Source: Candidatus Njordarchaeota archaeon (GTDB lineage Archaea; Asgardarchaeota; Njordarchaeia; Njordarchaeales; Panguiarchaeaceae). From it: DNA of 63,074 nucleotides. The notes below the pieces were generated by a model that saw only the letters and a program-made list of their open reading frames with translations, ran no database searches and was not told the origin of the DNA. Of the stretch, positions 1 through 63,074 are shown piece after piece (within the stretch, counting starts at the first letter, position 1; every line of letters begins with the position of its first letter). The stretch covers positions 1 through 63,074 of the forward strand of contig JAUQYS020000333.1 in NCBI GenBank assembly GCA_030587585.2. The letters are read 5' to 3'. Position numbers and translations under genes: made by a program.

Positions 1-200
1 GCACGCATATATTCCGAAACATAAGGATATATGTACTAAGATCAACAACAAAAAAACTTCTTCTTATACTCAACAACAAGCTTATCCCTCACAACATCAA
101 AAACAACTACCTTCAGCTTCTCTTTTTGCGAGGGTACACCAACCACCATTATTGATTAAAAAAGCGAAAAAATAAGAAGAAAAACACAAAGAGGAGAAAA

Positions 201-644
201 CTATTTTCGCTTGACAACTTTATATTTATTCTTGAACTTTTTTATAATGTATGAATCAACTCGCTTTATTCTCAGGTACTCCTCTATTATCCTGAACCTC
301 TTTATTTCCCGCTCAATTAGAGCGGGCTTTACAAGAAAACTTAATGCCTTTGCTCTTGTACGAATATTTTTAGAAAATTTAAACAAAAATACATTGTATT
401 CGTCACGAATCCTCCTTGCTAAGGATGAGGATGGAGAAATGTTAGTATTAATTATAATTTCTCCTTGCTTTATTACTATTTCAATAGGCTTAAAGTTCCA
501 TGGCCAGTCAGGACTTTTCCTCGGCACTACGATCAAGTGCCGAAAGGTACCCACCTCATAATATCCCTTAGCAATGGGCCGTATACTACTGCCCGAGGCA
601 TCAAAAACAAGATATGGATTGAACATACTCAAATCTACTATCAT
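201..644 (-). CDS. hypothetical protein (147 aa)
   Basis: Intact ORF; ATG preceded by GAGGTGAGAGG SD and intergenic cassette at 651-674. Confidence 0.6.
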   Translation of the reverse strand: MIVDLSMFNPYLVFDASGSSIRPIAKGYYEVGTFRHLIVVPRKSPDWPWNFKPIEIVIKQGEIIINTNISPSSSLARRIRDEYNVFLFKFSKNIRTRAKALSFLVKPALIEREIKRFRIIEEYLRIKRVDSYIIKKFKNKYKVVKRK

Positions 645-650
645 TTCCTC

Positions 651-674
651 TCACCTCATGTTAGGCGAAAAAAA
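651..674 (-). promoter_or_regulatory. intergenic cassette copy (coding strand TTTTTTTCGCCTAACATGAGGTGA)
   Basis: T-run + CG + TAA box + GGTGA directly upstream of ATG at 644. Confidence 0.6.
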
Positions 675-698
675 TGTCGCCATATTGGAAGAAAAAAT

Positions 699-797
699 TT
701 AGAAGAGCGGGAACAGATGCGGATATTTATATATCAGAATAATTAAATCTGCTATCTTCTCCTCGACATCTTTATTTTCATCTTTCTCTTCATTCAT
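699..797 (-). CDS. small hypothetical protein (32 aa, MNEEKDENKD...)
   Basis: Short ORF not in track; ATG 5 nt after GGTGA of cassette copy 803-822. Confidence 0.3.
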   Translation of the reverse strand: MNEEKDENKDVEEKIADLIILIYKYPHLFPLF

Positions 798-822
798 TTT
801 TATCACCATACTAAGCGAAAAA

Positions 823-2109
823 TTATGTGGATCTGATTATGCTTTGGATGTAGTTTTGGATTTGTTGTGTGTATGTGTTGAGTAGGTATGTGTGTCTTTT
901 TGGTGGCGGTATGTTCATTATGTCTTTTCCTGATATGCGTGGTGGTGGTATTGTTGGGATTTTTTGAAAGATATTTATTACTGCCTGCCAATAATTATTA
1001 TTTATTCCTCGGCAGTAGTTGAATAGTGCTGTTAGGTATGCCATTTGTTTTGCAATGTCTGTATTGTGGTACCGATAATAGAACTTAGATATTAGTGTTG
1101 CTGCCGTTGTTATTGGATTGGGTTGTTGAATATCGGCGTATTGGATTATGCTTAGTATTGGTCTGCGGTATGCTATTGGGAATCTTAATATGTCCATTAG
1201 TTTGTTTATTGCTCGTGTTTTGTTTGGTGTATGCATGTACTCATAATAGAAGAGGAGTGCTAGTTTTATTTCGGGTGGTGCATGTATTGCGTCTGCTCTT
1301 TTCAGAGCTATGATTAGCGGCTGGCTATAATTATATATGTTGCGAAAGCCAAGAATCTTAGCGCAGTCTGTGCCGATAAGATAATAAACAAATGTACTAA
1401 AGTTCTTTTTTGCTGCCTTAACAAGCTCCACAAATATTCGTTCACGAGGAACGGTTCCCAATAGTGCTTTGTTTCGTTTTATTGCTGCAAGTGTATTGGG
1501 ATCAATGTTAAAACCATAAGCCGCAAACCTTATTGCACGTATTATTCTCGCTGGATCCTCCCGTATACGCTGGTCGGGATTTCCAACAAAACGAATTATT
1601 CTTCTCTGCAGATCTCGTTGCCCTCCAACAAAATCATAAATATTTCCATTGATATCCATAGCTAGAGCATTAATAGTAAAGTCTCTTCTCATAACATCAT
1701 TACGAAGACTTTTTTCGAAAGAAACCTGTGGCACCCCCGGCTTATCATATCGCTCTGAGCGATATGTCGCTATCTCAACCACGGTATCGCCCAAAACAAT
1801 AGGAACAACACCAAAAGCATTACCTACTGACAGAACGGGAATACCCATAGACTGAAAAAGTTGCCGAATCTGGCTTGGATGAGCATTTGTGCATATATCA
1901 TAATCATTCGGCTTTTTACCTAAAAGAAGATCTCTGACTGCTCCACCAACAATAAAAGCCTCAAACCCGTTCCTATTCAGAGTCTGCAAAACAAAAATAA
2001 TCTTCCTAGGCACACCAAACCTCCGCACTAGGACAGTTGGCTCAATCTGTGGAACAGGAGAAATACTTTCCTTTTTTGGCATAATTTTTCTTTTCGACAC
2101 AAAGGACAT
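823..2109 (-). CDS. cca: class II tRNA nucleotidyltransferase (CCA-adding enzyme / poly(A) polymerase family), 428 aa
   Basis: Motifs FIVGGAVRDLLLGKKPNDYDI, VEIATYRSERYD, RRDFTINALAMD, GGQRDL..IRFVGNPDQRIREDPARIIRAIRFAA, PRERIFVELVK; start trimmed to ATG 2107-2109 (MSFVSKRK) after GGTG SD. Confidence 0.85.
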   Translation of the reverse strand: MSFVSKRKIMPKKESISPVPQIEPTVLVRRFGVPRKIIFVLQTLNRNGFEAFIVGGAVRDLLLGKKPNDYDICTNAHPSQIRQLFQSMGIPVLSVGNAFGVVPIVLGDTVVEIATYRSERYDKPGVPQVSFEKSLRNDVMRRDFTINALAMDINGNIYDFVGGQRDLQRRIIRFVGNPDQRIREDPARIIRAIRFAAYGFNIDPNTLAAIKRNKALLGTVPRERIFVELVKAAKKNFSTFVYYLIGTDCAKILGFRNIYNYSQPLIIALKRADAIHAPPEIKLALLFYYEYMHTPNKTRAINKLMDILRFPIAYRRPILSIIQYADIQQPNPITTAATLISKFYYRYHNTDIAKQMAYLTALFNYCRGINNNYWQAVINIFQKIPTIPPPRISGKDIMNIPPPKRHTYLLNTYTQQIQNYIQSIIRST

Positions 2110-2171
2110 AAAAACGCACCACACAAGAAAAAGAATAAAAAAAATAATATAAATTTTTGTGTCTGAAAAAA

Positions 2172-2185
2172 TATGTAGGTACATA
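2172..2185. promoter_or_regulatory. 14-bp palindrome TATGTAGGTACATA (copy 1 of 8)
   Basis: Perfect TATGTA/TACATA arms around GG core, 63 nt upstream of cca start, just after stop of 2187-2507. Confidence 0.6.
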
Positions 2186-2186
2186 G

Positions 2187-2507
2187 TTATTGTTTGTGTT
2201 TCTCGGCGGCTCTTTTTGCTGTTTCTAGATTGATTTCGTGTCCGTGTCCGACTGTTCCTTCTTTTCGCCATATTATGTGTGTGTATTTTAGTTTTTTCTT
2301 TGATTGTTCTTCTATGTTTTCGAGTAATCGGGATAGCTCTGTGCGAGTATCTTGTAGTGTTTCTATTATTCTTTTTATGAGTTCTCCTATTATGTCTATG
2401 TTCAGATAATATTCCTTATCTCCTGTTAGTGCTGCATAGTCCGTGGCTTCAAGAAACTCTATTGTTTTTTTCTTGAGCTGTTTAGCATCCTCAAAGATTT
2501 CTGACAA
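2187..2507 (-). CDS. hypothetical protein (106 aa from TTG; may start at ATG 2533-2535 across an A9 tract)
   Basis: ORF; only a TTG start without SD in frame, but GGAGGG + ATG lies upstream and is one base out of frame at homopolymer 2520-2528. Confidence 0.55.
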   Translation of the reverse strand: MSEIFEDAKQLKKKTIEFLEATDYAALTGDKEYYLNIDIIGELIKRIIETLQDTRTELSRLLENIEEQSKKKLKYTHIIWRKEGTVGHGHEINLETAKRAAEKHKQ

Positions 2508-2536
2508 AATGATATAAAATTTTTTTTTCGGACATT

Positions 2537-2827
2537 CTACATCCCTCCAATTATTCGCAGCCAGATGTGATATTCATGAACGAAAAAATATAAAAACACA
2601 ACAAAAAATATTAGCATTATGATTTTTTGCGTAAATCTTAGTCGCCGCAGAAGACGAACATATTGTTTTGCTATTTCGGGAATAACAAAGAAGACAAAAA
2701 CAAATAGGAGAATAAGAACTACGCCCACCAATCCGAAAAATATGCAGATCAGAGACACTACGAACGATACTATTGCCGATATGATAATATTTATGACTGT
2801 AGTATCTTGATTTCTTTCTTCTCGCAA
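2537..2827 (-). CDS. membrane protein (96 aa, about 3 TM segments)
   Basis: Hydrophobic segments; TTG start 9 nt after GGAGG. Confidence 0.55.
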   Translation of the reverse strand: MREERNQDTTVINIIISAIVSFVVSLICIFFGLVGVVLILLFVFVFFVIPEIAKQYVRLLRRLRFTQKIIMLIFFVVFLYFFVHEYHIWLRIIGGM

Positions 2828-2828
2828 A

Positions 2829-3107
2829 CTACTCAGCCTCCATCTGTTTTATCGAGATAAAATGTTTTTGCCATCGATCCACTGCCATCGCTAGTTTTCC
2901 AGGATCAATTTCCTGGTCAAGTATCACTCCGACTAGTTCCCATTCTTCGGTTCTTTGGATCTGCTCTGAGTCAATAGTCAGCTCTACATCAAATTCTTGG
3001 ATCGGATTATGTATCCATTTTGATGCGTCACTTATATTTGCTCGCCCAGCAATATAAGAGCCGTCCGGTCTTCTCCAGATGGTGATAACTTTTTTTCTTT
3101 TATGCAT
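2829..3107 (-). CDS. hypothetical protein (92 aa)
   Basis: ORF trimmed 12 nt to ATG 5 nt after GGTGA; cassette 3113-3135. Confidence 0.6.
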   Translation of the reverse strand: MHKRKKVITIWRRPDGSYIAGRANISDASKWIHNPIQEFDVELTIDSEQIQRTEEWELVGVILDQEIDPGKLAMAVDRWQKHFISIKQMEAE

Positions 3108-3112
3108 AGACA

Positions 3113-3135
3113 TCACCATTAATTAACTAAAAAAA
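3113..3135 (-). promoter_or_regulatory. intergenic cassette copy (TTTTTTTAGTTAATTAATGGTGA)
   Basis: Variant of T-run/TAA box/GGTGA upstream of ATG 3107. Confidence 0.55.
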
Positions 3136-3341
3136 TGTTCTTGTAGAGGAACAAATCCTCCATAGCAATATGCGTAGAAAAACATAAGAAGCACCAACAT
3201 GACTAAATAGAAAAACTGTAAATCGTAGCGATACTCTCGATAAGCATCGGGATGTTCTTCGCTTAGATAGACTGTGAAAAAAAATAGAGCCAAAGCCGCA
3301 AGAATCAGACATAAAATAATCATATCACAGCTGATACTCAT
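3123..3341 (-). CDS. small membrane protein (72 aa, 2 TM)
   Basis: Hydrophobic ORF; GGGAGG SD inside end of upstream gene. Confidence 0.5.
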   Translation of the reverse strand: MSISCDMIILCLILAALALFFFTVYLSEEHPDAYREYRYDLQFFYLVMLVLLMFFYAYCYGGFVPLQEHFFS

Positions 3342-4017
3342 ACATGCTCAGCCTCCCGATAGGCTTAAGATATACGAAGTTTTGCGAAACTAAGGAAATC
3401 TCAACAAAAACAATGTTGGAGTTCTCAATAACAAAATACTTCTGGGTTCGAAGTTTTGTTGGAATTCTATTTGGATCAATCAGTAGTTTTTGCCACGCTG
3501 GCGAGTAGAAATATGTCGAGTCTTTCTTTTTTAGTGGCATAACCTCACATGTAGTTGCTGATCGAATAGTAAATAGTAAAGCATCAGCCCATGATGGTTT
3601 TAGATCTTTTTCTATCCGCTTGATTTTTTGCCTTATTTTTTCGGTTTCCTCAAAAAGAGCACCACTAGAAATCGCCCGCCGCATCGCTTCCTCTAATTTT
3701 TTTCTTTTTCTCATTGTTTCCTCCTGCAACGGCAAATATCTCTTGTCCCTATTCTGGATTACTTGCCGTATTCTGCGGATTGTTTCTGGGCTGACCAAAA
3801 TATCTGCTAATAATTTCAGAATAGAGTCTACTGATCCTCCTTTTGCTTCTATGTATGTGTCAATTATATGTCTAAATATTGTGTGAAACTCGTACCAATA
3901 TCGCAGAATAAGAAGCTTATCGCTATCTCTTGTTTCTGGAAAATCCCGAAGAATAATTGCGACTCTTTGTTTCTTGTTTTTCATATCGCCTATAAGTTCT
4001 TTTATTTCGTCGCTCAT
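3325..4017 (-). CDS. hypothetical protein (230 aa)
   Basis: ORF trimmed to MSDEIKE ATG 4015-4017 after GGTGA; cassette 4023-4044. Confidence 0.65.
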   Translation of the reverse strand: MSDEIKELIGDMKNKKQRVAIILRDFPETRDSDKLLILRYWYEFHTIFRHIIDTYIEAKGGSVDSILKLLADILVSPETIRRIRQVIQNRDKRYLPLQEETMRKRKKLEEAMRRAISSGALFEETEKIRQKIKRIEKDLKPSWADALLFTIRSATTCEVMPLKKKDSTYFYSPAWQKLLIDPNRIPTKLRTQKYFVIENSNIVFVEISLVSQNFVYLKPIGRLSMYEYQL

Positions 4018-4054
4018 CTTTTTCACCATTGTTGCCGAAAAAAAGAAAAAGAAA

Positions 4055-4342
4055 TTAGAAATCAATACCTTCTTTGAGTACTGCGACATCGACATATTGC
4101 TCAAAGAATTCGTCGATTTCATCTGTGTCTATGATCGTTATGCGTCTCCATGCTCCCTCTCTTGTTTTCTTATATATTGCGGCTTTTCTTGGATGCTGCG
4201 GGTCGATCAAAACAATGAAAAGATCTATTGCTCGGATAATATTGATTTCCTCATCGAGAACAATTTTGCTTGCTGGTATCTGGTCGCCAGCAATAGTTTC
4301 AGGAAACCAACTTTCTCTACTCCTCCTAACTCTTTGTGCCAT
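4055..4342 (-). CDS. hypothetical protein (95 aa)
   Basis: ORF trimmed to MAQRVRR ATG after GGAGG. Confidence 0.55.
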   Translation of the reverse strand: MAQRVRRSRESWFPETIAGDQIPASKIVLDEEINIIRAIDLFIVLIDPQHPRKAAIYKKTREGAWRRITIIDTDEIDEFFEQYVDVAVLKEGIDF

Positions 4343-4387
4343 ATTTTTCGCCTCCATATACACATATAAAAACTAAAACTTAAAAAT

Positions 4388-5170
4388 TTAGGCTTCACCC
4401 CTAAAATATTTTATGCTGTGCTTAACAATTTTATCTATCATCTCTTTTTTGAGGGCCATATATTCTTCGAATGGTCCTTTTTTAAGTTTTTGAAAATCAA
4501 GAACCACCCAGCCAAGAGGATAGCCCGCCGAGGAGTATAGTATCCCTATGCTTTCATACTTGCCGTTTCTTTTTTCGATGTTTACGAGCTCAAAAAGTGT
4601 CGAGCCAGCAAGATAGAGGGGCTTAGTTGTGCCCGAATATGTCACTATAACATTTGCTCGTTTGTGTCTTAGGCACCTAATCATTTCTTCGAGGACTTCT
4701 GTGGCCATGCGGAAACGTACAGAAGCGGCGTAGAGCTTAAAAATGACTGTATCGCCCTCGTTTACTGATTCTAAAATATATTTCGCCGATTTTTCGTCGG
4801 TAATCCCTGCGTATGGCCATAGAACTATTTTTATGTCGCCAGTATCTACCTTTTGTGCAAGCAATATCGAAAAAGCCATATTGTACGGCACATCGCCAAC
4901 CTCCTCGATATGTATGTACTTATATTTTGGTTCCACAATCTCCAAAAAGAAGGGAGCATCATTCAGGATATTCTCCTGGAAAACAAATGACACTTCAACA
5001 CCATTCAATAGATTCTCAGCATAGTTGTTATATTCTATCGCCGCCAAAATATCAAGGATCGTATATATGTCGGATATTCTTTCGGCTAAAAACTTTCTGA
5101 CTCTTTCTGCCTCTGCGTGATTCTCTTTATGAGGACTACCAACAAAAGAGACTTCAATACCCCTATTCAT
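4388..5170 (-). CDS. hypothetical protein (260 aa)
   Basis: ORF; GGTGG SD; preceded by boundary repeat 5190-5226. Confidence 0.65.
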   Translation of the reverse strand: MNRGIEVSFVGSPHKENHAEAERVRKFLAERISDIYTILDILAAIEYNNYAENLLNGVEVSFVFQENILNDAPFFLEIVEPKYKYIHIEEVGDVPYNMAFSILLAQKVDTGDIKIVLWPYAGITDEKSAKYILESVNEGDTVIFKLYAASVRFRMATEVLEEMIRCLRHKRANVIVTYSGTTKPLYLAGSTLFELVNIEKRNGKYESIGILYSSAGYPLGWVVLDFQKLKKGPFEEYMALKKEMIDKIVKHSIKYFRGEA

Positions 5171-5189
5171 TTTGATGCCACCACAATAA

Positions 5190-5226
5190 AAAAAGAAAAA
5201 AACATAATTTATTAATAGCGTAATAC
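5190..5226 (-). repeat. inter-operon boundary repeat, copy 1 (coding strand GTATTACGCTATTAATA + T-rich tail)
   Basis: 16-bp perfect match (5211-5226 = 15381-15396) plus similar A-rich flank, both immediately 3' of a stop codon. Confidence 0.6.
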
Positions 5227-5232
5227 GGCGTT

Positions 5233-6918
5233 CTATTCTTTTTTCTGTGTCCGTGGTTTTATTTTGTATGTGCCATCGTCATAAAAAGTAATTGTTAGGG
5301 GTGGTACTGGGTAGAGATCTATTTTTGCTTTTTTGAAATCTGCGAACCACATGGGATTAGCAAAGACAAAATAAATGTAGTCTCTGCGGTAATATCGGGC
5401 CCACGTATATTCTGGATACACATCATTTGGGATGCTGAATGTTACTCTTTTTTGGATCTTCATACTTGTTTTTAGGCTATAAATATCGAATGTTCGTGGA
5501 TGAATAAAGTCCGGTTCTTTGTTTCCCATCCTTCTTTGTGGCGGTTTGTACCCCATGTATCTATAGAAGAACCGCTCAAACATATCCCCAACAAACCCGC
5601 TCGCCATAACATTTGTAACAGCATAACTAAGTTTGCTCACATCAATCTTGAGAATATCTTTGAGATGCGTATATGGTGGAGCACGTGCATCGTCTGGAAG
5701 AGTTATCAGATATGCAACAATTTTTTTGAATATTGCCCATGAGCGGGGCATAATGCTCTTATATCTTTTCGGCGGTTCGTCTTTGTTTTTTATCAATTCT
5801 GCGAGATAGAGACGAAAATTCCTCCTCGGAGAAATCTTTCTTTTCTTTTCTGCCGCTTTTTTTGCTTCTTCCTTCTTTTTTTTGAGTGCCTCTTCAAGAT
5901 CTTTTTTTGCTTCTGACCCTATCTTTTTTGCTTCTTCCTTAAATGGAGATGGTGGCCTTATTTCGTCTATCGGCCTAGCCCCCGACAATATTTTCTGTAT
6001 TTCCTCCATAGCGTATGTCGCAAAGAACCGCCTATAATAATCTGATCCCTGTATTCCCGCAAGAAACATAAGGTACTCGACCTGACTTCTTTTCTTTATT
6101 TCTGGTGCTCCTCTCTGCTTCCAAACAAGCAGCACTTTTTTTAGATCCTCCTCCAACTGTTCTTGGGAATATGTAACACTGCTAAGACCACCCGAGCTCT
6201 GGATTTTTTCTATGTTTCTGAATTTTTCTTGGAGATACCAATTGTAGAATTCTTTGTCGTCCAATACCTCACTAACATCTATTATTGCCCAGCCAAGACA
6301 GCGGCGAAGTCTCGAATAAACAACGCATAGAGTCTGTTTTTTTTCTCTGAACTGACCAACAACCTCCAACCATAATGTTGGGCTGACGAGTTGTTCTATT
6401 GGTACAGGATAGCAGAAAATCCATGAGTTCTGTTGGGCACGCATAATTGCCTGAAGATTTTCAAGCTGATTCGCCACCGTCCTCGCATCGTACCCAGCTA
6501 ATGCGGGGGCTTCGTCTTGGATTATTATGTCCCCGGGTTTCAGTTTTTTGTATTTGTCTACTGTCTCGGAAAAACTGAAAGTGAGGTACAGATCCACATC
6601 TCTGCCATGTTTTTTCCATTCTCGCTGGATCATTCTCGCTATTTTTAGTGCTAGGGTTGATTTTCCGCCGCCCTGAATCCCAACGATCTGCATAATTAGA
6701 TGCCCCTCATTGTTGATGCCCCATGTTATTTCTTCCTTGACTATGTGGCTTACAATGCGTCCCTTTCTCAGCGGTTCTCTGCCCGGTTCATTTATGAGAA
6801 TTTTGAATAATTCCCGTTCGGTTGGACGCATATGAAGATCTGAAAAAATAGAGGAAGAAGAACCGACAACATATTTTTCTAATAATCGGTTGATGTTTCT
6901 CTTGTTTTTTATGGCCAA
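5233..6918 (-). CDS. P-loop NTPase (561 aa), possible packaging/translocating ATPase
   Basis: Walker A VGIQGGGKSTL, Walker B GDIIIQDEAP; long K/E-rich linker and unassigned C-terminal domain. Confidence 0.7.
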   Translation of the reverse strand: MAIKNKRNINRLLEKYVVGSSSSIFSDLHMRPTERELFKILINEPGREPLRKGRIVSHIVKEEITWGINNEGHLIMQIVGIQGGGKSTLALKIARMIQREWKKHGRDVDLYLTFSFSETVDKYKKLKPGDIIIQDEAPALAGYDARTVANQLENLQAIMRAQQNSWIFCYPVPIEQLVSPTLWLEVVGQFREKKQTLCVVYSRLRRCLGWAIIDVSEVLDDKEFYNWYLQEKFRNIEKIQSSGGLSSVTYSQEQLEEDLKKVLLVWKQRGAPEIKKRSQVEYLMFLAGIQGSDYYRRFFATYAMEEIQKILSGARPIDEIRPPSPFKEEAKKIGSEAKKDLEEALKKKKEEAKKAAEKKRKISPRRNFRLYLAELIKNKDEPPKRYKSIMPRSWAIFKKIVAYLITLPDDARAPPYTHLKDILKIDVSKLSYAVTNVMASGFVGDMFERFFYRYMGYKPPQRRMGNKEPDFIHPRTFDIYSLKTSMKIQKRVTFSIPNDVYPEYTWARYYRRDYIYFVFANPMWFADFKKAKIDLYPVPPLTITFYDDGTYKIKPRTQKKE

Positions 6919-6928
6919 ATGTCCTCAC

Positions 6929-7138
6929 TTATATAAGTCCTTCTTCCTGGAGAACACGATATATCACATCATCATTGAATCCCCTGTGCTTCAGCATCTG
7001 ATATATTTCTGATGCGTCTTTGCCAGAGCTTTTTTGTTCCTGGACAATTTTTTTAACTAAAAAGTATGCGTTTTGTTGTTGTTTTTGTCTTCGTATCTCT
7101 CTTGCAAACATTTTTATTCTCTGAGGAACAAGACTCAT
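6929..7138 (-). CDS. hypothetical protein (69 aa)
   Basis: ORF; ATGA overlap with upstream gene. Confidence 0.55.
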   Translation of the reverse strand: MSLVPQRIKMFAREIRRQKQQQNAYFLVKKIVQEQKSSGKDASEIYQMLKHRGFNDDVIYRVLQEEGLI

Positions 7139-7464
7139 TCCGTGATCACCTCTATATCGTTTTCACCGCCTTTGCCTTTCATCATATTTTCGAGAATAAC
7201 AACATCTCTCTGGAATAGATCTAGCATGTCCTCAAGAGAGGCGATAAGTATGTCGAGTACCTTCACTAGTTTTTTTGATCTAGCTAGTTGCCGTTTTACT
7301 TGTAGCTGAAGATATGCCTCAACAAGCGGACGAGGTGGCGGAACATTTTTGAGAAGACCAAAGAGCTGTGGATTTCGGTTTTCTCTTAGCTTAATAAACG
7401 CTTGAAGCGTCTTCATAAAGTTTTCTTTAAATTTGGCTTCTGGAGAAAGCTCGGCAATACTCAT
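7135..7464 (-). CDS. hypothetical protein (109 aa), coupled to RNAP gene
   Basis: ORF; ATGA overlap with stop of 7461-10541. Confidence 0.6.
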   Translation of the reverse strand: MSIAELSPEAKFKENFMKTLQAFIKLRENRNPQLFGLLKNVPPPRPLVEAYLQLQVKRQLARSKKLVKVLDILIASLEDMLDLFQRDVVILENMMKGKGGENDIEVITE

Positions 7465-10400
7465 TTTTTACCACCATTCTCTAATTCATTTAATTTTTTA
7501 AGAAGATGACGTTTTCTTTTACTGACCTTAAAAATAAGTTTCTTGTATACCCTTGCCTGTGCCCCTTTTACGCCGCCCTCTTTGAGAATACCTTTTATAT
7601 GAGTGAGTAGTGCATTTAGCGTTTCGAGCTCCATTTCTATTTGTTTTTTGTTGAATTTTTCTTTTTCTTTGCCCTTGAAAAGTTTCTCTCCCGCTGTTAA
7701 AGAATATAATATCATGCGGTCGAGATATCTACGATCATCAAGCTCTAGACCTATTATCTGTGCTTCGTTCTTTATTTTTTTCTGCATAAATATCCGCAAT
7801 AACTGAGACTTTTTCTTTCCGATAAGCTCCTTTTCCACTTTCTTCAATTTGCGGTATGTTTCTATATCTCTTGTTTTTGCTTTCATTACCTGTTCGATAT
7901 CGAGAGCCTCATTGATTCTTGCTATATCAATGCTATATTTTTCTGGCAGTGGAACTAGAGTAAACATTTTTTTTCTAAGAGCACCATACTTCTTTATGTC
8001 CCTGTCGTCTTGCCGCCGTGTCTCTATATTATATTCTCTCACTGCTTTTGCTAATGCTTCATCATCCTTATACATAGTCATAATATCCGCATCAGATATC
8101 TCAAACTTGACTGGCTTAAGCTTCTTAAGGTCTTCTTTAGATAATTTTGGCATAAACTCTCTTGATAATGGCGGAACAAATAATGCTACTGTATCACCAT
8201 CAAAGTCGATAGTTGCTTTCTCAGCTGTTATCGGGTGCAGGCCGATAACATATTTATATTTTCCCGAATGATCGATACGCACTTTTAGAGTCAAAATACT
8301 GCTAGAAGTTGTTACTGGTTCTTTCCTAACAGTCACCAAGTCTCCTTCCTTGACGCCAAGTGCCTTTGCTGTCTCGGCATCAAGCAACACTTCATCGGGT
8401 GCTACATCTGCTGCTACTGCGTGGCGATCAATACCAAGCATGTATCTGGGTTTGAACATAAGCTCGTATATTCTCCGCAAAATAAATTTCCGCATGGGAT
8501 GAAAAGTGGCCTTTTTTTCTGCCTCCGACATCGAAGCATCGATCCCCATTTTTCGGACTTGTCCCTGATGATCGATGTAATAAAACTTAAGAAATAGAGG
8601 GATGTATATCTTCTTGTATGTCTTTGCTTTCTTTGTACCCCATGCAACCGTATGTTCATAGTCTATCACCTCTCCATACTCGTCAGGTTTTGGTTCTTTC
8701 TCATCAAGAACAAGACGATATTTGTGCGGGTCTTTGGGATCACGAACAAGCTTGAGGTGAAGTACCTTTAGTAATTGTTGGAGTTCTTTTCCAACAAAAT
8801 AAAATTGTTTCCATAACTTTTCTGGTTTCTCTTTTTCCAATGCACCCATAAGAAATGTCCAAGACATTTTGACTCCGTTCGAGGCATAGTTAGCGGCTAT
8901 ATGTTCTGGATCGGGAAAAATAAAAACATAGCCATCACCCATTTTTTGTTCCAAGAGAAGTGCTGCTTTTCTCTTGTTTAATTTTTTCTTGTATTCACGT
9001 ATAATAAGTTTTTCTTCTTCAGTAAGTTTTTTGCCATCCGCCTGCTTCAACATAAGTTCTTTTGCCTTTTTCTCTAACTCTTCGGGAATATCAGCCCAAA
9101 CATCAGTTGGATTCACATATATAATCGGCTCTTTTCCAGGAATAATATCCGTGACTACTCCCTTTATTCCCGTTCTGCTCATAATTTTATCGCCGACTTG
9201 AAGTTCAGCTTCTCGGATAATCACATATGGTCTGGTATAATATACTAGGCCATATTGCCGCACATGCTTCTTTGGTGGACCAAGCCAATGGACTTTTCCC
9301 TCAAAGGGAGAATATACGCTTGCGATACCTGTGCCTACATCCTTTAGAGGTACTGTTACTACGGGATCTCCTCTCTTTACGTATGTACCTTCTGGAACAA
9401 ACCCGTCCTCAGTAGCTGCGTATGCTTTCTTTTTTACTGATGTGAATACATATCTGAACTTTTTGGCTGCGGCTTTGGTTATGACTACTCCACCGCCATA
9501 CGTTTTTTTGAATAGTTTTGGAGCAAGAGCAAGTTTTAGTTTAAGATTTACGCCTTCACCAGCGATATCATTTCTTATTGCTGGGACTTTTGGAAATTCT
9601 CCATATAGAAGCTTCATTCTTCCCTTATTTTTTGCTATTGCATGAGCAGCTATCTGAAGCCTTTTTGGTGGCGAATAATTGTAGAACGGAATATTATATA
9701 CTGCTGGTGAAAAATGTTTAAATTTGCCATTTTCATCTATATCACATATCATTCTTTGCATACCTCTCTGTGTTTTATCGTTGCTCGCATAGGCTGGACA
9801 AAGTCTGATCTTTTTCAATTCATCAGGAATCATTTTTTCATAGACCATATCGCCAAATTCCCTAGCGATCTTTTTTTCTTCTGGAGTCGCCTTGACCGAG
9901 AACTTCGATACATCGCCACCCAACTCCTTGTATATTTTTTTTGCTTCTTCGAGTTCTTTTGGTGTGATGCTATATGCTGTGAGTATTGCTTCGTCGGGAA
10001 CCCCCTCTTTTAGGGACTTGAATATGCGCTTATATAGACGTTTTTGTTGTTCGATTGCTTTTACGTATAGGCTTCTGAGATTTCGGCGGATTATGTCGCC
10101 AAGAAAAATATACATTCTCAAATCTCCGAAACGCTCTGTGAATGGTACGACTGGGTCCCCTTTTCTGTGCGGGAGCAAACCGAGATATTCTGGCGAAAGA
10201 AAATCATTCATACCTAAATAAAAGGGTCTGAACTCCCGCTTTATATTTTCTAATGCCTGCATAGCGGCTTGTCTTTTTTTCTTAAAATGCATTCTGAGCT
10301 CGGAGATTTCCCGTTTATCTATTCTCTCGTTCTTGAGCAACTCATTTATTTCTGTGCGGGATATTCCAAGCCACTCTGTGAGCTTATTTTTCTTCATCCA

Positions 10401-10541
10401 CGGCCTAATAAGAATATTATACCGCAACAATATATCCTTGTATTCCCTAGGACGAAGCAACATATTATCATTCCTAGCCAGATCTCCCTTCGGCTTCATA
10501 GATATTTTTTCGGTTTTGAGTTTTTGAGGCGACAAACTCAT
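7461..10541 (-). CDS. single-chain two-barrel (fused beta-like/beta-prime-like) RNA polymerase, 1026 aa
   Basis: beta DPBB motif VGDKIMSRTGIKGVV (nt 9156-9194); beta-prime DPBB motif VRKEPVTT...LHPITAEKATIDFDGDTVALFVPPLS (DFDGD nt 8193-8207); GGGTGATG SD. Confidence 0.8.
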   Translation of the reverse strand: MSLSPQKLKTEKISMKPKGDLARNDNMLLRPREYKDILLRYNILIRPWMKKNKLTEWLGISRTEINELLKNERIDKREISELRMHFKKKRQAAMQALENIKREFRPFYLGMNDFLSPEYLGLLPHRKGDPVVPFTERFGDLRMYIFLGDIIRRNLRSLYVKAIEQQKRLYKRIFKSLKEGVPDEAILTAYSITPKELEEAKKIYKELGGDVSKFSVKATPEEKKIAREFGDMVYEKMIPDELKKIRLCPAYASNDKTQRGMQRMICDIDENGKFKHFSPAVYNIPFYNYSPPKRLQIAAHAIAKNKGRMKLLYGEFPKVPAIRNDIAGEGVNLKLKLALAPKLFKKTYGGGVVITKAAAKKFRYVFTSVKKKAYAATEDGFVPEGTYVKRGDPVVTVPLKDVGTGIASVYSPFEGKVHWLGPPKKHVRQYGLVYYTRPYVIIREAELQVGDKIMSRTGIKGVVTDIIPGKEPIIYVNPTDVWADIPEELEKKAKELMLKQADGKKLTEEEKLIIREYKKKLNKRKAALLLEQKMGDGYVFIFPDPEHIAANYASNGVKMSWTFLMGALEKEKPEKLWKQFYFVGKELQQLLKVLHLKLVRDPKDPHKYRLVLDEKEPKPDEYGEVIDYEHTVAWGTKKAKTYKKIYIPLFLKFYYIDHQGQVRKMGIDASMSEAEKKATFHPMRKFILRRIYELMFKPRYMLGIDRHAVAADVAPDEVLLDAETAKALGVKEGDLVTVRKEPVTTSSSILTLKVRIDHSGKYKYVIGLHPITAEKATIDFDGDTVALFVPPLSREFMPKLSKEDLKKLKPVKFEISDADIMTMYKDDEALAKAVREYNIETRRQDDRDIKKYGALRKKMFTLVPLPEKYSIDIARINEALDIEQVMKAKTRDIETYRKLKKVEKELIGKKKSQLLRIFMQKKIKNEAQIIGLELDDRRYLDRMILYSLTAGEKLFKGKEKEKFNKKQIEMELETLNALLTHIKGILKEGGVKGAQARVYKKLIFKVSKRKRHLLKKLNELENGGKK

Positions 10542-10550
10542 AGCATCACC

Positions 10551-11801
10551 CTATAGGAAAAATATTCCCAATATACCGAATATGAAGCCAGCAATACCCA
10601 AAGCCAAAATGAAATAACCATAATCCTCGATAAATCTTTCCATCGGAGATCTTATCTGTTTTCTAACAGAATTAAACGCCATAAGCCAAATCTTCAGAAT
10701 ATCTGCGGCCCTATCCTCAGCCATAAGATCTATCTGAGCATTAAGATTCTCATACGCTTGCTTATAGAGATCTCTCTCCCTCTTCACTTCTTCTAGCTTG
10801 ACCCGCAACATCTCTGACTGGTATTTGTCTATCTTAAATGCTGCTTCGAGAATATCAGCCATCTCTGGCGGCTTTGGCAGATCTGATCCCTTGAATAAAT
10901 GATCAATATGATTAACACTAAACGCAAGATAAAACAACGGAACAGACCCCTGTGCCTCAACAGAAACAAGATAACCAACATGGACCAACCAGACTGGAGT
11001 ATATTGCGCCGAAACAAAATATCCGTTCTCGTAGAGCGTCGTAGTGAAGTAGCGTAGTTCTTCTATTGGAAACGGCGACATTATCCAGCGATATTCAGGA
11101 AGTTCGTCTTCATCACCAAGAGTACATTGAACCAGATAATAATAGTACTTTCCGAATTCGAGTACTTTTACTCCAGGAGGAAACGGCTCGGCCGGACGCA
11201 CAATGTATTCTTTTTCACCCATCTCCATCTTGATTGCTTCTTCTTGCTCCTCATCATCCTCTAAAAGTGCATGCATAGGGCTTTCAGGATTTTGATTCTC
11301 ATCTGTTTGTTCCTCAGCAACTGGAGTCCCGCCGTTTGGCTGAAATCTCTTAGGGATCTTTATTGGGACTGCTACTGCTGCTTTGTCTGAGTTTGGTTTT
11401 GCTATTGGTTTGATAGAATATAGACGGATTATTTCTCGCACATAGTCCGTACCGATCTTTGTGTATGATTCCCAATGGTTGTATGGTCTTATCGCTATTT
11501 CTGCTTTTCGTTCCAGATGATAATAAAGAGGAATCATCACGCAGTACGATACTATCAGAACCAGTATCAGTTGCGGAAAAGTAACTATGCCCATCGCTAT
11601 TAAGATGTCTGGAGCAAAAATAAGCAATGAGAAGAAAATGAAGAACGGAGCAAGGCCAAGAAAAGCAACAAAGCTTCCAGCGTATTGCATATCTTTAAGG
11701 GGTGGCATCGGAAAAACTAGCACATCTCCGACATATTTTTTCTTCTTTTTGAAAAAAAAACCGAGGATTCTTTTCTTCAGACTCTTACCCAACATGTTCA
11801 C
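10551..11801 (-). CDS. multi-pass membrane protein with acidic loop and C-terminal coiled coil + TM (416 aa)
   Basis: N-terminal TM helices, EDDEEQEE stretch, C-terminal hydrophobic anchor; 4-nt overlap with upstream gene. Confidence 0.65.
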   Translation of the reverse strand: MNMLGKSLKKRILGFFFKKKKKYVGDVLVFPMPPLKDMQYAGSFVAFLGLAPFFIFFSLLIFAPDILIAMGIVTFPQLILVLIVSYCVMIPLYYHLERKAEIAIRPYNHWESYTKIGTDYVREIIRLYSIKPIAKPNSDKAAVAVPIKIPKRFQPNGGTPVAEEQTDENQNPESPMHALLEDDEEQEEAIKMEMGEKEYIVRPAEPFPPGVKVLEFGKYYYYLVQCTLGDEDELPEYRWIMSPFPIEELRYFTTTLYENGYFVSAQYTPVWLVHVGYLVSVEAQGSVPLFYLAFSVNHIDHLFKGSDLPKPPEMADILEAAFKIDKYQSEMLRVKLEEVKRERDLYKQAYENLNAQIDLMAEDRAADILKIWLMAFNSVRKQIRSPMERFIEDYGYFILALGIAGFIFGILGIFFL

Positions 11802-14800
11802 CTTCTATATTCTTTAATAATTTTATGTTGCTTATAATCTTCTACTTGCCATTCACGAGGAATCTTAGGCAATCTTTGTTTTTGTTTCTTCTTTTTGTTG
11901 AGAACGGCATCAACATCACCAGTGAGCAGCAAGCGAAGCTCATCTTTTGATGAATTCTTCAACATTGTATATATCAGAGGTATGCCTAGAAGAACAGCCA
12001 TCCCCCCGAGCAGTATTTTGGACCAATACTGAAATTCGTCCTTAAGAGCATCTGATGTTTCTCTGGCTAGACGTGCTTCATAGGCAGTGGCCTTCACATC
12101 ATTATTCATTATCTGCATCTGGTCCTTTATTGTCGGGATCTCGTCATGTATGTAGGTATATGTCTTGTTTATGTTTGAAGAAATTATTGTTATACGATTG
12201 ATTAGCGTTGCGTTCAGCCGATCTAATGTAGAATTAACAATAAGCACAGTACTATTCAGATCGATAAGCATAGCCGAAATGTTGCTATACTGATTATTTA
12301 TGGAGATATTCATAGAGTATATCGACTCATTTATCTGCGACAGATTCTGGTATATTTTTACTGTAAGGTTATTTACCTCCCAAAACAAAGTCGAATTGAC
12401 TTGCGTTAGGTTGAAGTATATCCAGTTAATCTGCGAAGATATATTCGAATTGACCTCCCTGAGATCATATTGTATCTGAGTAAGCAAACTACCAACAGTA
12501 GTATTATTCATACCCAACATAATCGTAATATTCACCACCGTCTCGTTTATCTGCGAATTCCAAAACGAAACATTCAGATACACACTAAAAACAAGCGTAC
12601 TCAGAGACTCATTCATATCATAAGTAAAGTTATACAGATCTTCTATATTGGACAAAACATCGCCAAGAGTATTTCCCTCCAAGATCCAAAAATAGTCCCG
12701 AGAAACTGTCAGCGTAACATTAAACCAACTTCCACCAGGATAACTAACATTCAAGATATATACCCCCTCGAACAGCAAATATTCTGTGATCTCATGTGGC
12801 GCAAGCCACTCACTAAGCTCAATATCCGTATCACTCTTTTTAAGCGAAATATGTATAAAAGAGTCATCCTTGCCATTAAAGAACTTCCACGAATAAACAT
12901 CCAGAACAAAATCCTGAAAATAAGCATAATCCCTCGGCTCAAAAATCAGCCTATTACCCCAAATATCCGTAACATTAAACCACAAATATTTCCCGTAAGG
13001 ATGCCGATATACTTCATCATAAACAGGCCGCCACCGTAATCGCCCCTTCAGATACGCTATCTCCCGAAGCTCATCCAAGGATATGTATTCTTTTTTAAGC
13101 ATTAACTCATCAACATTCTTCCCTTCGATCCAAGAAAAACTCAAAGTAGCCGTACGGTTATATTGGATACTCTCCGAATTGGATGAAAAATCAATCTCAA
13201 AAATAAGTCTCGATGATGCGTTTTGAGAAATAGCTAAAAAACGAAAACCCATAGCAGAAACAACAAAACCAGAACAATTAACATAAAAATCTTCACCAAA
13301 AACAATAAGCGTAAAAATATCAGCAGAAAAAACTTTATCCGATAAAGAAAAATTACCCACCCACCCAAAAACTCCTCTTTCCCGCTCCGAAAAAGAAGAA
13401 CTCACATTAAGAGCACCAAGCCCAACGCCCGGAACATACGCAATTAATGTTCCCTCTAAAAAAGAAAAAGAAGATGCATTAAAAAGCCAACCGACCTCAG
13501 TCTCATTTAGTGTTCGGTTAAAAAACAATATGTATTTCACTTTTCCTTTGTAATATCTAATCTTCACCCAGCGATCTTCACCAATCGATAACTTGTAGTT
13601 CCCACTATCATCAAGTTGTAAAGTATAGCTCAATATCTCGGTGTCGTTCTCAAATATCTCAATAAGATCTGTTGTAGCATTATACCGCAACAAAAAACTC
13701 GTCCATGTTGTTGTGTTTCCGTAATAATTACGAACATCTTGTATATCCCCCTGATTGGTAATAACTCTTTTATGTGTGCTGTTGAACGGATTCTGATAAA
13801 CAAAAAACTGTGGTTTACAGACAAATTTTCCTTGCCCATCATCACTTACACTTGCATAATTATCCGCTTTTTCGAGAATATAGATTGTTACACCATTCTC
13901 TGTAGGAAATTCAAAAATATCGGTTTGGAATCTAGACTGCTGAAACACCGCATACCCATTTTCAAATGTAATCGGATCTCCTTGTGTAAGAGTGGCATTA
14001 TGCAAATTCAACGCCACATCGTGCAGAAAAGACCCCGTCGTGTATGGATCGTTTCCCGTCAGATCGTATGCCAGATACAGATCGTCTATCTTCACACTCG
14101 CCGTTCCCGTCGAATTAGCATCACCAAAGACCTCGCTCGGACTATTCGCCACATATATATGCAGCGACTCAAAATCCACGTGTGTCCCTCTACTTGTGTG
14201 AAAAGAGATACGACTCTCCTCCTCAACCGCATAATTCCAAGTATCCTCGCTCTTAAACCAAATCTCATACGTCCCTGGTATGGTTGCTGTGAAGATCTTG
14301 CTCGATGCGTCCCATGTTCCTTCAATGTTCGAGAAATAAAACTCCCAAGTATCAGGAATCGCAGAGAAATTCACTCTAACAGAATATTTAGGAATTTGAA
14401 CTTCAACTTTATGTAAAACTTCGGAACCATTATCGACTACTTTATGTTCAACTGACAGATATTGGAATCTATTTGTTGGCCTTATAACAACATAATCAAC
14501 ATTAATAATACGTTCCTCTTCTGAGTAATGTGATCCTTCAAAATATACATATAGCTTACCATTATAGTGATCACATTCACCAAAACTAACAGTAACTGTT
14601 TTAGAAGAATAAGATGTCCCAAATGTTACACATCCTTTCAAATCATACGAAATCATGACAGGAACTGACGAATCTGGATCATACATTGTCTTATATGACC
14701 CAACCTCCAAACTCCATTTTCCAGTATCATTCACAAAACACCCGCCAATTTCGATAATATATTCCCCGAGAAGAGGAGGTAATTCTATTACAAGCAATTT

Positions 14801-15151
14801 TTCTTCTATTACCATGTTTATAGGCCACCATTGTGAAACATTTATCCCTACAGAATCTGCAAGCATCACTATACTGCGATTTATTTCAGTCATATTGAAG
14901 TCAGTAGTTCCATAAGTATAAGTTCGTTTATAATATACACGGTATGTATGCTCAAAATTTATTGCCGGCAACTCTAAACTCACATTCAACCAGTCCACCG
15001 CATCTGTCGTGTTCACCTCCCTCGGCATCTGCCACGGCTCCTCAGGAATATGTGCTTTCCCATCGTTATAATTTGTTGTTGCCAATACGTTTGCAAACAT
15101 TAATGCTATTATTACGATTAGGAGGATTGCGTCTCGCCTCATTTTTTTCAC
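11798..15151 (-). CDS. large type I membrane glycoprotein with LamG/concanavalin-like domain and sequon-dense coiled-coil stalk (1117 aa)
   Basis: Signal/anchor ILLIVIIALMFANVLA; LamG_3-like end GKVKYILFFNRTLNETEVGWLF (about nt 13480-14050); about 19 N-x-S/T in nt 12140-12645; C-terminal TM ILLGGMAVLLGIPLIYTML. Confidence 0.75.
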   Translation of the reverse strand: MKKMRRDAILLIVIIALMFANVLATTNYNDGKAHIPEEPWQMPREVNTTDAVDWLNVSLELPAINFEHTYRVYYKRTYTYGTTDFNMTEINRSIVMLADSVGINVSQWWPINMVIEEKLLVIELPPLLGEYIIEIGGCFVNDTGKWSLEVGSYKTMYDPDSSVPVMISYDLKGCVTFGTSYSSKTVTVSFGECDHYNGKLYVYFEGSHYSEEERIINVDYVVIRPTNRFQYLSVEHKVVDNGSEVLHKVEVQIPKYSVRVNFSAIPDTWEFYFSNIEGTWDASSKIFTATIPGTYEIWFKSEDTWNYAVEEESRISFHTSRGTHVDFESLHIYVANSPSEVFGDANSTGTASVKIDDLYLAYDLTGNDPYTTGSFLHDVALNLHNATLTQGDPITFENGYAVFQQSRFQTDIFEFPTENGVTIYILEKADNYASVSDDGQGKFVCKPQFFVYQNPFNSTHKRVITNQGDIQDVRNYYGNTTTWTSFLLRYNATTDLIEIFENDTEILSYTLQLDDSGNYKLSIGEDRWVKIRYYKGKVKYILFFNRTLNETEVGWLFNASSFSFLEGTLIAYVPGVGLGALNVSSSFSERERGVFGWVGNFSLSDKVFSADIFTLIVFGEDFYVNCSGFVVSAMGFRFLAISQNASSRLIFEIDFSSNSESIQYNRTATLSFSWIEGKNVDELMLKKEYISLDELREIAYLKGRLRWRPVYDEVYRHPYGKYLWFNVTDIWGNRLIFEPRDYAYFQDFVLDVYSWKFFNGKDDSFIHISLKKSDTDIELSEWLAPHEITEYLLFEGVYILNVSYPGGSWFNVTLTVSRDYFWILEGNTLGDVLSNIEDLYNFTYDMNESLSTLVFSVYLNVSFWNSQINETVVNITIMLGMNNTTVGSLLTQIQYDLREVNSNISSQINWIYFNLTQVNSTLFWEVNNLTVKIYQNLSQINESIYSMNISINNQYSNISAMLIDLNSTVLIVNSTLDRLNATLINRITIISSNINKTYTYIHDEIPTIKDQMQIMNNDVKATAYEARLARETSDALKDEFQYWSKILLGGMAVLLGIPLIYTMLKNSSKDELRLLLTGDVDAVLNKKKKQKQRLPKIPREWQVEDYKQHKIIKEYRR

Positions 15152-15327
15152 CTCCTTTTAATACCAAAAAAAGCGAGAATTGCGAAGAGAATTATTATTA
15201 TGTCGTCTATGGACATCGCTATGAACATTACTAGGGGGTTGTTTATGTGGAAAATGCCGACTATGACTAGGCTTAATAGGAAGCCGAATATTGCGAGCGT
15301 TATGAAATCTAGTATTTTTTCGTTCAT
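15148..15327 (-). CDS. small membrane protein (59 aa, 2 TM)
   Basis: ORF trimmed to ATG after GGGTGGAG; hydrophobic. Confidence 0.5.
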   Translation of the reverse strand: MNEKILDFITLAIFGFLLSLVIVGIFHINNPLVMFIAMSIDDIIIILFAILAFFGIKRR

Positions 15328-15344
15328 TTGCTCCACCCATAAAA

Positions 15345-15358
15345 TATGTATCTACATA
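15345..15358. promoter_or_regulatory. 14-bp palindrome TATGTATCTACATA (TC core)
   Basis: 18 nt upstream of ATG 15327, downstream of boundary repeat. Confidence 0.6.
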
Positions 15359-15359
15359 C

Positions 15360-15396
15360 AAAAAGAAAAAAAGAAAATATATTAATAGCGTAATAC
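15360..15396 (-). repeat. inter-operon boundary repeat, copy 2
   Basis: Matches 5190-5226; abuts stop codon of 15396-16244. Confidence 0.6.
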
Positions 15397-16244
15397 TAAT
15401 ATCGGCTTCTCGTTGCGAACATACCTAGAAGCCCTATTCCCATCAAGACTATGCCATACAGATTAAGTACTATCACTTTCTTGCGAGTGGTCGTTGGTAC
15501 TGAGGGAACTACTAATGATTCTCCTGTGATTACTGATTCTATTTCTGTTGTTAAAACAACCGTGGTTCCGTTTATTACTGTGGTTATTGTGGCATGAATC
15601 GTTGTCGTTATGCCTGTGGTACTGTTCGCTGTTGCTTGAGTCGGTGTATATTTTTGCCATGTTGTTTCTTCCTTATTTTTTGAGAGAACCGCATAGTATA
15701 TTACTTTGGTTCCACCAGAAAACGAGGGTTTTTCCCACTTGACAAAAAAGTCTATACCGACTGCATTATTAGTTACGTTGAGTCGAAACTCAATTCTTGC
15801 GTATTTTGTTCCAAACACACTATCTGGAAATACGAAATATATGTATGAATTGTTCTGCAAATACCCTGCTGATGGAGGGTCCCATCCCGCATGATAGCCT
15901 AAGATGTACATTATTTTCGAAACATTATAATACGTAAAATTCCAGTAATAATAATTTTTTCCATTGTGGCTCTCATGCTTCCATGCTGAGCCGTCAAGCC
16001 CAAAAGGGGCGCCTATCAAAGAGAGATGATAACGAATCGAAAAAATGGGGACAACAGGCCCGTAGGTAATTAGATATGCTACATACGAGCCGTTGCTTAG
16101 ACGCTGCATTCTGAAAAAGAAAGAATCTGTAGACATCTCGGTTGGTATTTGCTCACTGATCGATATTTTCTGCAACATAGGCGAAATAGCCATAAAAAAA
16201 CCCAACAAAAAAAGAAGAAAGAAAAAAACTCTAGCTCGGCCCAT
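15396..16244 (-). CDS. membrane-anchored glycoprotein, paralog family (282 aa)
   Basis: Start trimmed to MGRARVFFF after GGAGGTAGAGG; FRMQRLSNGSYVAYLITYGPVVP shared with 17089-17991; Thr-rich stalk, C-terminal TM. Confidence 0.7.
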   Translation of the reverse strand: MGRARVFFFLLFLLGFFMAISPMLQKISISEQIPTEMSTDSFFFRMQRLSNGSYVAYLITYGPVVPIFSIRYHLSLIGAPFGLDGSAWKHESHNGKNYYYWNFTYYNVSKIMYILGYHAGWDPPSAGYLQNNSYIYFVFPDSVFGTKYARIEFRLNVTNNAVGIDFFVKWEKPSFSGGTKVIYYAVLSKNKEETTWQKYTPTQATANSTTGITTTIHATITTVINGTTVVLTTEIESVITGESLVVPSVPTTTRKKVIVLNLYGIVLMGIGLLGMFATRSRY

Positions 16245-16251
16245 GCGTCCT

Positions 16252-17079
16252 CTACCTCCTGCGAAGTAGTATGATCCCAACAAAAATGGCCAACACCAAG
16301 ATCGCAATCGGTATATAGTTCAGCTTTGTCTTTTTTGTCACAACAACATCTATATTGGTACCGATAGTCGTGGTTATTGTCGAATTGATTGATATAATTG
16401 ATGATGATGCCGAGTCTATAATTGTCGTTAAAGTTTCTTTTATGCTAGTAACTGTGATTATTTCGCTAGTAGTGGTTGTTGCTATGGCTTCAAGTGGTTG
16501 CGGTTTTATAAGCGTATCGGCACTACTGAACCTAGCGTATAGTATTTTTCTTTTGCCCCCCATTCCTTTAGAATAGTTATATGCCCAAACGAGGTGTGCA
16601 TACTTCCATATCTCAAAGACATTTTTAAAGAATCTAAAGTATAAAACTCTACCGTTTTCCGCTGGCAACAAATACTTCATTTGATCGCTTGTGTAGTCCG
16701 TAATATTATTGAATGTCCCCACGACCCACCAAGAAGTATGTTTTATCGCATATACTGTATAATACCAGGACATATTAACACGATTGTAGCCCCACCATCT
16801 TTCCCATTTCATATGACAAAAAACACCCGCATTATCTATGGGAACCAGCCGTCCAGTAGCATTTATGTAGCATACATTAAAATTTCCGTATATTATCCAA
16901 AAGGTTTCCCAGGTCCCATTCACAAACTGACGAGCAAAAAAATATATGGTATCATGATCCAAATAGTCTGGAAATTCCGTTTCTATTTTTTCAACAATGC
17001 TAAGTTGTCCCGAAAAAAAGAGCCCTCCCAACAGGATACACAACAAAAACAAAAAAATGAATATTTTTGCTCGCCTCAT
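16252..17079 (-). CDS. membrane-anchored glycoprotein, related family (275 aa)
   Basis: Signal-like N-terminus, sequons, T/S/I-rich stalk, C-terminal TM + RRR; start after AGGTGA. Confidence 0.7.
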   Translation of the reverse strand: MRRAKIFIFLFLLCILLGGLFFSGQLSIVEKIETEFPDYLDHDTIYFFARQFVNGTWETFWIIYGNFNVCYINATGRLVPIDNAGVFCHMKWERWWGYNRVNMSWYYTVYAIKHTSWWVVGTFNNITDYTSDQMKYLLPAENGRVLYFRFFKNVFEIWKYAHLVWAYNYSKGMGGKRKILYARFSSADTLIKPQPLEAIATTTTSEIITVTSIKETLTTIIDSASSSIISINSTITTTIGTNIDVVVTKKTKLNYIPIAILVLAIFVGIILLRRR

Positions 17080-17088
17080 CTGCATCAC

Positions 17089-17991
17089 CTAATATTCTAG
17101 TATTGTTTTTTTTGTTAAAAATAATCCGAGTGCGCCGATAATCGCCAATCCTACGCCCACATAATTCACTTTTATTTCTTCTGGCTCATCACTTTTAACT
17201 AAAGCCGACGCTATCAACGGAGTTTCAGTAACAACCCGAACGATCTCTGATGTTATTACTGTTGTGGTTCCATTAATTGCCGTAGTAATTTTATCGATAT
17301 AAGTAGTAGTATACACAATCCCGATATCTGTCGTTATATTAGACTCTACCGTTGTATTATCTGACATGTTTTCATTTGTTTCATTATCACTATCCGGCAC
17401 TTCCGTATTTGACGCCGCAATATATTCCTTCCATGCCGCCGAATTCGATCCTTCTATAAGAACAGTATAGTATATCGTCCGAGATCCGCCTGATAAGGAG
17501 GGGGTCTGCCAAAGTACAGTAAAATATACTGTTGCAGAATCAAAACGTATCTGTATACGAGTCTGCCCTGCTGAGAAGGAGCCATCCGAAAAAAGGAAAA
17601 CACAATGTGAATTATTATAAATCGTCCCTGAGCATCCTGTACCCAAAACATAAGAGACTGACGACGCATTATAATATGTGAAGTTCCAATAATATTGGGT
17701 AGTATCGCTAAACGAAACTCGTTTCCATGCGTATGCATCTATACCATAAAGCTTCTCTGGCTGAGAAGTCGAATATCGTAAGCCACCGTGCGGCACTACG
17801 GGACCGTATGTTACTAGATATGCAACATACGAACCATTACTAAGACGCCCCATCCTAAAAATGAAAGCATCTGTTTGCGTCTCTGACGGAACTCTTTCAC
17901 TTATTGACATCTTATGAAACATCGGCGAAAAATCCAAAAAAAGCCCGCCCACAAGCAAAACAAAGAAAAAAATTCTTATTCTACTCATCAT
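17089..17991 (-). CDS. membrane-anchored glycoprotein, paralog family (300 aa)
   Basis: FRMGRLSNGSYVAYLVTYGPVVP paralogous to 15396-16244; INGTTTVITSEI stalk; C-terminal TM. Confidence 0.7.
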   Translation of the reverse strand: MMSRIRIFFFVLLVGGLFLDFSPMFHKMSISERVPSETQTDAFIFRMGRLSNGSYVAYLVTYGPVVPHGGLRYSTSQPEKLYGIDAYAWKRVSFSDTTQYYWNFTYYNASSVSYVLGTGCSGTIYNNSHCVFLFSDGSFSAGQTRIQIRFDSATVYFTVLWQTPSLSGGSRTIYYTVLIEGSNSAAWKEYIAASNTEVPDSDNETNENMSDNTTVESNITTDIGIVYTTTYIDKITTAINGTTTVITSEIVRVVTETPLIASALVKSDEPEEIKVNYVGVGLAIIGALGLFLTKKTILEY

Positions 17992-18008
17992 ACATCACCT
18001 TTTCTTTA

Positions 18009-18329
18009 CTAAAAAATTCTAGTATTATTGATTATATATATTATCGCCTCAGATGATACCATCACATCACGAATAGATGCAAGAAGCGGACTAGCTATTT
18101 CGATATGAAAGCGAAGCCGTATTTCGTCCACTTTTTTTTCGCCAATATACCACGAACTAAGACGCTGCGGAGATACATCAATGTTCGAAGAAAAGGAAAT
18201 ATTCATCTTTAGCTGCTCGTTACTGACCTCCACGTGGTACCCCTCCTGAAAAACAAAAAACGGCAAAACAACAAAATATCCGATCAATAAAGCCACTATC
18301 ACACCTACAACTATATATACTTTTTTCAT
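18009..18329 (-). CDS. N-terminally anchored small protein (106 aa)
   Basis: Trimmed to MKKVYIVVG after GGGAGGTGA; one TM. Confidence 0.55.
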   Translation of the reverse strand: MKKVYIVVGVIVALLIGYFVVLPFFVFQEGYHVEVSNEQLKMNISFSSNIDVSPQRLSSWYIGEKKVDEIRLRFHIEIASPLLASIRDVMVSSEAIIYIINNTRIF

Positions 18330-18337
18330 CTTTTTTC

Positions 18338-19210
18338 TCACCTCCCTAAAACATGGGATATACTTTTTCTATAAAAAATAAAAATTAGGAAAAAAAAGAT
18401 AAGACAAAAAAGATAAATAAGCCTCAGGTCTCCTCTTCCTTGCCCAAAAACACTAAGCTCAATGCCATTCATATAGTCATTATACCCAATAACATAGCCG
18501 TTTTGATAGCCGACAGCATAGCCTTCCACATAGGTTCCGTAGCCAGCATACTGTTCTAGCGTTGTGTATTTTGGGTCCTTATTCTCTTTTGCGTCATTAT
18601 ATCCTTCCTCATATCCCTCTTTGTATCCTGCCCTGTATCCTTTGCCGTATTCTGATTCGCTTGCGGTCATATCGCTTGAGGATATTATAACTTCTTTTAG
18701 GATTTCGTGCTTTGCTTTTTTCTGGATAGGAATATAATATTCCGAGAACGAGGATAATGTGAATATTGCTTGCCATTCTATTTCCACAAAAAATGTTGAT
18801 ATGTTATATGTTTCTCTTAGTTTCTCTTCGAGGGAAGAAAGATTTAGGGATATTCTCATCTTCATGCTGGAAGAATTGGCGACAACTGTCTTGTTGAACA
18901 ATATGACCGATTCCGTATGTACTTGCATTTTTAGGTCTGCCGTGATTTTTGTTAATTCGTCCACCAAGATATTTTCCGGGTCAAGAACCGATACCTCGTA
19001 GTATATCGAAAAACCAACTATTTTGGTTCCGTTAGTCGTATACCACGCTAATTGTTGCTCAGTTATCCAGCCACCATCAAAAAAAATCTTTATGCGCAGA
19101 CCCTCACCATCTGGATCCGATTCATGAAGCCTCGATTTTAACCAAAGAAAACTATACCCCAATATCAAAAAAACAAAAAACAAAACAAAGAGACCACGCA
19201 GATTCATCAT
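18338..19210 (-). CDS. membrane protein with G-Y repeat region (290 aa)
   Basis: N-terminal TM, GYRAGYKEGYEEGY...GYAVGYQNGYVIGY repeats, C-terminal TM. Confidence 0.65.
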   Translation of the reverse strand: MMNLRGLFVLFFVFLILGYSFLWLKSRLHESDPDGEGLRIKIFFDGGWITEQQLAWYTTNGTKIVGFSIYYEVSVLDPENILVDELTKITADLKMQVHTESVILFNKTVVANSSSMKMRISLNLSSLEEKLRETYNISTFFVEIEWQAIFTLSSFSEYYIPIQKKAKHEILKEVIISSSDMTASESEYGKGYRAGYKEGYEEGYNDAKENKDPKYTTLEQYAGYGTYVEGYAVGYQNGYVIGYNDYMNGIELSVFGQGRGDLRLIYLFCLIFFFLIFIFYRKSISHVLGR

Positions 19211-19213
19211 CCA

Positions 19214-20167
19214 TCACCATGCCAAAAACACAAAAACTAAAATCACAACAATAACAGCTATTATCTTCTCAGCAAGAGTCATATCCTCAAACTTTTTGTT
19301 AAATGTAATGAAGTAAGTTGTACCTGATATATTAAATCCAACACTACCATTATCTCCTGGAACGACTAGTGAGCTATTTTGTGTTTTGTTTTGTGTTTCG
19401 TTATTTGGTACATAATAATCGTCTGTCTTTTTTTGCCACTCATAGAGATATTGCTTAAAGGCATCATAACCGATTACATCCCACTCCGTGATGTTGCTGC
19501 CGATCTCTGCAGTCCCAGAATATATTACACGTTTCTGCTCTTTTTGTAAATTTTTGGCCGGTTTATACGGACTTATATGAAAGAGTACTTGTAATACTGA
19601 CGCTATTTCTGTATCGCTGCTGGTTTCTTTGAAGAAAAGGAATTCAAAAATATATGTTCCCGCAAAGGGATAATCGTCTGTGGTATTAACTATTATAAAG
19701 GGCGGCCCGCCATAGTATAAAACATCTCTTCCTTTTAAGTCAATAATGTGTTTAAAAACAGCCGTGTCAAGGAAAGATTTCATTCTTAGACGCACATAAA
19801 CATCTGGAGACGAAATTTCTTTAAGAGTTATATTCCACGATAAATGTACCCTCGTAGGAAAGTGAACTTGTTCAAGATAAGTTATCTTATGTCTGCAAAG
19901 TTTGATGTGTATACTTACTTGCGTATCTGAAGGAAGATATTTTTCATAAGACGCATTGGCGGGGATTATCGGGCCATAGGACACCATAAATACGGATATG
20001 TCATTTTCTTCTGAGAATAAAACAATTTCGAACTGGCGCCCTATTCTTACCTGTTCATATTCGCTATTGATACTAAGCAGGCCCGCATATTTACCATAAA
20101 CAAAGCAGGCCAATAATAGGAGGAATACTAAAGCTAAAACACGACGTCCCTTCTTATTCAGCCTCAT
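19214..20167 (-). CDS. membrane-anchored glycoprotein (317 aa)
   Basis: Signal-like N-terminus, VSYGPIIP motif resembling paralog family, sequons, C-terminal TM; ATGA overlap upstream. Confidence 0.65.
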   Translation of the reverse strand: MRLNKKGRRVLALVFLLLLACFVYGKYAGLLSINSEYEQVRIGRQFEIVLFSEENDISVFMVSYGPIIPANASYEKYLPSDTQVSIHIKLCRHKITYLEQVHFPTRVHLSWNITLKEISSPDVYVRLRMKSFLDTAVFKHIIDLKGRDVLYYGGPPFIIVNTTDDYPFAGTYIFEFLFFKETSSDTEIASVLQVLFHISPYKPAKNLQKEQKRVIYSGTAEIGSNITEWDVIGYDAFKQYLYEWQKKTDDYYVPNNETQNKTQNSSLVVPGDNGSVGFNISGTTYFITFNKKFEDMTLAEKIIAVIVVILVFVFLAW

Positions 20168-21453
20168 CTCATGATCACCGCCGACGAACCCCCACCACCA
20201 AGAGCGAACTTAAACAAAGCCAAGACAATTATGATAATAACAATTATCGCAAAGAACGCCAAAATTAGCATCACTATCATCGCTGTGGATTTATCAACAT
20301 TGAACATCTCCGCCCACTCTTCCAGAAGATCGATAGTCTCGGAAGACGCATAATCAGTATCGATCAAAACAATGTCTGGATCACGCAATGACCCCGAAGG
20401 GTCCGAAGTCTTATCCTTCTCAGTCATTTTTCGTTCAACACCCCTAAAAACATACGCAGTCAGGGTGTATATACACCACGCATCGCCCCAAGCAGCATAA
20501 TACTGCGAATATACTGCGTCGTTCTTATGGTCATGAACCATTGCTCTGGGCGGTCTTAGCACGACAGGTATCTCAAAATACACGCCGTCGAGCTTCCACC
20601 AATACTGTGTCTCATTTACGGTTCGTGGATACTCAAGCCTCTCGCCATCCCGAAAAATGTCTGGCGATGCGCCAGTAGCCGCTGGGGCCCCAACAAAACC
20701 CATATCCTCAAACTCACTTTGAAACCACCAATCAGTTTCGCTTTCATGAAATCTTATTGATCCGTCATCGAGAATCTCAAAAACATCTTCCTTATTGGTT
20801 CCGATAAACGCCGTACTCGCATTTTTGTCGTCAAAAAATATTTGATATATGTATAGATCATTGAGCCTAGATAAGAATTCTACACGCAGATTAAACCTAA
20901 TACTCAGATCGCTATAGGATAATGTGTCGTCAGACAATATGGATTCAGGCCTCGCTAGTCTTACTGCGACACAATCAGTAACTGATGAACTCACAAAAAA
21001 TGCTACCTGTATTTTCATCTCGTAGACATATACATCAATAACCTTATTTTCCTCTGGAAACTTTAGTGATGTACTCTTATCTTCAACATAGTGTGCTGGT
21101 CCAGATGCTATCGCTATTTCTATCTGAGCTGGCATAAAATACTCTGAGCTATCAAGCTGGTGACTATAGATTACTAGGTCTGACTGAAAACTCCATTCAT
21201 CTGATTGCGGTTTTTCCTTAAAAGATGATGATTCTAATGTTATTGTACCAAAATCATGCCAGAGCTTGGTAGTATATAATCCATTATCAACTTCTTTCTG
21301 TCTGATCTTGTGATATTTTACTGTGACTGTACCTGTCAGCGATATGTCGCCAGGCTGTCCTGCTGATGATAACGCAAATTTTAGGACCGGTGCGGCATAT
21401 ACCAAATAAGCCGAGCAGATGATCAGGATTATAAATAATATGGCTTTCTTCAT
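20164..21453 (-). CDS. secreted/anchored protein (429 aa)
   Basis: Signal peptide MKKAILFIILIICSAYLVYA, C-terminal TM; GGGGAG SD. Confidence 0.7.
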   Translation of the reverse strand: MKKAILFIILIICSAYLVYAAPVLKFALSSAGQPGDISLTGTVTVKYHKIRQKEVDNGLYTTKLWHDFGTITLESSSFKEKPQSDEWSFQSDLVIYSHQLDSSEYFMPAQIEIAIASGPAHYVEDKSTSLKFPEENKVIDVYVYEMKIQVAFFVSSSVTDCVAVRLARPESILSDDTLSYSDLSIRFNLRVEFLSRLNDLYIYQIFFDDKNASTAFIGTNKEDVFEILDDGSIRFHESETDWWFQSEFEDMGFVGAPAATGASPDIFRDGERLEYPRTVNETQYWWKLDGVYFEIPVVLRPPRAMVHDHKNDAVYSQYYAAWGDAWCIYTLTAYVFRGVERKMTEKDKTSDPSGSLRDPDIVLIDTDYASSETIDLLEEWAEMFNVDKSTAMIVMLILAFFAIIVIIIIVLALFKFALGGGGSSAVIMR

Positions 21454-21569
21454 TTTGCTCCCCTCTTCAAAATAAATACACCTATCTCAACTAGGATATA
21501 AGCCAAAAAAATATAAACAAAATAATAAAACGAAGACTGCGGCGGGCTTAGTTTCTCTAGGATAGCCAT
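21450..21569 (-). CDS. small membrane protein (39 aa)
   Basis: Short ORF not in track; ATGA overlap with next gene; hydrophobic. Confidence 0.3.
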   Translation of the reverse strand: MAILEKLSPPQSSFYYFVYIFLAYILVEIGVFILKRGAK

Positions 21570-21619
21570 AACATACACCATCAACAATCCCTTTAGTAGT
21601 ATTGCGCCTATCTTTTGTT

Positions 21620-22285
21620 TCAGAATGGTACACCACCTCCCGCAGCTATTGCTAACAACAAGTCATATATTCCATGAATAATCATCACGTATGATATTTT
21701 TCCCGTTATGTCCATAACAAAACAAAAGTATAGTGCAGCTATGAATGGCCAAATCATAATCGTAGCATTCCCACCATACGCATAGGCATGATACAATGAA
21801 AAAGCAAATGCATCTAAAATGTAGGCTATTATTTTTCCGAAACCACCATACGGACTAAGCACACGGAGGATCATAAGTAATATAAACCCCCGGAAAAACA
21901 TCTCTTCGGCGACGCCTATAGATAGATTATACGCAACTGTAAGTGCAGACACATTCAGGGAGCCCGCCGCCATTACGGACCTTATGCCCATCGCTAATAA
22001 TGGCAGACCGAGAAGCACAATAAATATAATATCCAGAACAGAAAAACGATAAACTATCGACATCCCAAACATAAACGCTCCGGCACCAAGAAAACAAAAA
22101 ATAAGAAGAAAATAAAAATGACGCTGCGTTTCTGGATTTGCCTGAAAGAAAGTAACTGCAAATCCCAGCCATATTATCGTCATAATATACAACGTTAAAC
22201 CAAAAAGATCCATCTCGTATCTCGAAAATCCTTTCTCCCGCTGAGGCGCCCCCAATGTCGGAGCTTGCGGCATATTTTTCGTCAC
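21620..22285 (-). CDS. CPBP family intramembrane glutamic/metalloprotease (CAAX protease/Abi family), 221 aa
   Basis: Motifs GVAEEMFFRGF, FAFSLYHAYA, IIHGIYDLL in a polytopic protein. Confidence 0.85.
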   Translation of the reverse strand: MTKNMPQAPTLGAPQREKGFSRYEMDLFGLTLYIMTIIWLGFAVTFFQANPETQRHFYFLLIFCFLGAGAFMFGMSIVYRFSVLDIIFIVLLGLPLLAMGIRSVMAAGSLNVSALTVAYNLSIGVAEEMFFRGFILLMILRVLSPYGGFGKIIAYILDAFAFSLYHAYAYGGNATIMIWPFIAALYFCFVMDITGKISYVMIIHGIYDLLLAIAAGGGVPF

Positions 22286-22569
22286 TATTTGTTCACCTCA
22301 TTAATCCTCGTGATGAACTGTATGTCTTCTTCTATTATCGCTCGGCCAGATTCCGAGGACACAACACCATACAACATTCTAAGAATATACACTGTATTAT
22401 CAAAACCAATAGAGCGAAGAGCTCGCAACAGAGCTATTCTACGCTGAGGGCGCCTCATATTGATAGCATAGTTGAATTTTCTGCAGAACTCTCGGAGTAT
22501 ACTGCCAATCCTTGTTTCTTTTTCCTTTTTCTTGGTTGTGCTAGTGTGCTGTATGGGTGCTGCAAACAT
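22285..22569 (-). CDS. hypothetical protein (94 aa)
   Basis: Trimmed to MFAAPIQ ATG 5 nt after GGTGA. Confidence 0.5.
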   Translation of the reverse strand: MFAAPIQHTSTTKKKEKETRIGSILREFCRKFNYAINMRRPQRRIALLRALRSIGFDNTVYILRMLYGVVSSESGRAIIEEDIQFITRINEVNK

Positions 22570-22581
22570 TAGTTTATTCAC

Positions 22582-22944
22582 CTATTTTCTCTTTTTCTTT
22601 CTCCTCGACTTTCTCTTAGATTTTCTTTTTTTCGCCACCTTCTTCACCTCGCCCCAATTTTTATATTTTTCTTCCAGAATCTGATATAGTTTCTTAAACT
22701 TCTTTGTGTCTTTTCTGTTCGGAGCATTCTTTCGCCAAATAAGAAGCAAGCGTACCTGGGCAAGAGCACGCCTAATCCCGTATTTATCGATGAGCGCATC
22801 CGCAAACTTGCTTAGTCGCTTATCAGGAATATCTGATACTTTTTCATATTTCCAACCCAACTCCTTCATAACCCTAGTCATTGCTCCCCTTTGAATGGGG
22901 ATCTGAACAACAGTCTTATTTGTTTTTATAGGCTTAAGACTCAT
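22582..22944 (-). CDS. hypothetical protein with highly basic C-terminal tail (120 aa)
   Basis: ORF; KKVAKKRKSKRKSRRKKKRK tail. Confidence 0.6.
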   Translation of the reverse strand: MSLKPIKTNKTVVQIPIQRGAMTRVMKELGWKYEKVSDIPDKRLSKFADALIDKYGIRRALAQVRLLLIWRKNAPNRKDTKKFKKLYQILEEKYKNWGEVKKVAKKRKSKRKSRRKKKRK

Positions 22945-23200
22945 TTCTTTTCACCCCCTCGGCAAGATATGTAGCTACATACTTACGGATCTTATCTGCA
23001 CGCCTGTACAGATAAGACCCTCTAGGCAACATAGACAAAAAAACAGAAAAATCATCAAAAATTTTTTTGGGGTCTAATCGGCCCAAACAAACAAAAGTAT
23101 CAATTATGTCTTGCGTATCTATCCATGGGGCATCAAAAATAGATACAAAACCCCTTCTACGGGCAGCCATATTCAGCAACCGAATCGAAACACATCTCAT
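22934..23200 (-). CDS. hypothetical protein (88 aa)
   Basis: Trimmed to MRCVSIR ATG after GGTGAGG. Confidence 0.5.
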   Translation of the reverse strand: MRCVSIRLLNMAARRRGFVSIFDAPWIDTQDIIDTFVCLGRLDPKKIFDDFSVFLSMLPRGSYLYRRADKIRKYVATYLAEGVKRNES

Positions 23201-23205
23201 AGACC

Positions 23206-24327
23206 TCACCGCCTCTTTCTCTTAGACAAAATACCGGCCTCTTGAAGGACTTTTTTGAAGTCTTTGTCGCTGATGTCGCTCTGGCTGAGCCATGCTAAGG
23301 CTGACGCCATCTGAAGTATTGCATTTTCACCAATATCTCTGCTTGTAGGATCTCTGAGCTTTCTTACTTCTTGATATATTCTTTGTATATCTGGATCTCT
23401 TTGCAACCAATAGTTCATATTCCAGCTCTTACGTTCATTTTTTTTCGAAAAAGCTATTTTTGGTAAAAGCAGATATATCCGGTCAGCTCCCCTGACGCCG
23501 ATATTATCTAGATTTTCGATAGCTGTTCTGATTTGGTTTATTCTGAATGTTACTTCTGCCTTATTTTTGTCCCCCTTTATCACCTTTTTAAGTCCCGCTA
23601 ATGCTCTGTCTAATATTCCTCCTCTTTTGCTTTGCGAGCTCGGAGGCGTTATTGGAAGGTCTCCTGTGGTTACTGGGACTCCCTTCGCAAGAATTACCCT
23701 GATCTCGTCTTGTATTGCCTCTTCTTGTCGTGGTTTTATAATTTTTTTAAATATCCACCAGCCTGTTTTTTCTCTGCCCAAAACGTAGTATTCGCCTATT
23801 CTTTTGGCTGCTTCGTTTAGTTCTTTTTTCCATGGGTATTGTTCGGCTAGTTTTTGGAGAACATTGGAAATACTAACAGCGACACTTTTTTTATCGACGG
23901 CCCGCATGAGTGCATCTCTGATTTTTTCTTTCTTTTTTGGGTCGAGATCTGTTTGTCTAAGTACTGCGTTTATTGCTTGTTCATACCAATCACGTATGTT
24001 ATCGACAAGTGCAAAGACCCTCTCGACTAATGCTTCTTTGTCTATGTCTTTGGCTGACCGCAATAATAGTTCTTTTGCGAAAGCTTCTGCTTGCTGAGCG
24101 ATCTTTGTTTGAACTTCTAGAGCTGTCTCCGCCAGCATTCTTTTTCTTTCTTGTTTCTCCTTTTCTTTCAAGAACTGTGTCTCAAGTTCCCTAATTTTTT
24201 TCGCTAGTGCTTCTTGAAGCTTAGAAGGCGGAGCAATAATATCCATCATCGGTATCTGCATCATTGTCTGCTGCGGCTGCATCTGTGTTTGTTGCTTGTT
24301 CGGATTTTTACTGCTTGCATACGCCAT
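23206..24327 (-). CDS. hypothetical coiled-coil protein (373 aa)
   Basis: Long ORF, Q-rich N-terminus, heptad-like K/E region. Confidence 0.65.
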   Translation of the reverse strand: MAYASSKNPNKQQTQMQPQQTMMQIPMMDIIAPPSKLQEALAKKIRELETQFLKEKEKQERKRMLAETALEVQTKIAQQAEAFAKELLLRSAKDIDKEALVERVFALVDNIRDWYEQAINAVLRQTDLDPKKKEKIRDALMRAVDKKSVAVSISNVLQKLAEQYPWKKELNEAAKRIGEYYVLGREKTGWWIFKKIIKPRQEEAIQDEIRVILAKGVPVTTGDLPITPPSSQSKRGGILDRALAGLKKVIKGDKNKAEVTFRINQIRTAIENLDNIGVRGADRIYLLLPKIAFSKKNERKSWNMNYWLQRDPDIQRIYQEVRKLRDPTSRDIGENAILQMASALAWLSQSDISDKDFKKVLQEAGILSKRKRR

Positions 24328-24394
24328 ATTGTCTCACCAAAACTTTTTCTGAACAAAAAATGATAAAAAAAACAGAAAGAAAAATATGGGTATC

Positions 24395-24409
24395 CCGCCC
24401 AGGCTGCGG
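24395..24409 (-). terminator. short GC hairpin followed by T-rich tract after 24410-25351
   Basis: CCGC-7 nt-GCGG immediately 3' of the stop, then T runs on coding strand. Confidence 0.3.
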
Positions 24410-25351
24410 CTAGGACACTAATACACATTTGATTACTGCATTGACGATAGAATCATCAGCTGTTCCTAGGGTTACTTGGTCTATTTGCACATCCTGAGCA
24501 GTATCATAAACATATAATGACATTTTTACTCCCGCTGATTTTAGAACATCGAAATTTATCGTGAACGAGTATGTCCCATCAGTAGAGTCCCAATAGCTAT
24601 TGTCTATAGGATCTATTATGTATGCGTAATATCCAGCATAAGTGCCGGCAGACTTAGCGGCATCCCAACCCGCTAGGGGGCTTAGAGTGCTAGTATCGTT
24701 GATGTATATCACGACGATGGGTCCTTTATATGTTCGCCCCCAGCGATAATCAGTGTATGTGCCGCTTCCGAACCGAGTATTTGTTTCTATCCCTGATATC
24801 GTTATTGTTAGCGACAAAGAGTTCTGAGCTACTACCCATTCTTGTGCTGATTCGTTCATATTGTCGGACAGAGAATATGTGCCGTTTGTTGCTGAGATCG
24901 TAACGGTGGATGATATCTTATACATTTTTATTGTCGGCATTTTTACTGTTGCACCTATCGTGAAGTTTAGGGTCGATACGGTCATTGCTGTTAGTGGTGT
25001 CGTGTAGTATCCTGATGCAAAGGCCTGGACATAAACTACGGAGCCAGACATATAGTAGTCCTGTGTGGTAGCGTAGCCGTCTGAGTTCGTTGTTATTATT
25101 TCGGGGTCGTCGGATGCGTCGGGCGTTTTGTATATCCGAATTTCGGCGTTGGATATTGTTTTTGAAGAATTAAGGGCATCTTGTACATAGAATTTTAGAT
25201 AGAATGCACGTCCAGATCCTGCGGGTGGCGCTGAGGGACTTTCGGGTTTTCTAAGGTCGAAAGATAGCTGACCTGTATATACCAGATAGCCAACAAAAAT
25301 AACGAGCATGACGGTCATTCCATATATGAACATGCGGGTTTGCTTATTCAT
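24410..25351 (-). CDS. N-terminally anchored beta-rich protein, candidate major structural protein (313 aa)
   Basis: Trimmed to MNKQTRMF after GGTG; one TM; CarboxypepD_reg-like stretch AEIRIYKTPD...TNSDGYATT; own promoter-like gap and terminator-like hairpin. Confidence 0.6.
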   Translation of the reverse strand: MNKQTRMFIYGMTVMLVIFVGYLVYTGQLSFDLRKPESPSAPPAGSGRAFYLKFYVQDALNSSKTISNAEIRIYKTPDASDDPEIITTNSDGYATTQDYYMSGSVVYVQAFASGYYTTPLTAMTVSTLNFTIGATVKMPTIKMYKISSTVTISATNGTYSLSDNMNESAQEWVVAQNSLSLTITISGIETNTRFGSGTYTDYRWGRTYKGPIVVIYINDTSTLSPLAGWDAAKSAGTYAGYYAYIIDPIDNSYWDSTDGTYSFTINFDVLKSAGVKMSLYVYDTAQDVQIDQVTLGTADDSIVNAVIKCVLVS

Positions 25352-25414
25352 ATTGACACCAAACAAATTTTGCTTTTTGCATATATACTAATATGTTATT
25401 TCTTTTTTAAAAGA

Positions 25415-25428
25415 TATGTATCTACATA
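25415..25428. promoter_or_regulatory. 14-bp palindrome TATGTATCTACATA (TC core)
   Basis: 64 nt upstream of ATG 25351. Confidence 0.6.
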
Positions 25429-25485
25429 GTTTGTTTTTATTTGTACTGAAAGGACTACGAAAAAAAGAAAAAAACCTAAAAAAGA

Positions 25486-26094
25486 TTATGATTCGTGTAT
25501 TACCGTCTTCGCTATCTCTTGCATATACTCCTCGGCGATACGCCTTCGGCTGCGCCGGGACTTTTTTCTTTTTATTCCGTATAAAATATCGGCCACATAT
25601 CTTAGAGCTTTTGGTAATGTTGGTTTTGAGCCTAGCCACTCTCCGTCTTTGAATATGAGAAATTCGTTCTTTTCGACTCTCTTTACTCGGAACCGGCCTT
25701 TTTGTGTTATTGCGATCACATCTGTAACGGTTTTGTTATTGTGCTTTATTTCGACTTCTGCTCCTGTTTTTCGTATTCTATTGAGCTCGAAAGACACTCC
25801 TGGATGTGTTATATTTCCGCTTGTCCCTTTTCTATGGCGTGGTGCCCGCTTTATTATTCTTCTTTGCTCAAACAGCTGATCAATATTACCGGATATGAAC
25901 CCAAGATCCTGGAATTTTTTTAGTGCTTTTTTTATAGAGAAACGAACAAATTCCGAGAAATCGGAAAATATGCCTTTCTCTATTAGTATATGGATTCTCT
26001 CGATAAGTATTTCGGGTAGACGAAAAGTGATTACCCGGAGCGCAGTATCAAACTTATCATCAATTTCTGTTTCTTCATCCTCCAAAATTCTCAC
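25486..26094 (-). CDS. ribbon-helix-helix (CopG/Arc-like) DNA-binding protein with C-terminal extension (202 aa)
   Basis: VITFRLPEILIERIHILIEKGIFSDFSEFVRFSIKKAL matches the RHH strand-helix-helix pattern; basic tail. Confidence 0.7.
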   Translation of the reverse strand: MRILEDEETEIDDKFDTALRVITFRLPEILIERIHILIEKGIFSDFSEFVRFSIKKALKKFQDLGFISGNIDQLFEQRRIIKRAPRHRKGTSGNITHPGVSFELNRIRKTGAEVEIKHNNKTVTDVIAITQKGRFRVKRVEKNEFLIFKDGEWLGSKPTLPKALRYVADILYGIKRKKSRRSRRRIAEEYMQEIAKTVIHES

Positions 26095-26345
26095 CCAGAA
26101 ATAGACTTAATTTTTTTCCACCCGTCCACCAAAAAAATGAAGATTCCCTTTTTGTTCATCTTTAGAACTTTTCCATTCTTGAGATCAATAATTATCGGGG
26201 CTCTGGCCCTTGGACCAGCACCCCGCCAGATAGAATCTATTTCTCGAAACTCAACAATATCCATTATTGCTCTCTGAGCAAAAGGAGAAAGATCGTTCCA
26301 AGAAAGCCGTTCCGCACGAACAATCTTTCTGGATCTTCTGGCCAT
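26091..26345 (-). CDS. hypothetical protein (84 aa)
   Basis: Trimmed to MARRSRK after GAGGTG. Confidence 0.5.
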   Translation of the reverse strand: MARRSRKIVRAERLSWNDLSPFAQRAIMDIVEFREIDSIWRGAGPRARAPIIIDLKNGKVLKMNKKGIFIFLVDGWKKIKSISG

Positions 26346-26355
26346 CTCCGACACC

Positions 26356-27132
26356 TCATCCCCAATAATATTCTAGGATCTGCTTGACTACATTTAGGTA
26401 CCAACAATCATTACATGGACTCTCCTCGGCGAGTTTTTCGATCTCATCATCTATCTCTACTACTTCTTCGATACAAAAACCTTTTTCTTGCATCAATTTA
26501 CACTTCTCAATAACTTTGTCTAGTTCGTTTTCTACTTGTTCAAGCGTAAAATTATCAACCCATATTTCCACAATCTCACCGTCCTTAACCTTGATGTCTA
26601 TAGATAAAGTTATTTGATGCCCGTACCCATCATCATAATAATGCCTTTTGTGACAATACCATGCATTTTCTTCTTCGTCAAACTCAGCAGAAAAACCATC
26701 TTCCTCAACGAGAGACCTAACAACGGGGTCTTCTATCACAAGGATCTCCTTTTCACTTTTCTTGATCTTGGCGAAAAGTTCTTTTGTTAGTTCGAACTCA
26801 TATATGCCATCTAGTTCATGTGCTGTATGTGCTGTAGAATATGGATGTCTCGGACATCCGCAATGCACTATTGTCTTTCCGTTTTCCTCCTTCACAAACA
26901 GTTTTTCTCGTTTCTTGTTCTCAGGAGAAAACCACCAACTAAAACAACAACTCAGATCATGGCAAACAAGATGAAAGACTCTTCTGCCTTCCTCAAGAAA
27001 TCTCTTGATATCTTCGTACTCTTTAGGTGATATTTCCATTACATAGCCAGGCATCTCAAGAATGTATATAGGCACTTTTTCTCTTCGCATTCCCTTCGGA
27101 ACTTCATCTACTTTTCCTATTTTTTCTTCCAT
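26356..27132 (-). CDS. Cys/His-rich hypothetical protein (258 aa)
   Basis: ORF; CHDLSCC and HCGCPRHP clusters; cassette 27139-27160 upstream. Confidence 0.6.
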   Translation of the reverse strand: MEEKIGKVDEVPKGMRREKVPIYILEMPGYVMEISPKEYEDIKRFLEEGRRVFHLVCHDLSCCFSWWFSPENKKREKLFVKEENGKTIVHCGCPRHPYSTAHTAHELDGIYEFELTKELFAKIKKSEKEILVIEDPVVRSLVEEDGFSAEFDEEENAWYCHKRHYYDDGYGHQITLSIDIKVKDGEIVEIWVDNFTLEQVENELDKVIEKCKLMQEKGFCIEEVVEIDDEIEKLAEESPCNDCWYLNVVKQILEYYWG

Positions 27133-27536
27133 CGGATTTCACCATATATTAACAAAAAAATGCAACAGAAAAAAATACACCACTCATAAATAAGAATCAA
27201 TAGCCCCGCTACGCTTTTCTTTGCCACAAAAAAATAAAAAGAATCGAGCATCACATATATAAAAGCAATAAAGATACCACACAAAATGAGATCCATATGT
27301 TCTTCCTCAGGAGCAAAAAACCTGGCTACAACAACCACTAGAAACGCTACAATCTCCACCCACAACGAAAAAAACATAAGGAAATCTATACTCCTCAATA
27401 AAGATAATACATCCTTTTTCCATTCACTCATAATACAGGCCAAAACAATACCTAGCAAATACAAAGAATCAAAAAAAGCTTCAAAAATTATTTTTAATGG
27501 CGAAGTAGAATAATCCGAATCACCCAAGGATATCAC
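27117..27536 (-). CDS. polytopic membrane protein (139 aa; start GTG 27536 or TTG 27527)
   Basis: Four hydrophobic segments; GGGTGAT SD. Confidence 0.55.
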   Translation of the reverse strand: MISLGDSDYSTSPLKIIFEAFFDSLYLLGIVLACIMSEWKKDVLSLLRSIDFLMFFSLWVEIVAFLVVVVARFFAPEEEHMDLILCGIFIAFIYVMLDSFYFFVAKKSVAGLLILIYEWCIFFCCIFLLIYGEIRWKKK

Positions 27537-27654
27537 CCTTGATCAATGTAATGTAGATGTAGTGGCAACAAATACAGCCTCGAAGAAAGAAAAAAGAAAT
27601 AAAAGTCGCCGTGCGAAAAAATTTTTTCATACTTTTCACACCGCAAGAAGTGAA

Positions 27655-27873
27655 TTATTTGTTTTTCTTTTTCTCTACGAATGCATGTCGAAGAAATTTG
27701 TCTATTTCTTCGATGATCTCATCCACATCAACACTCGTATCATCGATACGGATCACGATTTTAAATTTCTTGAAAAGCCACTTCCCACTTATTAAAGAAT
27801 CTCTGCCCATCACATTGATACTGCCCCACCAAGCAGCGCAACCGCCCAGATCTTCCCATTTTTTCTTTCTCAT
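27655..27873 (-). CDS. hypothetical protein (72 aa)
   Basis: ATGA overlap with recombinase stop. Confidence 0.45.
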   Translation of the reverse strand: MRKKKWEDLGGCAAWWGSINVMGRDSLISGKWLFKKFKIVIRIDDTSVDVDEIIEEIDKFLRHAFVEKKKNK

Positions 27874-28532
27874 TTCTTCACACCCCCTCCTTGTTCGCTT
27901 TCTTTTTGTCTCAGTCCTATTGTATAGCCTAGTTTTTTTATTCTCCGTCTTAGCTGATCATAGCTAATGTCTATTCCATCACTACGCATAATTTTCCAGA
28001 TAGCTCTGATACTTAGCCCATCATATCGCTTAAGATATTTGATTATGGTGTTATTGCTCACTTTTGGCGGTCTTCCCTTTTGTTTTCCTGCTTCCCACGC
28101 AGCTAGTTGTCTTTCTCGTCTAAGCCGCAGTTCCATCTCTGCAAGCCACGAAAAAATTCGTATCAGCAAGTCTCTTATGTTCTCATCTTGTATTTGTAGC
28201 CATGTATCCTTAACAGACATTATTTTAACACCAAGCTCTTTTTCTAGTTTATCAAACAAACTAAAGATATCTCGGAGGTTATAGCCGAGCCTAGTGAAAT
28301 CAAAAACAATAACATATCTGACTATATCTTTTCCACCCGAGCTCAGAAAATTAATCATCTCCGCAGCCCCATCTCTTTTCATCCAAGAAACAACACGCCG
28401 CACGCCCTTATCAACAAAATATTTTATGACTTCTATGCCCTTCTCCTTAGCAAATTTTTCGATTGCGAGCTTCTGGACATTCTCATCTTGCTCTTTTGTC
28501 GAGACCCTTATATACGCAACTGCTCTCTCCAT
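27870..28532 (-). CDS. serine recombinase (resolvase/invertase family), 220 aa
   Basis: AVAYIRVSTKEQ catalytic-serine motif, resolvase core, C-terminal HTH-like LSIRAIWKIMRSDGIDISYDQLRRRIKKLG. Confidence 0.9.
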   Translation of the reverse strand: MERAVAYIRVSTKEQDENVQKLAIEKFAKEKGIEVIKYFVDKGVRRVVSWMKRDGAAEMINFLSSGGKDIVRYVIVFDFTRLGYNLRDIFSLFDKLEKELGVKIMSVKDTWLQIQDENIRDLLIRIFSWLAEMELRLRRERQLAAWEAGKQKGRPPKVSNNTIIKYLKRYDGLSIRAIWKIMRSDGIDISYDQLRRRIKKLGYTIGLRQKESEQGGGVKK

Positions 28533-28706
28533 ACATAGGCACCGGACAAAAACTTATGCACATTAATGTATGAAAAATAAAGATATTTAAGAATTTATAT
28601 ATTATCTCAGAGATATGAGGTCATCTACGGCTAACCAATATATACCAAACTTGATAAAGGTTACTTTTAATATCTAAATTTGAGTATTTTTTGTTGGTGC
28701 AAGAAG

Positions 28707-28994
28707 ATGTTTTGCAAAAAAGATGTGCTGGAAAAAAGCTTGGACTTTGCTAAAAAAGAACTGAAAGAAAAAGTCTATATCATAAAGGAATGGCTGGAGC
28801 TCATAAACCGCCAAGTCGAAAAAATCATAGAAAAAACCATAAAAAACAGGCCATGGCTCATAATAGGAATCGAACCACACAAAAGAAAAATCACAATGGC
28901 CCTCGTATCCATCTCGGACATACTGGATCAAATGTATTCTACAATTCTAGAAATAATAAACAACATCAAGGGCGAGGTGGAGGATGAATACTAG
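28707..28994 (+). CDS. hypothetical protein (95 aa)
   Basis: Plus-strand ORF trimmed to ATG after TTGGTG. Confidence 0.5.
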   Translation: MFCKKDVLEKSLDFAKKELKEKVYIIKEWLELINRQVEKIIEKTIKNRPWLIIGIEPHKRKITMALVSISDILDQMYSTILEIINNIKGEVEDEY

Positions 28995-29214
28995 AAAAAA
29001 ATTTTCCTATATCGCTTGTGGCGCCATCTCGATAATTCTCCTACTATGCATAATATACATCCATTGGACAATGTGGAATCTTATTGTTCTATCCCCCGCA
29101 ACATTAGTCCTCATAATACTGGCATATTGTATCTTAGCAATAATAATGATCCTCTTGGCATACCTCAGAAAGATAGAAAAACTCTTGGAGGAGAAAAAAC
29201 AATGTCCGCAATAG
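28984..29214 (+). CDS. small membrane protein (76 aa, 2 TM)
   Basis: GAGGTGGAGG SD directly upstream; hydrophobic. Confidence 0.55.
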   Translation: MNTRKKFSYIACGAISIILLLCIIYIHWTMWNLIVLSPATLVLIILAYCILAIIMILLAYLRKIEKLLEEKKQCPQ

Positions 29215-29498
29215 ACACAGCGAAGAGACTTATCGAAAAATATGCTGGAGAATGGATCTCGAAAAGAGATGGATTCGTTATGATAAAAATAACAAATAAC
29301 AACAAGGAGATTATTGTTTGGATCAGACAAACACCGATCACCCATAAGGCCATGATCCTCGCCGAAAAGATAGTCAGCAAATATCACTCAGACGAAAAAA
29401 TACTACTAAAACTCTATGAATACGCCGACTATGTCCCAAAAAAAGAACTACAAAAAAAATTCAGAATCATAACCAAACAGCAAACAAAAATAATTTAG
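29202..29498 (+). CDS. hypothetical protein (98 aa)
   Basis: ORF trimmed to MSAIDTAK ATG after GGAGGAG. Confidence 0.55.
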   Translation: MSAIDTAKRLIEKYAGEWISKRDGFVMIKITNNNKEIIVWIRQTPITHKAMILAEKIVSKYHSDEKILLKLYEYADYVPKKELQKKFRIITKQQTKII

Positions 29499-29500
29499 AT

Positions 29501-30088
29501 CTATTCAAAAATATTTTCCTGGAACCCTTGTTCCTCGACATAAATATCCGTCTCCTCGTCATAGACTTTATCTACCCTTTTCTCCTGGAACACAAGGTAG
29601 TATCTCGGAATTTTATGTGCGCCGCCCGCAGGTTTTACTCTAAAAACTACAGGATATGGTTTATAGATTAGATAAAGATGCTCATAGTATGTTCCGATTC
29701 TCCCAGCAATCCCCCATGCACCGTACGCTGTCAAAAGTTTTTCTGTCTGTTTTTCAAATCTTGAAAGAGGAAAAACATCGCCAACAGTTCCACGAGTATA
29801 TGTGCCCGCTCCTGAAAGTAGTGCACAGAAGCCTATTGGTTGTTGGTGTGGCTGGTTTGCTTTTATTATTCTGTATGATTTTCCTGAAATCGTCGGTTTT
29901 ACAAAGACAATATCATAGTTCTTTGGGTCTTTGTAGCAAGGTATTATTACTCTTTTTCTTCCTCTTCCTTTTTCTCCAAGAACAAACGCATTTATCTTAA
30001 ACGATGAGCCCTCATATACAGTTGGGTAAATGTGCTCATGAATAAAAAGATAGAACGGACCCTTCAGATTTTCATTATTTTCCGACAT
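29501..30088 (-). CDS. hypothetical protein (195 aa)
   Basis: Trimmed to MSENNEN; cassette 30094-30114. Confidence 0.6.
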   Translation of the reverse strand: MSENNENLKGPFYLFIHEHIYPTVYEGSSFKINAFVLGEKGRGRKRVIIPCYKDPKNYDIVFVKPTISGKSYRIIKANQPHQQPIGFCALLSGAGTYTRGTVGDVFPLSRFEKQTEKLLTAYGAWGIAGRIGTYYEHLYLIYKPYPVVFRVKPAGGAHKIPRYYLVFQEKRVDKVYDEETDIYVEEQGFQENIFE

Positions 30089-30123
30089 ATTTTTCACCAA
30101 TATTAAGAAAAAAATCATAAAGC

Positions 30124-30501
30124 CTATTGGATCTCTTCTTGGAGCTCTCGAACTATCTGAATCAATGTTTGAAGTTCTTCTAAAGTCATTGATATAAACC
30201 CATTAAAGTATATTTTATCTTTCAGAATCTCTATCTTCATTGACATCAATTCTGGGAAATTCAGAATATTTTTTGGATGCCCGATTATCTCTATTTTCGC
30301 TCTATCCTTATATTTCTCACCGATTATCGATACATCGTAGCCTAGATTCTCAACAAAAGATTTGAGCTTCATCAATTTTTCTATGGGAATTTTTAGACCT
30401 CCTCGCTGCTTTAAGTACTTTTCATAAAAATCGACTGCCGAACTAAAACTAATATACCACCGCTTTATTTCCCCATGTTCCTCATAGATAATCTCACTCA
30501 T
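30124..30501 (-). CDS. hypothetical protein (125 aa)
   Basis: Trimmed to MSEIIYE; cassette 30507-30529. Confidence 0.6.
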   Translation of the reverse strand: MSEIIYEEHGEIKRWYISFSSAVDFYEKYLKQRGGLKIPIEKLMKLKSFVENLGYDVSIIGEKYKDRAKIEIIGHPKNILNFPELMSMKIEILKDKIYFNGFISMTLEELQTLIQIVRELQEEIQ

Positions 30502-30539
30502 CATGATCACCAATTATAGGCGAAAAAAATGATTGATGA

Positions 30540-30761
30540 TTAATCTATCTTTTTCTTTTTGCCTTCAAGAATGTATATCGCATTCTCAATGTTTTGCAGT
30601 GCTATGTCTAAGAGCAGCAGGATACACTCGTCTTTGAACCAAAACGGACAGTCTTTTCCTTTCTCACATTGTTTGTTACACATCTTCACCAGATTATTTG
30701 CGGCATCATGAATGAACTTATGCACCCTATATAAAAGGCTTGTTGTTTTTGATACATCCAT
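30540..30761 (-). CDS. small Cys-rich protein (73 aa)
   Basis: Trimmed to MDVSKTT after GGGTGAT; CNKQCEKGKDC..C cluster. Confidence 0.5.
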   Translation of the reverse strand: MDVSKTTSLLYRVHKFIHDAANNLVKMCNKQCEKGKDCPFWFKDECILLLLDIALQNIENAIYILEGKKKKID

Positions 30762-30766
30762 CGGAA

Positions 30767-31054
30767 TCACCCGTCTAAATTGTTTTGCAAGAAATTTTTT
30801 ATTGCTTCCGCAGCTATCCGTTTTAATTTTTTTAACTCAATTTCATATTTGCCAACTTCCCTAAGGCATATATCTGCAGTATTATCATAAGAATCAAAGA
30901 CTGCTTCTAGTGATATGTTTGTTTCTTTTATTAGTTTTGCTAGCCCAGATATAAATTTCTGGACACGAATAACAAAATCCCGAAACCGTTTCATGTCCAA
31001 AAATTCTCCTAATGCTGCAAAAAACTCGGATATATCTGCTTCTTTTTCCGACAT
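30767..31054 (-). CDS. hypothetical protein (95 aa)
   Basis: Trimmed to MSEKEAD after GGTGGTGGT; cassette 31056-31080. Confidence 0.55.
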   Translation of the reverse strand: MSEKEADISEFFAALGEFLDMKRFRDFVIRVQKFISGLAKLIKETNISLEAVFDSYDNTADICLREVGKYEIELKKLKRIAAEAIKNFLQNNLDG

Positions 31055-31080
31055 ACCACCACCAATATTTAACGAAAAAA

Positions 31081-31407
31081 TTATAGTATAGACAGTATTA
31101 TGCGAAATATCTTTGGTCTTTTTGCAGATATATATGTAGCTATGGCATAATAACATACATATCTCATATTGGTCGGGATTAATATTGCTATGTTGCGTAT
31201 CTTTTCTACATCGCTGGCGGGTATTTTTATGTAATCAACAGCATATATCAACGTCCTAAGCAGATTTATTCGTGTCGGTAGATGAAAAATCTTAGCTTTC
31301 TTTGCGATAAGCTCAAAATCTTCATACCTAAACACAAAAATCTCATACCGAAATGGGGGGAGCGACTCAACTTCATCGATAATAATTTTCATTCCTTCTT
31401 CCGCCAT
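31081..31407 (-). CDS. hypothetical protein (108 aa)
   Basis: ORF; cassette 31414-31435. Confidence 0.55.
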   Translation of the reverse strand: MAEEGMKIIIDEVESLPPFRYEIFVFRYEDFELIAKKAKIFHLPTRINLLRTLIYAVDYIKIPASDVEKIRNIAILIPTNMRYVCYYAIATYISAKRPKIFRIILSIL

Positions 31408-31413
31408 TTTTCT

Positions 31414-31435
31414 TCACCATATATTAACGAAAAAA
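31414..31435 (-). promoter_or_regulatory. intergenic cassette copy (TTTTTTCGTTAATATATGGTGA)
   Basis: Near-consensus copy upstream of ATG 31407. Confidence 0.65.
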
Positions 31436-31481
31436 GAATAGATATTATGAAAACGAGGATGATCTAATGATATTTTGTGTT

Positions 31482-31955
31482 TTATAAAGTATACTCATTA
31501 CTAATCTCCCATAGTTTGTCTTGAATCCTAAACAATTGCTTCAACAATCCTTTGTATCTCCTACATAACTCGTATAATTCATCATCCATCTTTACTGTTC
31601 GTGTAACAACATTAAGTTCGTTTTGATAGCCGAAAGCCGCCACATTTATAATTATTTTTCTTTCTTCTAGGTCTATCAGTACATGATTCATTGAACGCTC
31701 CCCGATCCTGTCAAGAATTATTTTTTCTATTTTGCCGATCTCCTCCTTCAGTCTAAGGTAACTTTGTTTCAGTTTGCTGTATTCTTTGTATTTTTCTGGT
31801 ACACATTCCCGTAATATATCCTCAGCCGATGGAATTATGCCTTGGTCTAGCAAATGTCGGAATTTTGTCATAACACATTCTTCCCATCTCTTGCGTGTTC
31901 TCGCATAAACTGCTTCTCTCGCTTTTATGTTTTGCTTCTTCGAAACAAAAGACAA
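31482..31955 (-). CDS. hypothetical protein, MSFVSKK-leader family (157 aa, TTG start)
   Basis: GGTGAT + ATCA + TTG TCT TTT GTT TCG AAG AAG; shares 5' leader with five other genes. Confidence 0.6.
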   Translation of the reverse strand: MSFVSKKQNIKAREAVYARTRKRWEECVMTKFRHLLDQGIIPSAEDILRECVPEKYKEYSKLKQSYLRLKEEIGKIEKIILDRIGERSMNHVLIDLEERKIIINVAAFGYQNELNVVTRTVKMDDELYELCRRYKGLLKQLFRIQDKLWEISNEYTL

Positions 31956-32035
31956 TGATATCACCAATACATAAAAACGATAAAAAAATATAAAAAAATA
32001 TGTATGCCATTTTTCGCCTTTATCCCCGAGAAATG
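31945..32035 (-). repeat. about 90-bp promoter/leader repeat, copy A
   Basis: Near-identical to 36060-36148; contains TTTTATATT TATA-like box about 37 nt before the TTG start. Confidence 0.7.
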
Positions 32036-32392
32036 CTATCTCTCTTTTATGAGGTCTTTTATCATCTGCCAGAGTTGCTGTGGTGTTGTTTCGGAAAATA
32101 TGCTCAGATGCTCTACATAATCTTCGCAGTCTGTGGTTAGGTCATAAACAAATGTTCCATAATGATAACTATTGAAGAAAAGTAAGTTCTTATATCTGAA
32201 TGTTCCCTCATAGTTTAGTAATAGCTCCAGTAGTTCTTTTATAGTTTTTGCTTCAGTCGGCTCACCAACAAATCTTTCTGGCATATTCACAATAGCAAAA
32301 ATATCGCCATCAGCAAAATCAACCATACCGCTAAGCCACGGATTAGAATCAACAATCTTCTTAATCTTTTCCAATAGCTCTTTCTTATTCAT
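32036..32392 (-). CDS. hypothetical protein (118 aa)
   Basis: ORF; cassette 32399-32420. Confidence 0.6.
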   Translation of the reverse strand: MNKKELLEKIKKIVDSNPWLSGMVDFADGDIFAIVNMPERFVGEPTEAKTIKELLELLLNYEGTFRYKNLLFFNSYHYGTFVYDLTTDCEDYVEHLSIFSETTPQQLWQMIKDLIKER

Positions 32393-32420
32393 TTGGGTTC
32401 ACCACATATTGACGAAAAAA

Positions 32421-32690
32421 TTAGTGATTAGGACATAGATCAAGATGAAGACGGAGAAAGGACATAACTGATTTTATGCTTGAGGCTTCATGTATAAGCC
32501 TATGTTTGGGATATTGTTCTAAGATGCTACAAGAATAAATTTCGTATTTGTTTTTCTTTTTCATAATTACGATATATGCTATTATCATTCCCTGCGGTGG
32601 AATCGTCACATTTTCGTTACGAAAACCAGAACGATGAGCTTCAATGCCATATTTTCCTAATTCTTGAATTATCTTATCTTGCCACGCCAT
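32421..32690 (-). CDS. hypothetical protein (89 aa)
   Basis: Trimmed to MAWQDKI after GGTGG. Confidence 0.55.
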   Translation of the reverse strand: MAWQDKIIQELGKYGIEAHRSGFRNENVTIPPQGMIIAYIVIMKKKNKYEIYSCSILEQYPKHRLIHEASSIKSVMSFLRLHLDLCPNH

Positions 32691-32811
32691 TTTCAACCAC
32701 CATATTAACAAAATTATATTTCTGCATACTTCTATTCACTTGTTTAATTATATACTCCCTGCCCTGCTCAGAACCTAACGCAAAACCATACCTATAAAGA
32801 TTGCCTGACAT
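32674..32811 (-). CDS. small hypothetical protein (45 aa)
   Basis: ORF not in track; ATG 5 nt after GGTGA of cassette-like 32817-32837. Confidence 0.35.
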   Translation of the reverse strand: MSGNLYRYGFALGSEQGREYIIKQVNRSMQKYNFVNMVVENGVAR

Positions 32812-32845
32812 ATCAATCACCACATATTATCAGATTTTTTTTTTT

Positions 32846-33139
32846 TCACTTCGTTTTTTTTTCTGGGTCGCATATTTTGAATCCCATCTCTGTGAAGATA
32901 TTAACAAGTTCTATCAGCTCTTCTCTGGTGTATTCTTTATAGGTATAGTCCTTCACAAATTCATATAGATCATCATCACCACTCCACACAATAAATTCTG
33001 CTTTCCACTTTTTGGGAATCCTCCTAAACTCGCAGACTAACATTGCATCATCCATTTCCAAACCAAAGCAAAGACCAATATCTATCCAAAACCAAGAACT
33101 CAACATATCGATAAGTTTTTCCTTCAGATCCTCACCCAT
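32846..33139 (-). CDS. hypothetical protein (97 aa)
   Basis: Trimmed 12 nt; cassette 33145-33167. Confidence 0.55.
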   Translation of the reverse strand: MGEDLKEKLIDMLSSWFWIDIGLCFGLEMDDAMLVCEFRRIPKKWKAEFIVWSGDDDLYEFVKDYTYKEYTREELIELVNIFTEMGFKICDPEKKTK

Positions 33140-33174
33140 CAATATCACCATACATGAGTGAAAAAAAGAGAAAT

Positions 33175-33612
33175 TTACAATACTGAGTTAAACTTATTTT
33201 TAAACACTACCCTTTGAGCCGGCGGCAACCGGCTCGTCTCAGGAGTCGTTATTGGACTAACAACAGGATAACCGTACGCCTGGACGCTTATTATACTGCT
33301 TATCAGCAGTACTGGTTTAGAAAGTTCTTTGTTTAATTCTCTTATTTTTTGTACCAATTCAATCCCCTGCTCCTCAGGCACAAATTCTGTCTTTACGATC
33401 GTGACCGTATTTACAGTTTTTATTACTTTTTCTTTTGGTGCAGCTTTGAGAATCTTTGCTAGTTCTACGTTTCCAAGTAAAATGGAGCCGTCGTCAAATT
33501 TCAATTCATGAGGTGATGTGTTTATTAAGTATGCTGAATCAGTCTCAAGAACATCAACATCGAGATTAGCAAATTGCTTAAATAAATTTTTAATTTTGAT
33601 AACCTCGTTCAT
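33175..33612 (-). CDS. hypothetical protein (145 aa)
   Basis: Trimmed 12 nt; cassette 33618-33640. Confidence 0.6.
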   Translation of the reverse strand: MNEVIKIKNLFKQFANLDVDVLETDSAYLINTSPHELKFDDGSILLGNVELAKILKAAPKEKVIKTVNTVTIVKTEFVPEEQGIELVQKIRELNKELSKPVLLISSIISVQAYGYPVVSPITTPETSRLPPAQRVVFKNKFNSVL

Positions 33613-33617
33613 ATTTT

Positions 33618-33640
33618 TCACCAATATTATGCGAAAAAAA
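33618..33640 (-). promoter_or_regulatory. intergenic cassette copy (TTTTTTTCGCATAATATTGGTGA)
   Basis: Upstream of ATG 33612. Confidence 0.65.
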
Positions 33641-34669
33641 TTATGTTTTGTTTAGGAATGCTTGTAGTGCTGCGTTTAGTTCTGGGTCCTCGATTATTTG
33701 TTTTATTTTGTTTAGTGTTTTGGTTTTGTTTTCTATTTGTTGTGCTATTTGTTGTGCTATGTTTTTGGCGTCGTTTTCTGATGTTGCTGCTATTGTTCGT
33801 GCGTTTGGATGTCCGTAGGATTGTCTGCCGAACGGATTGTTTCCGATTAGTTCTTGGATTGTTCTCAGTTCTATGTCCCATCTTCTTATTGCTATAGCTA
33901 CAAATTGATTTGTTTGATTTGATAATGCATAGCCGACGGCGTAGGGAACATCGTTCTCTGTTGCTACTTTTTCTAGAACCTTGAACGCCCATGCTGATGG
34001 TAATTGTTCGTTTACAAGCACCACATTATCAAACAATCCAAAATCATTTACTGATGGGATCTCATCCGCATATATCCGCAGTTTGTCGGTATTATCGGCA
34101 TATCTTATTGCGTCCTCAATATTTTTTCTGACGAGGACATCTAGGCCTAGTGCTGCTTCATAAAGTTCTTTGTATTTTTCTTGGGGGATATACTTCAATA
34201 CGGTTGGGTCTCTATCACAAATTGCCCCAATGAAGACTAGGTCTTTGTTTGGTTCTTTCGATACGAGAAGATCTAGATGATAGGATGACGGCATAAAGTA
34301 TATATTCATAAATGCGGGAAAATTCTTGAGGAACGGTATGCTTGTTTCATGATGATCGATATAGAACATATATACTCTACTCATTGTTCTTGCTTGATGA
34401 AAGATTGTATGCAATGTGGACATCCATTTGTACGGATTCTTAACATCTACCGCAATATCAACAATATAGATATGATTATACTGATAGAACGAAAATATTT
34501 CTGGGATACCAGCAAAACCATTAGGCCCAGTCTCAGGAAACTTCGAAATAATATTGGTCCTAGGAACATCAAATAATTCGGAAAGAAGAACGCCTGCCGC
34601 AACACCATGACCATCAAAATGGCAAACAATAGCCGTTTTCTCAGGAGAAAAATACTTTTTATTTCTCAT
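33641..34669 (-). CDS. DHH family phosphoesterase (RecJ/NrnA-like), 342 aa
   Basis: VCHFDGHGVAAG, YIVDIAVD and FYIDHHETS motifs in the canonical order. Confidence 0.7.
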   Translation of the reverse strand: MRNKKYFSPEKTAIVCHFDGHGVAAGVLLSELFDVPRTNIISKFPETGPNGFAGIPEIFSFYQYNHIYIVDIAVDVKNPYKWMSTLHTIFHQARTMSRVYMFYIDHHETSIPFLKNFPAFMNIYFMPSSYHLDLLVSKEPNKDLVFIGAICDRDPTVLKYIPQEKYKELYEAALGLDVLVRKNIEDAIRYADNTDKLRIYADEIPSVNDFGLFDNVVLVNEQLPSAWAFKVLEKVATENDVPYAVGYALSNQTNQFVAIAIRRWDIELRTIQELIGNNPFGRQSYGHPNARTIAATSENDAKNIAQQIAQQIENKTKTLNKIKQIIEDPELNAALQAFLNKT

Positions 34670-34674
34670 AGTTT

Positions 34675-34697
34675 TCACCATACATTAACGAAAAAAA
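34675..34697 (-). promoter_or_regulatory. intergenic cassette copy (TTTTTTTCGTTAATGTATGGTGA)
   Basis: Upstream of ATG 34669. Confidence 0.65.
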
Positions 34698-34740
34698 GAG
34701 AATAGAGAAATATGTTGGAATATCCTTCAACATAAGAAAG

Positions 34741-34776
34741 AAAAAGGGAAGCGAAGATTTTCCCTTCGGACTTCCC
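34741..34776 (-). terminator. GC-rich 11-bp-stem hairpin followed by T5 (terminator-like or structured RNA)
   Basis: GGGAAGCGAAG-attttcc-CTTCG-ga-CTTCCC at 34746-34776, 50 nt 3' of the RHH gene stop. Confidence 0.4.
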
Positions 34777-34825
34777 TTCATTGAAAAAATAATAATTTTA
34801 CTTTATATTGTTGGAGATATATATT

Positions 34826-35044
34826 TTATATGTATGTTTCTTTTTCTTTCGGCTGGTTCCAAGATATCGGAACCGAGGATAGGATTTTCTGTGCGTCTTG
34901 GCGGATTTCTTTTCTGAATTTTTCTAGTGCAATTCGGATAGCGTAGCGAATAAATTCTGTTCTACTGACAAAATAGCCTTTCTCGCATAGCAAGTCAATC
35001 AAATGAATAATATTTTCAGGAATACGGATTGAAACAACTCTCAT
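34826..35044 (-). CDS. ribbon-helix-helix (CopG-like) transcription regulator (72 aa)
   Basis: MRVVSIRIPENIIHLIDLLCEKGYFVSRTEFIRYAIRIALEKF; trimmed 12 nt. Confidence 0.75.
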   Translation of the reverse strand: MRVVSIRIPENIIHLIDLLCEKGYFVSRTEFIRYAIRIALEKFRKEIRQDAQKILSSVPISWNQPKEKETYI

Positions 35045-35086
35045 TTTTAGCACCATGTATTACCCAAAAAAAAGAAAGAAATGTTA

Positions 35087-35422
35087 TCATCTCCAAGCTG
35101 CCGCAGTTTTTTGTTTGATGTATTCAAAGATTTCTTTCGGAAAATATTGACCAGGAACTCCGGGCAAAGATATTGTTTGTCCATTGCTTATTGCTTGGTC
35201 TACAATTTTCTTTAACATTCTTAGATTATGGCGATGTAGAACCAGTTGCAGCTTCCAATTATTGATACGGTCTTGATTTTTTTCGTTAAATTCGATTTGT
35301 TCTTCATTCAGCGGTTCTATCGGCAGAATACTAATATTATGGAAAAGAAAACTGGTAAATTCTCTGGCTCGTTTGATTTGCTCTTGAGGCGATAAAGACT
35401 TCTTTTTTGACGCAAAAGACAT
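35087..35422 (-). CDS. hypothetical protein, MSFASKKK leader, paralog of 35437-35805 (111 aa)
   Basis: LPGVPGQYFPKEIFEYI shared with neighbour; GGTGAGATAT + ATG. Confidence 0.6.
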   Translation of the reverse strand: MSFASKKKSLSPQEQIKRAREFTSFLFHNISILPIEPLNEEQIEFNEKNQDRINNWKLQLVLHRHNLRMLKKIVDQAISNGQTISLPGVPGQYFPKEIFEYIKQKTAAAWR

Positions 35423-35436
35423 ATATCTCACCACTA

Positions 35437-35805
35437 TTAGGACTTATTTTTTTGTTTCTCTATTTTATCCCAATATTCATTCCATTTTTTTCGTATATAA
35501 ACAAAAATTTCTTTTGGAAAATACTGTCCGGGCATACCCGGCAAGGTAGGCCACATACCATGACTAAAACACCAATCCACTATTTGTTTTAGTTTGTTTA
35601 TATCGTGCCTGTTTTTAACAAGCTGAATCGCCATCTGACGAAGAATAGTGTCTTCGTTCTTTATAAAAAAATTATATGCTGCTTCGTCGTCAGGATCTAT
35701 CGGACCAATGGAAGTGTGATATATCAAATAATTAGGAAATGGCTCTTTTTCTAAAGTAACACCATTTTCTTTTTTTATATTTTTCTTTTTGGACACAAAA
35801 GACAT
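35437..35805 (-). CDS. hypothetical protein, MSFVSKKK leader (122 aa)
   Basis: GGTGAGGAGG SD + ATG TCT TTT GTG TCC AAA AAG AAA; LPGMPGQYFPKEIFVYI. Confidence 0.6.
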   Translation of the reverse strand: MSFVSKKKNIKKENGVTLEKEPFPNYLIYHTSIGPIDPDDEAAYNFFIKNEDTILRQMAIQLVKNRHDINKLKQIVDWCFSHGMWPTLPGMPGQYFPKEIFVYIRKKWNEYWDKIEKQKNKS

Positions 35806-35812
35806 AACCTCC

Positions 35813-36070
35813 TCACCAGATAGATAATAGACTTCTCCTAAATGCTTGCATCATCTTCATACGGTTAAATTCCGTTAGCTCTGCTCTCGCCTCTTTTATA
35901 TCTTTACATGGTTTTTGGAAAAAAATGTGGCCAGATGCGTTCTGGATCACAAAAAAGTATTTACCATTTTTCTGTATAATCTCAGCGATCAAGCCGCCCC
36001 AAGAGGACGATCCTATTACTGTTTCATCCTTCCTTTTTTTGACGCCCTTTTTTCTAGACACAAAAGACAA
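35813..36070 (-). CDS. hypothetical protein, MSFVSRKK leader, paralog of 36526-36783 (85 aa, TTG start)
   Basis: GGTGATATCA + TTG; VIGSSSWGGLIAEIIQKNGKYFFV similar to paralog. Confidence 0.55.
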   Translation of the reverse strand: MSFVSRKKGVKKRKDETVIGSSSWGGLIAEIIQKNGKYFFVIQNASGHIFFQKPCKDIKEARAELTEFNRMKMMQAFRRSLLSIW

Positions 36071-36242
36071 TGATATCACCAATACAAAAAACGATAAAAA
36101 ATATAAAAAAATATGTATGCCATTTTTCGCCTTTATCCCCGAGAAATGATAATTCCGTTCTGTTCGCAAAGATGCCTCGTTCGCATAGACGATCGATAAT
36201 ATAAATAACTTCCCTAGGAAGACGAATCGAAACAACCTGCAT
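36054..36242 (-). pseudogene. truncated RHH gene (N-terminal strand and helix 1 only), interrupted by repeat copy B
   Basis: MQVVSIRLPREVIYIIDRLCERGIFANRTE parallels 34826-35044, then runs into the promoter/leader repeat. Confidence 0.4.
36060..36148 (-). repeat. about 90-bp promoter/leader repeat, copy B
   Basis: Near-identical to 31945-32035. Confidence 0.7.
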
Positions 36243-36283
36243 TTTTTTGCACCATATATAGCCCAAAAAAAGCATATCTACTG

Positions 36284-36436
36284 TTAGCGGCTTTCTTTAT
36301 GATCATATTTCGTATGGATATACTCATACAATATATCCCGAACTGTTCGGCATATAATATAAACCATTAGAAGATAACACACCGCCTCAAAAAAACCAGC
36401 AACAGAAGTCAAAACCGCAGCCACCAAAAGATCCAT
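36284..36436 (-). CDS. small membrane protein (50 aa)
   Basis: ORF not in track; GGTGGTGGT + ATG; hydrophobic core. Confidence 0.35.
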   Translation of the reverse strand: MDLLVAAVLTSVAGFFEAVCYLLMVYIICRTVRDILYEYIHTKYDHKESR

Positions 36437-36525
36437 ACCACCACCACAAAAAAAGATGAAACTGGCTTTTTTTATTTGCTCTTGCTACAATATTTTTTTA
36501 TTTTTTGGTCCAAAGACATCCAACT

Positions 36526-36783
36526 TCACCACATAAATAATATCCCTCTCCGCCTCGCAAGAGCCATCCTCATACGGTTGAACTCAGCTAACTCTGACCT
36601 TGCTTCCTTCAAGTTCTTACATGGTTTTTTATCATAAATAAAACCCGTTGCATCTCTAACAACAAAAAAGTACTTGCCGTTTTCTTGTATTATTTCGGCG
36701 ATCAGATTACCAAACGAAGAGGATCCTATGACTACTTCTCCTCTTTTTCTTTTTATATCCTTCCTCTTCGAAACAAAAGACAA
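36526..36783 (-). CDS. hypothetical protein, MSFVSKRK leader (85 aa, TTG start)
   Basis: GGTGATATCG + TTG; paralog of 35813-36070. Confidence 0.55.
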   Translation of the reverse strand: MSFVSKRKDIKRKRGEVVIGSSSFGNLIAEIIQENGKYFFVVRDATGFIYDKKPCKNLKEARSELAEFNRMRMALARRRGILFMW

Positions 36784-36855
36784 CGATATCACCAATACAA
36801 AAACGATAAAAAAAATATTTAAAAACAAGTATGTATGACGCTGCGCATAAGAACT

Positions 36856-37071
36856 TTATTCTTCTTTCCAGAGGAGAATCGACCTTACTAAAACGAGCAC
36901 ACCAACAAAAAACAGGACGCCCCATAATACTCCGACCGAGGCTATAATCGCAGCCATCATTGTGAACGGATCCTCCACCGCACCAACATCAGCAAAAAAA
37001 CCGAGAGCCGACAATACTAGAGTTATCCCCACAATCAGATCCAATATTTTTGCGACAAATTTTTTATTCAT
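36856..37071 (-). CDS. small membrane protein (71 aa)
   Basis: Trimmed to MNKKFVAK after GGTGG; 2 TM. Confidence 0.5.
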   Translation of the reverse strand: MNKKFVAKILDLIVGITLVLSALGFFADVGAVEDPFTMMAAIIASVGVLWGVLFFVGVLVLVRSILLWKEE

Positions 37072-37144
37072 GCGAACCACCTGCTGAAAAAAAAAGAAAA
37101 GATCTATATAAATATGCGTGCCGTATTACTAAAAACGAAAAAAA

Positions 37145-37708
37145 TTATATGGAAAGAGGAAAACGCAATATTCTTTCCTCTTCCTCATTCTCTATTTTCT
37201 TCCTTATCTTTTTCACATCTTTTGGAGGTCTTGGCGGAAATAAAGTAGTTCTATTGCCAATTTTGTAGCCTATTTCGACAATATCCCTGATCTCTTTCGT
37301 ACACACAGAGCCCCATATTTCGTCCCACCATTCACAGTCATAAGCTATTTCAGTGTACATGTAAAATTTATTACCAATCTTTGAGATAACTATGGCAACC
37401 TCGGGGTCTCTTAAATTATGTATCATCTCGGGTATAACAAACTGTTCTTTTGCTTTGTTTAAAAATGTTTCAATTACTGTATTTTCCAAGGCATCTAAAA
37501 TATCAAAAATTGATCTCAGTACAATCTGGGCCATAAAAGACCCATATTTGCTCTCAAGCTCGTTGCGTACTTTTGAGAAATCGAATAAAAATTTTCTATC
37601 ATCAATACAGACTTTGAAAATGTCTCCTCGCTCGAACATTATCTTTTTAAATTCTAGCCCCTTGATTCTTTGCACTATATATTCTATTTTTTCAAAATAC
37701 TTTATCAT
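37145..37708 (-). CDS. hypothetical protein (187 aa)
   Basis: Trimmed 12 nt; cassette 37714-37732. Confidence 0.6.
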   Translation of the reverse strand: MIKYFEKIEYIVQRIKGLEFKKIMFERGDIFKVCIDDRKFLFDFSKVRNELESKYGSFMAQIVLRSIFDILDALENTVIETFLNKAKEQFVIPEMIHNLRDPEVAIVISKIGNKFYMYTEIAYDCEWWDEIWGSVCTKEIRDIVEIGYKIGNRTTLFPPRPPKDVKKIRKKIENEEEERILRFPLSI

Positions 37709-37744
37709 ATTTTTCACCAATGTTAGGAAAAATTTTCATTCGAA

Positions 37745-38599
37745 TTATTGTTTCTGCGATATATCATTGCGATAACTAAGGTATAGACGCCATACTCTAT
37801 CTGGATGCGGTTTCTTTTTGCCATGTTTTTTTACTTCTATTCGAACCAGCTTTGCGATCAGCGGCATTGCTTTTTTTGGATTAAAAAAGTTTTCGCCAAG
37901 TTCTATGTGTGCTTTGTTTATGGCTCCGAGTATTTCGCTATTTGGTAATTGGTCTGGAGGATATTTTTCTAGTTCGGGTTTCCATTTTGCGAAGAATTGT
38001 GCTTCATAATTCTTTATTACTACTCCCTCGTGTTTACTAAATTTTTTTGCTAATGCGACAAGTTCATCAAAGCTGCGTGGTTCTCCAGTAACGAACTCAA
38101 CCGAAATATTACTGATCGGTCCAGATCGCCATTTGTCTGGCTCAACAAATCTTTTTTCGGAAACACTAAACACATCAAAGATTCTTAGGTCCCATTCGTA
38201 CATCCAGTCCTTGTGGATCCTCATAGGAGTATTTTTATATCCAAATAGTTCTGCAAAAACAATAAACTCATTTTTTTCCATCCATTCATAAAGAGAGTCT
38301 ATTGTTATGTCGGCCACCGCTGGATTATAGGAATTATTTATTGCTTCGATGAATCCTCTGATAAACTGTGGCGTGGCTACAAGTTTTCTCCGAGAAGAAA
38401 TTATTAAGTATCCCTCACGAGCAATAAGCCGAATATTAGAACCATCAAACTTAGGCTCAAAATAAAGCACACCACGAAGCCTATCATCATACTTATACTT
38501 CTCCACATAATCAATATCGGGATAAGAAACACCGATACGAGAGATAATATCCCGAATCCTCGGCGGAACCTCTTGTTCACTCATCGGAATATTAACCAT
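37745..38599 (-). CDS. ATP-dependent RNA/DNA ligase-like nucleotidyltransferase (284 aa)
   Basis: Motif I EPKFDGSNIR (KxDG), FAELFG, EGVVIKN, FAKWKP in covalent nucleotidyltransferase order. Confidence 0.7.
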   Translation of the reverse strand: MVNIPMSEQEVPPRIRDIISRIGVSYPDIDYVEKYKYDDRLRGVLYFEPKFDGSNIRLIAREGYLIISSRRKLVATPQFIRGFIEAINNSYNPAVADITIDSLYEWMEKNEFIVFAELFGYKNTPMRIHKDWMYEWDLRIFDVFSVSEKRFVEPDKWRSGPISNISVEFVTGEPRSFDELVALAKKFSKHEGVVIKNYEAQFFAKWKPELEKYPPDQLPNSEILGAINKAHIELGENFFNPKKAMPLIAKLVRIEVKKHGKKKPHPDRVWRLYLSYRNDISQKQ

Positions 38600-38707
38600 C
38601 AGACTCACCTGCATTCGCCACATTTTCTTAACATCATATCATTTTTTCTATTGAAAAAATTTTTAAAAAATGTGCAGATTCAAAAAAATTCACCAACCGA
38701 AAAAAAA

Positions 38708-38783
38708 TGGTCGCCCCGGAGGGATTTGAACCCTCGCACACCGGGTTACAGCCGGCCGCTCTACCAAACTAAGCTACGGGGCG
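38708..38783 (-). tRNA. tRNA-Tyr: tRNA-Tyr (anticodon GTA), archaeal/eukaryal type, CCA encoded
   Basis: Hand-folded cloverleaf: acceptor CGCCCCG/CGGGGCG (C1-G72), D arm GCTT/GAGC, anticodon arm GCCGG-CTGTAAC-CCGGT, 4-nt variable loop, T arm GAGGG-TTCAAAT-CCCTC, A73, CCA. Confidence 0.9.
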
Positions 38784-38798
38784 GATCCCCTTACCATA

Positions 38799-39656
38799 TT
38801 ATCCCAAAAAAAGTGTAGAAAAAGATTCCAAAATTATTTTATTCGAATCTATCTCATCATATAGGAGAAAGGCTCTAGGCTCAAAACATTTATCATCTGA
38901 AAAAGGGATTAGTGGCTCTATTTGCGCTTGACTATCAAGCTCACTCATCCACCGCAACAATTTTTCATACACCACTATGCATCCTTTTATTTTTCCTTCC
39001 ACTTTTTCGGACATTGGAGGCTCATACAGTAACTCAAAAAGCTGTGTAGAGATCTCCCAATAATTATACATTGTTCGAAAGAATGCTTCTTTATTCAGAA
39101 ACGGACAGAAAAGACAGTTGCCGCTATGTTTTATTTTGCTGTATAGCGGATTTTGGGGGAGCCTTCTTTTTTCTATGTAGGTACATATTTCTTTTTTGGA
39201 CCATTCTGCTATTGGTGCTATGGCCCAAGACCGCCACAGATCAACGTATTGGTATTCTTTTATTAATTCGTATCGTTTTTGTCTATCGCTTCTTTTTACA
39301 CCCGTTATCATCAAAGATTTGGGATATTCTCTGGCTACTTGCCGCCAGACATCATATTTATGTCTTTGAGCACACCATCTCATCCCTGTGATATATGGAA
39401 AGCCCTTTTGTCTGAAATTCACGAATAAATTTTTATCTAGCCACGCAATTAGAAGATTTAAGTCATATTGTTCACAAATATCTTTGACATATTCTGTACA
39501 TTCGGGCGCTGTGTTTCCCTTTATGGGAGTGTAGAGAACGACAAATTTGTCTTTAGGAATACTCCTCGCAACAAGGTCAAGAACAACAAGAGAATCCTTG
39601 CCGCCACTAAACAAAACAAAAATATTATTGAATTTTCTTGTGTAGTGTCGTATCAT
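38799..39656 (-). CDS. PAPS reductase / PP-loop ATP pyrophosphatase family protein (285 aa; alternative start 39701)
   Basis: VLFSGGKDSLVVLDL PP-loop, C-terminal CLFCP cysteine pair; ORF-track N-terminus overlaps the upstream gene and was trimmed. Confidence 0.8.
   Translation of the reverse strand: MIRHYTRKFNNIFVLFSGGKDSLVVLDLVARSIPKDKFVVLYTPIKGNTAPECTEYVKDICEQYDLNLLIAWLDKNLFVNFRQKGFPYITGMRWCAQRHKYDVWRQVAREYPKSLMITGVKRSDRQKRYELIKEYQYVDLWRSWAIAPIAEWSKKEICTYIEKRRLPQNPLYSKIKHSGNCLFCPFLNKEAFFRTMYNYWEISTQLFELLYEPPMSEKVEGKIKGCIVVYEKLLRWMSELDSQAQIEPLIPFSDDKCFEPRAFLLYDEIDSNKIILESFSTLFLG
39174..39187. promoter_or_regulatory. 14-bp palindrome TATGTAGGTACATA (intragenic copy)
   Basis: Exact copy inside the PAPS-reductase-like gene. 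Confidence 0.5.
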
Positions 39657-39675
39657 TCTGCATGACTGCTGAGTC

Positions 39676-40257
39676 TTACCAGAAAGCAATGAGCTCACCA
39701 TCCCATCCCTGACGCCATTCAAGCAAAATCTTAAGAAACGCATATAGCTCTATTAATGCTTTTGCATCTTCTTCATCGAAGTATTCATCGTTAAACATCT
39801 TCCCTAAGATCTCGGCATAGGTTTTCCACGAAAACTTTTTTGGTTTTTGTTGTTCCAAAAAGACATCTTCTAAAACATCCAAAACACGAATATTTGCAGG
39901 ATAAGGAATTCTGTATTGGACTTCCTCATAAATAAATGTCGCCGGTCTTTCCCCCTCTGGCGGAAAAATATTTTTCGGCAAGACCCCTTCGATATAAATA
40001 AGCAGATCCTCTAAATCCACTCTTCTAAGATTACTATAAAGAGATACATAACAACCAAATAAACTAGATACGTCTTTCACTATCCAATAGTACTTCTTTC
40101 CCCGAATGGAGCACGGTCTATGAGGCACTACCGCCCAGGTATGCCTCAACTTTTTGAATGGACAATCAATCTCGCTACACATTATTTTGTTGTTTTTTAC
40201 TTTTGCTATTTTCCACGCTATGCACGGAACAGGAGATACATAGTTATCTAAACCCAT
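39676..40257 (-). CDS. hypothetical protein (193 aa)
   Basis: Trimmed 12 nt; cassette 40263-40286. Confidence 0.6.
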   Translation of the reverse strand: MGLDNYVSPVPCIAWKIAKVKNNKIMCSEIDCPFKKLRHTWAVVPHRPCSIRGKKYYWIVKDVSSLFGCYVSLYSNLRRVDLEDLLIYIEGVLPKNIFPPEGERPATFIYEEVQYRIPYPANIRVLDVLEDVFLEQQKPKKFSWKTYAEILGKMFNDEYFDEEDAKALIELYAFLKILLEWRQGWDGELIAFW

Positions 40258-40287
40258 ATATCTCACCATTTATTGATGAAAAAAAAT

Positions 40288-41310
40288 CTATTCTGATTTT
40301 AAGATAACTTTTTCTTCATAGATATTGAACTCTGGATGTATCGGAACTGGCGGTTCTCTAACTACTTTTATTTTCTTTGCAAAAAGCAGATAACAGAAAA
40401 ACTTTAATATTTCGTCTCGCATAGGCCCGACTACTTCAGCATCGAAATCCTCGAGCGATATCTTTTTGTTTTCATTTACAGCTTGCTCCGCTATTTTTGC
40501 TATTTTCTTATGCACAAGGAAAATATTCTTCACAACTTTGGTGCCACCGGGATAAGCAGCAAAAACAGATTTAAATCTATCTAATGCCTCTCTATTAGCA
40601 CACTTTTCCTTCTGTGCCGTTAAGATCAGGCAACCAGCATACCCAACAAAAAGTGTCGTTATGGCCAATAGCATAATCCTCGTTTTTTCAAGAAAACCGA
40701 CCGTCGGTAGACATAAAGATGGTAAAGCAACTGTTAGCATATCCACAGAAATATCTGTTGGTAGCCCAATGGTTTCTAAAAGATGGGGATGCCATTTCCT
40801 TATGATAGGATCCTTTTTTCTCGCAAAGAAGGATACATATCCCAATAATGCATCCATAATCCCATTCGCAGTTACCAGATCAACGGGCAATATTACTTTC
40901 TCAACAAATAATCTTTTGTTCAATTCCTCGAATATTTTTCCCTCTAGCCAGATTGCTACTCTAACATCTCCAAAATTTTTGAACACAATATTATCCACAA
41001 CAACATGAAACAATTCATGCATCAAGTACTCAATTTCGCAGCTTGGAGGAAGCCCAATTATGACATATATCAGCTTATCTTCTTTATAGATCCTTCCAAC
41101 TACGGGTCCTATTCCAGATACAAAAAGATTTTCAAATTGTCTAAATGTCATAAAAAGAGCATCATCTCTCGGAAAGCCATACCTCTCGGCCGCATCAAGA
41201 AACTTATTTTTATATTCCACATAAGTAAATGCCGCATCTATCTCTGGAATACTTCTCGCATATCTCGCCAAAAGGATATGAAAATCATTTACTATTTGTC
41301 TAACATCCAT
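40288..41310 (-). CDS. HExxH motif protein, putative zinc metallopeptidase (340 aa)
   Basis: YLMHELFHVV; cassette 41317-41338. Confidence 0.5.
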   Translation of the reverse strand: MDVRQIVNDFHILLARYARSIPEIDAAFTYVEYKNKFLDAAERYGFPRDDALFMTFRQFENLFVSGIGPVVGRIYKEDKLIYVIIGLPPSCEIEYLMHELFHVVVDNIVFKNFGDVRVAIWLEGKIFEELNKRLFVEKVILPVDLVTANGIMDALLGYVSFFARKKDPIIRKWHPHLLETIGLPTDISVDMLTVALPSLCLPTVGFLEKTRIMLLAITTLFVGYAGCLILTAQKEKCANREALDRFKSVFAAYPGGTKVVKNIFLVHKKIAKIAEQAVNENKKISLEDFDAEVVGPMRDEILKFFCYLLFAKKIKVVREPPVPIHPEFNIYEEKVILKSE

Positions 41311-41316
41311 CACTTT

Positions 41317-41338
41317 TCACCACTACTTAACGAAAAAA
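41317..41338 (-). promoter_or_regulatory. intergenic cassette copy (TTTTTTCGTTAAGTAGTGGTGA)
   Basis: Upstream of ATG 41310. Confidence 0.65.
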
Positions 41339-42673
41339 TTATTCAAGTTGCTCAAAGACCTTCTTTTTGGCAACAATATACCTTATTGCTGAGGCTATTT
41401 CTGGGTCAATATCCTTCGTAACCATAGCAACAGCCTCTATCTTCTGTTCCTCGCTCTCAAGAGACTTTATTGCATCGAGAAGCTCTACATCTCCAACGGT
41501 TTTCGCTATGTTCTTTATTCTGGATAAAGCATCCCTTATTCTATTTTTGAGATACCGATCGGCATACTCCAACATGTCCTTTAATGTCTCTATTTCTTGT
41601 TTTATTGCTGTTCTCTGTCTTTTTAGCTCAGCCTGTAGAACTTCCTTTGAGGCCCTTCGAAGGATATCTTCCTTCTTCTTTATTATCGCCAACCACATCT
41701 CATCGAGTATTTTGAATATTTGCTCGACTTTTGGCGGCTGATCCTTGGAAGTACTCATCCTCAAGAAGATATCATAATATTTGCTTATGACCGGGAAATT
41801 TCTAAAATCTTCTAAACGATGCTTTATAAACAAAAGAAGCTCTGTCGGCAAACCATTTCGGATGGCCCAGACAACTTTTTCTAGTACTTCCACTAATTGA
41901 GAACGATACGCTTGGACAATTTTTTGCTTGCTCTCTTCAAACATCCGTAATAACTTATTTGATGCTCGTTTTCGGACTTCGGATACTGTCTTATATTTAG
42001 AACTACCAAGTAGAACCGACATCTCAAAAGAAACAGGCAAAAGAAGAAACTCAAAACGCTTTGGTATCTCTTTTGCTTTTTCGATGATTTTGTCTAGGAT
42101 TTCCCTGATTATTGCTTTGCGATTAATTTTTGCTTCACGTCCCTCTGCTTTTGCTTTTATCTGAATGTTCTTTATTATGTCGTCCACGAGTAGGTTTATT
42201 TTATGTTTAAAATCCCTAATATCGCTCCTCAGTTTTTGATAATCCACAGTCTCCTCTCCCTTCTCTTTATATGCCCTAAGAAACAAAGGATCAATGTCGC
42301 CCTTCACGATAAACATCACTATGTTGTCGGATAGCTCCTGCAGCTTTTTGGTGTACTCATCTATCAAGCTATGAAAAGCAACAATGTTCTCTTTAGGTAT
42401 AACACGGATCTTCATCTCGCTTGTAAGCCATAGAGATAGAGTAAGCTTATTATATTCCTCAAGAAAGTCATTGTACAAATTTTGAAGCTTGTTGATAAAT
42501 GGACGAGGCAACAGCTCATATATTTTCAGACCAATCCTGATCCGTTCTCCACCTATTTTCTGATACCATGTTATTCTCTTCTTCAGCAAAGCTACACTCG
42601 GAAAATTGACATCCACCATAAGAAACTTAAGCCCCGATACCTCTTCCTTGCTCCTATTTTTATTCACCCGCAA
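41339..42673 (-). CDS. hypothetical coiled-coil protein (444 aa, start uncertain)
   Basis: Long ORF; alternative start codons overlapping the upstream stop. Confidence 0.6.
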   Translation of the reverse strand: MRVNKNRSKEEVSGLKFLMVDVNFPSVALLKKRITWYQKIGGERIRIGLKIYELLPRPFINKLQNLYNDFLEEYNKLTLSLWLTSEMKIRVIPKENIVAFHSLIDEYTKKLQELSDNIVMFIVKGDIDPLFLRAYKEKGEETVDYQKLRSDIRDFKHKINLLVDDIIKNIQIKAKAEGREAKINRKAIIREILDKIIEKAKEIPKRFEFLLLPVSFEMSVLLGSSKYKTVSEVRKRASNKLLRMFEESKQKIVQAYRSQLVEVLEKVVWAIRNGLPTELLLFIKHRLEDFRNFPVISKYYDIFLRMSTSKDQPPKVEQIFKILDEMWLAIIKKKEDILRRASKEVLQAELKRQRTAIKQEIETLKDMLEYADRYLKNRIRDALSRIKNIAKTVGDVELLDAIKSLESEEQKIEAVAMVTKDIDPEIASAIRYIVAKKKVFEQLE

Positions 42674-42870
42674 AGATCTACACCTTGATCCACCAGGCGT
42701 TTATGTCTGGTATGTGGCTCTGTTTTCTCGCCAGCAAGATCGATAAACTTCTTTAGAGCATTCCGAATATTTTTACCGATATCATAACATCTTCTACCCA
42801 AAACTTCTTCCTCGGGAAAAATCACCTGTATTTTGCCGTTCTCTATTATAACCTTTACTTTTATTCTCAT
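42664..42870 (-). CDS. hypothetical protein (68 aa)
   Basis: ORF closely spaced with flanking genes. Confidence 0.5.
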   Translation of the reverse strand: MRIKVKVIIENGKIQVIFPEEEVLGRRCYDIGKNIRNALKKFIDLAGEKTEPHTRHKRLVDQGVDLCG

Positions 42871-42873
42871 CGT

Positions 42874-43284
42874 CTACACCTCCATCTCCAAAGTTAATTC
42901 TACTTTTCCGCTTTTTCCGATATCTATGCGACGCTGCATAACTGGATACTGAGAACCCGCTGCCCTCTCAAAAGAAAGAGCCACATAAACCCCCTCCAGA
43001 GCATTAACAAGTTTTTCTTGCAGATCATAATTACAATAAAAATCGCCAAGAATCTCCCCAGTCTTTAAATTTATGGCGATATTTTTCGCTTTTCCGACAA
43101 GGTCGTACTCAAAAACCACACAATCCTCACTAACCTCAGTTCTATTTCCATAGTAGTCACGAATCACTCGTTCTTGAGTTCTAGATAAACCAAATCTTTC
43201 AGCAACAATCCTAACAGCTTTCGCCATTAGTTGCGGGATAACGTTTTTAACTCTTATTCTTGCTCTATAGATATGACTCATCAT
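42874..43284 (-). CDS. hypothetical protein (136 aa)
   Basis: GAGGTGATC SD; palindrome 23 nt upstream. Confidence 0.6.
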   Translation of the reverse strand: MMSHIYRARIRVKNVIPQLMAKAVRIVAERFGLSRTQERVIRDYYGNRTEVSEDCVVFEYDLVGKAKNIAINLKTGEILGDFYCNYDLQEKLVNALEGVYVALSFERAAGSQYPVMQRRIDIGKSGKVELTLEMEV

Positions 43285-43306
43285 CGATCACCTCGATCTA
43301 ACAAAA

Positions 43307-43320
43307 TATGTAGATACATA
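43307..43320. promoter_or_regulatory. 14-bp palindrome TATGTAGATACATA (GA core)
   Basis: Between cassette 43355-43376 and ATG 43284; lies inside a 22-codon mini-ORF 43281-43349. Confidence 0.6.
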
Positions 43321-43354
43321 CTTTTTATTTGATGAACACCGTAATACATCTCTA

Positions 43355-43376
43355 TCACCACATATTAACGAAAAAA
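43355..43376 (-). promoter_or_regulatory. intergenic cassette copy (TTTTTTCGTTAATATGTGGTGA)
   Basis: Followed by mini-ORF ATG 43349. Confidence 0.6.
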
Positions 43377-43385
43377 CAAGAAAAA

Positions 43386-43709
43386 TTAGGCTTGATGCGT
43401 TGGATGCATATTCATTTCGTGTTCCATTATTTTTTCCGAGATGTAGTCACAGATCCGATTGTTGAAAGATTCTATTGCTTCCTCTATTTTCTGTGTGACT
43501 ATTTGCTTTATTTCTTGCTTTGCGTCTGAAATTTTGGTGTCTATCTCTTTGTTGATGTTCTTTATTACTTGAAACATTGTTTCCTGAAATAATGCGAGCA
43601 ATGCCTTGATATAACTACCTATCATCATTTTGCAGGCTAGACGGGCAATAATGAATACGCATAATGCAAAACCAACACCAACAAGACCCCAAAAAATGAG
43701 CTCAATCAT
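43386..43709 (-). CDS. N-terminally anchored coiled-coil protein (107 aa)
   Basis: TM IFWGLVGVGFALCVFIIARLA then helical region. Confidence 0.55.
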   Translation of the reverse strand: MIELIFWGLVGVGFALCVFIIARLACKMMIGSYIKALLALFQETMFQVIKNINKEIDTKISDAKQEIKQIVTQKIEEAIESFNNRICDYISEKIMEHEMNMHPTHQA

Positions 43710-43738
43710 ACTGCATCACCAAGATTGCTGAAAAAAAT

Positions 43739-45409
43739 TTATATTTTGATTCCGAGCCCAAGTTTCTTAGCTATTAAATCAACGATCTCGGAATCACCCG
43801 AATATTTTCTTGCAATAGACACATATTCACTAGTTAATTTCTGTCTTTCACCCCGATCTATAGTGACCCTCCGTATTGATTCCTCAAAGTGATTCATGCA
43901 TATCTGAATATTTCCGCTTGTTTCCATATCTTCTAGGGCCAAATCGAAAGCCATCTGGACCACAGCAGCTATATCTCCCCCATGATAATACTCAGTTCTT
44001 CTCGCCAATTCCTCAAAATCGACATCATCAGCAAGCGGCAATTTTCTTTTTACCATTGTGTGTACCCTAAATATTTCTTTTCTTGCTTCCTGGTCGGGAT
44101 ATAGTACTGGAATAATGGCGTCAAACCTTCCTCGTCTCAATAATGCTTGCTCAATTTGCTGTGGATAGTTGCATGTAGCTACGATAAGACTTCTTCTCTT
44201 CTCGTCCGCTAGCCAAGTGTTAAGCATACTAACAACTCTTATATCGACAATATGGCTTGACGCTCTCGTTCTTTGCGGAGCAAGACCTTCCAACTCATCG
44301 AATACCACGACTACTGGTGCTATTGCTTCTATCGCTCTTATTAATCTGCGTAGATTTCTCTCCGTCTCGCCTAACCATTTACTTCCGAACATCGAGAAAT
44401 CAATGAATATATATGGATATCCTAATTCGCCCGCTATCGCTTTACAAAAATGAGTTTTACCCGTACCCGGAGGACCAATAAACACAAATCCTCTCGGCAA
44501 TTCTACATTAAACTTCTTCAATAGATCCCTATATTTTAGCCTCAAAGTTTTTCGCTTAAAATATTCTTTTAGATAAGCATATCCACCAACATGACTAAAA
44601 TCATACTCTGGCATCTTCAGCTCCAGCCCATACGCTGAAGCAAATATATTCTTTCTTTCTCTCAGAATCGCATCATATAGAGATTTCTGAGTCTTCATAG
44701 AAGCTATAGCATTTAGAAAAACTCTGCGAAGCTGATAAGGCCAAAGACCTGAAGTAATATCTTTTAGGTATTCTATATCAATATTTTCCAATGCTTCTAC
44801 TTCGGCACCTATTTTTTGCATTGCTTCTTTCATTGTTTTTATCCAATTCATTATTAGGCTCTTTCTTTCTCGTTCTATTGCCATTGGTGCCTCTATTGTT
44901 GTCGTCATAGTTAGCAATTCCGGTTCAAAATATGCATATCTGTCGGGAGCAACAATAACAAGAAAATTCTTTTGCATTTTGATTACGTGAGAATATCTAT
45001 GCACGAAAAGAAGAAAATTTGTTGTTTTCTCCGGATTAACTAACGGTCTTTCCTTTACGGCTGGGAGAACACAAATAAACAATGTCTCTTTCATAGACTC
45101 CGTTAAGTTCTTTTCAAGCCACTCGAAAAGATCGGCAACTTCGTATAGATCGACAGTATAGGGAACTAATCGTATTGAACCATCCGTAGAATCTCGCCGA
45201 AAGATTTTCTGCGTATCAAGAAAAACAACTAAAACCTGTTTAAATACTATCTCTTTAGAGCTGGAAAGCAATTCTGGCAATACTGTGAGTATTTGTAGAT
45301 ATCGCAAAGGATCAAAACACTCAATTAGCGCAACTGACGATGAATACATAGCATGCGCCACAGGAACGAGATACTTTATAGATAGCTGATTAAGATCTGA
45401 ATGCAGCAT
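43739..45409 (-). CDS. classical AAA+ ATPase (Cdc48/FtsH/Vps4-type single AAA module) with novel N-terminal domain, 556 aa
   Basis: Walker A GPPGTGKT, Walker B VVVFDELE, second region of homology ATCNYPQQIEQALLRRGRFD. Confidence 0.9.
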   Translation of the reverse strand: MLHSDLNQLSIKYLVPVAHAMYSSSVALIECFDPLRYLQILTVLPELLSSSKEIVFKQVLVVFLDTQKIFRRDSTDGSIRLVPYTVDLYEVADLFEWLEKNLTESMKETLFICVLPAVKERPLVNPEKTTNFLLFVHRYSHVIKMQKNFLVIVAPDRYAYFEPELLTMTTTIEAPMAIERERKSLIMNWIKTMKEAMQKIGAEVEALENIDIEYLKDITSGLWPYQLRRVFLNAIASMKTQKSLYDAILRERKNIFASAYGLELKMPEYDFSHVGGYAYLKEYFKRKTLRLKYRDLLKKFNVELPRGFVFIGPPGTGKTHFCKAIAGELGYPYIFIDFSMFGSKWLGETERNLRRLIRAIEAIAPVVVVFDELEGLAPQRTRASSHIVDIRVVSMLNTWLADEKRRSLIVATCNYPQQIEQALLRRGRFDAIIPVLYPDQEARKEIFRVHTMVKRKLPLADDVDFEELARRTEYYHGGDIAAVVQMAFDLALEDMETSGNIQICMNHFEESIRRVTIDRGERQKLTSEYVSIARKYSGDSEIVDLIAKKLGLGIKI

Positions 45410-45451
45410 CTGATTTCACCACTAATTAACTGAAAAAAAGATTTTTTAGAA

Positions 45452-46315
45452 TTATTCCAAAGGAAACACAAAGGCCGATAATATTATTCCGTCAGCGTTG
45501 TGGTCAAATTCGAACATATTTTCTCGAAGATAATTCATGTGAAGATACTTTGACTGACAAAACACTTTATATATAGCATCGAAGAGAAACATATTGTACC
45601 GCAACGAGTTATTCTCATCCTCGACAGATATATTATCTGGCCTGAACATTGCTCGGTATTTTAGGTCTGAGTCCGAATCGCTATTGATATATAGATCCAC
45701 AAAAACTCTTTTCTTCTCCTCACTAGGATTAAAAGCAAGAAGTGCTGTTTGATACGCCTCATCAGGAATCAGGTCTTCTAATGCCTTATCAAGAATCTTC
45801 TTGAGAATATTTTTATCAGACATTATCACGCATTGTGCCTCGGCATCATAGGTATAATAATCAATCTCATCAATATAGCTAAGTGCACTGATTATATTAA
45901 GCTCTGGAATCTCAGGTAATGCGTCTATCTTGATTTTTCCTTTTTCTCCAAATATTATTATTTTGCCATAAATTGCTCGTCCATCGGCAGAATCTTCAAC
46001 AAGTTCGCCGACAAATTTCAGTGCTATGTGCTCGTTTTTCTTGAAGAATCGCATAAATCTGACAACATCATGCCACTGGACAAATGTATGCCAATACTCT
46101 ACATCTTTAAGTCTATTCGCTATTCTCTGATCTGTCTTTAGGTTCGATAGATCTACTGCGAATAGTATCGATGGCGTATGTGTACCGATCAGCATAATCT
46201 TTTGCTCCGTAAAATGCAGATCTAACACTTCGTCGGGCTCTAGATTCGTAACATACCTCCCGATCTTGTCCAGACTCTGACGATACTCTAAATCAAACCT
46301 AAATAGAGTTTTCAT
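45452..46315 (-). CDS. divergent PCNA-like sliding clamp paralog (287 aa)
   Basis: PCNA-like pattern: HFTEQKIMLIGTHTPSILFAVDLS, WHDVVRFMRFFKKNEHIALKF, C-terminal ILSAFVFPLE; trimmed 12 nt. Confidence 0.45.
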   Translation of the reverse strand: MKTLFRFDLEYRQSLDKIGRYVTNLEPDEVLDLHFTEQKIMLIGTHTPSILFAVDLSNLKTDQRIANRLKDVEYWHTFVQWHDVVRFMRFFKKNEHIALKFVGELVEDSADGRAIYGKIIIFGEKGKIKIDALPEIPELNIISALSYIDEIDYYTYDAEAQCVIMSDKNILKKILDKALEDLIPDEAYQTALLAFNPSEEKKRVFVDLYINSDSDSDLKYRAMFRPDNISVEDENNSLRYNMFLFDAIYKVFCQSKYLHMNYLRENMFEFDHNADGIILSAFVFPLE

Positions 46316-46320
46316 TGCTT

Positions 46321-46342
46321 TCACCATAGATTAGCGAAAAAA
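46321..46342 (-). promoter_or_regulatory. intergenic cassette copy (TTTTTTCGCTAATCTATGGTGA)
   Basis: Upstream of ATG 46315. Confidence 0.65.
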
Positions 46343-46394
46343 TGAGAAAAAACTTAAAAAGAATTTTTATGCTTTATTTTTATGGGAAATAACA

Positions 46395-46631
46395 ATGTCT
46401 CGAAAAAAAATTGTGCGAAAAACAATAGCACTACCAAGAAAAATGGCTAAAGCACTAGAAGATCTCTTTGAATCTTATGACATGTCATTCTCAGAAGGAA
46501 TACGAATGATAATAGCCCGATTCATCTCAGACCTCATCGAAACAAACATCGAAAAAACACTAATAGAAGCAAAAACCCTTGGAAAAAAAATACAGGAAAC
46601 TATTTCACCATCGGCGCAACAACCTCTCTAA
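46395..46631 (+). CDS. ribbon-helix-helix protein on plus strand (78 aa)
   Basis: KTIALPRKMAKALEDLFESYDMSFSEGIRMIIARFI; converges on and overlaps the 3' end of 46600-47481. Confidence 0.6.
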   Translation: MSRKKIVRKTIALPRKMAKALEDLFESYDMSFSEGIRMIIARFISDLIETNIEKTLIEAKTLGKKIQETISPSAQQPL

Positions 46632-47481
46632 CCTCAATATTATCGCTGAAATTCTGAATCATCATCAACGGTGCATCTTGCCCGAACTGTATTTCAACAT
46701 CTATATTCTTCTTGACATAAACCATCTCGATAAACATCGCAAAATTTATTCTTGTTGATATTTTGTCTCCCTTTCCGCCACACTCAATTATGTGTTTGTC
46801 ATTGAGCTCATATATGATTTCTTCGCCTTCTTTTTGAAATGGCGGCTCAATTTTAAATCTCAGTATGGCGTCTTTTGGATGAAACTCTATTTCGATTACT
46901 GTTGCGTTTCTGTCCTTCGGCTTTACTATTTTTGCCATCTCCTTCACAAGTTTCTGAAGAATACCTTTGTCCAGTTTTACGGTTGCTTCTACGAATTTCT
47001 TAAACTTATCCATATTGAACGCTTCAGAAACAAGAGTTAGATTATACTTAAATCGTCTCGTTCCAAGATTTGGTTTTGTGACCTGAAGCAGAATCGAGCC
47101 CACAGATATTCCCACAGTTTTATCTTTGCCTTTTTCCGGTATACCGCCTATCCCAAATATCACTGTATCTTGTGGCTTTATCACACGCAGTAATTCTCTC
47201 ATATCATGCAACGATACTCCACAGAATACCTTGTGCACCCTTTTTCCAAATCCAAGAACCTTAATATCGAAGACATTGTCCATATCGAGATCCACAATAA
47301 ATATTCTTGTTCTACTTGGACTCAAAGCACTAATCCGCATCTTTTTGATATCCTCAAAATTATAGAGCTCTATTGCGGTTTCATCATATCTTTGACTCAT
47401 AAATGCCAAAGCTTCAAATAGCGCATTATCTCTCACAAGCGCCCGTATAAACTCAACTGCTTTTGGCTTTTTCTTTGCCAT
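46600..47481 (-). CDS. PCNA-like DNA sliding clamp (293 aa)
   Basis: MRISALSPSRTRIFIVDL, GVSLHDMRELLRVIKPQDTVIF, C-terminal FAMFIEMVYV..VEIQFGQDAPLMMIQ..EVREVVAPMV resembling PCNA ...fg.d.Pl.l....l.fllAPri. Confidence 0.6.
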   Translation of the reverse strand: MAKKKPKAVEFIRALVRDNALFEALAFMSQRYDETAIELYNFEDIKKMRISALSPSRTRIFIVDLDMDNVFDIKVLGFGKRVHKVFCGVSLHDMRELLRVIKPQDTVIFGIGGIPEKGKDKTVGISVGSILLQVTKPNLGTRRFKYNLTLVSEAFNMDKFKKFVEATVKLDKGILQKLVKEMAKIVKPKDRNATVIEIEFHPKDAILRFKIEPPFQKEGEEIIYELNDKHIIECGGKGDKISTRINFAMFIEMVYVKKNIDVEIQFGQDAPLMMIQNFSDNIEVREVVAPMVK

Positions 47482-47508
47482 CTTTTTTCACCATATATTA
47501 TCGAAAAT

Positions 47509-47814
47509 TTATGCTAAGTGTTTGCCCGACAACAGCAGCGTTATTACTGACGAAACAAGAGAAATATCGGGAATTTTTTCGGAAGGAACATTTACGGCAT
47601 GAAGCAAACGCAAAATGTCATATACTTTTGGAATCGAAGGAAATCTAACAAAAGAATACAGCCTAACAAGAATAATATTCTTTTCTTGCGGATTCATCAC
47701 ATAATCAATAGCATCCCTAACAACATCAACAAACTGCCGAATCTCACGTCTCAGTCTACCAACTTCCTTATTGATCTCACCCAATAGATTTGCATTATAT
47801 TCCTCAAAATCCAT
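47509..47814 (-). CDS. hypothetical protein (101 aa)
   Basis: ORF; cassette 47821-47843. Confidence 0.55.
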   Translation of the reverse strand: MDFEEYNANLLGEINKEVGRLRREIRQFVDVVRDAIDYVMNPQEKNIILVRLYSFVRFPSIPKVYDILRLLHAVNVPSEKIPDISLVSSVITLLLSGKHLA

Positions 47815-47861
47815 TTTCCTTCACCACTACTTAGCGAAAAAAATAGAATAATTCCAAAAAA

Positions 47862-48104
47862 TTATGCCTCGATACCAAGACCCCGATTCGCTTGATCGAT
47901 TAGAGCTTCAAGAGCTGCTAAAGCCTCATCCTCTCTGTCATATTCTCCAACGATCTCAAGTTCCCATGTTTCGTACCCCGTATCACTGAGAACAAAGTAC
48001 TTGCCCGCATATCTAAAAACAGCATAACGAAGAACATAGCCAAACCCAATATCATACCATCCCGAAATATTTTCACCATTGAGAAAAACCTCTTCAGGCC
48101 TCAT
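47862..48104 (-). CDS. hypothetical protein (80 aa)
   Basis: ORF; cassette 48111-48132. Confidence 0.55.
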   Translation of the reverse strand: MRPEEVFLNGENISGWYDIGFGYVLRYAVFRYAGKYFVLSDTGYETWELEIVGEYDREDEALAALEALIDQANRGLGIEA

Positions 48105-48145
48105 AGTTTTTCACCATATATTATCAAAAAAATCAGTGAAAAAAA

Positions 48146-48361
48146 TTATTTTTTACGCCAATAAACCACAAAGATCTGTCCTCGTTTTTTAGGAATAACT
48201 TTTATTGCTAGACCATAACCGTACCGCAACGCACTTTCAATCATTTGAATATCTTCTCGGTATAACTCGTTGGGGATATATACTCTACTTTTACCACTCC
48301 TGTGTGTATCCACGATTCTCCATATAACCTTTTGCAGATGCATTAGCCTAAAATTAGGCAT
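48146..48361 (-). CDS. hypothetical protein, paralog of 48910-49128 (71 aa)
   Basis: Trimmed to MPNFRLM; ALRYGYGLAIKVIPKKRGQ vs VLWHDHGIALKAVPTKKGG. Confidence 0.5.
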   Translation of the reverse strand: MPNFRLMHLQKVIWRIVDTHRSGKSRVYIPNELYREDIQMIESALRYGYGLAIKVIPKKRGQIFVVYWRKK

Positions 48362-48423
48362 TCTTTTCACCAATGTTAAGAAAAAAGTTGGAAATATTCC
48401 CAAAAATATTTTTTTGGAATTAT

Positions 48424-48723
48424 TCAAGAGAACAGTATTTTTTGGAATAATGCTAAAGATTGGAGCAGTTCTTGTTCACGCATTTTTGCTAAGACCCGCA
48501 TCTGGATTATGTGTTCCTTTATTTTCTGGATTATTCTCATAATTATTTCTTTTTCTTTCGGTTCAATAAGGCCATTCTCAACAAATATGTCTAATACTTC
48601 CTCACATTTTGAATCGAAATTCTCGGCCAAAACATCAATATTATACTGATTAGCGACCTTATCCACTACAAGAAAACCAATAACAATCAACATAAAATTC
48701 CTTCTCAAACCTGGCATATTCAT
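48424..48723 (-). CDS. hypothetical protein (99 aa)
   Basis: GGTGATG SD; cassette 48729-48751. Confidence 0.55.
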   Translation of the reverse strand: MNMPGLRRNFMLIVIGFLVVDKVANQYNIDVLAENFDSKCEEVLDIFVENGLIEPKEKEIIMRIIQKIKEHIIQMRVLAKMREQELLQSLALFQKILFS

Positions 48724-48828
48724 TTACATCACCATACATTGGTGAAAAAAATTATAGGGCGTGTAATATGAAGGCATAAAAGGTTTCTGGATGTTCTCTC
48801 TTTTGGTCTTAAAATTTATTTCAAACAT
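48724..48828 (-). CDS. small hypothetical protein (34 aa)
   Basis: ORF not in track; cassette 48834-48855 + ATG; TAAATG junction with next gene. Confidence 0.3.
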   Translation of the reverse strand: MFEINFKTKRENIQKPFMPSYYTPYNFFHQCMVM

Positions 48829-48909
48829 ACTTTTCACCAATATTAAGCAAAAAAATCACGCCATATACGCATCGAAAAAAAACGAAAAAAATAGAAAATT
48901 TTTATTTTT

Positions 48910-49128
48910 TCAGCAGCGAGGGTAGAGCTTCACACTCCACCCTCCCTTCTTTGTTGGGACCGCCTTTAAGGCGATCCCATGGTCGTGCCATAGTACGCTT
49001 TCAATGGCTTGAAGCGTCTCTCTAGAGAATTTCTTGAATATAAACTCCCTTTTTCCTCGCTGGTATTGCTGCAACATTAATTTAACTATGATTTTTATAC
49101 AATCGCTTTTATTTTTTTCTTTCACCAT
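48910..49128 (-). CDS. hypothetical protein (72 aa)
   Basis: ATG after GAGGTGAT; cassette 49131-49153. Confidence 0.5.
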   Translation of the reverse strand: MVKEKNKSDCIKIIVKLMLQQYQRGKREFIFKKFSRETLQAIESVLWHDHGIALKAVPTKKGGWSVKLYPRC

Positions 49129-49166
49129 TATCACCTCATGTTAGGTGAAAAAAGAAGAATGATTTT

Positions 49167-49643
49167 CTATTTTTTGTTGTGGTTTGGTTCTCTGACTATT
49201 TTTATCCAGAGTGTTGCTTTTGTGATTATCATTTTTTTGTCTTTGTGATCGATTTCTTTGTTGTTTGTTTCTGCGACTGTTTGTTTTATTTCGTTGATGA
49301 ATTCTTCTGGTGTTCTTTCTTTTGTTTCTAGGTCTATTCGTATTATTTTTTCGACTGTCCGTACTAGTTTTACTATGACTATGAGGCGTGGCCATTTTTT
49401 GTGGAGTTTTTTTGCTTCTTGGATCCATTCGTCCACAGAATCAAAACCGCTAATACTTAGATATTTTTCTCTGTTTTCCTGATTGTTTTTTACTACTTCC
49501 TGAACAACAGCATGAATATTAGAACGATGATAACGAGACTTAATTACAATTTTTTGGCCAGGATAATAATCGTAGTTCCTCATAGTAGCAACAACACCAT
49601 GCTCAATAAGCTGTTTATATGGTTTGAGACTGTCAAACCGCAT
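49167..49643 (-). CDS. hypothetical protein, possible ASCH/PUA-like N-terminus (158 aa)
   Basis: LKPYKQLIEHGVVATMRNYDYYPGQKIVIK loosely resembles ASCH; K/N-rich tail. Confidence 0.55.
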   Translation of the reverse strand: MRFDSLKPYKQLIEHGVVATMRNYDYYPGQKIVIKSRYHRSNIHAVVQEVVKNNQENREKYLSISGFDSVDEWIQEAKKLHKKWPRLIVIVKLVRTVEKIIRIDLETKERTPEEFINEIKQTVAETNNKEIDHKDKKMIITKATLWIKIVREPNHNKK

Positions 49644-49678
49644 CTGCAGTCACCAACAAAAACGAAAAAAATAGAAAA

Positions 49679-49924
49679 TTAATCATCCTTCAACTCATCA
49701 CCTAATTGCTTCTTTATTTCACTATATAATTCTTTTAGGTCTTCTTTGGTTAGCGGCTCAAAATTAAATACTCCTCCATCATAAGTATCGATACTAAGCA
49801 TAAATGTTCCATCCCGATTTTGCCAAAGACTTATCTCAAGATCCTTGCATTTCACAGTTGCAGAAAACTCAAAAGATAACTTAAGTATACGCTCAGATTT
49901 TTTCTCATTCTCTATATCGCTCAT
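49679..49924 (-). CDS. hypothetical protein (81 aa)
   Basis: Trimmed to MSDIENE after GGGTGGG. Confidence 0.55.
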   Translation of the reverse strand: MSDIENEKKSERILKLSFEFSATVKCKDLEISLWQNRDGTFMLSIDTYDGGVFNFEPLTKEDLKELYSEIKKQLGDELKDD

Positions 49925-49961
49925 TTTTTCCCACCCGCCTATCAAAAAAAGCCAAAAAAAA

Positions 49962-50642
49962 TTATATTTTTTCCCTTAGTATTTTTGGTATCACGACTGT
50001 GAATTTTTCTAGTTCCTTTATTAGTGTCTTAGTTTTTTCTAGTGGCGGCTCTGGTAATCTGACTTTTTTTGGCCTCGAGTTATAACCAATATATACTGCT
50101 TCTGGCTTGATTTGTTTTATCCAGTCCACAAGAATATCGAGATCAAAATCCATTATTGGTTCTATGGTAACTATCTTTTTCGGATATGGGGTCTCAAGAA
50201 AATATTTGAATCTGTCTGATGGTTTTGGTGCTTTGGATATTTTTTCGTAGCCAGTATCTCTATTTGTTTCTAATGTCGTCAATATATATGCGTTCGGAGG
50301 GAGCAAACCAACAATCTTATCGAAGACTCTTGGGTCCTTGCTCTGGAAATAGAACTTTTTGCTCTTCTTCGCATATATGTTATGCTGCTTTATTGCTGCA
50401 ATAACCCTAACAAGAAAATCAGTAGGACAAAAAGCTATGTCGCCATCACCACAAACAAAAATAATATCCGCAGACGGAATCCTCCGAAGCCGCTCAGGAT
50501 GAGTATGCGGAACATAATTATAGCACAACTCACAATTATTCTTAGCCCAACGTTTCAACTGCTGCTGAAAACTCGGACGACAATAAATACAGCCAAAACG
50601 ACAACCAACAAACGGATTCCAAGTCTTAGTCTCAGGATACAT
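49962..50642 (-). CDS. phage Gp37/Gp68 (DUF5131)-like, radical-SAM-related Cys-cluster protein (226 aa)
   Basis: TKTWNPFVGCRFGCIYC (CxxxCxxC after a WNP motif), typical N-terminus of this family. Confidence 0.65.
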   Translation of the reverse strand: MYPETKTWNPFVGCRFGCIYCRPSFQQQLKRWAKNNCELCYNYVPHTHPERLRRIPSADIIFVCGDGDIAFCPTDFLVRVIAAIKQHNIYAKKSKKFYFQSKDPRVFDKIVGLLPPNAYILTTLETNRDTGYEKISKAPKPSDRFKYFLETPYPKKIVTIEPIMDFDLDILVDWIKQIKPEAVYIGYNSRPKKVRLPEPPLEKTKTLIKELEKFTVVIPKILREKI

Positions 50643-50691
50643 ATTAGTCAAACTCCTCACCACTGAAAAAAGAAAAAAAGAGTCATTTAAA

Positions 50692-50844
50692 TTAATCGGT
50701 TGCTTGTCTACTTCTGCTTTTTATTTCTTCTTTCGTTATTATTATTTCGAGATTGTCTTTTTCTGCAATTTCTTCTATTGGCTTAATCTCGATCTTAGAT
50801 GCTTTTGGCTTCTGCTTTTGGATCTGAACCTGAACTTGCCTCAT
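50692..50844 (-). CDS. small K/Q/E-rich protein (50 aa)
   Basis: ORF not in track; ATG 6 nt after GGTGAGG; cassette embedded in the end of the upstream gene. Confidence 0.35.
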   Translation of the reverse strand: MRQVQVQIQKQKPKASKIEIKPIEEIAEKDNLEIIITKEEIKSRSRQATD

Positions 50845-50850
50845 AGGGCC

Positions 50851-52536
50851 TCACCATATATTACCAAGAAATTGTTTAGTTTGTTTTGGGTGAAGTCCTT
50901 GTGCTCTATGCGTGTCGAGAAGCCATATTCGACATAACGATACTCCTGGAACATGCAGAGATCTTGTTCTATGCTCATTATGACTAAAAACAATGTCTTG
51001 ATCACGCAACACAATAAAATAGATACCATGCTGGCGTTCATACATGCTGGAAAGACGAAACATTTGCCAGATGTCAAAATCATCAATAGTAACAGAATTA
51101 CGATCATTATGCATTATTTTGAGAAACGTCTCAAGATCAATTGGGGAGTTGCTCGTAGGATCTAGATAGGCGTAACCGATATTGAGATAATCAACAGTGT
51201 ATCTCATAGCTTTTTCATCGCTGGGTTTGGGCAATTGAATACCGACGGTTCTTAGAACCTCTGATATCTTTTCTCCCGTCCATGTTTCCGCCAAACTGGA
51301 CAAATGCCAATCCAAAAACATATTATTTTTATCTGGAAACAAAGCTTGTTCATTTCGTGCCGTCAAATTTGCTGGTATTCCGATATAAGACACATAGTGG
51401 TCCCCTATCGTAACTTCGATTCGTTGTTCTATATTGATTAATTTTTTCCATAGGTTATTACCAGAATCCGACGACACATTTCGGAGTTTCCTATTTTTCC
51501 GTAAAACTATTTTAGCTATATTGCAGAACAGATCCATAACATCTCCTAAATAATATCTCACTCTATGACACTCTTCTGTGCCAAGATAATTACATGCAAC
51601 AAATAGATTTTTGATACGATGCCGCATTAAAATCTGCCAAAAATCTTTAAGCCCAAAAATTATGCTACGTGCTCCTTTGGGGTTATAGCTTTCTTCCTTC
51701 ATTCCCAAAAAGGCAGACACAAACTCTTCGAAAGAGACCTCATCTCTAAGACCTACATACCTATATAGGTCCTTTATTCGCTTCCGAAAATTCTTTCTTG
51801 CAAAGTATGCTTTCCTAAACAGCCATACTCCCCGATAAACCGCAAACTTGGGGGCATAAGCCGCAAAGTAGAAAGCACCAAGAAAATTCGCAATTATATG
51901 AATCAAATAGTCATAATATTTGCTGAGTACACGTTGATAAAACTGATCTAAACTTATCGTATCCACAAGCGTAAATATTATGTCGCCTTGCACTCTGATA
52001 TTCTTGTGGAACGGTATTTTCCCATCGATCTGGTACCAATGCATATCGAAACCCATCCAGTTTTTAATGTGCCAATACGTTATTGGCCAGTCTTCCTTCC
52101 AAATTCTGAAGTCAAGCCGCCAAGGAATTCTATGGCAGAAAAATCGATACTCGTCATCCAACCCAACAACAAAGAAGACGTTATAAAAGTTTGCTACTTT
52201 TTGTTCCAAATACCATTCACCGTTCTCCCCCCTAACTCTCGTATAATACGCAAAGCGTGCATATTCGGGGGGAACAAAATATACGGCCTTAAGCACTATA
52301 TATCTCTCATCTATTTTTTCTTGCTTCATGATATCGTCAGTTTTTGGCGAAAGAAACCATGCCTTTGTATATCTGGATGTTGGTCTCGCCTGCCTAAAAG
52401 TATTTCTGTGATTCTCAGCCGCAAACATATCAAAAAGCCTAAAACACAGCCTATTTCTGTTCTTGATGAGATTATATAATTCTTCTATGCGCTCTTCGGG
52501 AGATAAAAACCTATATTGCTCCAATTCTTTTTGCAT
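50851..52536 (-). CDS. hypothetical protein (561 aa)
   Basis: Long ORF trimmed 12 nt; cassette 52542-52565. Confidence 0.65.
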   Translation of the reverse strand: MQKELEQYRFLSPEERIEELYNLIKNRNRLCFRLFDMFAAENHRNTFRQARPTSRYTKAWFLSPKTDDIMKQEKIDERYIVLKAVYFVPPEYARFAYYTRVRGENGEWYLEQKVANFYNVFFVVGLDDEYRFFCHRIPWRLDFRIWKEDWPITYWHIKNWMGFDMHWYQIDGKIPFHKNIRVQGDIIFTLVDTISLDQFYQRVLSKYYDYLIHIIANFLGAFYFAAYAPKFAVYRGVWLFRKAYFARKNFRKRIKDLYRYVGLRDEVSFEEFVSAFLGMKEESYNPKGARSIIFGLKDFWQILMRHRIKNLFVACNYLGTEECHRVRYYLGDVMDLFCNIAKIVLRKNRKLRNVSSDSGNNLWKKLINIEQRIEVTIGDHYVSYIGIPANLTARNEQALFPDKNNMFLDWHLSSLAETWTGEKISEVLRTVGIQLPKPSDEKAMRYTVDYLNIGYAYLDPTSNSPIDLETFLKIMHNDRNSVTIDDFDIWQMFRLSSMYERQHGIYFIVLRDQDIVFSHNEHRTRSLHVPGVSLCRIWLLDTHRAQGLHPKQTKQFLGNIW

Positions 52537-52541
52537 CACTT

Positions 52542-52565
52542 TCACCACTACTTAACGAAAAAAAA
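52542..52565 (-). promoter_or_regulatory. intergenic cassette copy (TTTTTTTTCGTTAAGTAGTGGTGA)
   Basis: Upstream of ATG 52536. Confidence 0.65.
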
Positions 52566-52580
52566 TAGTCAGTCGCTCGC

Positions 52581-53006
52581 TTATGCATTTTTCTTTATCT
52601 CTGCGACGGACACGCCATAAGCTTCTAATTCTTTCTGGAAACACCTAAGATGCAAATCCAGAATAGAATACCAGCCCCACATAAAATATATGTTTGATAG
52701 ACATGCATCAACAGCATAGCGAGAATTAAGCTCTCTCTCAGAAATAATCCCGCTATCATACTTTATTCTCGTCCAAATCACCTTATCTCCTGCTTTGAAT
52801 CGAAAGAGAGTATATGCCCTAACGGACCAGCCTAAGCTATGCTTCTTCACAGCATAAACCTCCAACGCCATAATAATAGAATTCGAATTCTCTTCTTTCT
52901 CAACAAAACGCCAGACCAATGCTCCTTCTGGTTTCTCTCCAAGAACAACAACAGATTTATCTTCTTCAAGACGAGAAGGCTTAAACATATATTTGCCTTT
53001 AAACAT
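52581..53006 (-). CDS. hypothetical protein (141 aa)
   Basis: ORF; cassette 53014-53037. Confidence 0.6.
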   Translation of the reverse strand: MFKGKYMFKPSRLEEDKSVVVLGEKPEGALVWRFVEKEENSNSIIMALEVYAVKKHSLGWSVRAYTLFRFKAGDKVIWTRIKYDSGIISERELNSRYAVDACLSNIYFMWGWYSILDLHLRCFQKELEAYGVSVAEIKKNA

Positions 53007-53037
53007 AGGCTTTTCACCACCTCTTAACGAAAAAAAA

Positions 53038-53301
53038 TTATGATTGCAAAATTTTTCTTATTTTTCTGATCTCAACAAAAATCGCCACAAGCAGAGCTAG
53101 TAGTGGAATCACAATTATCAAAAAGACAAGAGAAGCAATAAATGGAGCAACAACAAGAAACTCATAGAAAGACTCAATGTTCCATGAAATCTTTATCGAC
53201 CCTGAAATCAGAATAAATATCAAGACTATAACTATAGCGACCAGAACCCGCTCAGCAATTGTTAGAATTCTTATTATTTTGGGATCCTCCATTTTTTCCA
53301 T
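53038..53301 (-). CDS. small membrane protein (87 aa, 2-3 TM)
   Basis: Trimmed 12 nt; hydrophobic. Confidence 0.55.
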   Translation of the reverse strand: MEKMEDPKIIRILTIAERVLVAIVIVLIFILISGSIKISWNIESFYEFLVVAPFIASLVFLIIVIPLLALLVAIFVEIRKIRKILQS

Positions 53302-53313
53302 TTTCACCACCAT

Positions 53314-53327
53314 TATGTAGGTACATA
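53314..53327. promoter_or_regulatory. 14-bp palindrome TATGTAGGTACATA
   Basis: Replaces the TAA box of the cassette, 13 nt upstream of ATG 53301. Confidence 0.6.
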
Positions 53328-53340
53328 TTTTTGTTTTTTG

Positions 53341-53997
53341 CTATTCTTGCCACACCAAAAAGACAAAAACCCTCGTTTTAGATATCTCGTTTCTATATTT
53401 ATTTTCAAGTTCTTCTATCTTGTTGATGATTCTGCGGCATAGAGATTCTTCAGAAGTGAAGCCAAAGCAGATGTAGGCCTCATCATAGTCATAATAGGCA
53501 GAAATATACCATCTACCACAAAAAGACCGTACATCATAGCTCCAGTATAAAGAGTACTCAGGAATTCCATAACCCGGCTCATTGCTGATTTGCGCTTCTG
53601 GGATCCTTAAACCTAAAGAAGATTCTATCCTCGCCTTGGCGTGATGCAATACTAACTCAACTACTTTTTCGCCAAGACTTGTACGCCAAAGATCGCTCAA
53701 TATCTCGTCCCAAACTTCTCGAGCCTCAGCAGTCAGGATATCTTCTGGGTCTTCAAGAGCGGTAAATTCAAAAGCTTTTATTGCCAGCAGTATTGTTCTC
53801 TTTATCTCCAACCTACATGCGTCAAAATCTACTGAATCCTCAAAAATATCTAGCAATCCTCTGGCTATTTCTTTTCTCGCCTCTTTCTCATATTTTGCTC
53901 TCGCATTAGGCATATCGACAAGAAATGCAGCATATCTAAGCTCGCAGATTTTTCCTTCCTCAAGAAAATATAATATATCTTTAACTATTTCTCTCAT
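53341..53997 (-). CDS. hypothetical protein (218 aa)
   Basis: Trimmed to MREIVKD; cassette 54003-54024. Confidence 0.6.
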   Translation of the reverse strand: MREIVKDILYFLEEGKICELRYAAFLVDMPNARAKYEKEARKEIARGLLDIFEDSVDFDACRLEIKRTILLAIKAFEFTALEDPEDILTAEAREVWDEILSDLWRTSLGEKVVELVLHHAKARIESSLGLRIPEAQISNEPGYGIPEYSLYWSYDVRSFCGRWYISAYYDYDEAYICFGFTSEESLCRRIINKIEELENKYRNEISKTRVFVFLVWQE

Positions 53998-54037
53998 CCG
54001 TGTCACCGTATATAGCGAAAAAAAGTAAAACAAAAAA

Positions 54038-54619
54038 TCAGAACACGAGAACCTTCGTATATATCTGCGAGGAGAAATCTATAACACATATCATATACTT
54101 TGGGGCCGCTTTCTCAACTATATCTCGAACAAAAACAATTCCTCTTGTTGGTGTCCCCTCAAGAACAAAAATATGCATGTCTTTTGGCTTCATAGTATAA
54201 CTATCCTGATACGATATCTTTAGATCAGTCTTCTTTATCCGCTCCAAGAAATCTCTCCGATTACTAAAAAGCAAAACATGAATCAAAACACCCAAATATG
54301 CCAGTCTCTCAACAGGAATAGTCTCTTTTTTCGAAACAAACGCCACACGAGGAACTGGACACTTCTTAGACTTAAATATTTCTATCGAAGAGATTTCATA
54401 CTCATCAATTATCGTCTTTAGTTCTTCGAGAACACCAGAAAGAAGAATATTCTCATCCTCTCTGCCGCTATATTGTAACAACTTATTAAATAACACAACA
54501 GCCATATCTCCGGCCGATTTAGTTTCATAAACCTCTGATCCTGATGCACCTTCTTCATCCAAAACTACATATTTAACAGTACGGGACACAACACCAGCAA
54601 TTTCATTCTCCTTTTCCAT
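54038..54619 (-). CDS. hypothetical protein (193 aa)
   Basis: Trimmed to MEKENEI after GGTGA, removing the overlap with 54654-55019. Confidence 0.6.
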   Translation of the reverse strand: MEKENEIAGVVSRTVKYVVLDEEGASGSEVYETKSAGDMAVVLFNKLLQYSGREDENILLSGVLEELKTIIDEYEISSIEIFKSKKCPVPRVAFVSKKETIPVERLAYLGVLIHVLLFSNRRDFLERIKKTDLKISYQDSYTMKPKDMHIFVLEGTPTRGIVFVRDIVEKAAPKYMICVIDFSSQIYTKVLVF

Positions 54620-54653
54620 CCGACTCACCATAAAAACCCAAAAAAATAGAATT

Positions 54654-55019
54654 TTATTTCCCAGAAAATTTACTATTTTTATCCCAAAATACAGATAGAG
54701 GCAATAAGCCATCAGTTGTTTCGCCCCAAGCTTTATATTCGTTTTCTCGGGCCTCTTCTTCGCAACAACCAGCCACTTCGCCAAGTATCTCCCTAACTTT
54801 TTCTAGGGGCCTGATATATTTGTTAAATATTATGCAATTCTCGCAATCATAGTCCCAAAATTCACCTCTAGCCTCCATTGCTTCTTGTATTTCCCCACAA
54901 TGACAAAAATCCTTGCTTATATCGCTCAATAGCTTATCTATTGCATCTATGATACTGTCCAAGAGCTTAGCTCTATCTCTCCATTTTCTAGCCCTCTTGA
55001 TATATATATGTTCACTCAT
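54654..55019 (-). CDS. small Cys-rich protein (121 aa)
   Basis: FCHCGE...DCENCIIF cluster. Confidence 0.55.
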   Translation of the reverse strand: MSEHIYIKRARKWRDRAKLLDSIIDAIDKLLSDISKDFCHCGEIQEAMEARGEFWDYDCENCIIFNKYIRPLEKVREILGEVAGCCEEEARENEYKAWGETTDGLLPLSVFWDKNSKFSGK

Positions 55020-55305
55020 CTTCGCTCACCTCTTTTAACATTTTTATAAACCATTCTGTGTCTAGTCCTACAATAAAGTCATCATCAACTCTATGCAATG
55101 TACCCAGAAATTTTATGTTATGATTCTTCTCTGATAACTTCCGCAATAAATTTTTAGCTGCCTCGTAATCAATACCTATCTTTTCCGCTACCCTGAATAA
55201 TGGATAATAACCAACAATATGACGGCCTGAGATTACATATTCAAAAAGTCCGTCTTCCTTGAGCAACTCTGCAAATGCTAAAACTACTTTTTTCTCCTCA
55301 CCCAT
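55012..55305 (-). CDS. hypothetical protein (97 aa)
   Basis: ORF overlapping neighbours by 8 nt. Confidence 0.55.
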   Translation of the reverse strand: MGEEKKVVLAFAELLKEDGLFEYVISGRHIVGYYPLFRVAEKIGIDYEAAKNLLRKLSEKNHNIKFLGTLHRVDDDFIVGLDTEWFIKMLKEVSEDE

Positions 55306-55660
55306 CTCCGTTCACCTCTGACTCATCCGAAAATTGTGGAATCTTCATTAGTGCGTCTGAGAATAGACGTATTAATCTTAGTAGCTGTTCCTCGTCGGGA
55401 TATTCTGTCAGATCATCCCAAAAAGAAAAATCAGATATTACAATTTCCGCAATGTTGATGTGGTAGTTTATATCGGGATTATCAAAAAACAGCAACAATC
55501 TAATATCGCAATTCTTTAGTACCTCGGCAACAACAAAAAACTTATTATCCCTACTGTCAATCATATACATATCAACATTATACATCTTCCTAATCCAAAA
55601 ACAAGTTTTAAAGTGTTTCGCCAATATGGCCCTAACCTTATCACATTCATTGTCATCCAT
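55298..55660 (-). CDS. hypothetical protein (120 aa)
   Basis: Trimmed to MDDNECD after GGTGGGTGA. Confidence 0.55.
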   Translation of the reverse strand: MDDNECDKVRAILAKHFKTCFWIRKMYNVDMYMIDSRDNKFFVVAEVLKNCDIRLLLFFDNPDINYHINIAEIVISDFSFWDDLTEYPDEEQLLRLIRLFSDALMKIPQFSDESEVNGDG

Positions 55661-55691
55661 ATTCACCCACCACAGATATATCTGAAAAAAA

Positions 55692-55892
55692 TTATATTTC
55701 AGCAAGCTTAGACTCAATGCACTCCTTGATAAACTCCAATTCTTCTTTTACCCAGTCTTCAGATTCTTCAGTCAATAACTCTTCTACCTCATCTAATAAA
55801 TCCAAAAGTAAAGATCTTCTCTCGAACTTATATCCCTTCCCAATGTCTTCGAGCCTTCTTTTTAAGGAATTAATCATCTCGATCTTTTTCAT
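55692..55892 (-). CDS. acidic helical protein (66 aa)
   Basis: ATGA overlap with the upstream stop. Confidence 0.5.
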   Translation of the reverse strand: MKKIEMINSLKRRLEDIGKGYKFERRSLLLDLLDEVEELLTEESEDWVKEELEFIKECIESKLAEI

Positions 55893-56482
55893 TTTGTCCA
55901 CCCAAATTCTTTTGGAATATTCTTTATTTTCTTGCTTTTTGACTTATTGGCAAGAGTTTTGAAAATTTCTATAAAATGTTCTTTCAAAGCTGGGTGTACC
56001 TTCTCTGCAAGACTTAAAACCTTAGATATACACTCTTTGAGTGTTTCAATACTGGTAACATAGGCAAAATAGTCAAAGTCCTTAAAAAGCCAAGACGAAC
56101 GAACTATCCAGTCGCCCGCAAGCATGCAATAAGCCTCTAGCTTTGGTGAAAGATCCATACCCGTGCCTCCAAGCGCTAAATAGAAATCATCGCCATACCA
56201 GAAAGGTATCAGGCCACATTTAATGGCTATAATTTTATCTGGCACATGTGGCTGAAACCATGTACAATGCAACATAATCCCCTTAAGCGCCTCTTCTCTT
56301 GCATCATCCATATCTCCATCTTCCTCATCAGCAAAACTGTTCAGAACACATTCTGGAATCTCGATACTGTCAATATCTATTTCTTCCAGACAAATATTTT
56401 TCTTCTCAAAGAATCCATCAATATTATTGGTAATATATTTTATGGCCCTAAAAATAGCATCAACAATTTCCTTTTTCTCCAT
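55889..56482 (-). CDS. hypothetical protein (197 aa)
   Basis: ORF; cassette 56489-56510. Confidence 0.6.
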   Translation of the reverse strand: MEKKEIVDAIFRAIKYITNNIDGFFEKKNICLEEIDIDSIEIPECVLNSFADEEDGDMDDAREEALKGIMLHCTWFQPHVPDKIIAIKCGLIPFWYGDDFYLALGGTGMDLSPKLEAYCMLAGDWIVRSSWLFKDFDYFAYVTSIETLKECISKVLSLAEKVHPALKEHFIEIFKTLANKSKSKKIKNIPKEFGWTK

Positions 56483-56488
56483 TTGGAT

Positions 56489-56510
56489 TCACCACTTATT
56501 AGCGAAAAAA
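56489..56510 (-). promoter_or_regulatory. intergenic cassette copy (TTTTTTCGCTAATAAGTGGTGA)
   Basis: Upstream of ATG 56482. Confidence 0.65.
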
Positions 56511-56512
56511 TT

Positions 56513-56866
56513 TTACCACGTATACACAACAATAAATCCACAGGATACCCATACCAACAATTGCCATAACCAGCCCTCCATAATCCTCCATTCATGTTTG
56601 CTCAGTTCTTCTTGGGACTCTTCTAATGAGATATCCATCCTCGAAGCAACAATAAGTGGTTTAATCAGCGGCACCAGTATGTGTTTAATCAAGTTCTGTT
56701 TCTGATTCATAACTTTATCATAAGGAATCCCTTCCTCAGCGGCGTCTTCAATGGACTCAACAACGGGGATATACTCATTTATATCCTTTCCAAGAACACG
56801 ATTAATTATTTCAGCATAGCGACTAAATGAATTGAATAAGCCATCATTATCACCATGTAGGTACAT
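56513..56866 (-). CDS. hypothetical protein (117 aa), start codon inside the palindrome
   Basis: Trimmed to MYLHGDND; ATG 56864-56866 lies within CATGTAGGTACATA; no SD. Confidence 0.5.
   Translation of the reverse strand: MYLHGDNDGLFNSFSRYAEIINRVLGKDINEYIPVVESIEDAAEEGIPYDKVMNQKQNLIKHILVPLIKPLIVASRMDISLEESQEELSKHEWRIMEGWLWQLLVWVSCGFIVVYTW
56853..56866. promoter_or_regulatory. 14-bp palindrome variant CATGTAGGTACATA
   Basis: 13 of 14 match to the consensus, 5 nt after the stop of 56871-57239. Confidence 0.5.
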
Positions 56867-56870
56867 AGTT

Positions 56871-57239
56871 CTATTCGTTCGCATTCTGCATCATCAAAAT
56901 TGTCCATTTGAGCGAATCAACCGTTTCGGCTATTTCCTCTAGAAGCCTTTTTATTTCTTCTGCTTTTCCAATTATTCCGTCTATTGCTTCTTTTTCTGCC
57001 GATTTGTTTTTCAGTCCAGCTACTAGGTCAAGTATGCTTACTGATTGTTGGCCGAATAGATCATTATGTAGTTCTTTTGGAATAACTAAGATACGGCCAC
57101 CGACATAGATTCTTATGATCGAATCATCAAATTTTTTGAGAAAATCGTTCAATGCTTTGTCGGGATCTTGATCTTCCTCAAGAACAAGTTTTTCTCTTTT
57201 CACAACACCCAATATTTCTACGATTATTTCCCTTTTCAT
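56871..57239 (-). CDS. hypothetical protein (122 aa)
   Basis: Trimmed 12 nt; cassette-like 57245-57268. Confidence 0.55.
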   Translation of the reverse strand: MKREIIVEILGVVKREKLVLEEDQDPDKALNDFLKKFDDSIIRIYVGGRILVIPKELHNDLFGQQSVSILDLVAGLKNKSAEKEAIDGIIGKAEEIKRLLEEIAETVDSLKWTILMMQNANE

Positions 57240-57272
57240 ACGGACCACCAAAAATAAACTGAAAAAAATGAA

Positions 57273-58403
57273 TTATAGTAATATGTTTTCTTGTCTTAGT
57301 GTTTCCCTAAATTCGTAGAAGAATTCCGACAAAAATTTCTTTCTCTTCGATTGTCTGCGTATCCATCTGTACAGGAAAGAATATTTTTGAAGATGCCTAT
57401 TCAAAGCTACTGCGATCCTATGGGGCTGTCTCCCGAGAAAAAGTCCAGCTTCGTAAAGCGTTCTTGTTCTAAGAAAAGTTAAAAGCATCAATGTATCAGG
57501 ATTCTTTGCTATATGCTCAATATTTACTTCTGATAGCGAGTACTGCAGAAAATATTTCACAAAATTTGCGAATATTTTTTTTCGTACATCAAGAACTTTT
57601 TCTTTAACACTACTGAGATCCGATAATGTAATGGGCATATATGCTCGGCCATTTCTTCTTGTTAAAGCCGGTAGTGATAGTGTCCAGCCAAGAAAGCGTC
57701 TGATAATAGGTATATACGACTGCTGTAATGGCTTCTTATTTTTAGCATCATATATCATCTCGATTATTTCTGTAATTCTAACAAAGATATCCAGGGAAAC
57801 ACTGTCTATTAGCGGACACTTCATCCTACTTTGAGGAAATGCTTTGCTGAAAGCCATAAATAGCTCAGAGAAAAGCGTAGCCAAGCGCCAGAGATCTGCA
57901 CTTTTTTTCGCCGCCAAGTTTTTATAAATAAAAACCCTGAAAACATCATCCATACATAAAAATAAGTGCCTATAACCAAGCATAGATGTTATTCCGTCTT
58001 GGATCATCTCATAAAGAGAACGACAACCGATTATTTTTTTATAGCCCCATCGCTTTCTAACAAACCCAACAGCCCGCATATACAGCAAAGCAATAAAAAT
58101 AGCCTGAAGAAGAGGAACTGATACGTAACATTCTTTGGCAAACCCTCGTAATTCTAATATCTGAACAGGAGAAAAACATATCGCATATCTATTTTTCTCA
58201 TAGGCGTTATTAAGAATTTTACCTAACGGTTCCCAAACACCCTTCTCTCTAAATACAAGATATTCACTCATAAACTGTGCTACATGCCAAGCATATCTCT
58301 CAAACGGAAACGGAGCACGTGCAGCTATATCCAATAACCGTCCTTCAGAATCAGGAGAATTTTTTCGCCAGAAAGAAAAATATTTGCCAAAACGATACAT
58401 CAT
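57273..58403 (-). CDS. hypothetical protein (376 aa)
   Basis: Long ORF; cassette 58407-58430. Confidence 0.65.
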   Translation of the reverse strand: MMYRFGKYFSFWRKNSPDSEGRLLDIAARAPFPFERYAWHVAQFMSEYLVFREKGVWEPLGKILNNAYEKNRYAICFSPVQILELRGFAKECYVSVPLLQAIFIALLYMRAVGFVRKRWGYKKIIGCRSLYEMIQDGITSMLGYRHLFLCMDDVFRVFIYKNLAAKKSADLWRLATLFSELFMAFSKAFPQSRMKCPLIDSVSLDIFVRITEIIEMIYDAKNKKPLQQSYIPIIRRFLGWTLSLPALTRRNGRAYMPITLSDLSSVKEKVLDVRKKIFANFVKYFLQYSLSEVNIEHIAKNPDTLMLLTFLRTRTLYEAGLFLGRQPHRIAVALNRHLQKYSFLYRWIRRQSKRKKFLSEFFYEFRETLRQENILL

Positions 58404-58406
58404 TTC

Positions 58407-58430
58407 TCACCACCTATTGACGAAAAAAAA
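58407..58430 (-). promoter_or_regulatory. intergenic cassette copy (TTTTTTTTCGTCAATAGGTGGTGA), last copy before the 58.4-62.9 kb operon
   Basis: Upstream of ATG 58403. Confidence 0.65.
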
Positions 58431-58438
58431 GGATTATT

Positions 58439-58756
58439 TTATCTAATTTTTTTCAAAATCTTCACAAAAACCGATCGGTAAACATCCCAACAACATTTTT
58501 CTCTTTCCTCTACCTCATCAAACAGTCTATGAATCTTTTCCCAGATCTCGTATGGCAAAGATTCGACACCAAGTATGCTCGCTACTTTCTTTCTCAAATC
58601 ATAATCATCATTAGCCAAAACCATAAGAACAACCACAATAGATCTGTATACCTCGGCAAGAAACTCTTTTAACTCCCGATTATTGTATGAAGACCCCAAT
58701 ATTGCGAGCCAGGTAATAAAGAAGAAAAAATAAAGCACACTATCCTCCACATTCAT
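58439..58756 (-). CDS. hypothetical protein (105 aa)
   Basis: ORF at the distal end of the coupled operon. Confidence 0.55.
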   Translation of the reverse strand: MNVEDSVLYFFFFITWLAILGSSYNNRELKEFLAEVYRSIVVVLMVLANDDYDLRKKVASILGVESLPYEIWEKIHRLFDEVEEREKCCWDVYRSVFVKILKKIR

Positions 58757-58761
58757 CGCCT

Positions 58762-58956
58762 CTAAGATGATTCTAAATCACGCATAAGCCATTCATAATC
58801 ATCCAATGGTTCTTCGTATTCTTCATCGTTCTCAAATATGCATTCTTGACAATCCATCGCTGCACAATGGCAAACAGGACAAACAAAATCACATTCAATT
58901 GGGCACCAAACCAACTGTGCCCCACATTTCTTGCATCTAAATTTGTCCATCTTCAT
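58762..58956 (-). CDS. zinc-ribbon protein (64 aa)
   Basis: CKKCG...CPVCHC...CQEC cysteine pairs, acidic tail. Confidence 0.6.
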   Translation of the reverse strand: MKMDKFRCKKCGAQLVWCPIECDFVCPVCHCAAMDCQECIFENDEEYEEPLDDYEWLMRDLESS

Positions 58957-58957
58957 C

Positions 58958-59140
58958 CTACTCACTACTTTTTATTATTTCTCCAATAATCACAAGCAGA
59001 TAAGCAAGCCAGAAAATGGACCCAATTAGTTGTGCATCTTCGACAGATACTTTTTGCTGCAGTATCACCATTGCTAGGACAAACACAATGCAAGAAGCCA
59101 TAATCAACATACCACCCATCAATCTTTTGGAATCACTCAT
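58958..59140 (-). CDS. small membrane protein (60 aa)
   Basis: Trimmed to MSDSKRL after GGTGATGAGG; 2 TM. Confidence 0.45.
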   Translation of the reverse strand: MSDSKRLMGGMLIMASCIVFVLAMVILQQKVSVEDAQLIGSIFWLAYLLVIIGEIIKSSE

Positions 59141-59354
59141 CCTCATCACCAACATATAAAATAACCAGAGACCTATACAAAAGTGCAGCAAAATCTATTG
59201 AATTAAGCAACAGATCTATTATTTTTCTTAGAACCTCTCTCGCCTTTATCGAATCATCCTCAGAAATTGTCTTACTGAACTCCCGTTTGCTTTTCTCTAA
59301 CTCCTCAATTATATGGTCTAAATGCTTGACATATTTTTGAATAATTTCATGCAT
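59133..59354 (-). CDS. hypothetical protein (73 aa)
   Basis: Overlapping starts and stops with neighbours. Confidence 0.5.
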   Translation of the reverse strand: MHEIIQKYVKHLDHIIEELEKSKREFSKTISEDDSIKAREVLRKIIDLLLNSIDFAALLYRSLVILYVGDEDE

Positions 59355-59601
59355 GTTGCTTCACCTTCACCTCAAAATAATTATTTTTTACTGTCTCTCT
59401 CGCATTTTCTATTTTTGAGACTGCCGTGCGAATATCTGGTTCTATTCTCTTAAAAATACAGCAGTCCGAACAGAAAACGTTGCAGTAGTAACTAAAATTT
59501 CTTTTTGTGCATGTTACGCATCTCTCAGCTATGTCAAGCAAAATACTTTGCAGAAGATTAATACATTGCTCCATTTTCTCCAAAAGTTCTTTCTTATTCA
59601 T
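59347..59601 (-). CDS. small Cys-rich protein (84 aa)
   Basis: Trimmed to MNKKELLEK after GAGGTG; CVTC...CNVFCSDCCIF. Confidence 0.5.
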   Translation of the reverse strand: MNKKELLEKMEQCINLLQSILLDIAERCVTCTKRNFSYYCNVFCSDCCIFKRIEPDIRTAVSKIENARETVKNNYFEVKVKQHA

Positions 59602-60133
59602 TTTTCTGCACCTCAAACTGAAGAAAAACCTCAACAAAAGCCGTCGCTTTATTGTCCTCTACCTCAATAATAGGACCAGCCTCCATACAGACAAGAAGAA
59701 AACCCGTCTGTCTATACAACAAATCCAGATGATATATCAACTTGATCAAATCCACGGGGCTTTCGCTTCTGAACAACACTACTAGCTCGTCGGGATCTAC
59801 TGACTCTATCTCGACATAGTCATACAACTTCTTTATTACATTCACAACCATATCCAAAAATTTTTTATCTGTCGGTTTCTTTTCGGCCCTCATATTCTCA
59901 CCATGCTTACCAAAAAAAGCACAATTTTGCATGAAAAAAGTATACGCACCAACAAACACTTTTGCGATCTCTTTTAGCTTCTTTCGGTCATTATCATCAA
60001 TAAACCAACCGTCCTCAATCCCAACGTAGCTCCGAATAATTCGATCTAAATCACATAATGCCTTGCCAAGACGAGAAAGCAAATCTATGTAGGTACATAC
60101 TTCTTTTCTATATTTCGGATTATTGACCATCAT
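59594..60133 (-). CDS. hypothetical protein (179 aa)
   Basis: ATGA overlap upstream; contains palindrome 60086-60099. Confidence 0.6.
   Translation of the reverse strand: MMVNNPKYRKEVCTYIDLLSRLGKALCDLDRIIRSYVGIEDGWFIDDNDRKKLKEIAKVFVGAYTFFMQNCAFFGKHGENMRAEKKPTDKKFLDMVVNVIKKLYDYVEIESVDPDELVVLFRSESPVDLIKLIYHLDLLYRQTGFLLVCMEAGPIIEVEDNKATAFVEVFLQFEVQKNE
60086..60099. promoter_or_regulatory. 14-bp palindrome TATGTAGGTACATA (intragenic)
   Basis: Exact copy near the 5' end of 59594-60133. Confidence 0.5.
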
Positions 60134-60837
60134 CTCAATCTCACCTTCAAAATCGCCTTCGGCCTCTTCTTTTTTGTTTTTGGATCGTCACGAAAAGGAA
60201 ACTCCAAAAAATATGAATCTATACGCATGTATTCTCGCTCCTTGAATATTTTTATCTCCTCTCTTATGCTGTCAATAAATCTGCTTGGCGATAAAAAATC
60301 ATGCAAAAACGCCGTGCCATCACCCATTCCGAACTTGAAATTCACAGAAAAATGACAAAAATACATCTCGCTTAAGAACAGCCTATTGAGCCATCTTCTT
60401 GTTCCTTTCGTATAGTCTATGCCTCCCTCCGTCAGCTCCAGCCAAAACCTCAGCTTTTCGACTATTTCCTCTAAGTATCTGATTGTTCTCTCTTTTGCTT
60501 GAATTATAGCTGTTCGGATCTGTTCAATATTGGACTCAGGCGAAAAAAGATTTATTGTTCCTATTATTTGCTCGATATCTTTTATCGTACGTTTGAATTC
60601 TCGATCGTACGTCGGATTAGTATATATGTATGACCGCAAGATATTCTGAGCGAGACGAAGAGCTTTTCTATACAGAAACAGAATAAGGCCAAGCCGCTGA
60701 AGATCCCAATACACCGCACCTCTTCGTTCATATTCATAAACAATATACCTCGCCGCATGCCGATCCTCCTTTTTCGATAAATCAAAAACAATATCAAGCC
60801 AATCATGATCAAAATCAGGCCCATACACATCTATCAC
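60130..60837 (-). CDS. hypothetical protein (235 aa, GTG start)
   Basis: GTGA overlap with the upstream stop. Confidence 0.6.
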   Translation of the reverse strand: MIDVYGPDFDHDWLDIVFDLSKKEDRHAARYIVYEYERRGAVYWDLQRLGLILFLYRKALRLAQNILRSYIYTNPTYDREFKRTIKDIEQIIGTINLFSPESNIEQIRTAIIQAKERTIRYLEEIVEKLRFWLELTEGGIDYTKGTRRWLNRLFLSEMYFCHFSVNFKFGMGDGTAFLHDFLSPSRFIDSIREEIKIFKEREYMRIDSYFLEFPFRDDPKTKKKRPKAILKVRLR

Positions 60838-61058
60838 CCAACAACTTCTACTTCTACTCCCTTGTCCCGCAATTTTTTTACAAGATCATCAACCTTGCTC
60901 TTTTCGATAATTATTGTACCCATATCATACATCTCACCATCCCTATCCATTACGACGACAACAGCATTAAACAACAAAACTTTTTTTGCGGATGCTTCTT
61001 TTTGTGAAAAAAGAATAGTCTCAACGGCAAGATCAACAAGATCACTACCCTTCGCCAC
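60834..61058 (-). CDS. hypothetical protein (74 aa, GTG start)
   Basis: GGGTGAT SD 5 nt before the GTG. Confidence 0.5.
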   Translation of the reverse strand: MAKGSDLVDLAVETILFSQKEASAKKVLLFNAVVVVMDRDGEMYDMGTIIIEKSKVDDLVKKLRDKGVEVEVVG

Positions 61059-61276
61059 TATTCATCACCCTTCTTTTTTCTGAATTTTACGGCCGAATTC
61101 CTAAACTTTGTGTACTGCATAACAAAAAAACGAACAGCAAACCTCACACACTCAGACCTATTCATAAATTCCCCTTTCTCAACAAGACCATCAATAGTCT
61201 CTATGAGAAAATCCGGCAAATATATCGCTACTTTCCTCATGTGCCAAAAATTATTATTCTCATCCCCCACATCCAT
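61058..61276 (-). CDS. ribbon-helix-helix regulator (72 aa)
   Basis: RKVAIYLPDFLIETIDGLVEKGEFMNRSECVRFAVRFFV; TGATG coupling to the upstream gene. Confidence 0.7.
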   Translation of the reverse strand: MDVGDENNNFWHMRKVAIYLPDFLIETIDGLVEKGEFMNRSECVRFAVRFFVMQYTKFRNSAVKFRKKKGDE

Positions 61277-61581
61277 CACCTCCTCGACATCGAGAAATAT
61301 ATTGCAAAACCATTCGTAGTCCACGCAATATGCTCTATCTTGAAGCCATACCGCTGTATAATCTCCTTCGCTGTAGACATAGACTCCTCACTACAATACA
61401 AAAACCTAACCGAATAAAGAACGCAGTTCTCCTCAACACCAAGTATCTTTTTTACTGCACTCGAACCAACAAGCTTAATCCGCAGATAGCACGGAATCTT
61501 CCTCTCTAATTCCTCCCCCAGCTTATCAATGAGATTACTAACAAACCAATAAAAAGACGGCGAAACACTATCCACCTCCAT
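61276..61581 (-). CDS. hypothetical protein (101 aa)
   Basis: Trimmed to MEVDSVS after AGGTGA. Confidence 0.5.
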   Translation of the reverse strand: MEVDSVSPSFYWFVSNLIDKLGEELERKIPCYLRIKLVGSSAVKKILGVEENCVLYSVRFLYCSEESMSTAKEIIQRYGFKIEHIAWTTNGFAIYFSMSRR

Positions 61582-61592
61582 ACACATCACCT

Positions 61593-62864
61593 CTATATTA
61601 TACCAATATCATCAAAACTTTCGAATTTTTCCTCAACAACAGCACCCTTCTCCTCCTTCTTTTCTCCACCAAGCAAATCGCCGAACAACCTACCAAGAAT
61701 ATCCGCAATCCTCTCCTGAGCCTCAGCAAGCTTCTTCTGACTAAACGCAAGAGCATTAACCTTCCTATGCAACTCCTCAATACCCTCAGTATTCCAAGCA
61801 ATACGCAAAGGCATCTCCAAAAAAAGCTCAGCCAAAACAAAATCATTAGTCTCCCACTCCACCTCACCAAAACTCCTATCAAACCAATCCCTAGCACTCC
61901 TCCTCAACTCACCAATAGGACTAACAGCACGCCTAGGCAACTCAACACCCATCCTCATCCTCTTCGGCAACTTCTCATCCCAAAACCCACCCAAAGGAAC
62001 AGCATACTCAATACTAATAGGCTCAACACGCACAACACGCAACGGAGTACGCTCAACAATAAACTGCACAACAAAAGCAACAACACTAAACACATAACCA
62101 CGAATCCTCTCAACAACATCCAAACCAAAATCAAAATCCCTAGCCCTAAAATGCAAAACAACACTCCTCGTAGTAGCCTCCAAAGTCACATCAACACCCT
62201 CCAAAGGAACACTAAAATAAAACGCCTCCCAATAACGCTTAACAACACTCCTAACAACCCTACCATCACCAAGACAACGCCTCAAAACCTCACCAACATC
62301 CAAACCAACAGCCCAAGGAAACAAACGAGACAAACTATCCGTATCCAACAAATCAACAACCAACTTCACCTTAAAATCATGCACCCTAACACGCCGAGGA
62401 ACAAACCTCCCCCCAAAAACACCCCCGACCGACCCACCACTCACACCTAGTGATACTTCTTCTTGTTTTTTTGGAATAGGTTTTGGTTTTTGTGGCTGTT
62501 CTTGTTTTGGTTTTTGTGTTTGTTTTTGTTTTTTTGGAATAGTTTTTTTCTTTTTTGTGGTTTTTTGTTGTTGTAGTTGTTGTTCTGGTTGCTTGGTTTG
62601 TTTTTTGTGTTGCTCTTCATAGTGTCTTATGAAGTCTTCACCTTTATATGTTATTCGGAGAAAGCTTGTTCTACCAATAGTTTTTTTTAGTATTAGGCCG
62701 TCTTGCGCCATAGTATTAATAGTATAACTAGTTGTTTTTATGGATTTTTTCAGATATTCGGCAACAGTCTTAACCGTAATATCGGGCCTATCTTTGTTTT
62801 TCTGCAAAAACTTCAGAATACGATACCGCTCCTCATTGTTTCTCTTCCTAGCCAAGATCATCAC
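61593..62864 (-). CDS. winged-helix (MarR/ArsR-like) N-terminal domain protein with K/Q linker and compositionally aberrant C-terminal domain; candidate Rep/regulator (about 420 aa)
   Basis: YRILKFLQKNKDRPDITVKTVAEYLKKSIKTTSYTINTMAQDGLILKK; first gene of the operon; iterons upstream and in the linker. Confidence 0.6.
   Translation of the reverse strand: MMILARKRNNEERYRILKFLQKNKDRPDITVKTVAEYLKKSIKTTSYTINTMAQDGLILKKTIGRTSFLRITYKGEDFIRHYEEQHKKQTKQPEQQLQQQKTTKKKKTIPKKQKQTQKPKQEQPQKPKPIPKKQEEVSLGVSGGSVGGVFGGRFVPRRVRVHDFKVKLVVDLLDTDSLSRLFPWAVGLDVGEVLRRCLGDGRVVRSVVKRYWEAFYFSVPLEGVDVTLEATTRSVVLHFRARDFDFGLDVVERIRGYVFSVVAFVVQFIVERTPLRVVRVEPISIEYAVPLGGFWDEKLPKRMRMGVELPRRAVSPIGELRRSARDWFDRSFGEVEWETNDFVLAELFLEMPLRIAWNTEGIEELHRKVNALAFSQKKLAEAQERIADILGRLFGDLLGGEKKEEKGAVVEEKFESFDDIGII
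62465..62542 (-). repeat. two intragenic iteron copies in inverted orientation (plus strand TTTTTTTGGAATAG at 62465-62478 and 62529-62542)
   Basis: Reverse complement of the upstream CTATTCCAAAAAA repeat; both encode IPKKQ in the linker. Confidence 0.6.
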
Positions 62865-62874
62865 CCCGCATCAG

Positions 62875-62895
62875 AAAAAAACGGGCATAGGCCCG
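62875..62895 (-). terminator. GC hairpin CGGGC-CTAT-GCCCG followed by T7 on the minus strand
   Basis: Hairpin at 62882-62895 flanked by A7 runs; lies between the iterons and the wHTH gene SD. Confidence 0.35.
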
Positions 62896-62923
62896 CCGAT
62901 CCAAAAAAACGGAGTAATAGTCG

Positions 62924-63052
62924 TATTCCAAAAAATCTATTCCAAAAAATTTTCTATTCCAAAAAATACCAAGACGCATAAAAACACACAAAACTGCTCT
63001 CTGCGTCCGACCCATACAAAACACCATTTTTCAGAATTCTATTCCAAAAAAT
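62924..63052 (+). repeat. four perfect direct copies of TATTCCAAAAAAT (iteron-like)
   Basis: 62924-62936, 62938-62950, 62955-62967, 63040-63052; the last copy forms a near-palindrome with ATTTTTTAGAAT at 63052-63063. Confidence 0.7.
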
Positions 63053-63074
63053 ATTTTTTAGAATAAAACCTACG

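What the first reader, a model, noticed from the sequence alone, without database searches (positions are those of the whole stretch)
2172..60099. 14-bp palindrome TATGTAG[G/A]TACATA present eight times, with an asymmetric 2-bp core
Copies found:
- Exact TATGTAGGTACATA at 2172-2185, 39174-39187, 53314-53327 and 60086-60099.
- CATGTAGGTACATA at 56853-56866.
- Core variant TATGTAGATACATA at 43307-43320.
- The opposite orientation, TATGTATCTACATA, at 15345-15358 and 25415-25428.
Five copies sit 13-64 nt upstream of starts (2109, 15327, 25351, 43284, 53301). Where the motif overlaps ORFs it is read in different frames (MYLH at the 56866 start, CTYI in 59594-60133), so conservation is at the DNA level. 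Tandem half-sites ATGTA-ATGTAG-ATGTAG occur at 27545-27561, just downstream of the recombinase operon.
Two readings are possible. (a) It is an operator for one of the six RHH proteins or the wHTH protein. (b) Six-bp arms around an asymmetric dinucleotide also match the layout of serine-recombinase crossover sites. The TC-core copies (15345, 25415) are inverted relative to the GA-core copy (43307), and 25415/43307 bracket the recombinase gene.
Basis: seen in the sequence. Interest (0 to 1): 0.68.

Follow-up and report, generated by a model that had tools for sequence, protein, structure and literature searches.

The report
Conserved 14-bp palindrome, probable operator
A 14-base palindrome recurs ten times in a roughly 65-kb virus-like genome (probably of an archaeon), mostly in the tiny gaps in front of genes. 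It is most likely the docking site of a dimeric gene regulator, not a recombination site.

Summary
TATGTA-NN-TACATA occurs 8 times exactly and once with one mismatch in the window, against 0.01 expected. A tenth exact copy lies in 2.3 kb that another assembly adds beyond the window's right end.

Five of nine copies lie wholly in the 6% of the window that is non-coding. Seven sit within 70 nt upstream of a start codon or overlap one. A relative with 87% DNA identity keeps the copy it covers unchanged, inside a leader far more conserved than the adjoining gene.

Only the 14 bp plus an upstream AA are conserved, the arms are perfectly symmetric, and the distance to genes varies. The RNA hairpin is weak. 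This favours a DNA site for a dimeric regulator (confidence about 0.5). The binder is not identified.

The serine-recombinase reading is not supported. Conservation is confined to the inner 6-7 bp, six identical copies are in direct orientation, and a second assembly is collinear across eight sites.

Context matters. The element encodes its own single-chain two-barrel RNA polymerase and carries about 30-45 copies of a second, asymmetric upstream cassette. The palindrome sits where that cassette is missing, so a second promoter class remains a live rival (about 0.2).

The parts
2172..2185 (-). Palindrome copy. On the gene strand it reads TATGTACCTACATA (CC core). It starts 1 nt after the stop of ORF 2187-2507 and lies 62 nt upstream of ATG 2109 (CCA-adding/poly(A) polymerase-like gene). 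A TATA-like TTTATATT and T-runs lie between it and the gene.
15345..15358 (-). Palindrome copy. Gene strand TATGTAGATACATA (GA core). It is intergenic, preceded by a T-run, and lies 17 nt upstream of ATG 15327. It heads the gene string 59 aa, 1114 aa, 414 aa, 1026-aa RNA polymerase, 109 aa, 69 aa, 561 aa.
22968..22981 (.). TATGTAGCTACATA (GC core) is a perfect 14-bp palindrome. It lies in the last codons of ORF 22934-23200, 23 nt upstream of ATG 22944. It heads the gene string 22944 to 15396.
25415..25428 (-). Palindrome copy. Gene strand TATGTAGATACATA. It is intergenic, downstream of T-runs, and 63 nt upstream of ATG 25351, with a TATA-like box between. It heads the block that lacks the class A cassette.
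39174..39187 (-). Palindrome copy inside the PAPS-reductase-like gene (38799-39743), read I-C-T-Y-I. It lies about 390 nt upstream of tRNA-Tyr.
43307..43320 (-). Palindrome copy. Gene strand TATGTATCTACATA (TC core). It lies 22 nt upstream of ATG 43284, downstream of a complete class A cassette, and inside a 22-codon mini-ORF (43281-43349). All 14 bases are identical in a relative with 87% DNA identity.
53314..53327 (-). Palindrome copy (CC core). It fills a 39-nt intergenic gap that has no T-run or class A cassette. It abuts the Shine-Dalgarno sequence GGTGGTGA, 12 nt upstream of ATG 53301.
56854..56867 (-). One-mismatch copy. Gene strand TATGTACCTACATG. It starts 3 nt after the stop of gene 56871-57239. 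The ATG at 56866 inside it is one of two candidate starts of ORF 56513-56884.
60086..60099 (-). Palindrome copy (CC core) 34 nt inside ORF 59594-60133, read V-C-T-Y-I.
27545..27561 (-). Possible variant. Three tandem half-sites CTACAT-CTACAT-TACAT on the gene strand, 7 nt upstream of the Shine-Dalgarno sequence of gene 27117-27536. Membership is uncertain because the period is 5-6 nt, not 7.
34826..35044 (-). Candidate trans factor, by inference only. A 72-aa ribbon-helix-helix protein that passes the Pfam RHH_1 and RHH_8 cut-offs. A partial paralogue lies at 36054-36242.
61058..61276 (-). Candidate trans factor, by inference only. A 72-aa ribbon-helix-helix protein (Pfam RHH_1, 21.4 bits against a 20.5 cut-off), in the same gene string as copy 60086.

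Best explanation
The palindrome is a DNA-level binding site (operator or upstream site) for a symmetric dimeric DNA-binding regulator. The regulator is most likely encoded by the element itself, with a ribbon-helix-helix or HTH protein as the natural candidate.

Each site consists of two abutting 7-bp half-sites. One is always the perfect TATGTAG. The other is TATGTA[C/T/G].

The sites define a small regulon of about 7-8 transcription units that lack the element's main upstream cassette ('class A'). These include the three long gene strings of the conserved core, which carry the giant adhesin-like protein and the element's own RNA polymerase.

Binding next to or over the Shine-Dalgarno/start region would gate transcription of the gene behind it (15345, 22968, 43307, 53314, 56854). 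Binding about 30 nt upstream of a TATA-like box would also gate transcription (2172, 25415).

Shown: the non-randomness, symmetry, placement and conservation. Inferred: that a protein binds, which protein it is, and whether the effect is repression or activation.
For: (1) Counts: 8 exact copies and 1 one-mismatch copy against 0.01 expected. The family drops abruptly to chance at 2-3 mismatches. A tenth exact copy turned up in 2.3 kb of new sequence from the same element.

(2) Information content is confined to the 14 bp, plus AA at positions -2 and -1 and weakly T-rich 3' flanks. Both 6-bp arms are invariant and exactly symmetric. Every site holds one perfect heptad TATGTAG. That is the signature of a two-fold symmetric reader.

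(3) Placement: 5 of 9 copies are wholly non-coding, although only 6.3% of the window is non-coding (P = 1e-4). Seven of 9 are within 70 nt upstream of a start codon or overlap one.

(4) The centre-to-ATG distances are about 12, 19.5, 24.5, 29.5, 30.5, 70 and 70 nt. The site can lie before or after T-runs, and at 43307 it lies after a complete class A cassette. This variation is typical of regulator sites rather than core promoters.

(5) The RNA hairpin is weak, typically -1.7 kcal/mol, and 5 of 9 copies fold no better than shuffles. Recognition is therefore at the DNA level.

(6) Conservation: in the 86.7%-identical relative L016/L017 the 101-nt leader holding copy 43307 has 3 substitutions and 1 indel. 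The adjoining CDS differs at 14% of positions and at 26% of third positions (P = 2e-4 and 3.5e-10). The 14-mer and its core are unchanged. The indel right after the palindrome breaks the mini-ORF frame, so the peptide is not what is conserved.

(7) RHH regulators are encoded in the element.

(8) Distant relatives (44% protein identity) lack this motif. L001 carries its own palindrome, [C/G]AAAAATTTTT[G/C], five times plus one A4T5 variant in 23 kb of 55%-GC DNA, four of the six in the non-coding gaps between genes in the syntenic core. This fits a lineage-specific site co-evolving with its factor.
Against: No binder is identified. No palindrome sits directly upstream of an RHH gene.

The 135-aa protein encoded right behind copy 43307 has an HTH-like stretch. 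Its model is poor (pLDDT 56) and the fold search found nothing.

All six CC-core copies have the same orientation relative to the genes. The upstream AA is present in 8 of 9 copies while the downstream flank is less regular. This hints at an oriented function.

The conserved leader in the relative is conserved as a whole, so the palindrome is not singled out there. On its own, 14/14 identity has P of about 0.015 at the third-position rate.

Two copies are deep inside genes and the tenth copy has no obvious gene behind it.
Confidence: 0.5

Rival explanations
1. The palindrome is a second promoter or initiator class. It would be a temporal-class ('late') promoter element read by the element's own two-barrel RNA polymerase, or by the host polymerase with a specificity factor. 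It would contrast with the abundant class A cassette.
For: The element encodes a single-chain polymerase with a beta-like GDKIMSRTGIKG motif and a beta'-like DFDGD motif.

Class A cassettes are abundant: 29 matches against 0.56 expected, 28 of 29 on the gene strand. They are nearly absent from 26 kb down to 5.2 kb, where three palindromes head the three gene strings.

In two short gaps (53314 and 56854) the palindrome occupies the place of the class A cassette directly against the Shine-Dalgarno sequence.

The gene-proximal half is CTACATA in 8 of 10 copies, and all six CC-core copies are co-oriented.

Phage P23-45 provides a precedent of two promoter motifs for two two-barrel polymerases (PMC10770324).
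Against: Perfect dyad symmetry is not expected for an asymmetric polymerase.

The distance to the start codon ranges from overlap to 70 nt.

Copy 43307 lies downstream of a complete class A cassette. Copy 2172 has T6 and T8 runs between it and its gene. Two copies are intragenic, and the tenth has no gene within about 75 nt.

The overall orientation bias is not significant (8 of 10).
Confidence: 0.2
2. The copies are another DNA-level architectural site. They could be loading or centromere-like sites for a partition, packaging, replication or nucleoid protein, scattered along the genome.
For: The copies are spread fairly evenly over the genome, 2.4-13.8 kb apart. Some are intragenic.

The tenth copy opens a roughly 600-nt GT-rich non-coding region next to iterons and a wHTH-like gene that may mark an origin.

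A very basic 120-aa protein is encoded right behind copy 22968.
Against: The strong bias to the 6% non-coding DNA and to positions directly in front of starts is not expected for parS-like or packaging sites. No ParB- or terminase-like protein was detected in the proteins scanned.
Confidence: 0.1
3. The element acts at the RNA level. A small hairpin next to the ribosome-binding site would serve as a translational operator, processing site or terminator.
For: Five copies lie 0-14 nt from a Shine-Dalgarno sequence. Five are followed by a T-rich tract. The single arm mismatch (56854, A to G) would still allow a U-G pair. Three copies with extended flanks fold better than shuffles.
Against: The typical hairpin is a 5-bp A-U-rich stem of -1.7 kcal/mol, and 5 of 9 copies are no better than shuffles. 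There are no compensatory changes, because the arms are invariant. The loop (core) varies.
Confidence: 0.06
4. The copies are crossover sites of the small serine recombinase (27870-28532), giving inversion (25415 x 43307) or deletions.
For: A resolvase/invertase-type gene with a catalytic Ser and a C-terminal HTH is present. The sites have a 2-bp core between inverted arms. Copies 25415 and 43307 are inverted relative to each other, share the GA/TC core, match at 25 of 28 positions, and bracket the recombinase gene (repeat I7).
Against: Only the inner 6-7 bp of each arm is conserved across copies. Known resolvase/invertase sites have 12-13-bp arms whose outer part is read by the HTH (established knowledge of gamma-delta res and hix/gix).

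The flank similarity of the pair is 11/14 in the inverted alignment against 8/14 in the direct alignment. That difference is explained by the shared A-rich/T-rich flanks.

Six identical CC-core copies in direct orientation would delete essential DNA.

The nearest copy is 2.4 kb from the gene.

GC skew is uniform.

The JGI fragments L018 and L020-L023 are collinear with the window across eight sites.
Confidence: 0.04

Closest known systems
Ribbon-helix-helix operator systems. Examples are omega of pSM19035 (abutting 7-bp heptads in direct or inverted orientation), Arc, MetJ and CopG, and the archaeal-virus regulators SvtR (SIRV1), AvtR (AFV6) and F55 (SSV1). These are cited from my own knowledge.
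   Same: They are short symmetric or repeated sub-sites read by a dimer. There are several sites per genome, in front of genes. They are encoded by small mobile elements or viruses that carry several RHH genes. The two abutting 7-bp half-sites resemble an inverted pair of omega heptads.
   Different: No binding was shown here. No site lies directly upstream of an RHH gene. The sequence is unrelated to any published operator that I know of.
Winged-helix BlaI/MecI/CopY repressors with the TACA-NN-TGTA dyad (PMC7253601, seen)
   Same: These are 10-14-bp dyads built from TACA/TGTA tetramers around a 2-bp spacer, bound by a dimer next to promoters.
   Different: The half-sites are in the opposite order here (TGTA-NN-TACA). 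Those are bacterial proteins, and no BlaI- or CopY-like protein was found in the proteins scanned.
Promoter classes of viruses with their own two-barrel RNA polymerases. [quoted passage not shown] The T7, phiKZ and AR9 classes are cited from my own knowledge.
   Same: The element encodes its own polymerase, has two distinct recurring upstream motifs, and one motif marks a separate block of genes.
   Different: Known viral promoters are asymmetric and sit at a fixed distance from the transcription start. This motif is a perfect palindrome at variable distance.
Crossover sites of small serine recombinases (res site I, hix, gix). Cited from my own knowledge.
   Same: They have a 2-bp asymmetric core between inverted arms, and a resolvase-type gene is present.
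   Different: The conserved arms here are half as long. The conserved part is the inner part, not the outer. There are ten scattered copies, most of them in direct orientation. There is no sign of rearrangement.

Membership tests
Operator or binding site of a dimeric transcription regulator | Conserved dyad symmetry of the site | tested here: met
   Both 6-bp arms are invariant and exactly complementary in 8 of 9 copies, with one mismatch in the ninth.
Operator or binding site of a dimeric transcription regulator | Non-random occurrence concentrated in regulatory (5') regions | tested here: met
   The count is 8-9 copies against 0.01 expected. Five of 9 are wholly in the 6.3% non-coding DNA (P = 1e-4). 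Seven of 9 are within 70 nt upstream of a start or overlap one.
Operator or binding site of a dimeric transcription regulator | A cognate DNA-binding protein is encoded and linked to the site | tested here: inconclusive
   RHH proteins are present, but none is adjacent to a site. The 135-aa protein behind copy 43307 gave a poor model and no fold match. The wHTH-like 423-aa protein has its own iterons.
Operator or binding site of a dimeric transcription regulator | Conservation of the site in related elements | tested here: met
   The one copy that could be compared (43307) is 14/14 identical in the 87%-identical relative, within a leader under strong constraint. Relatives at 44% protein identity lack the motif, and one has a different palindrome.
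Operator or binding site of a dimeric transcription regulator | Demonstrated protein binding and an effect on transcription | not testable with these tools
   This needs EMSA, footprinting or reporter assays.
Small serine recombinase crossover site (res, hix, gix) | A serine recombinase is encoded | tested here: met
   Pfam Resolvase at 1.4e-27, the catalytic motif YIRVSTKEQ, and PDB hits to a resolvase and a DNA invertase.
Small serine recombinase crossover site (res, hix, gix) | 12-13-bp inverted arms with conserved outer positions around a 2-bp core | tested here: not met
   Information content is confined to positions 1-7 from the centre. Beyond the 14 bp, the flanks show only AA and A/T richness.
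Small serine recombinase crossover site (res, hix, gix) | Number and orientation of sites compatible with viable products | tested here: not met
   Six identical CC-core copies are in direct orientation, spread over more than 60 kb.
Small serine recombinase crossover site (res, hix, gix) | Rearrangement junctions at the core | tested here: not met
   The JGI fragments are collinear with the window across eight sites. This compares consensus assemblies only, and they may come from the same sample. Read-level data were not available.
Core promoter of a virus-encoded RNA polymerase | A virus-encoded polymerase is present | tested here: met
   A 1026-aa protein carries GDK..SR.G.KG and DFDGD motifs. 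Profile hits cover the beta and beta' double-psi barrels.
Core promoter of a virus-encoded RNA polymerase | An asymmetric motif at a fixed distance and in one orientation upstream of the transcribed gene | tested here: not met
   The motif is symmetric. The distance to the start codon ranges from overlap to 70 nt. Orientation by core is 8 of 10, which is not significant.
Archaeal BRE/TATA core promoter | An A/T-only 8-bp box centred about 26 nt upstream of the transcription start | tested here: inconclusive
   The arms contain G/C. The spacing to the Shine-Dalgarno sequence and ATG is too short in five copies for a leader that includes the Shine-Dalgarno sequence. No transcription start data exist.
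Intrinsic terminator or structured RNA element | A stable hairpin supported by covariation | tested here: not met
   The typical energy is -1.7 kcal/mol. Five of 9 copies fold no better than shuffles. There is no covariation because the arms are invariant. Rfam finds only the tRNA.

The most novel reading that the evidence does not exclude
The window belongs to a very rare group of probable archaeal (possibly Asgard) virus-like elements that encode their own single-chain two-barrel RNA polymerase. In this reading the palindrome is the switch element or second promoter class of a two-tier, virus-autonomous transcription programme. The class A cassette would drive about 45 early units. The palindrome would drive or gate the conserved late core, including the polymerase gene itself.
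Probability: 0.2. Interest if true: 0.8.

Novelty: new member of a known kind. Interest (0 to 1): 0.52.

Why it matters
If the palindrome is an operator, it defines a compact regulon that can be tested directly. That regulon includes the element's own RNA polymerase operon, in a lineage where almost every protein has no known function. It gives experimenters a 14-bp bait for pulling out the regulator.

Together with the abundant class A cassette it outlines a two-class gene-expression programme. The host is probably an archaeon. Archaeal viruses were long reported to encode no RNA polymerase ("none of these ... encode a detectable viral RNAP", PMC5123050). Sorting out which polymerase reads which signal would therefore show how such an element transcribes itself.

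Tried and rejected
- Megablast of 25 kb against the phage and plasmid collections found no match.
- Pfam and PHROGs scans of about 70 proteins left most without a family. No capsid, terminase, TBP or TFB was found.
- Searches for relatives through the polymerase found only about 6 contigs at no more than 45% identity. None has the palindrome.
- A scan of IMG/VR with the class A consensus gave only single, chance-like hits.
- The AlphaFold model of the polymerase was too poor for a fold search (pLDDT 51.5).
- The model of the 135-aa protein behind copy 43307 was also poor (pLDDT 56.5) and gave no significant PDB match.
- One cluster member (L024) turned out to be unrelated.
- The 88-aa ORF that contains copy 22968 looked RHH-like by eye (MRCVSIRL) but has no significant similarity to the RHH paralogues.
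- Single half-sites (CTACATA/TATGTAG) are not enriched outside the palindromes.
- I first placed the start of gene 56513 at 56848. That is out of frame, and the candidate starts are 56866 or 56884.
- T-runs alone as terminators: they are hugely enriched in the gaps between genes, but they are not avoided inside genes (76 seen; my own estimate from base composition is about 28 expected). Their role stays open.

Full report
**1. The observation**

TATGTAGRTACATA gives 7 exact matches where dinucleotide-preserving shuffles give 0.01. Leaving the core free gives 8 exact copies: 2172, 15345, 22968, 25415, 39174, 43307, 53314 and 60086. There is one one-mismatch copy at 56854-56867.

At 2-3 mismatches the list looks like chance, so this is a sharply bounded family.

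Nearly all genes lie on the minus strand. On that strand the cores read CC five times, GA twice, GC once and TC once.

Each site can be described as two abutting heptads. One is always the perfect TATGTAG and the other is TATGTA[C/T/G].

**2. What kind of genome this is**

The window is a whole 63,074-nt contig. It has no near match among deposited phages or plasmids, and most of its proteins match no family.

Proteins that could be recognised:
- a CCA-adding/poly(A) polymerase-like enzyme (823-2109)
- an RNA ligase (37745-38599)
- a PAPS-reductase-like protein
- an AAA ATPase
- a CAAX-protease-like membrane protein
- a small serine recombinase (27870-28532)

A host from the Archaea is inferred from three lines of evidence:
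- The element's tRNA-Tyr (38708-38783) has a short variable arm and a C1-G72 pair. This is the archaeal/eukaryal type, by established knowledge of tRNA-Tyr identity.
- Relatives encode a PriL-like primase subunit, PolB and a Rad51-like ATPase.
- One relative's contig is binned in a Candidatus Njordarchaeota MAG.

The 1026-aa protein (7461-10541) is a single-chain two-barrel RNA polymerase. It has a beta-like GDKIMSRTGIKG motif and an invariant beta'-like DFDGD motif. Profile hits cover the double-psi barrels of beta/Rpb2 and beta'/NRPE1, and the tape-measure-fused polymerase of phage P23-45. The family is rare: 15 representatives at E < 1e-30 among 1.84 billion.

**3. A second, much more abundant signal**

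On the gene strand the consensus is ttcttTTTTTTTCGtTAATatgT-GGTGA-N5-7-ATG. I call this the class A cassette.

A loose pattern finds 29 copies against 0.56 expected, 28 of them on the gene strand. A weight matrix finds 29 on the gene strand and none on the other strand. Looser variants bring the total to about 45.

Almost every gap of 26-50 nt between genes from 59 kb down to 29 kb consists of this cassette and nothing else.

A class-A-like element ends 9 nt before the 5' end of the tRNA, and T8-CG follows its 3' end. So the cassette is at least partly a transcription signal and not only a ribosome-binding site.

Its geometry is ambiguous. The T-run centre lies about 25 nt from the ATG and the TAAT element about 17 nt. 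That fits neither a canonical archaeal TATA promoter with a leader that contains the Shine-Dalgarno sequence nor a sigma-70 promoter. Which polymerase reads it is unknown.

**4. Where the palindrome sits**

Only 6.3% of the window is non-coding, yet 5 of 9 copies are wholly non-coding (P = 1e-4). Two more lie at gene junctions:
- 22968 lies in the last codons of one ORF, 23 nt before the next ATG.
- 56854 starts 3 nt after a stop codon and contains a candidate ATG.

Two copies are truly intragenic (39174 and 60086).

The block from 25.4 kb down to 5.2 kb has almost no class A cassette (one weak hit). Its three gene strings are headed by copies 25415, 22968 and 15345.

This block is the conserved core of the lineage. 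Seven of its genes, including the adhesin-like giant protein, the polymerase and a 561-aa protein, are syntenic with relative L001.

In the class-A-rich region the palindrome takes the place of the cassette in two short gaps that have no T-run (53314 and 56854). At 43307 it lies downstream of a complete cassette, inside a 22-codon mini-ORF.

At 2172 and 25415 it lies about 70 nt before the ATG, with a TATA-like box about 30 nt downstream of it.

The position relative to other signals is therefore heterogeneous.

**5. Extent and symmetry**

Information content is confined to the 14 bp, plus AA at positions -2 and -1 (8 of 9 copies), an A-rich 5' flank and a weakly T-rich 3' flank. The arms are exactly symmetric.

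Counting the tenth copy, the gene-proximal half is CTACATA in 8 of 10 copies, which is not significant. All six CC-core copies are co-oriented, however. I record that as evidence against a purely symmetric function.

**6. RNA or DNA**

The transcript would form only a 5-bp A-U-rich stem, typically -1.7 kcal/mol. Five of 9 copies fold no better than shuffles. There is no covariation, and Rfam finds only the tRNA. Recognition at the DNA level is the better reading.

**7. Conservation**

Distant relatives (44% identity or less in the polymerase) have no copy of the motif.

L001 (55% GC) has its own palindrome, [C/G]AAAAATTTTT[G/C], five times plus one A4T5 variant in 23 kb. Four of the six lie in the non-coding gaps between genes and two lie inside a gene. 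Because these contain T5, they could also be terminators or TATA boxes, so the parallel is only a lead.

Closer relatives were found through the 135-aa protein behind copy 43307:
- L016 and L017, from two ENA samples, are 86.7% identical in DNA and cover 42739-43428.
- There the 101-nt leader (class A cassette, mini-ORF and palindrome) has 3 substitutions and 1 indel. The CDS differs at 14% of positions and at 26% of third positions (P = 2e-4 and 3.5e-10).
- The 14-mer and its TC core are unchanged.
- The indel directly after TACATA shifts the mini-ORF frame, so the peptide is not what is conserved.

The whole leader is conserved, though, not the palindrome alone.

**8. A second assembly and a tenth copy**

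JGI sample 3300005099 holds the same element at 99.99-100% identity, as fragments:
- L023 covers window positions 1-3981.
- One 40-kb contig, read as L020 and L021, covers 15486-49656.
- L018 covers 52780-57327.
- L022 covers 57281-63074.

These fragments are collinear with the window across eight of the nine sites. I could not establish whether the two assemblies are independent.

L022 continues 2,267 nt beyond the window's right end, across a 7-N scaffold gap. That extension carries four more class A cassettes and a tenth exact TATGTACCTACATA, preceded by AAAAAAAC. The copy lies 40 nt after a stop codon, at the start of a roughly 600-nt GT-rich non-coding region.

**9. Candidate binders**

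Pfam supports RHH folds for 34826-35044 and 61058-61276, and weakly for 36054-36242. ORF 46395-46631 on the plus strand looks RHH-like by eye.

The 423-aa protein (61593-62864) has a wHTH-like N-terminus by eye, with no Pfam hit. Its gene start is flanked by six copies of a different repeat, TATTCCAAAAA; the window holds seven against 0.23 expected. That makes those repeats, not the palindrome, its likely target. This step is inference.

The 135-aa protein behind copy 43307 has an HTH-like stretch, but the model and the fold search were uninformative.

**10. Verdict on mechanism**

The best reading is a DNA operator or upstream site for a symmetric dimeric regulator. It would control the transcription units that lack the class A cassette, including the conserved core with the polymerase operon (confidence 0.5).

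The main rival is a second promoter class linked to the element's own polymerase (0.2). For it: the site is complementary to class A, and the CC-core copies are co-oriented. Against it: the dyad symmetry and the variable spacing.

Other rivals:
- an architectural DNA site, 0.1
- an RNA hairpin, 0.06
- serine-recombinase crossover sites, 0.04

Recombination is disfavoured for these reasons:
- The conserved part of each arm is too short and is the inner part, not the outer.
- The extra flank similarity of the 25415/43307 pair (repeat I7) is 11/14 in the inverted alignment against 8/14 in the direct alignment. The shared A/T-rich flanks explain that difference.
- Direct repeats of identical sites would delete essential DNA.
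- Nothing in GC skew or in the second assembly suggests rearrangement.

**11. Novelty**

A palindromic operator is a known kind of thing. This one is a new member with an unrelated sequence, in an almost uncharacterised lineage.

The context raises the interest: a probable archaeal element with its own two-barrel polymerase and two classes of cis signals. As of 2016, none of about 150 sequenced archaeal viruses encoded a detectable RNA polymerase (PMC5123050). I did not establish whether that still holds.

Noticed in passing
window 7461-10541 (-): A 1026-aa single-chain two-barrel RNA polymerase. It has a beta-like GDKIMSRTGIKG motif (aa 450-461) followed by a beta'-like DFDGD motif (aa 779-783). 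Only about 15 family members exist at E < 1e-30 in 1.84 billion representatives, and one homologue carries an intein. The host is probably an archaeon, which would be unusual for an archaeal virus-like element.
   Followed up: partly
window, about 45 sites on the minus strand, e.g. 31414-31435, 34675-34696, 43355-43376, 52542-52563; also L022 655-683, 870-897, 1174-1205, 1447-1477: The class A intergenic cassette, TTTTTTTCG-tTAAT-N3-T-GGTGA-N5-7-ATG. It fills nearly every 26-50-nt gap between genes in the 59-29 kb region (29 matches against 0.56 expected, 28 of 29 on the gene strand). Its geometry fits neither a canonical archaeal TATA promoter nor a sigma-70 promoter. It may be the promoter of the element's own polymerase.
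   Followed up: partly
window 38708-38783 (-), with 823-2109 and 37745-38599: A tRNA-Tyr of the archaeal/eukaryal type (C1-G72 pair, short variable arm, encoded CCA). A class-A-like element precedes it and T8-CG follows it. The element also encodes a CCA-adding enzyme and an RNA ligase. Together these look like a tRNA-repair set.
   Followed up: partly
window starts 2109, 31955, 35422, 35805, 36070, 36783 (-): Six otherwise different proteins, including the CCA-adding enzyme, share the N-terminus MSF[V/A]SK[K/R]K. Three of them start at TTG behind GGTGATATCATTG. This may be a targeting or packaging tag.
   Followed up: no
window 62924-63050 (+) and 62468-62541 (-): Iterons TATTCCAAAAA: four upstream of the wHTH-like 423-aa gene (61593-62864) and two, inverted, inside it. 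A seventh copy is at 48439-48449 (7 in the window against 0.23 expected). Together with the GT-rich non-coding region just beyond the window end, this may mark an origin and initiator, or an autoregulated gene.
   Followed up: partly
L022 1-2274 (beyond the window's right end): The element continues at least 2.3 kb past the window, across a 7-N scaffold gap. The extension has five or six more small genes, a roughly 600-nt GT-rich non-coding stretch and a tenth palindrome. No terminal repeat or circular overlap was found in the window itself.
   Followed up: partly
window 27540-29500: The only region with plus-strand genes. Three ORFs (28680-29498) are transcribed divergently from the resolvase operon. 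The region has no class A cassettes. There is a 10-bp palindrome ACATTAATGT (28560-28569) and an ATCTC-N-GAGAT dyad upstream of the resolvase. It may be an inserted or separately controlled module.
   Followed up: partly
L001 3495, 9961, 13803, 14631, 18311, 22698: A distant relative (55% GC) carries its own palindrome, [C/G]AAAAATTTTT[G/C], five times plus one A4T5 variant in 23 kb. Four of the six lie in the non-coding gaps between genes, including the gap before the polymerase gene, and two lie inside the 536-aa gene.
   Followed up: partly
window 43281-43349 (-): A 22-codon mini-ORF behind a perfect class A cassette contains palindrome 43307 and ends in ATGA, overlapping the next start. 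Its frame is broken in the 87%-identical relative although the DNA is almost unchanged.
   Followed up: yes
window 46395-46631 (+): An RHH-like 78-aa ORF on the opposite strand, in an unusually long (284-nt) gap between minus-strand genes. It has a weak PHROG hit to a transcriptional repressor.
   Followed up: no
L005 (= L008), contig JAHKLH010000169.1: A 4-kb contig encoding a 43%-identical polymerase is binned in a Candidatus Njordarchaeota MAG. Its GC content (36%) is close to that of the window (37%). This is a lead to the host lineage.
   Followed up: no
window 16048-16232 / 17792-17976 and 62457-62610: A 185-nt repeat at 72% identity links two neighbouring genes as paralogues. There is also a low-complexity K/Q/P-rich repeat inside the 423-aa gene.
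   Followed up: no

What the first reader, a model, noticed from the sequence alone, without database searches (positions are those of the whole stretch)
7461..10541. Single-chain beta/beta-prime 'two-barrel' RNA polymerase in an apparently archaeal element
The 1026-aa ORF carries, in one polypeptide and in beta-then-beta-prime order, both double-psi beta-barrel signatures of multisubunit RNAPs. The first is VGDKIMSRTGIKGVV (nt 9156-9194); cellular beta/B subunits have GDKxxxRHGxKGV with the two active-site lysines. The second is VRKEPVTTSS...VIGLHPITAEKATIDFDGDTVALFVPPLS (DFDGD at nt 8193-8207); cellular beta-prime/A-prime subunits have RxPxLH...LHP...NADFDGDQMAVHxPLS with the Mg-binding Asp triad. 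At roughly a quarter of the mass of a cellular core enzyme, it groups with the minimal fused RNAPs: SPbeta YonO, killer-plasmid pGKL2 RNAP, crAss-like phage virion RNAP and QDE-1-type enzymes. As far as I know none of these comes from an archaeal system, and archaeal viruses are generally described as depending on host RNAP. The gene is the distal part of the membrane/glycoprotein operon. It is translationally coupled (ATGA overlaps) to 109-aa and 69-aa ORFs and then a P-loop NTPase, which would suit a virion-delivered or late transcription machine.
Basis: partly seen in the sequence, partly recalled or inferred. Interest (0 to 1): 0.92.

Follow-up and report, generated by a model that had tools for sequence, protein, structure and literature searches.

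The report
Single-chain RNA polymerase in archaeal element
A 63-kb mobile element binned with an Asgard archaeon encodes one 119-kDa protein containing both catalytic barrels of cellular RNA polymerases, which would be the first polymerase of this kind tied to an archaeal virus or plasmid, a group textbooks say depends entirely on the host enzyme.

Summary
ORF 7461-10541(-) encodes 1026 aa carrying GDKIMSRTGIKG (aa 450) and DFDGD (aa 779). Both are real catalytic-barrel signatures. Profile-profile alignment to canonical-type fused beta-beta' proteins gives E=2.6e-27 for the beta module and E=5.9e-12 for the beta' barrel. A confident AlphaFold model (pLDDT 88.7, pTM 0.84) hits only RNAP second-largest subunits in the PDB (top 50 of 427 hits). 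Across 33 relatives the invariant columns are K452, G458, P742 and D779/D781/G782/D783. Inteins in four relatives sit at three sites inside the two barrels.

An archaeal host is well supported but not proven. Evidence: an archaeal/eukaryal-type tRNA-Tyr (C1-G72, short variable arm), prokaryotic gene organisation, two independent Njordarchaeota MAG bins, PriL/ERCC4/RadA-type genes in related elements, and archaeal CDC48 as the nearest relatives of a neighbouring gene.

Caveats:
- The beta 'ED' metal-binding dyad is replaced by Gly-Gly in this clade.
- No bridge helix or trigger loop is detectable by sequence.
- No virion genes are recognisable.
- The protein is not a sequence member of the YonO, crAss gp66 or P23-45 families.
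- Activity is untested.

No prior report was found, and several papers state that archaeal viruses encode no RNAP. Verdict: a new, divergent family of a known enzyme kind, in a new host domain.

The parts
7461..10541 (-). Gene for the 1026-aa single-chain two-barrel polymerase
   Evidence: ORF. Identical to NCBI 'hypothetical protein Q6363_007785 [Candidatus Njordarchaeota archaeon]'. AF2 pLDDT 88.7, pTM 0.84. Foldseek top 50 PDB hits are all RNAP second-largest subunits.
9807..10454 (-). N-terminal all-helical region (aa ~30-245), family-specific, function unknown; possibly DNA or promoter binding
   Evidence: Helices H32-243 in the model. Only weak HTH-type hits: DUF433 at aa 171-200 (E=0.19) and phrog_1181 at aa 33-72. 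No homology to canonical modules.
9087..9824 (-). Beta (Rpb2)-type module, aa 240-485: IPF/fork-region motif, E-P-V motif, degenerate 'NFED' segment, and the beta double-psi barrel
   Evidence: hhalign A4 vs canonical-type fused proteins: probability 99.75%, E=2.6e-27, 248 columns. Strands E415-476 in the model.
9489..9503 (-). T347-Y-G-G-G351, aligned with canonical N-F-E-D-G; the Mg-B-assisting acidic dyad is lost
   Evidence: The sister clade has T-x-E-[SAG]-G; the window's clade has TYGGG or TYGSG.
9156..9194 (-). GDKIMSRTGIKGV: beta-barrel motif with active-site K452 (invariant) and K460 (K, or R in P0003)
   Evidence: The intein of P0012 is inserted inside this motif, after position 456.
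8160..8456 (-). Beta' (Rpb1)-type double-psi barrel, aa 696-794
   Evidence: hhalign probability 97.5%, E=5.9e-12, 95 columns. PDB profile hits to Pol V NRPE1 at E=3.6e-5 and to bacterial beta' chains. Additional weak hits to other DPBB proteins: Molydop_binding and the designed msDPBB protein 7dww. Strands E699-788 in the model.
8316..8324 (-). K740-E741-P742, the counterpart of Rpb1 R446-x-P448 ('NRxP')
   Evidence: Aligned to N-R-P-P / N-R-Q-P. K740, E741 and P742 are invariant in 16 sequences, and P742 in 33.
8193..8207 (-). D779-F-D-G-D783, the Mg-binding aspartate triad
   Evidence: Invariant in 33 sequences. Aligned with NADFDGD. Inteins lie 16 residues before it (P0014, P0016) and 4 residues after it (P0003).
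7962..8063 (-). Long helix aa 827-860 containing conserved N838, I849, G853 and R856; candidate bridge-helix analogue (inference only)
   Evidence: Helix H827-860 in the model. Conserved columns. No sequence similarity to the canonical Rpb1_5 region.
7135..7464 (-). 109-aa ORF translationally coupled to the polymerase (ATGA overlap) and co-conserved in relatives; candidate accessory factor
   Evidence: BLASTP to the L002/L004 homologue at E=2.6e-22 and to L005 at E=8.7e-9. No family hit.
6929..7138 (-). 69-aa ORF, ATGA-coupled; an ORF of 81-89 aa occupies the same position in relatives
5233..6918 (-). 561-aa P-loop NTPase, always downstream of the polymerase and as conserved as it (42-44% identity)
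   Evidence: Walker A region with weak NACHT, DnaA-like and SRP54 P-loop hits only.
10551..11801 (-). 416-aa predicted membrane protein immediately upstream, conserved in relatives
11798..15151 (-). 1117-aa sequon-rich putative glycoprotein with a C-terminal hydrophobic anchor; first conserved gene of the syntenic block
   Evidence: 45 N-x-S/T sequons vs about 13 expected. Homologues of 1061-1705 aa in L002/L004/L005.
38708..38783 (-). tRNA-Tyr(GTA) used as a host-domain marker: C1-G72 pair, 5-nt variable arm, encoded CCA, followed by a T-run
   Evidence: ARAGORN, sequence, Rfam tRNA 67.3 bits.

Best explanation
The ORF encodes a self-contained, single-polypeptide member of the two-barrel (double-psi beta-barrel) nucleotide-polymerase superfamily. 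A beta/Rpb2-type module (aa ~240-485) supplies the lysine-bearing barrel (K452, K460). It is fused upstream of a beta'/Rpb1-type barrel (aa ~696-794) that supplies the DFDGD Mg-binding triad and the K-x-P strand. The protein belongs to a small family carried by ~56-63 kb, unidirectionally transcribed mobile elements (virus or plasmid-like) whose host is an archaeon, most likely Njordarchaeota (Asgard).

The most likely function is DNA-templated RNA synthesis on the element's own genome, making its gene expression at least partly independent of the 10-12-subunit host RNAP. The ATGA-coupled 109-aa and 69-aa proteins and the co-conserved P-loop NTPase are candidate accessory factors.

Shown here: homology, fold, conservation of catalytic residues, conserved synteny, and archaeal-type features of the element. 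Inferred: catalytic activity, DNA template, role in element transcription, and the specific host.

My sub-probabilities: two-barrel polymerase fold and homology 0.97; active polymerase 0.8; archaeal host 0.85; element transcriptase as the main role 0.65.
For: Homology:
- Pfam's two best hits fall on the two motifs.
- The family profile hits Pol V NRPE1 (E=3.6e-5), P23-45 gp96 vRNAP 8H2N/8H2M (E~1.5e-3), bacterial beta' (E~0.01-0.03) and bacterial beta (E~0.14-0.3). The identity of 8H2M/8H2N comes from 10.1101/2022.12.01.518664.
- An exhaustive HMM search finds 104 relatives. These include single polypeptides with textbook motifs in the same order. P0034 is one, hit at E=2.7e-11, and Pfam calls it Rpb2_6 at 6e-44 and Rpb1_2 at 9e-30.
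- The sister-clade protein P0007 passes Pfam's Rpb2_6 threshold.
- 9 of 16 family members hit Rpb2_6 and 6 of 16 hit Rpb1_2.
- hhalign gives E=2.6e-27 for the beta module and E=5.9e-12 for the beta' barrel.

Catalytic residues: K452, G458, P742, D779, D781, G782 and D783 are invariant in 33 sequences. They match the universal residues listed in PMC2919709.

Fold: AF2 pLDDT 88.7, pTM 0.84. Foldseek against the PDB gives 427 hits at E<=1e-3, and the top 50 are all RNAP second-largest subunits, including ASFV, vaccinia, Pol II, Sulfolobus and Thermus. The best viral-library hit is a single-chain phage protein aligned over 1167 columns.

Selection: inteins occur in 4 of 16 relatives at three sites, all inside the barrels.

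Mobile element:
- 93 co-directional genes, about 90% coding, almost no cellular homologues.
- Syntenic contigs of 56-62 kb in independent metagenomes.

Archaeal host:
- tRNA-Tyr with C1-G72 and a short variable arm.
- SD-like elements upstream of 42/93 genes vs 14+/-4 by chance, and 24 overlapping gene pairs, which excludes a eukaryotic system.
- Two independent Njordarchaeota MAGs carry family members at 43% identity.
- Relatives carry PriL, ERCC4, DHH, RadA-like and PolB genes.
- The neighbouring AAA ATPase's best named relatives are archaeal CDC48.
- The surface protein is sequon-rich.
- Sense-strand oligo-T tracts fill the intergenic regions.
Against: - The beta E-D dyad (E. coli beta E813/D814, Rpb2 E836/D837), which helps hold Mg-B and is listed among the eight universal two-barrel residues, is G349-G350 in this clade. 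The sister clade keeps only the Glu.
- The window protein itself is below Pfam's gathering thresholds and has no NCBIfam hit.
- No sequence similarity to bridge helix, trigger loop, clamp or other canonical modules outside the two barrels.
- I could not obtain model coordinates, so the mutual orientation of the barrels was not measured.
- No promoter motif could be tied to the enzyme. The recurrent T-run/C[GA] element upstream of 24 genes is absent from the related loci.
- Host assignment rests on binning plus indirect markers; no CRISPR-spacer or physical link was tested.
- Virus status is unsupported: no capsid, portal or terminase gene was detected.
- In the sister clade the gene sits inside a replisome module, which fits a replication role as well as transcription.
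Confidence: 0.7

Rival explanations
1. The enzyme is a replication primase or primer-synthesising RNA polymerase rather than a transcriptase. It would make RNA primers for the element's PolB, perhaps together with the PriL-like protein.
For: In the sister clade the gene lies between a DHH protein and PriL, within a PolB/ERCC4/RadA/UDG module. In L002, L004 and L005 it is 2-4 kb upstream of a PriL-like gene and of PolB or a RecA-like ATPase. PriL-like genes are seen in these loci, but Pfam flags no catalytic PriS.
Against: Most neighbouring ORFs have no annotation, so a divergent PriS could be present. The window's own contig has no detectable PriL or PolB, yet keeps the polymerase and its three downstream partners. 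All characterised single-chain two-barrel enzymes of mobile elements described in the papers read here are transcriptases.
Confidence: 0.12
2. It is a QDE-1-like RNA-dependent (or dual DNA/RNA-dependent) RNA polymerase, used for dsRNA or small-RNA production or as a counter-defence.
For: QDE-1-type RdRPs share the same two-barrel core and are also single chains (PMC9508822, listed). One viral-library fold hit is annotated 'RNA dependent RNA polymerase'.
Against: The beta module retains canonical DNA-dependent RNAP motifs (the IPF...R/K region and E-P-V) at E=2.6e-27. Top fold hits are DNA-dependent RNAP subunits. The 'RdRP' annotation of the crAss-type protein is a historical label for what was shown to be a DNA-dependent virion RNAP (10.1101/2020.03.07.982082, abstract).
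Confidence: 0.05
3. It is a catalytically crippled or repurposed two-barrel protein, for example a structural or DNA-binding protein or a PolD-like DNA polymerase, because the beta E-D dyad is lost.
For: G349-G350 replace E-D. The window contig lacks a recognisable DNA polymerase.
Against: The Asp triad, both Lys positions and K-x-P are under strict conservation across 33 sequences. Inteins target these sites. Relatives that have the same enzyme also encode PolB, so it is not a PolB substitute. No PolD DP2 chain appears among the 60 best PDB profile hits shown.
Confidence: 0.06
4. The element is bacterial (a phage or plasmid mis-binned into archaeal MAGs), making this a YonO-like phage RNAP.
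For: Binning of small high-coverage contigs is error-prone. The element encodes a class II (bacterial/eukaryal-type) nucleotidyltransferase and a serine recombinase.
Against: Bacterial tRNA-Tyr has G1-C72 and a long variable arm; this one has C1-G72 and a 5-nt arm (tRNA-Tyr identity rules are established knowledge). Two independent Njordarchaeota bins carry family members. PriL, ERCC4 and RadA-type genes occur in relatives. Nearest relatives of the AAA ATPase are archaeal CDC48. There is no relative in 50,697 phage or 72,556 plasmid records, or in IMG/VR.
Confidence: 0.07

Closest known systems
Canonical-type fused beta-beta' single-chain RNAPs found only in metagenomes (e.g. P0034, 1274 aa; P0050, P0051)
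   Same: One polypeptide, beta module then beta' module, about 1000-1300 aa. Alignable to the window family at E=2.6e-27 (beta) and 5.9e-12 (beta').
   Different: Those proteins pass Pfam thresholds for Rpb2_6, Rpb2_7, Rpb1_2 and Rpb1_5, and carry GDKxxGRHGNKG, NFED and NADFDGD. The window family lacks detectable Rpb1_5 and Rpb2_7 and has lost the ED dyad. It has a family-specific helical N-terminus and C-terminus. The origin and hosts of P0034-like proteins were not examined.
Thermus phage P23-45 gp96 (tail-tape-measure-fused virion RNAP; PDB 8H2M/8H2N) and gp64
   Same: Single-chain two-barrel RNAPs of a virus from a hot environment. The only solved single-chain enzyme hit by the family profile (E~1.5e-3, aligned across the K/R-x-P strand and DFDGD).
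   Different: Bacterial host. gp96 is fused to a tape-measure protein. Sequence similarity is restricted to about 70 residues of the beta' barrel.
crAss-like phage gp66 virion RNAP and B. subtilis SPbeta YonO
   Same: Minimal single-chain two-barrel DNA-dependent RNAPs of mobile elements, acting without host core subunits. A crAss-type predicted structure is a weak fold match (E=6.9e-4, 820 columns).
   Different: No sequence-level match to either in any search. Those enzymes are described as too divergent to align with cellular beta/beta' (PMC7481178), whereas this family's beta module aligns well. Both have bacterial hosts.
Cellular and giant-virus multisubunit RNAP (beta/Rpb2/RpoB plus beta'/Rpb1/RpoA')
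   Same: Same two catalytic barrels, the same invariant Lys, Pro and Asp-triad residues, and conserved beta fork-region motifs. These are the top structural matches.
   Different: About one quarter to one third of the mass, a single chain, and no detectable clamp, bridge-helix or trigger-loop sequences. There are no assembly-platform subunits, and the ED dyad is missing.
Yeast linear killer-plasmid pGKL2 Orf6 RNAP and QDE-1-type RdRPs
   Same: Reduced two-barrel polymerases of extrachromosomal elements or silencing pathways (PMC2919709).
   Different: Not compared directly here, as no sequences or structures of these surfaced in any search. Both are eukaryotic systems.

Membership tests
Two-barrel (DPBB) nucleotide polymerase superfamily | Beta'-type barrel carrying the DxDGD (NADFDGD-type) Mg-binding aspartate triad | tested here: met
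   D779/D781/G782/D783 are invariant in 33 sequences. Aligned to NADFDGD by HMMER and hhalign.
Two-barrel (DPBB) nucleotide polymerase superfamily | Beta-type barrel with two active-site lysines (GDK...KG; Rpb2 K979/K987) | tested here: met
   K452 is invariant in 33 sequences. K460 is K in most and R in P0003. Aligned to GDKLMGRHGNKG.
Two-barrel (DPBB) nucleotide polymerase superfamily | R-x-P in the beta' barrel (Rpb1 R446, P448) | tested here: met
   P742 is invariant. The Arg position is K740, invariant in 16 sequences and a conservative substitution.
Two-barrel (DPBB) nucleotide polymerase superfamily | Acidic residue(s) of the beta module near Mg-B (Rpb2 E836/D837; E. coli beta E813/D814) | tested here: not met
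   Canonical N-F-E-D-G aligns with T-Y-G-G-G (aa 347-351). The sister clade keeps only the Glu.
Two-barrel (DPBB) nucleotide polymerase superfamily | Double-psi beta-barrel fold at both motifs, overall RNAP-like structure | tested here: met
   AF2 pLDDT 88.7, pTM 0.84, with six-strand blocks at aa 415-476 and 699-788. Foldseek top 50 PDB hits are all RNAP second-largest subunits. Weak hits to unrelated DPBB proteins at aa 711-741.
Two-barrel (DPBB) nucleotide polymerase superfamily | The two barrels face each other, forming one catalytic cleft | not testable with these tools
   Model coordinates are not exposed to scripts. A pTM of 0.84 only suggests a confident domain arrangement.
Two-barrel (DPBB) nucleotide polymerase superfamily | [quoted passage not shown] | tested here: inconclusive
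   No sequence similarity to the Rpb1_5 region. A 34-residue helix (aa 827-860) with conserved N838, G853 and R856 follows the beta' barrel.
Two-barrel (DPBB) nucleotide polymerase superfamily | Template-dependent NTP polymerisation | not testable with these tools
   Requires biochemistry.
Canonical RNAP beta/beta' (Pfam RNA_pol_Rpb2_6, RNA_pol_Rpb1_2) | Score at or above Pfam gathering thresholds | tested here: not met
   18.8 vs 23.4 bits and 19.0 vs 25.3 bits for the window protein. The sister-clade protein P0007 passes for Rpb2_6.
YonO / crAss gp66 / P23-45 gp96 single-chain phage RNAP families | Family-level sequence similarity to a characterised member | tested here: not met
   Only P23-45 gp96 is hit, at E~1.5e-3, and only over the DFDGD barrel. 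No YonO or gp66 match. No relative in phage records or IMG/VR.
YonO / crAss gp66 / P23-45 gp96 single-chain phage RNAP families | Both barrels in one polypeptide, encoded by a mobile element | tested here: met
Virion-packaged RNAP (N4 / crAss / P23-45 type) | Presence in virions, early transcription after injection | not testable with these tools
   No virion genes recognised in the element. Needs proteomics.
Archaeal PolD DP2 (two-barrel DNA polymerase) | Sequence similarity to DP2 | tested here: not met
   No PolD chain among the 60 best PDB profile hits shown, which are RNAP subunits and P23-45 gp96.

The most novel reading that the evidence does not exclude
This is the first RNA polymerase encoded by an archaeal virus or virus-like element, and the host is an Asgard archaeon. 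A lineage of ~60-kb Njordarchaeota elements would transcribe its own unidirectional genome with a 119-kDa single-chain two-barrel enzyme that works without the beta E-D dyad. That would overturn the rule that archaeal mobile elements depend entirely on host RNAP. It would also add an archaeal branch to the set of minimal RNAPs used to reason about the origin of transcription and of autonomous transcription in viruses of the eukaryotic lineage.
Probability: 0.55. Interest if true: 0.88.

Novelty: new variant of a known kind. Interest (0 to 1): 0.8.

Why it matters
Reviews and primary papers say archaeal viruses encode no RNA polymerase. [quoted passage not shown] Medvedeva et al. [quoted passage not shown] A conserved, intein-targeted, single-chain two-barrel polymerase in elements of an Asgard lineage would fill that gap. 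It would give a compact (119 kDa), probably thermostable enzyme for studying the minimal requirements of two-barrel catalysis, including how it manages without the beta E-D dyad. It would also open the question of host-independent transcription in the archaeal relatives of eukaryotes. The family is rare: six close members among 5.8 billion clustered proteins, and none in phage, plasmid or IMG/VR collections. That explains why it has been missed.

Tried and rejected
- AF2 with the 6-sequence alignment gave an unusable model (pLDDT 56.5, beta' barrel below 50). It was replaced by the 33-sequence run.
- A second word-indexed homologue search with the profile found nothing new.
- hhalign of the middle (aa 486-700) and C-terminal (aa 795-1026) parts against canonical-type proteins found nothing: probabilities 1.2% and 0.07%.
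- Promoter hunt: intergenic k-mers are dominated by sense oligo-T. A T6+C[GA] element lies within 45 nt upstream of 24 of 93 starts. It is absent from L002, L004 and L005, and may simply be archaeal-type terminators in short spacers, so I make no promoter claim. The pattern TTTGGAATWRWWTC is not enriched genome-wide (4 matches vs 1.4 expected; 4 of 100 shuffles reach 4).
- No direct or inverted terminal repeats at the contig ends, so completeness and topology are unresolved.
- Pfam, PHROGs and NCBIfam on about 50 ORFs found no capsid, portal, terminase or other virion gene.
- The 561-aa NTPase could not be assigned beyond 'P-loop'.
- PolB and PriL of the related element L002 have no counterpart in the window at E<=1e-4.
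- Literature searches found no report of an RNAP encoded by an archaeal virus or MGE. The library does not hold most subscription-journal papers.

Full report
**1. The observation**

ORF 7461..10541 on the minus strand encodes 1026 aa. The protein is 118.8 kDa with pI 9.7. GDKIMSRTGIKGV is encoded at nt 9156-9194 and starts at aa 450. DFDGD is encoded at nt 8193-8207 and starts at aa 779. The stop codon overlaps the start of a 109-aa ORF (ATGA), and that ORF overlaps a 69-aa ORF in the same way. A 561-aa P-loop protein follows after 10 nt, and a 416-aa ORF ends 9 nt upstream.

**2. Are the motifs real catalytic signatures?**

For the single sequence, Pfam's two best hits are RNA_pol_Rpb2_6 (aa 443-469, E=1e-3) and RNA_pol_Rpb1_2 (aa 730-790, E=1.7e-3). 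They fall exactly on the two motifs, but both are below the gathering thresholds.

The protein is identical to an NCBI 'hypothetical protein' from a Candidatus Njordarchaeota MAG, and the window is that entire 63,074-bp contig. Only five homologues (35-45% identity) exist among 5.8 billion clustered proteins. In that six-sequence alignment DFDGD, G450, K452, R456, T457, G458 and K740-E-P742 are invariant.

The family profile hits the following chains in the PDB:
- plant Pol V largest subunit, E=3.6e-5, aligned through '...NRPPT...DFDGD...'
- P23-45 gp96 virion RNAP (8H2N/8H2M), E~1.5e-3
- dozens of bacterial beta' chains, E~0.01-0.07
- bacterial beta chains at the GDK motif, E~0.14-0.3

The identity of 8H2M/8H2N was checked in 10.1101/2022.12.01.518664.

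An exhaustive HMM search of 1.84 billion representatives found 104 proteins at E<=1e-3 and 15 at E<=1e-30. Many of the weaker hits are single polypeptides with textbook GDKxxGRHGNKG and NADFDGD motifs in the same order. One of them, P0034 (E=2.7e-11 to the profile), is called by Pfam as Rpb2_6 (6e-44), Rpb2_7, Rpb1_2 (9e-30) and Rpb1_5. The nearest outgroup, P0007, passes the Rpb2_6 threshold.

Profile-profile alignment of the 16-sequence family against 11 such canonical-type proteins gives:
- probability 99.75%, E=2.6e-27, over 248 columns of the beta module (window aa 240-485)
- probability 97.5%, E=5.9e-12, over 95 columns of the beta' barrel (aa 696-794)

Across 33 diverse relatives the only invariant columns are K452, G458, P742, D779, D781, G782 and D783. 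These are the residues listed as universal for two-barrel polymerases in PMC2919709.

**3. Structure**

With six sequences AlphaFold failed (pLDDT 56.5). With 33 it gave pLDDT 88.7 and pTM 0.84. The model has six-strand blocks at aa 415-476 and aa 699-788 and a long helix at aa 827-860.

Foldseek against the PDB returned 427 hits at E<=1e-3. The top 50 are all second-largest subunits of multisubunit RNAPs: ASFV, vaccinia, Pol II, Pol IV/V, Sulfolobus and Thermus.

In the viral library the best hit is a single-chain phage 'minor tail protein' aligned over 1167 columns (E=1.2e-9, TMq 0.35). It is followed by giant-virus RPB2 subunits and a crAss-type 'RNA dependent RNA polymerase'.

Coordinates are not exposed, so I could not measure the cleft geometry.

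**4. Inteins as an independent indicator**

Four of 16 family members carry LAGLIDADG inteins. In window numbering the insertion sites are:
- after residue 456, inside GDKxxSR|TGxKG (P0012)
- after residue 763, 16 residues before DFDGD (P0014, P0016)
- after residue 787, 4 residues after DFDGD (P0003)

It is established knowledge that inteins concentrate in the functional cores of essential information-processing enzymes. This argues that the barrels are functional.

**5. What does not fit the canonical picture**

The beta segment N-F-E-D-G, whose E-D dyad helps position Mg-B, aligns with T347-Y-G-G-G351. The sister clade has T-x-E-[SAG]-G, and the window's clade has lost both acidic residues.

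Outside the two barrels and the beta fork-region motifs nothing aligns with canonical modules. The N-terminal ~245 residues and the C-terminal ~230 residues are helical and family-specific.

So the protein is a divergent member of the superfamily. It is not a member of the YonO, crAss gp66 or P23-45 families.

**6. The element**

All 93 predicted genes are on one strand at about 90% coding density, and cumulative GC skew is monotonic. Almost nothing has a family assignment. The annotated genes are:

| Coordinates (-) | Annotation |
|---|---|
| 823-2271 | class II nucleotidyltransferase |
| 21620-22285 | Rce1-like protease |
| 27870-28532 | serine recombinase |
| 37745-38623 | RNA ligase |
| 38799-39743 | PAPS-reductase/DndC-like protein |
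| 43739-45409 | single-domain AAA ATPase |
| 61593-62864 | winged-helix protein |

No virion gene is recognisable.

Related contigs of 56-62 kb from other metagenomes share a syntenic block: giant glycoprotein, ~400-aa membrane protein, polymerase, ~110-aa ORF, ~80-aa ORF, ~550-aa NTPase. In those contigs the block continues into PriL-like, RecA/Rad51-like and family B polymerase genes. The sister-clade gene P0010 lies inside a PolB/ERCC4/DHH/PriL/RadA/UDG module. The window itself lacks detectable PolB or PriL and has no terminal repeats. It may therefore be incomplete, or it may replicate differently.

**7. Host domain**

- The tRNA-Tyr (38708-38783) has a C1-G72 acceptor pair and a 5-nt variable arm. 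By established tRNA-Tyr identity rules this is the archaeal/eukaryal type. Bacterial tRNA-Tyr has G1-C72 and a long variable arm.
- SD-like elements occur upstream of 42 of 93 genes (14+/-4 expected by chance), and 24 adjacent gene pairs overlap. This excludes a eukaryotic expression system.
- A second, independent Njordarchaeota MAG (isolate B7_G17) carries a homologue at 43% identity.
- The AAA ATPase's best named relatives are archaeal CDC48 proteins.
- The 1117-aa protein has 45 N-glycosylation sequons against about 13 expected.
- There is no relative in 50,697 phage records, 72,556 plasmids or IMG/VR.

I put an archaeal host at about 0.85 and Njordarchaeota specifically at about 0.6. The link is still indirect.

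**8. Mechanism**

Best-supported: a self-sufficient DNA-dependent RNA polymerase that transcribes the element's co-directional genes. The coupled small proteins and the NTPase would act as accessory factors. The unidirectional gene layout resembles that of phages with their own RNAP; this parallel is an inference from general knowledge and was not tested.

Rivals and their confidence:
- replicative primer synthase, 0.12
- RNA-dependent polymerase, 0.05
- repurposed or inactive protein, or DNA polymerase, 0.06
- bacterial host, 0.07

**9. Novelty**

Papers in the searchable library state that archaeal viruses encode no RNAP (PMC5569661; 10.1101/2021.07.29.453957). PMC2919709 notes that non-canonical two-barrel enzymes appear to be absent from archaea. 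Nine literature searches found no counter-example.

The enzyme kind is known: single-chain two-barrel RNAPs of mobile elements. The family, the host domain and the loss of the E-D dyad are new. I class it as a new variant of a known kind, with interest 0.8.

Noticed in passing
window 823-2271 (-): A 482-aa class II nucleotidyltransferase: PolyA_pol head E=9e-36 plus an RNA-binding domain. NCBIfam CCA-adding and PcnB models match only the head domain and stay below their cut-offs. Class II enzymes are the bacterial/eukaryal type, whereas archaea normally use class I (established knowledge). It lies about 5 kb downstream of the polymerase, so it could act in tRNA repair or in 3' tailing of element transcripts.
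   Followed up: partly
window 37745-39743 (-): The tRNA-Tyr (with encoded CCA) is flanked by an RNA ligase (PF09414, E=5e-10) and a PAPS-reductase/DndC-like PP-loop protein (E=3e-20). Together with the nucleotidyltransferase this looks like a tRNA-repair or nucleic-acid-modification set, as seen in some phages that counter anticodon nucleases.
   Followed up: no
window 62467-63052: Iterons: TATTCCAAAAAAT occurs 4 times in direct orientation (62924-63052), with inverted copies (TTTTTTGGAATAG) at 62467-62542. They lie inside or next to the 423-aa winged-helix gene (61593-62864) at the contig end. Candidate replication origin or operator array.
   Followed up: partly
window, 24 sites; e.g. upstream of starts at 48723, 48104, 47814, 45409, 34681, 5170, 644: A sense-strand T6-8 C[G/A] element sits 10-35 nt upstream of 24 of 93 start codons, usually followed by a GGTGA Shine-Dalgarno-like element. 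There are 55 sense vs 32 antisense copies. It is absent from the related loci L002, L004 and L005. It could be an archaeal-type terminator in a short spacer, or a promoter or initiator element.
   Followed up: partly
whole window: All 93 predicted genes are on the minus strand and cumulative GC skew falls monotonically. There are no terminal direct or inverted repeats. Unlike its relatives, the contig has no detectable PolB or PriL.
   Followed up: partly
homologues P0003, P0012, P0014, P0016: LAGLIDADG inteins occur in 4 of 16 family members, at three different sites, all inside the two catalytic barrels (window-numbering positions 456, 763 and 787).
   Followed up: yes
proteins P0034, P0050, P0051 and similar (metagenomic): A separate group of ~1250-aa single-chain beta-beta' proteins has fully canonical motifs and Pfam-significant Rpb2_6, Rpb2_7, Rpb1_2 and Rpb1_5 domains. 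Their genomic origin and hosts were not examined.
   Followed up: no
L002, L004, L005 and the P0010 contig: Related elements carry a PriL-like gene (PF04104), but Pfam flags no catalytic PriS nearby, while the two-barrel polymerase is always close. This raises the possibility of a functional link between the polymerase and priming.
   Followed up: no
window 43739-45409 (-): A 556-aa protein with one AAA+ domain most similar to the D-domains of archaeal CDC48 (36-40% identity over about half the query) and an unrelated N-terminal ~300 aa.
   Followed up: partly
window 27870-28532 (-) and 21620-22285 (-): A small serine recombinase (Resolvase domain, E=1e-27) and an Rce1-like CAAX-type membrane protease (E=1e-12). 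The recombinase might mediate integration or resolution of the element.
   Followed up: no
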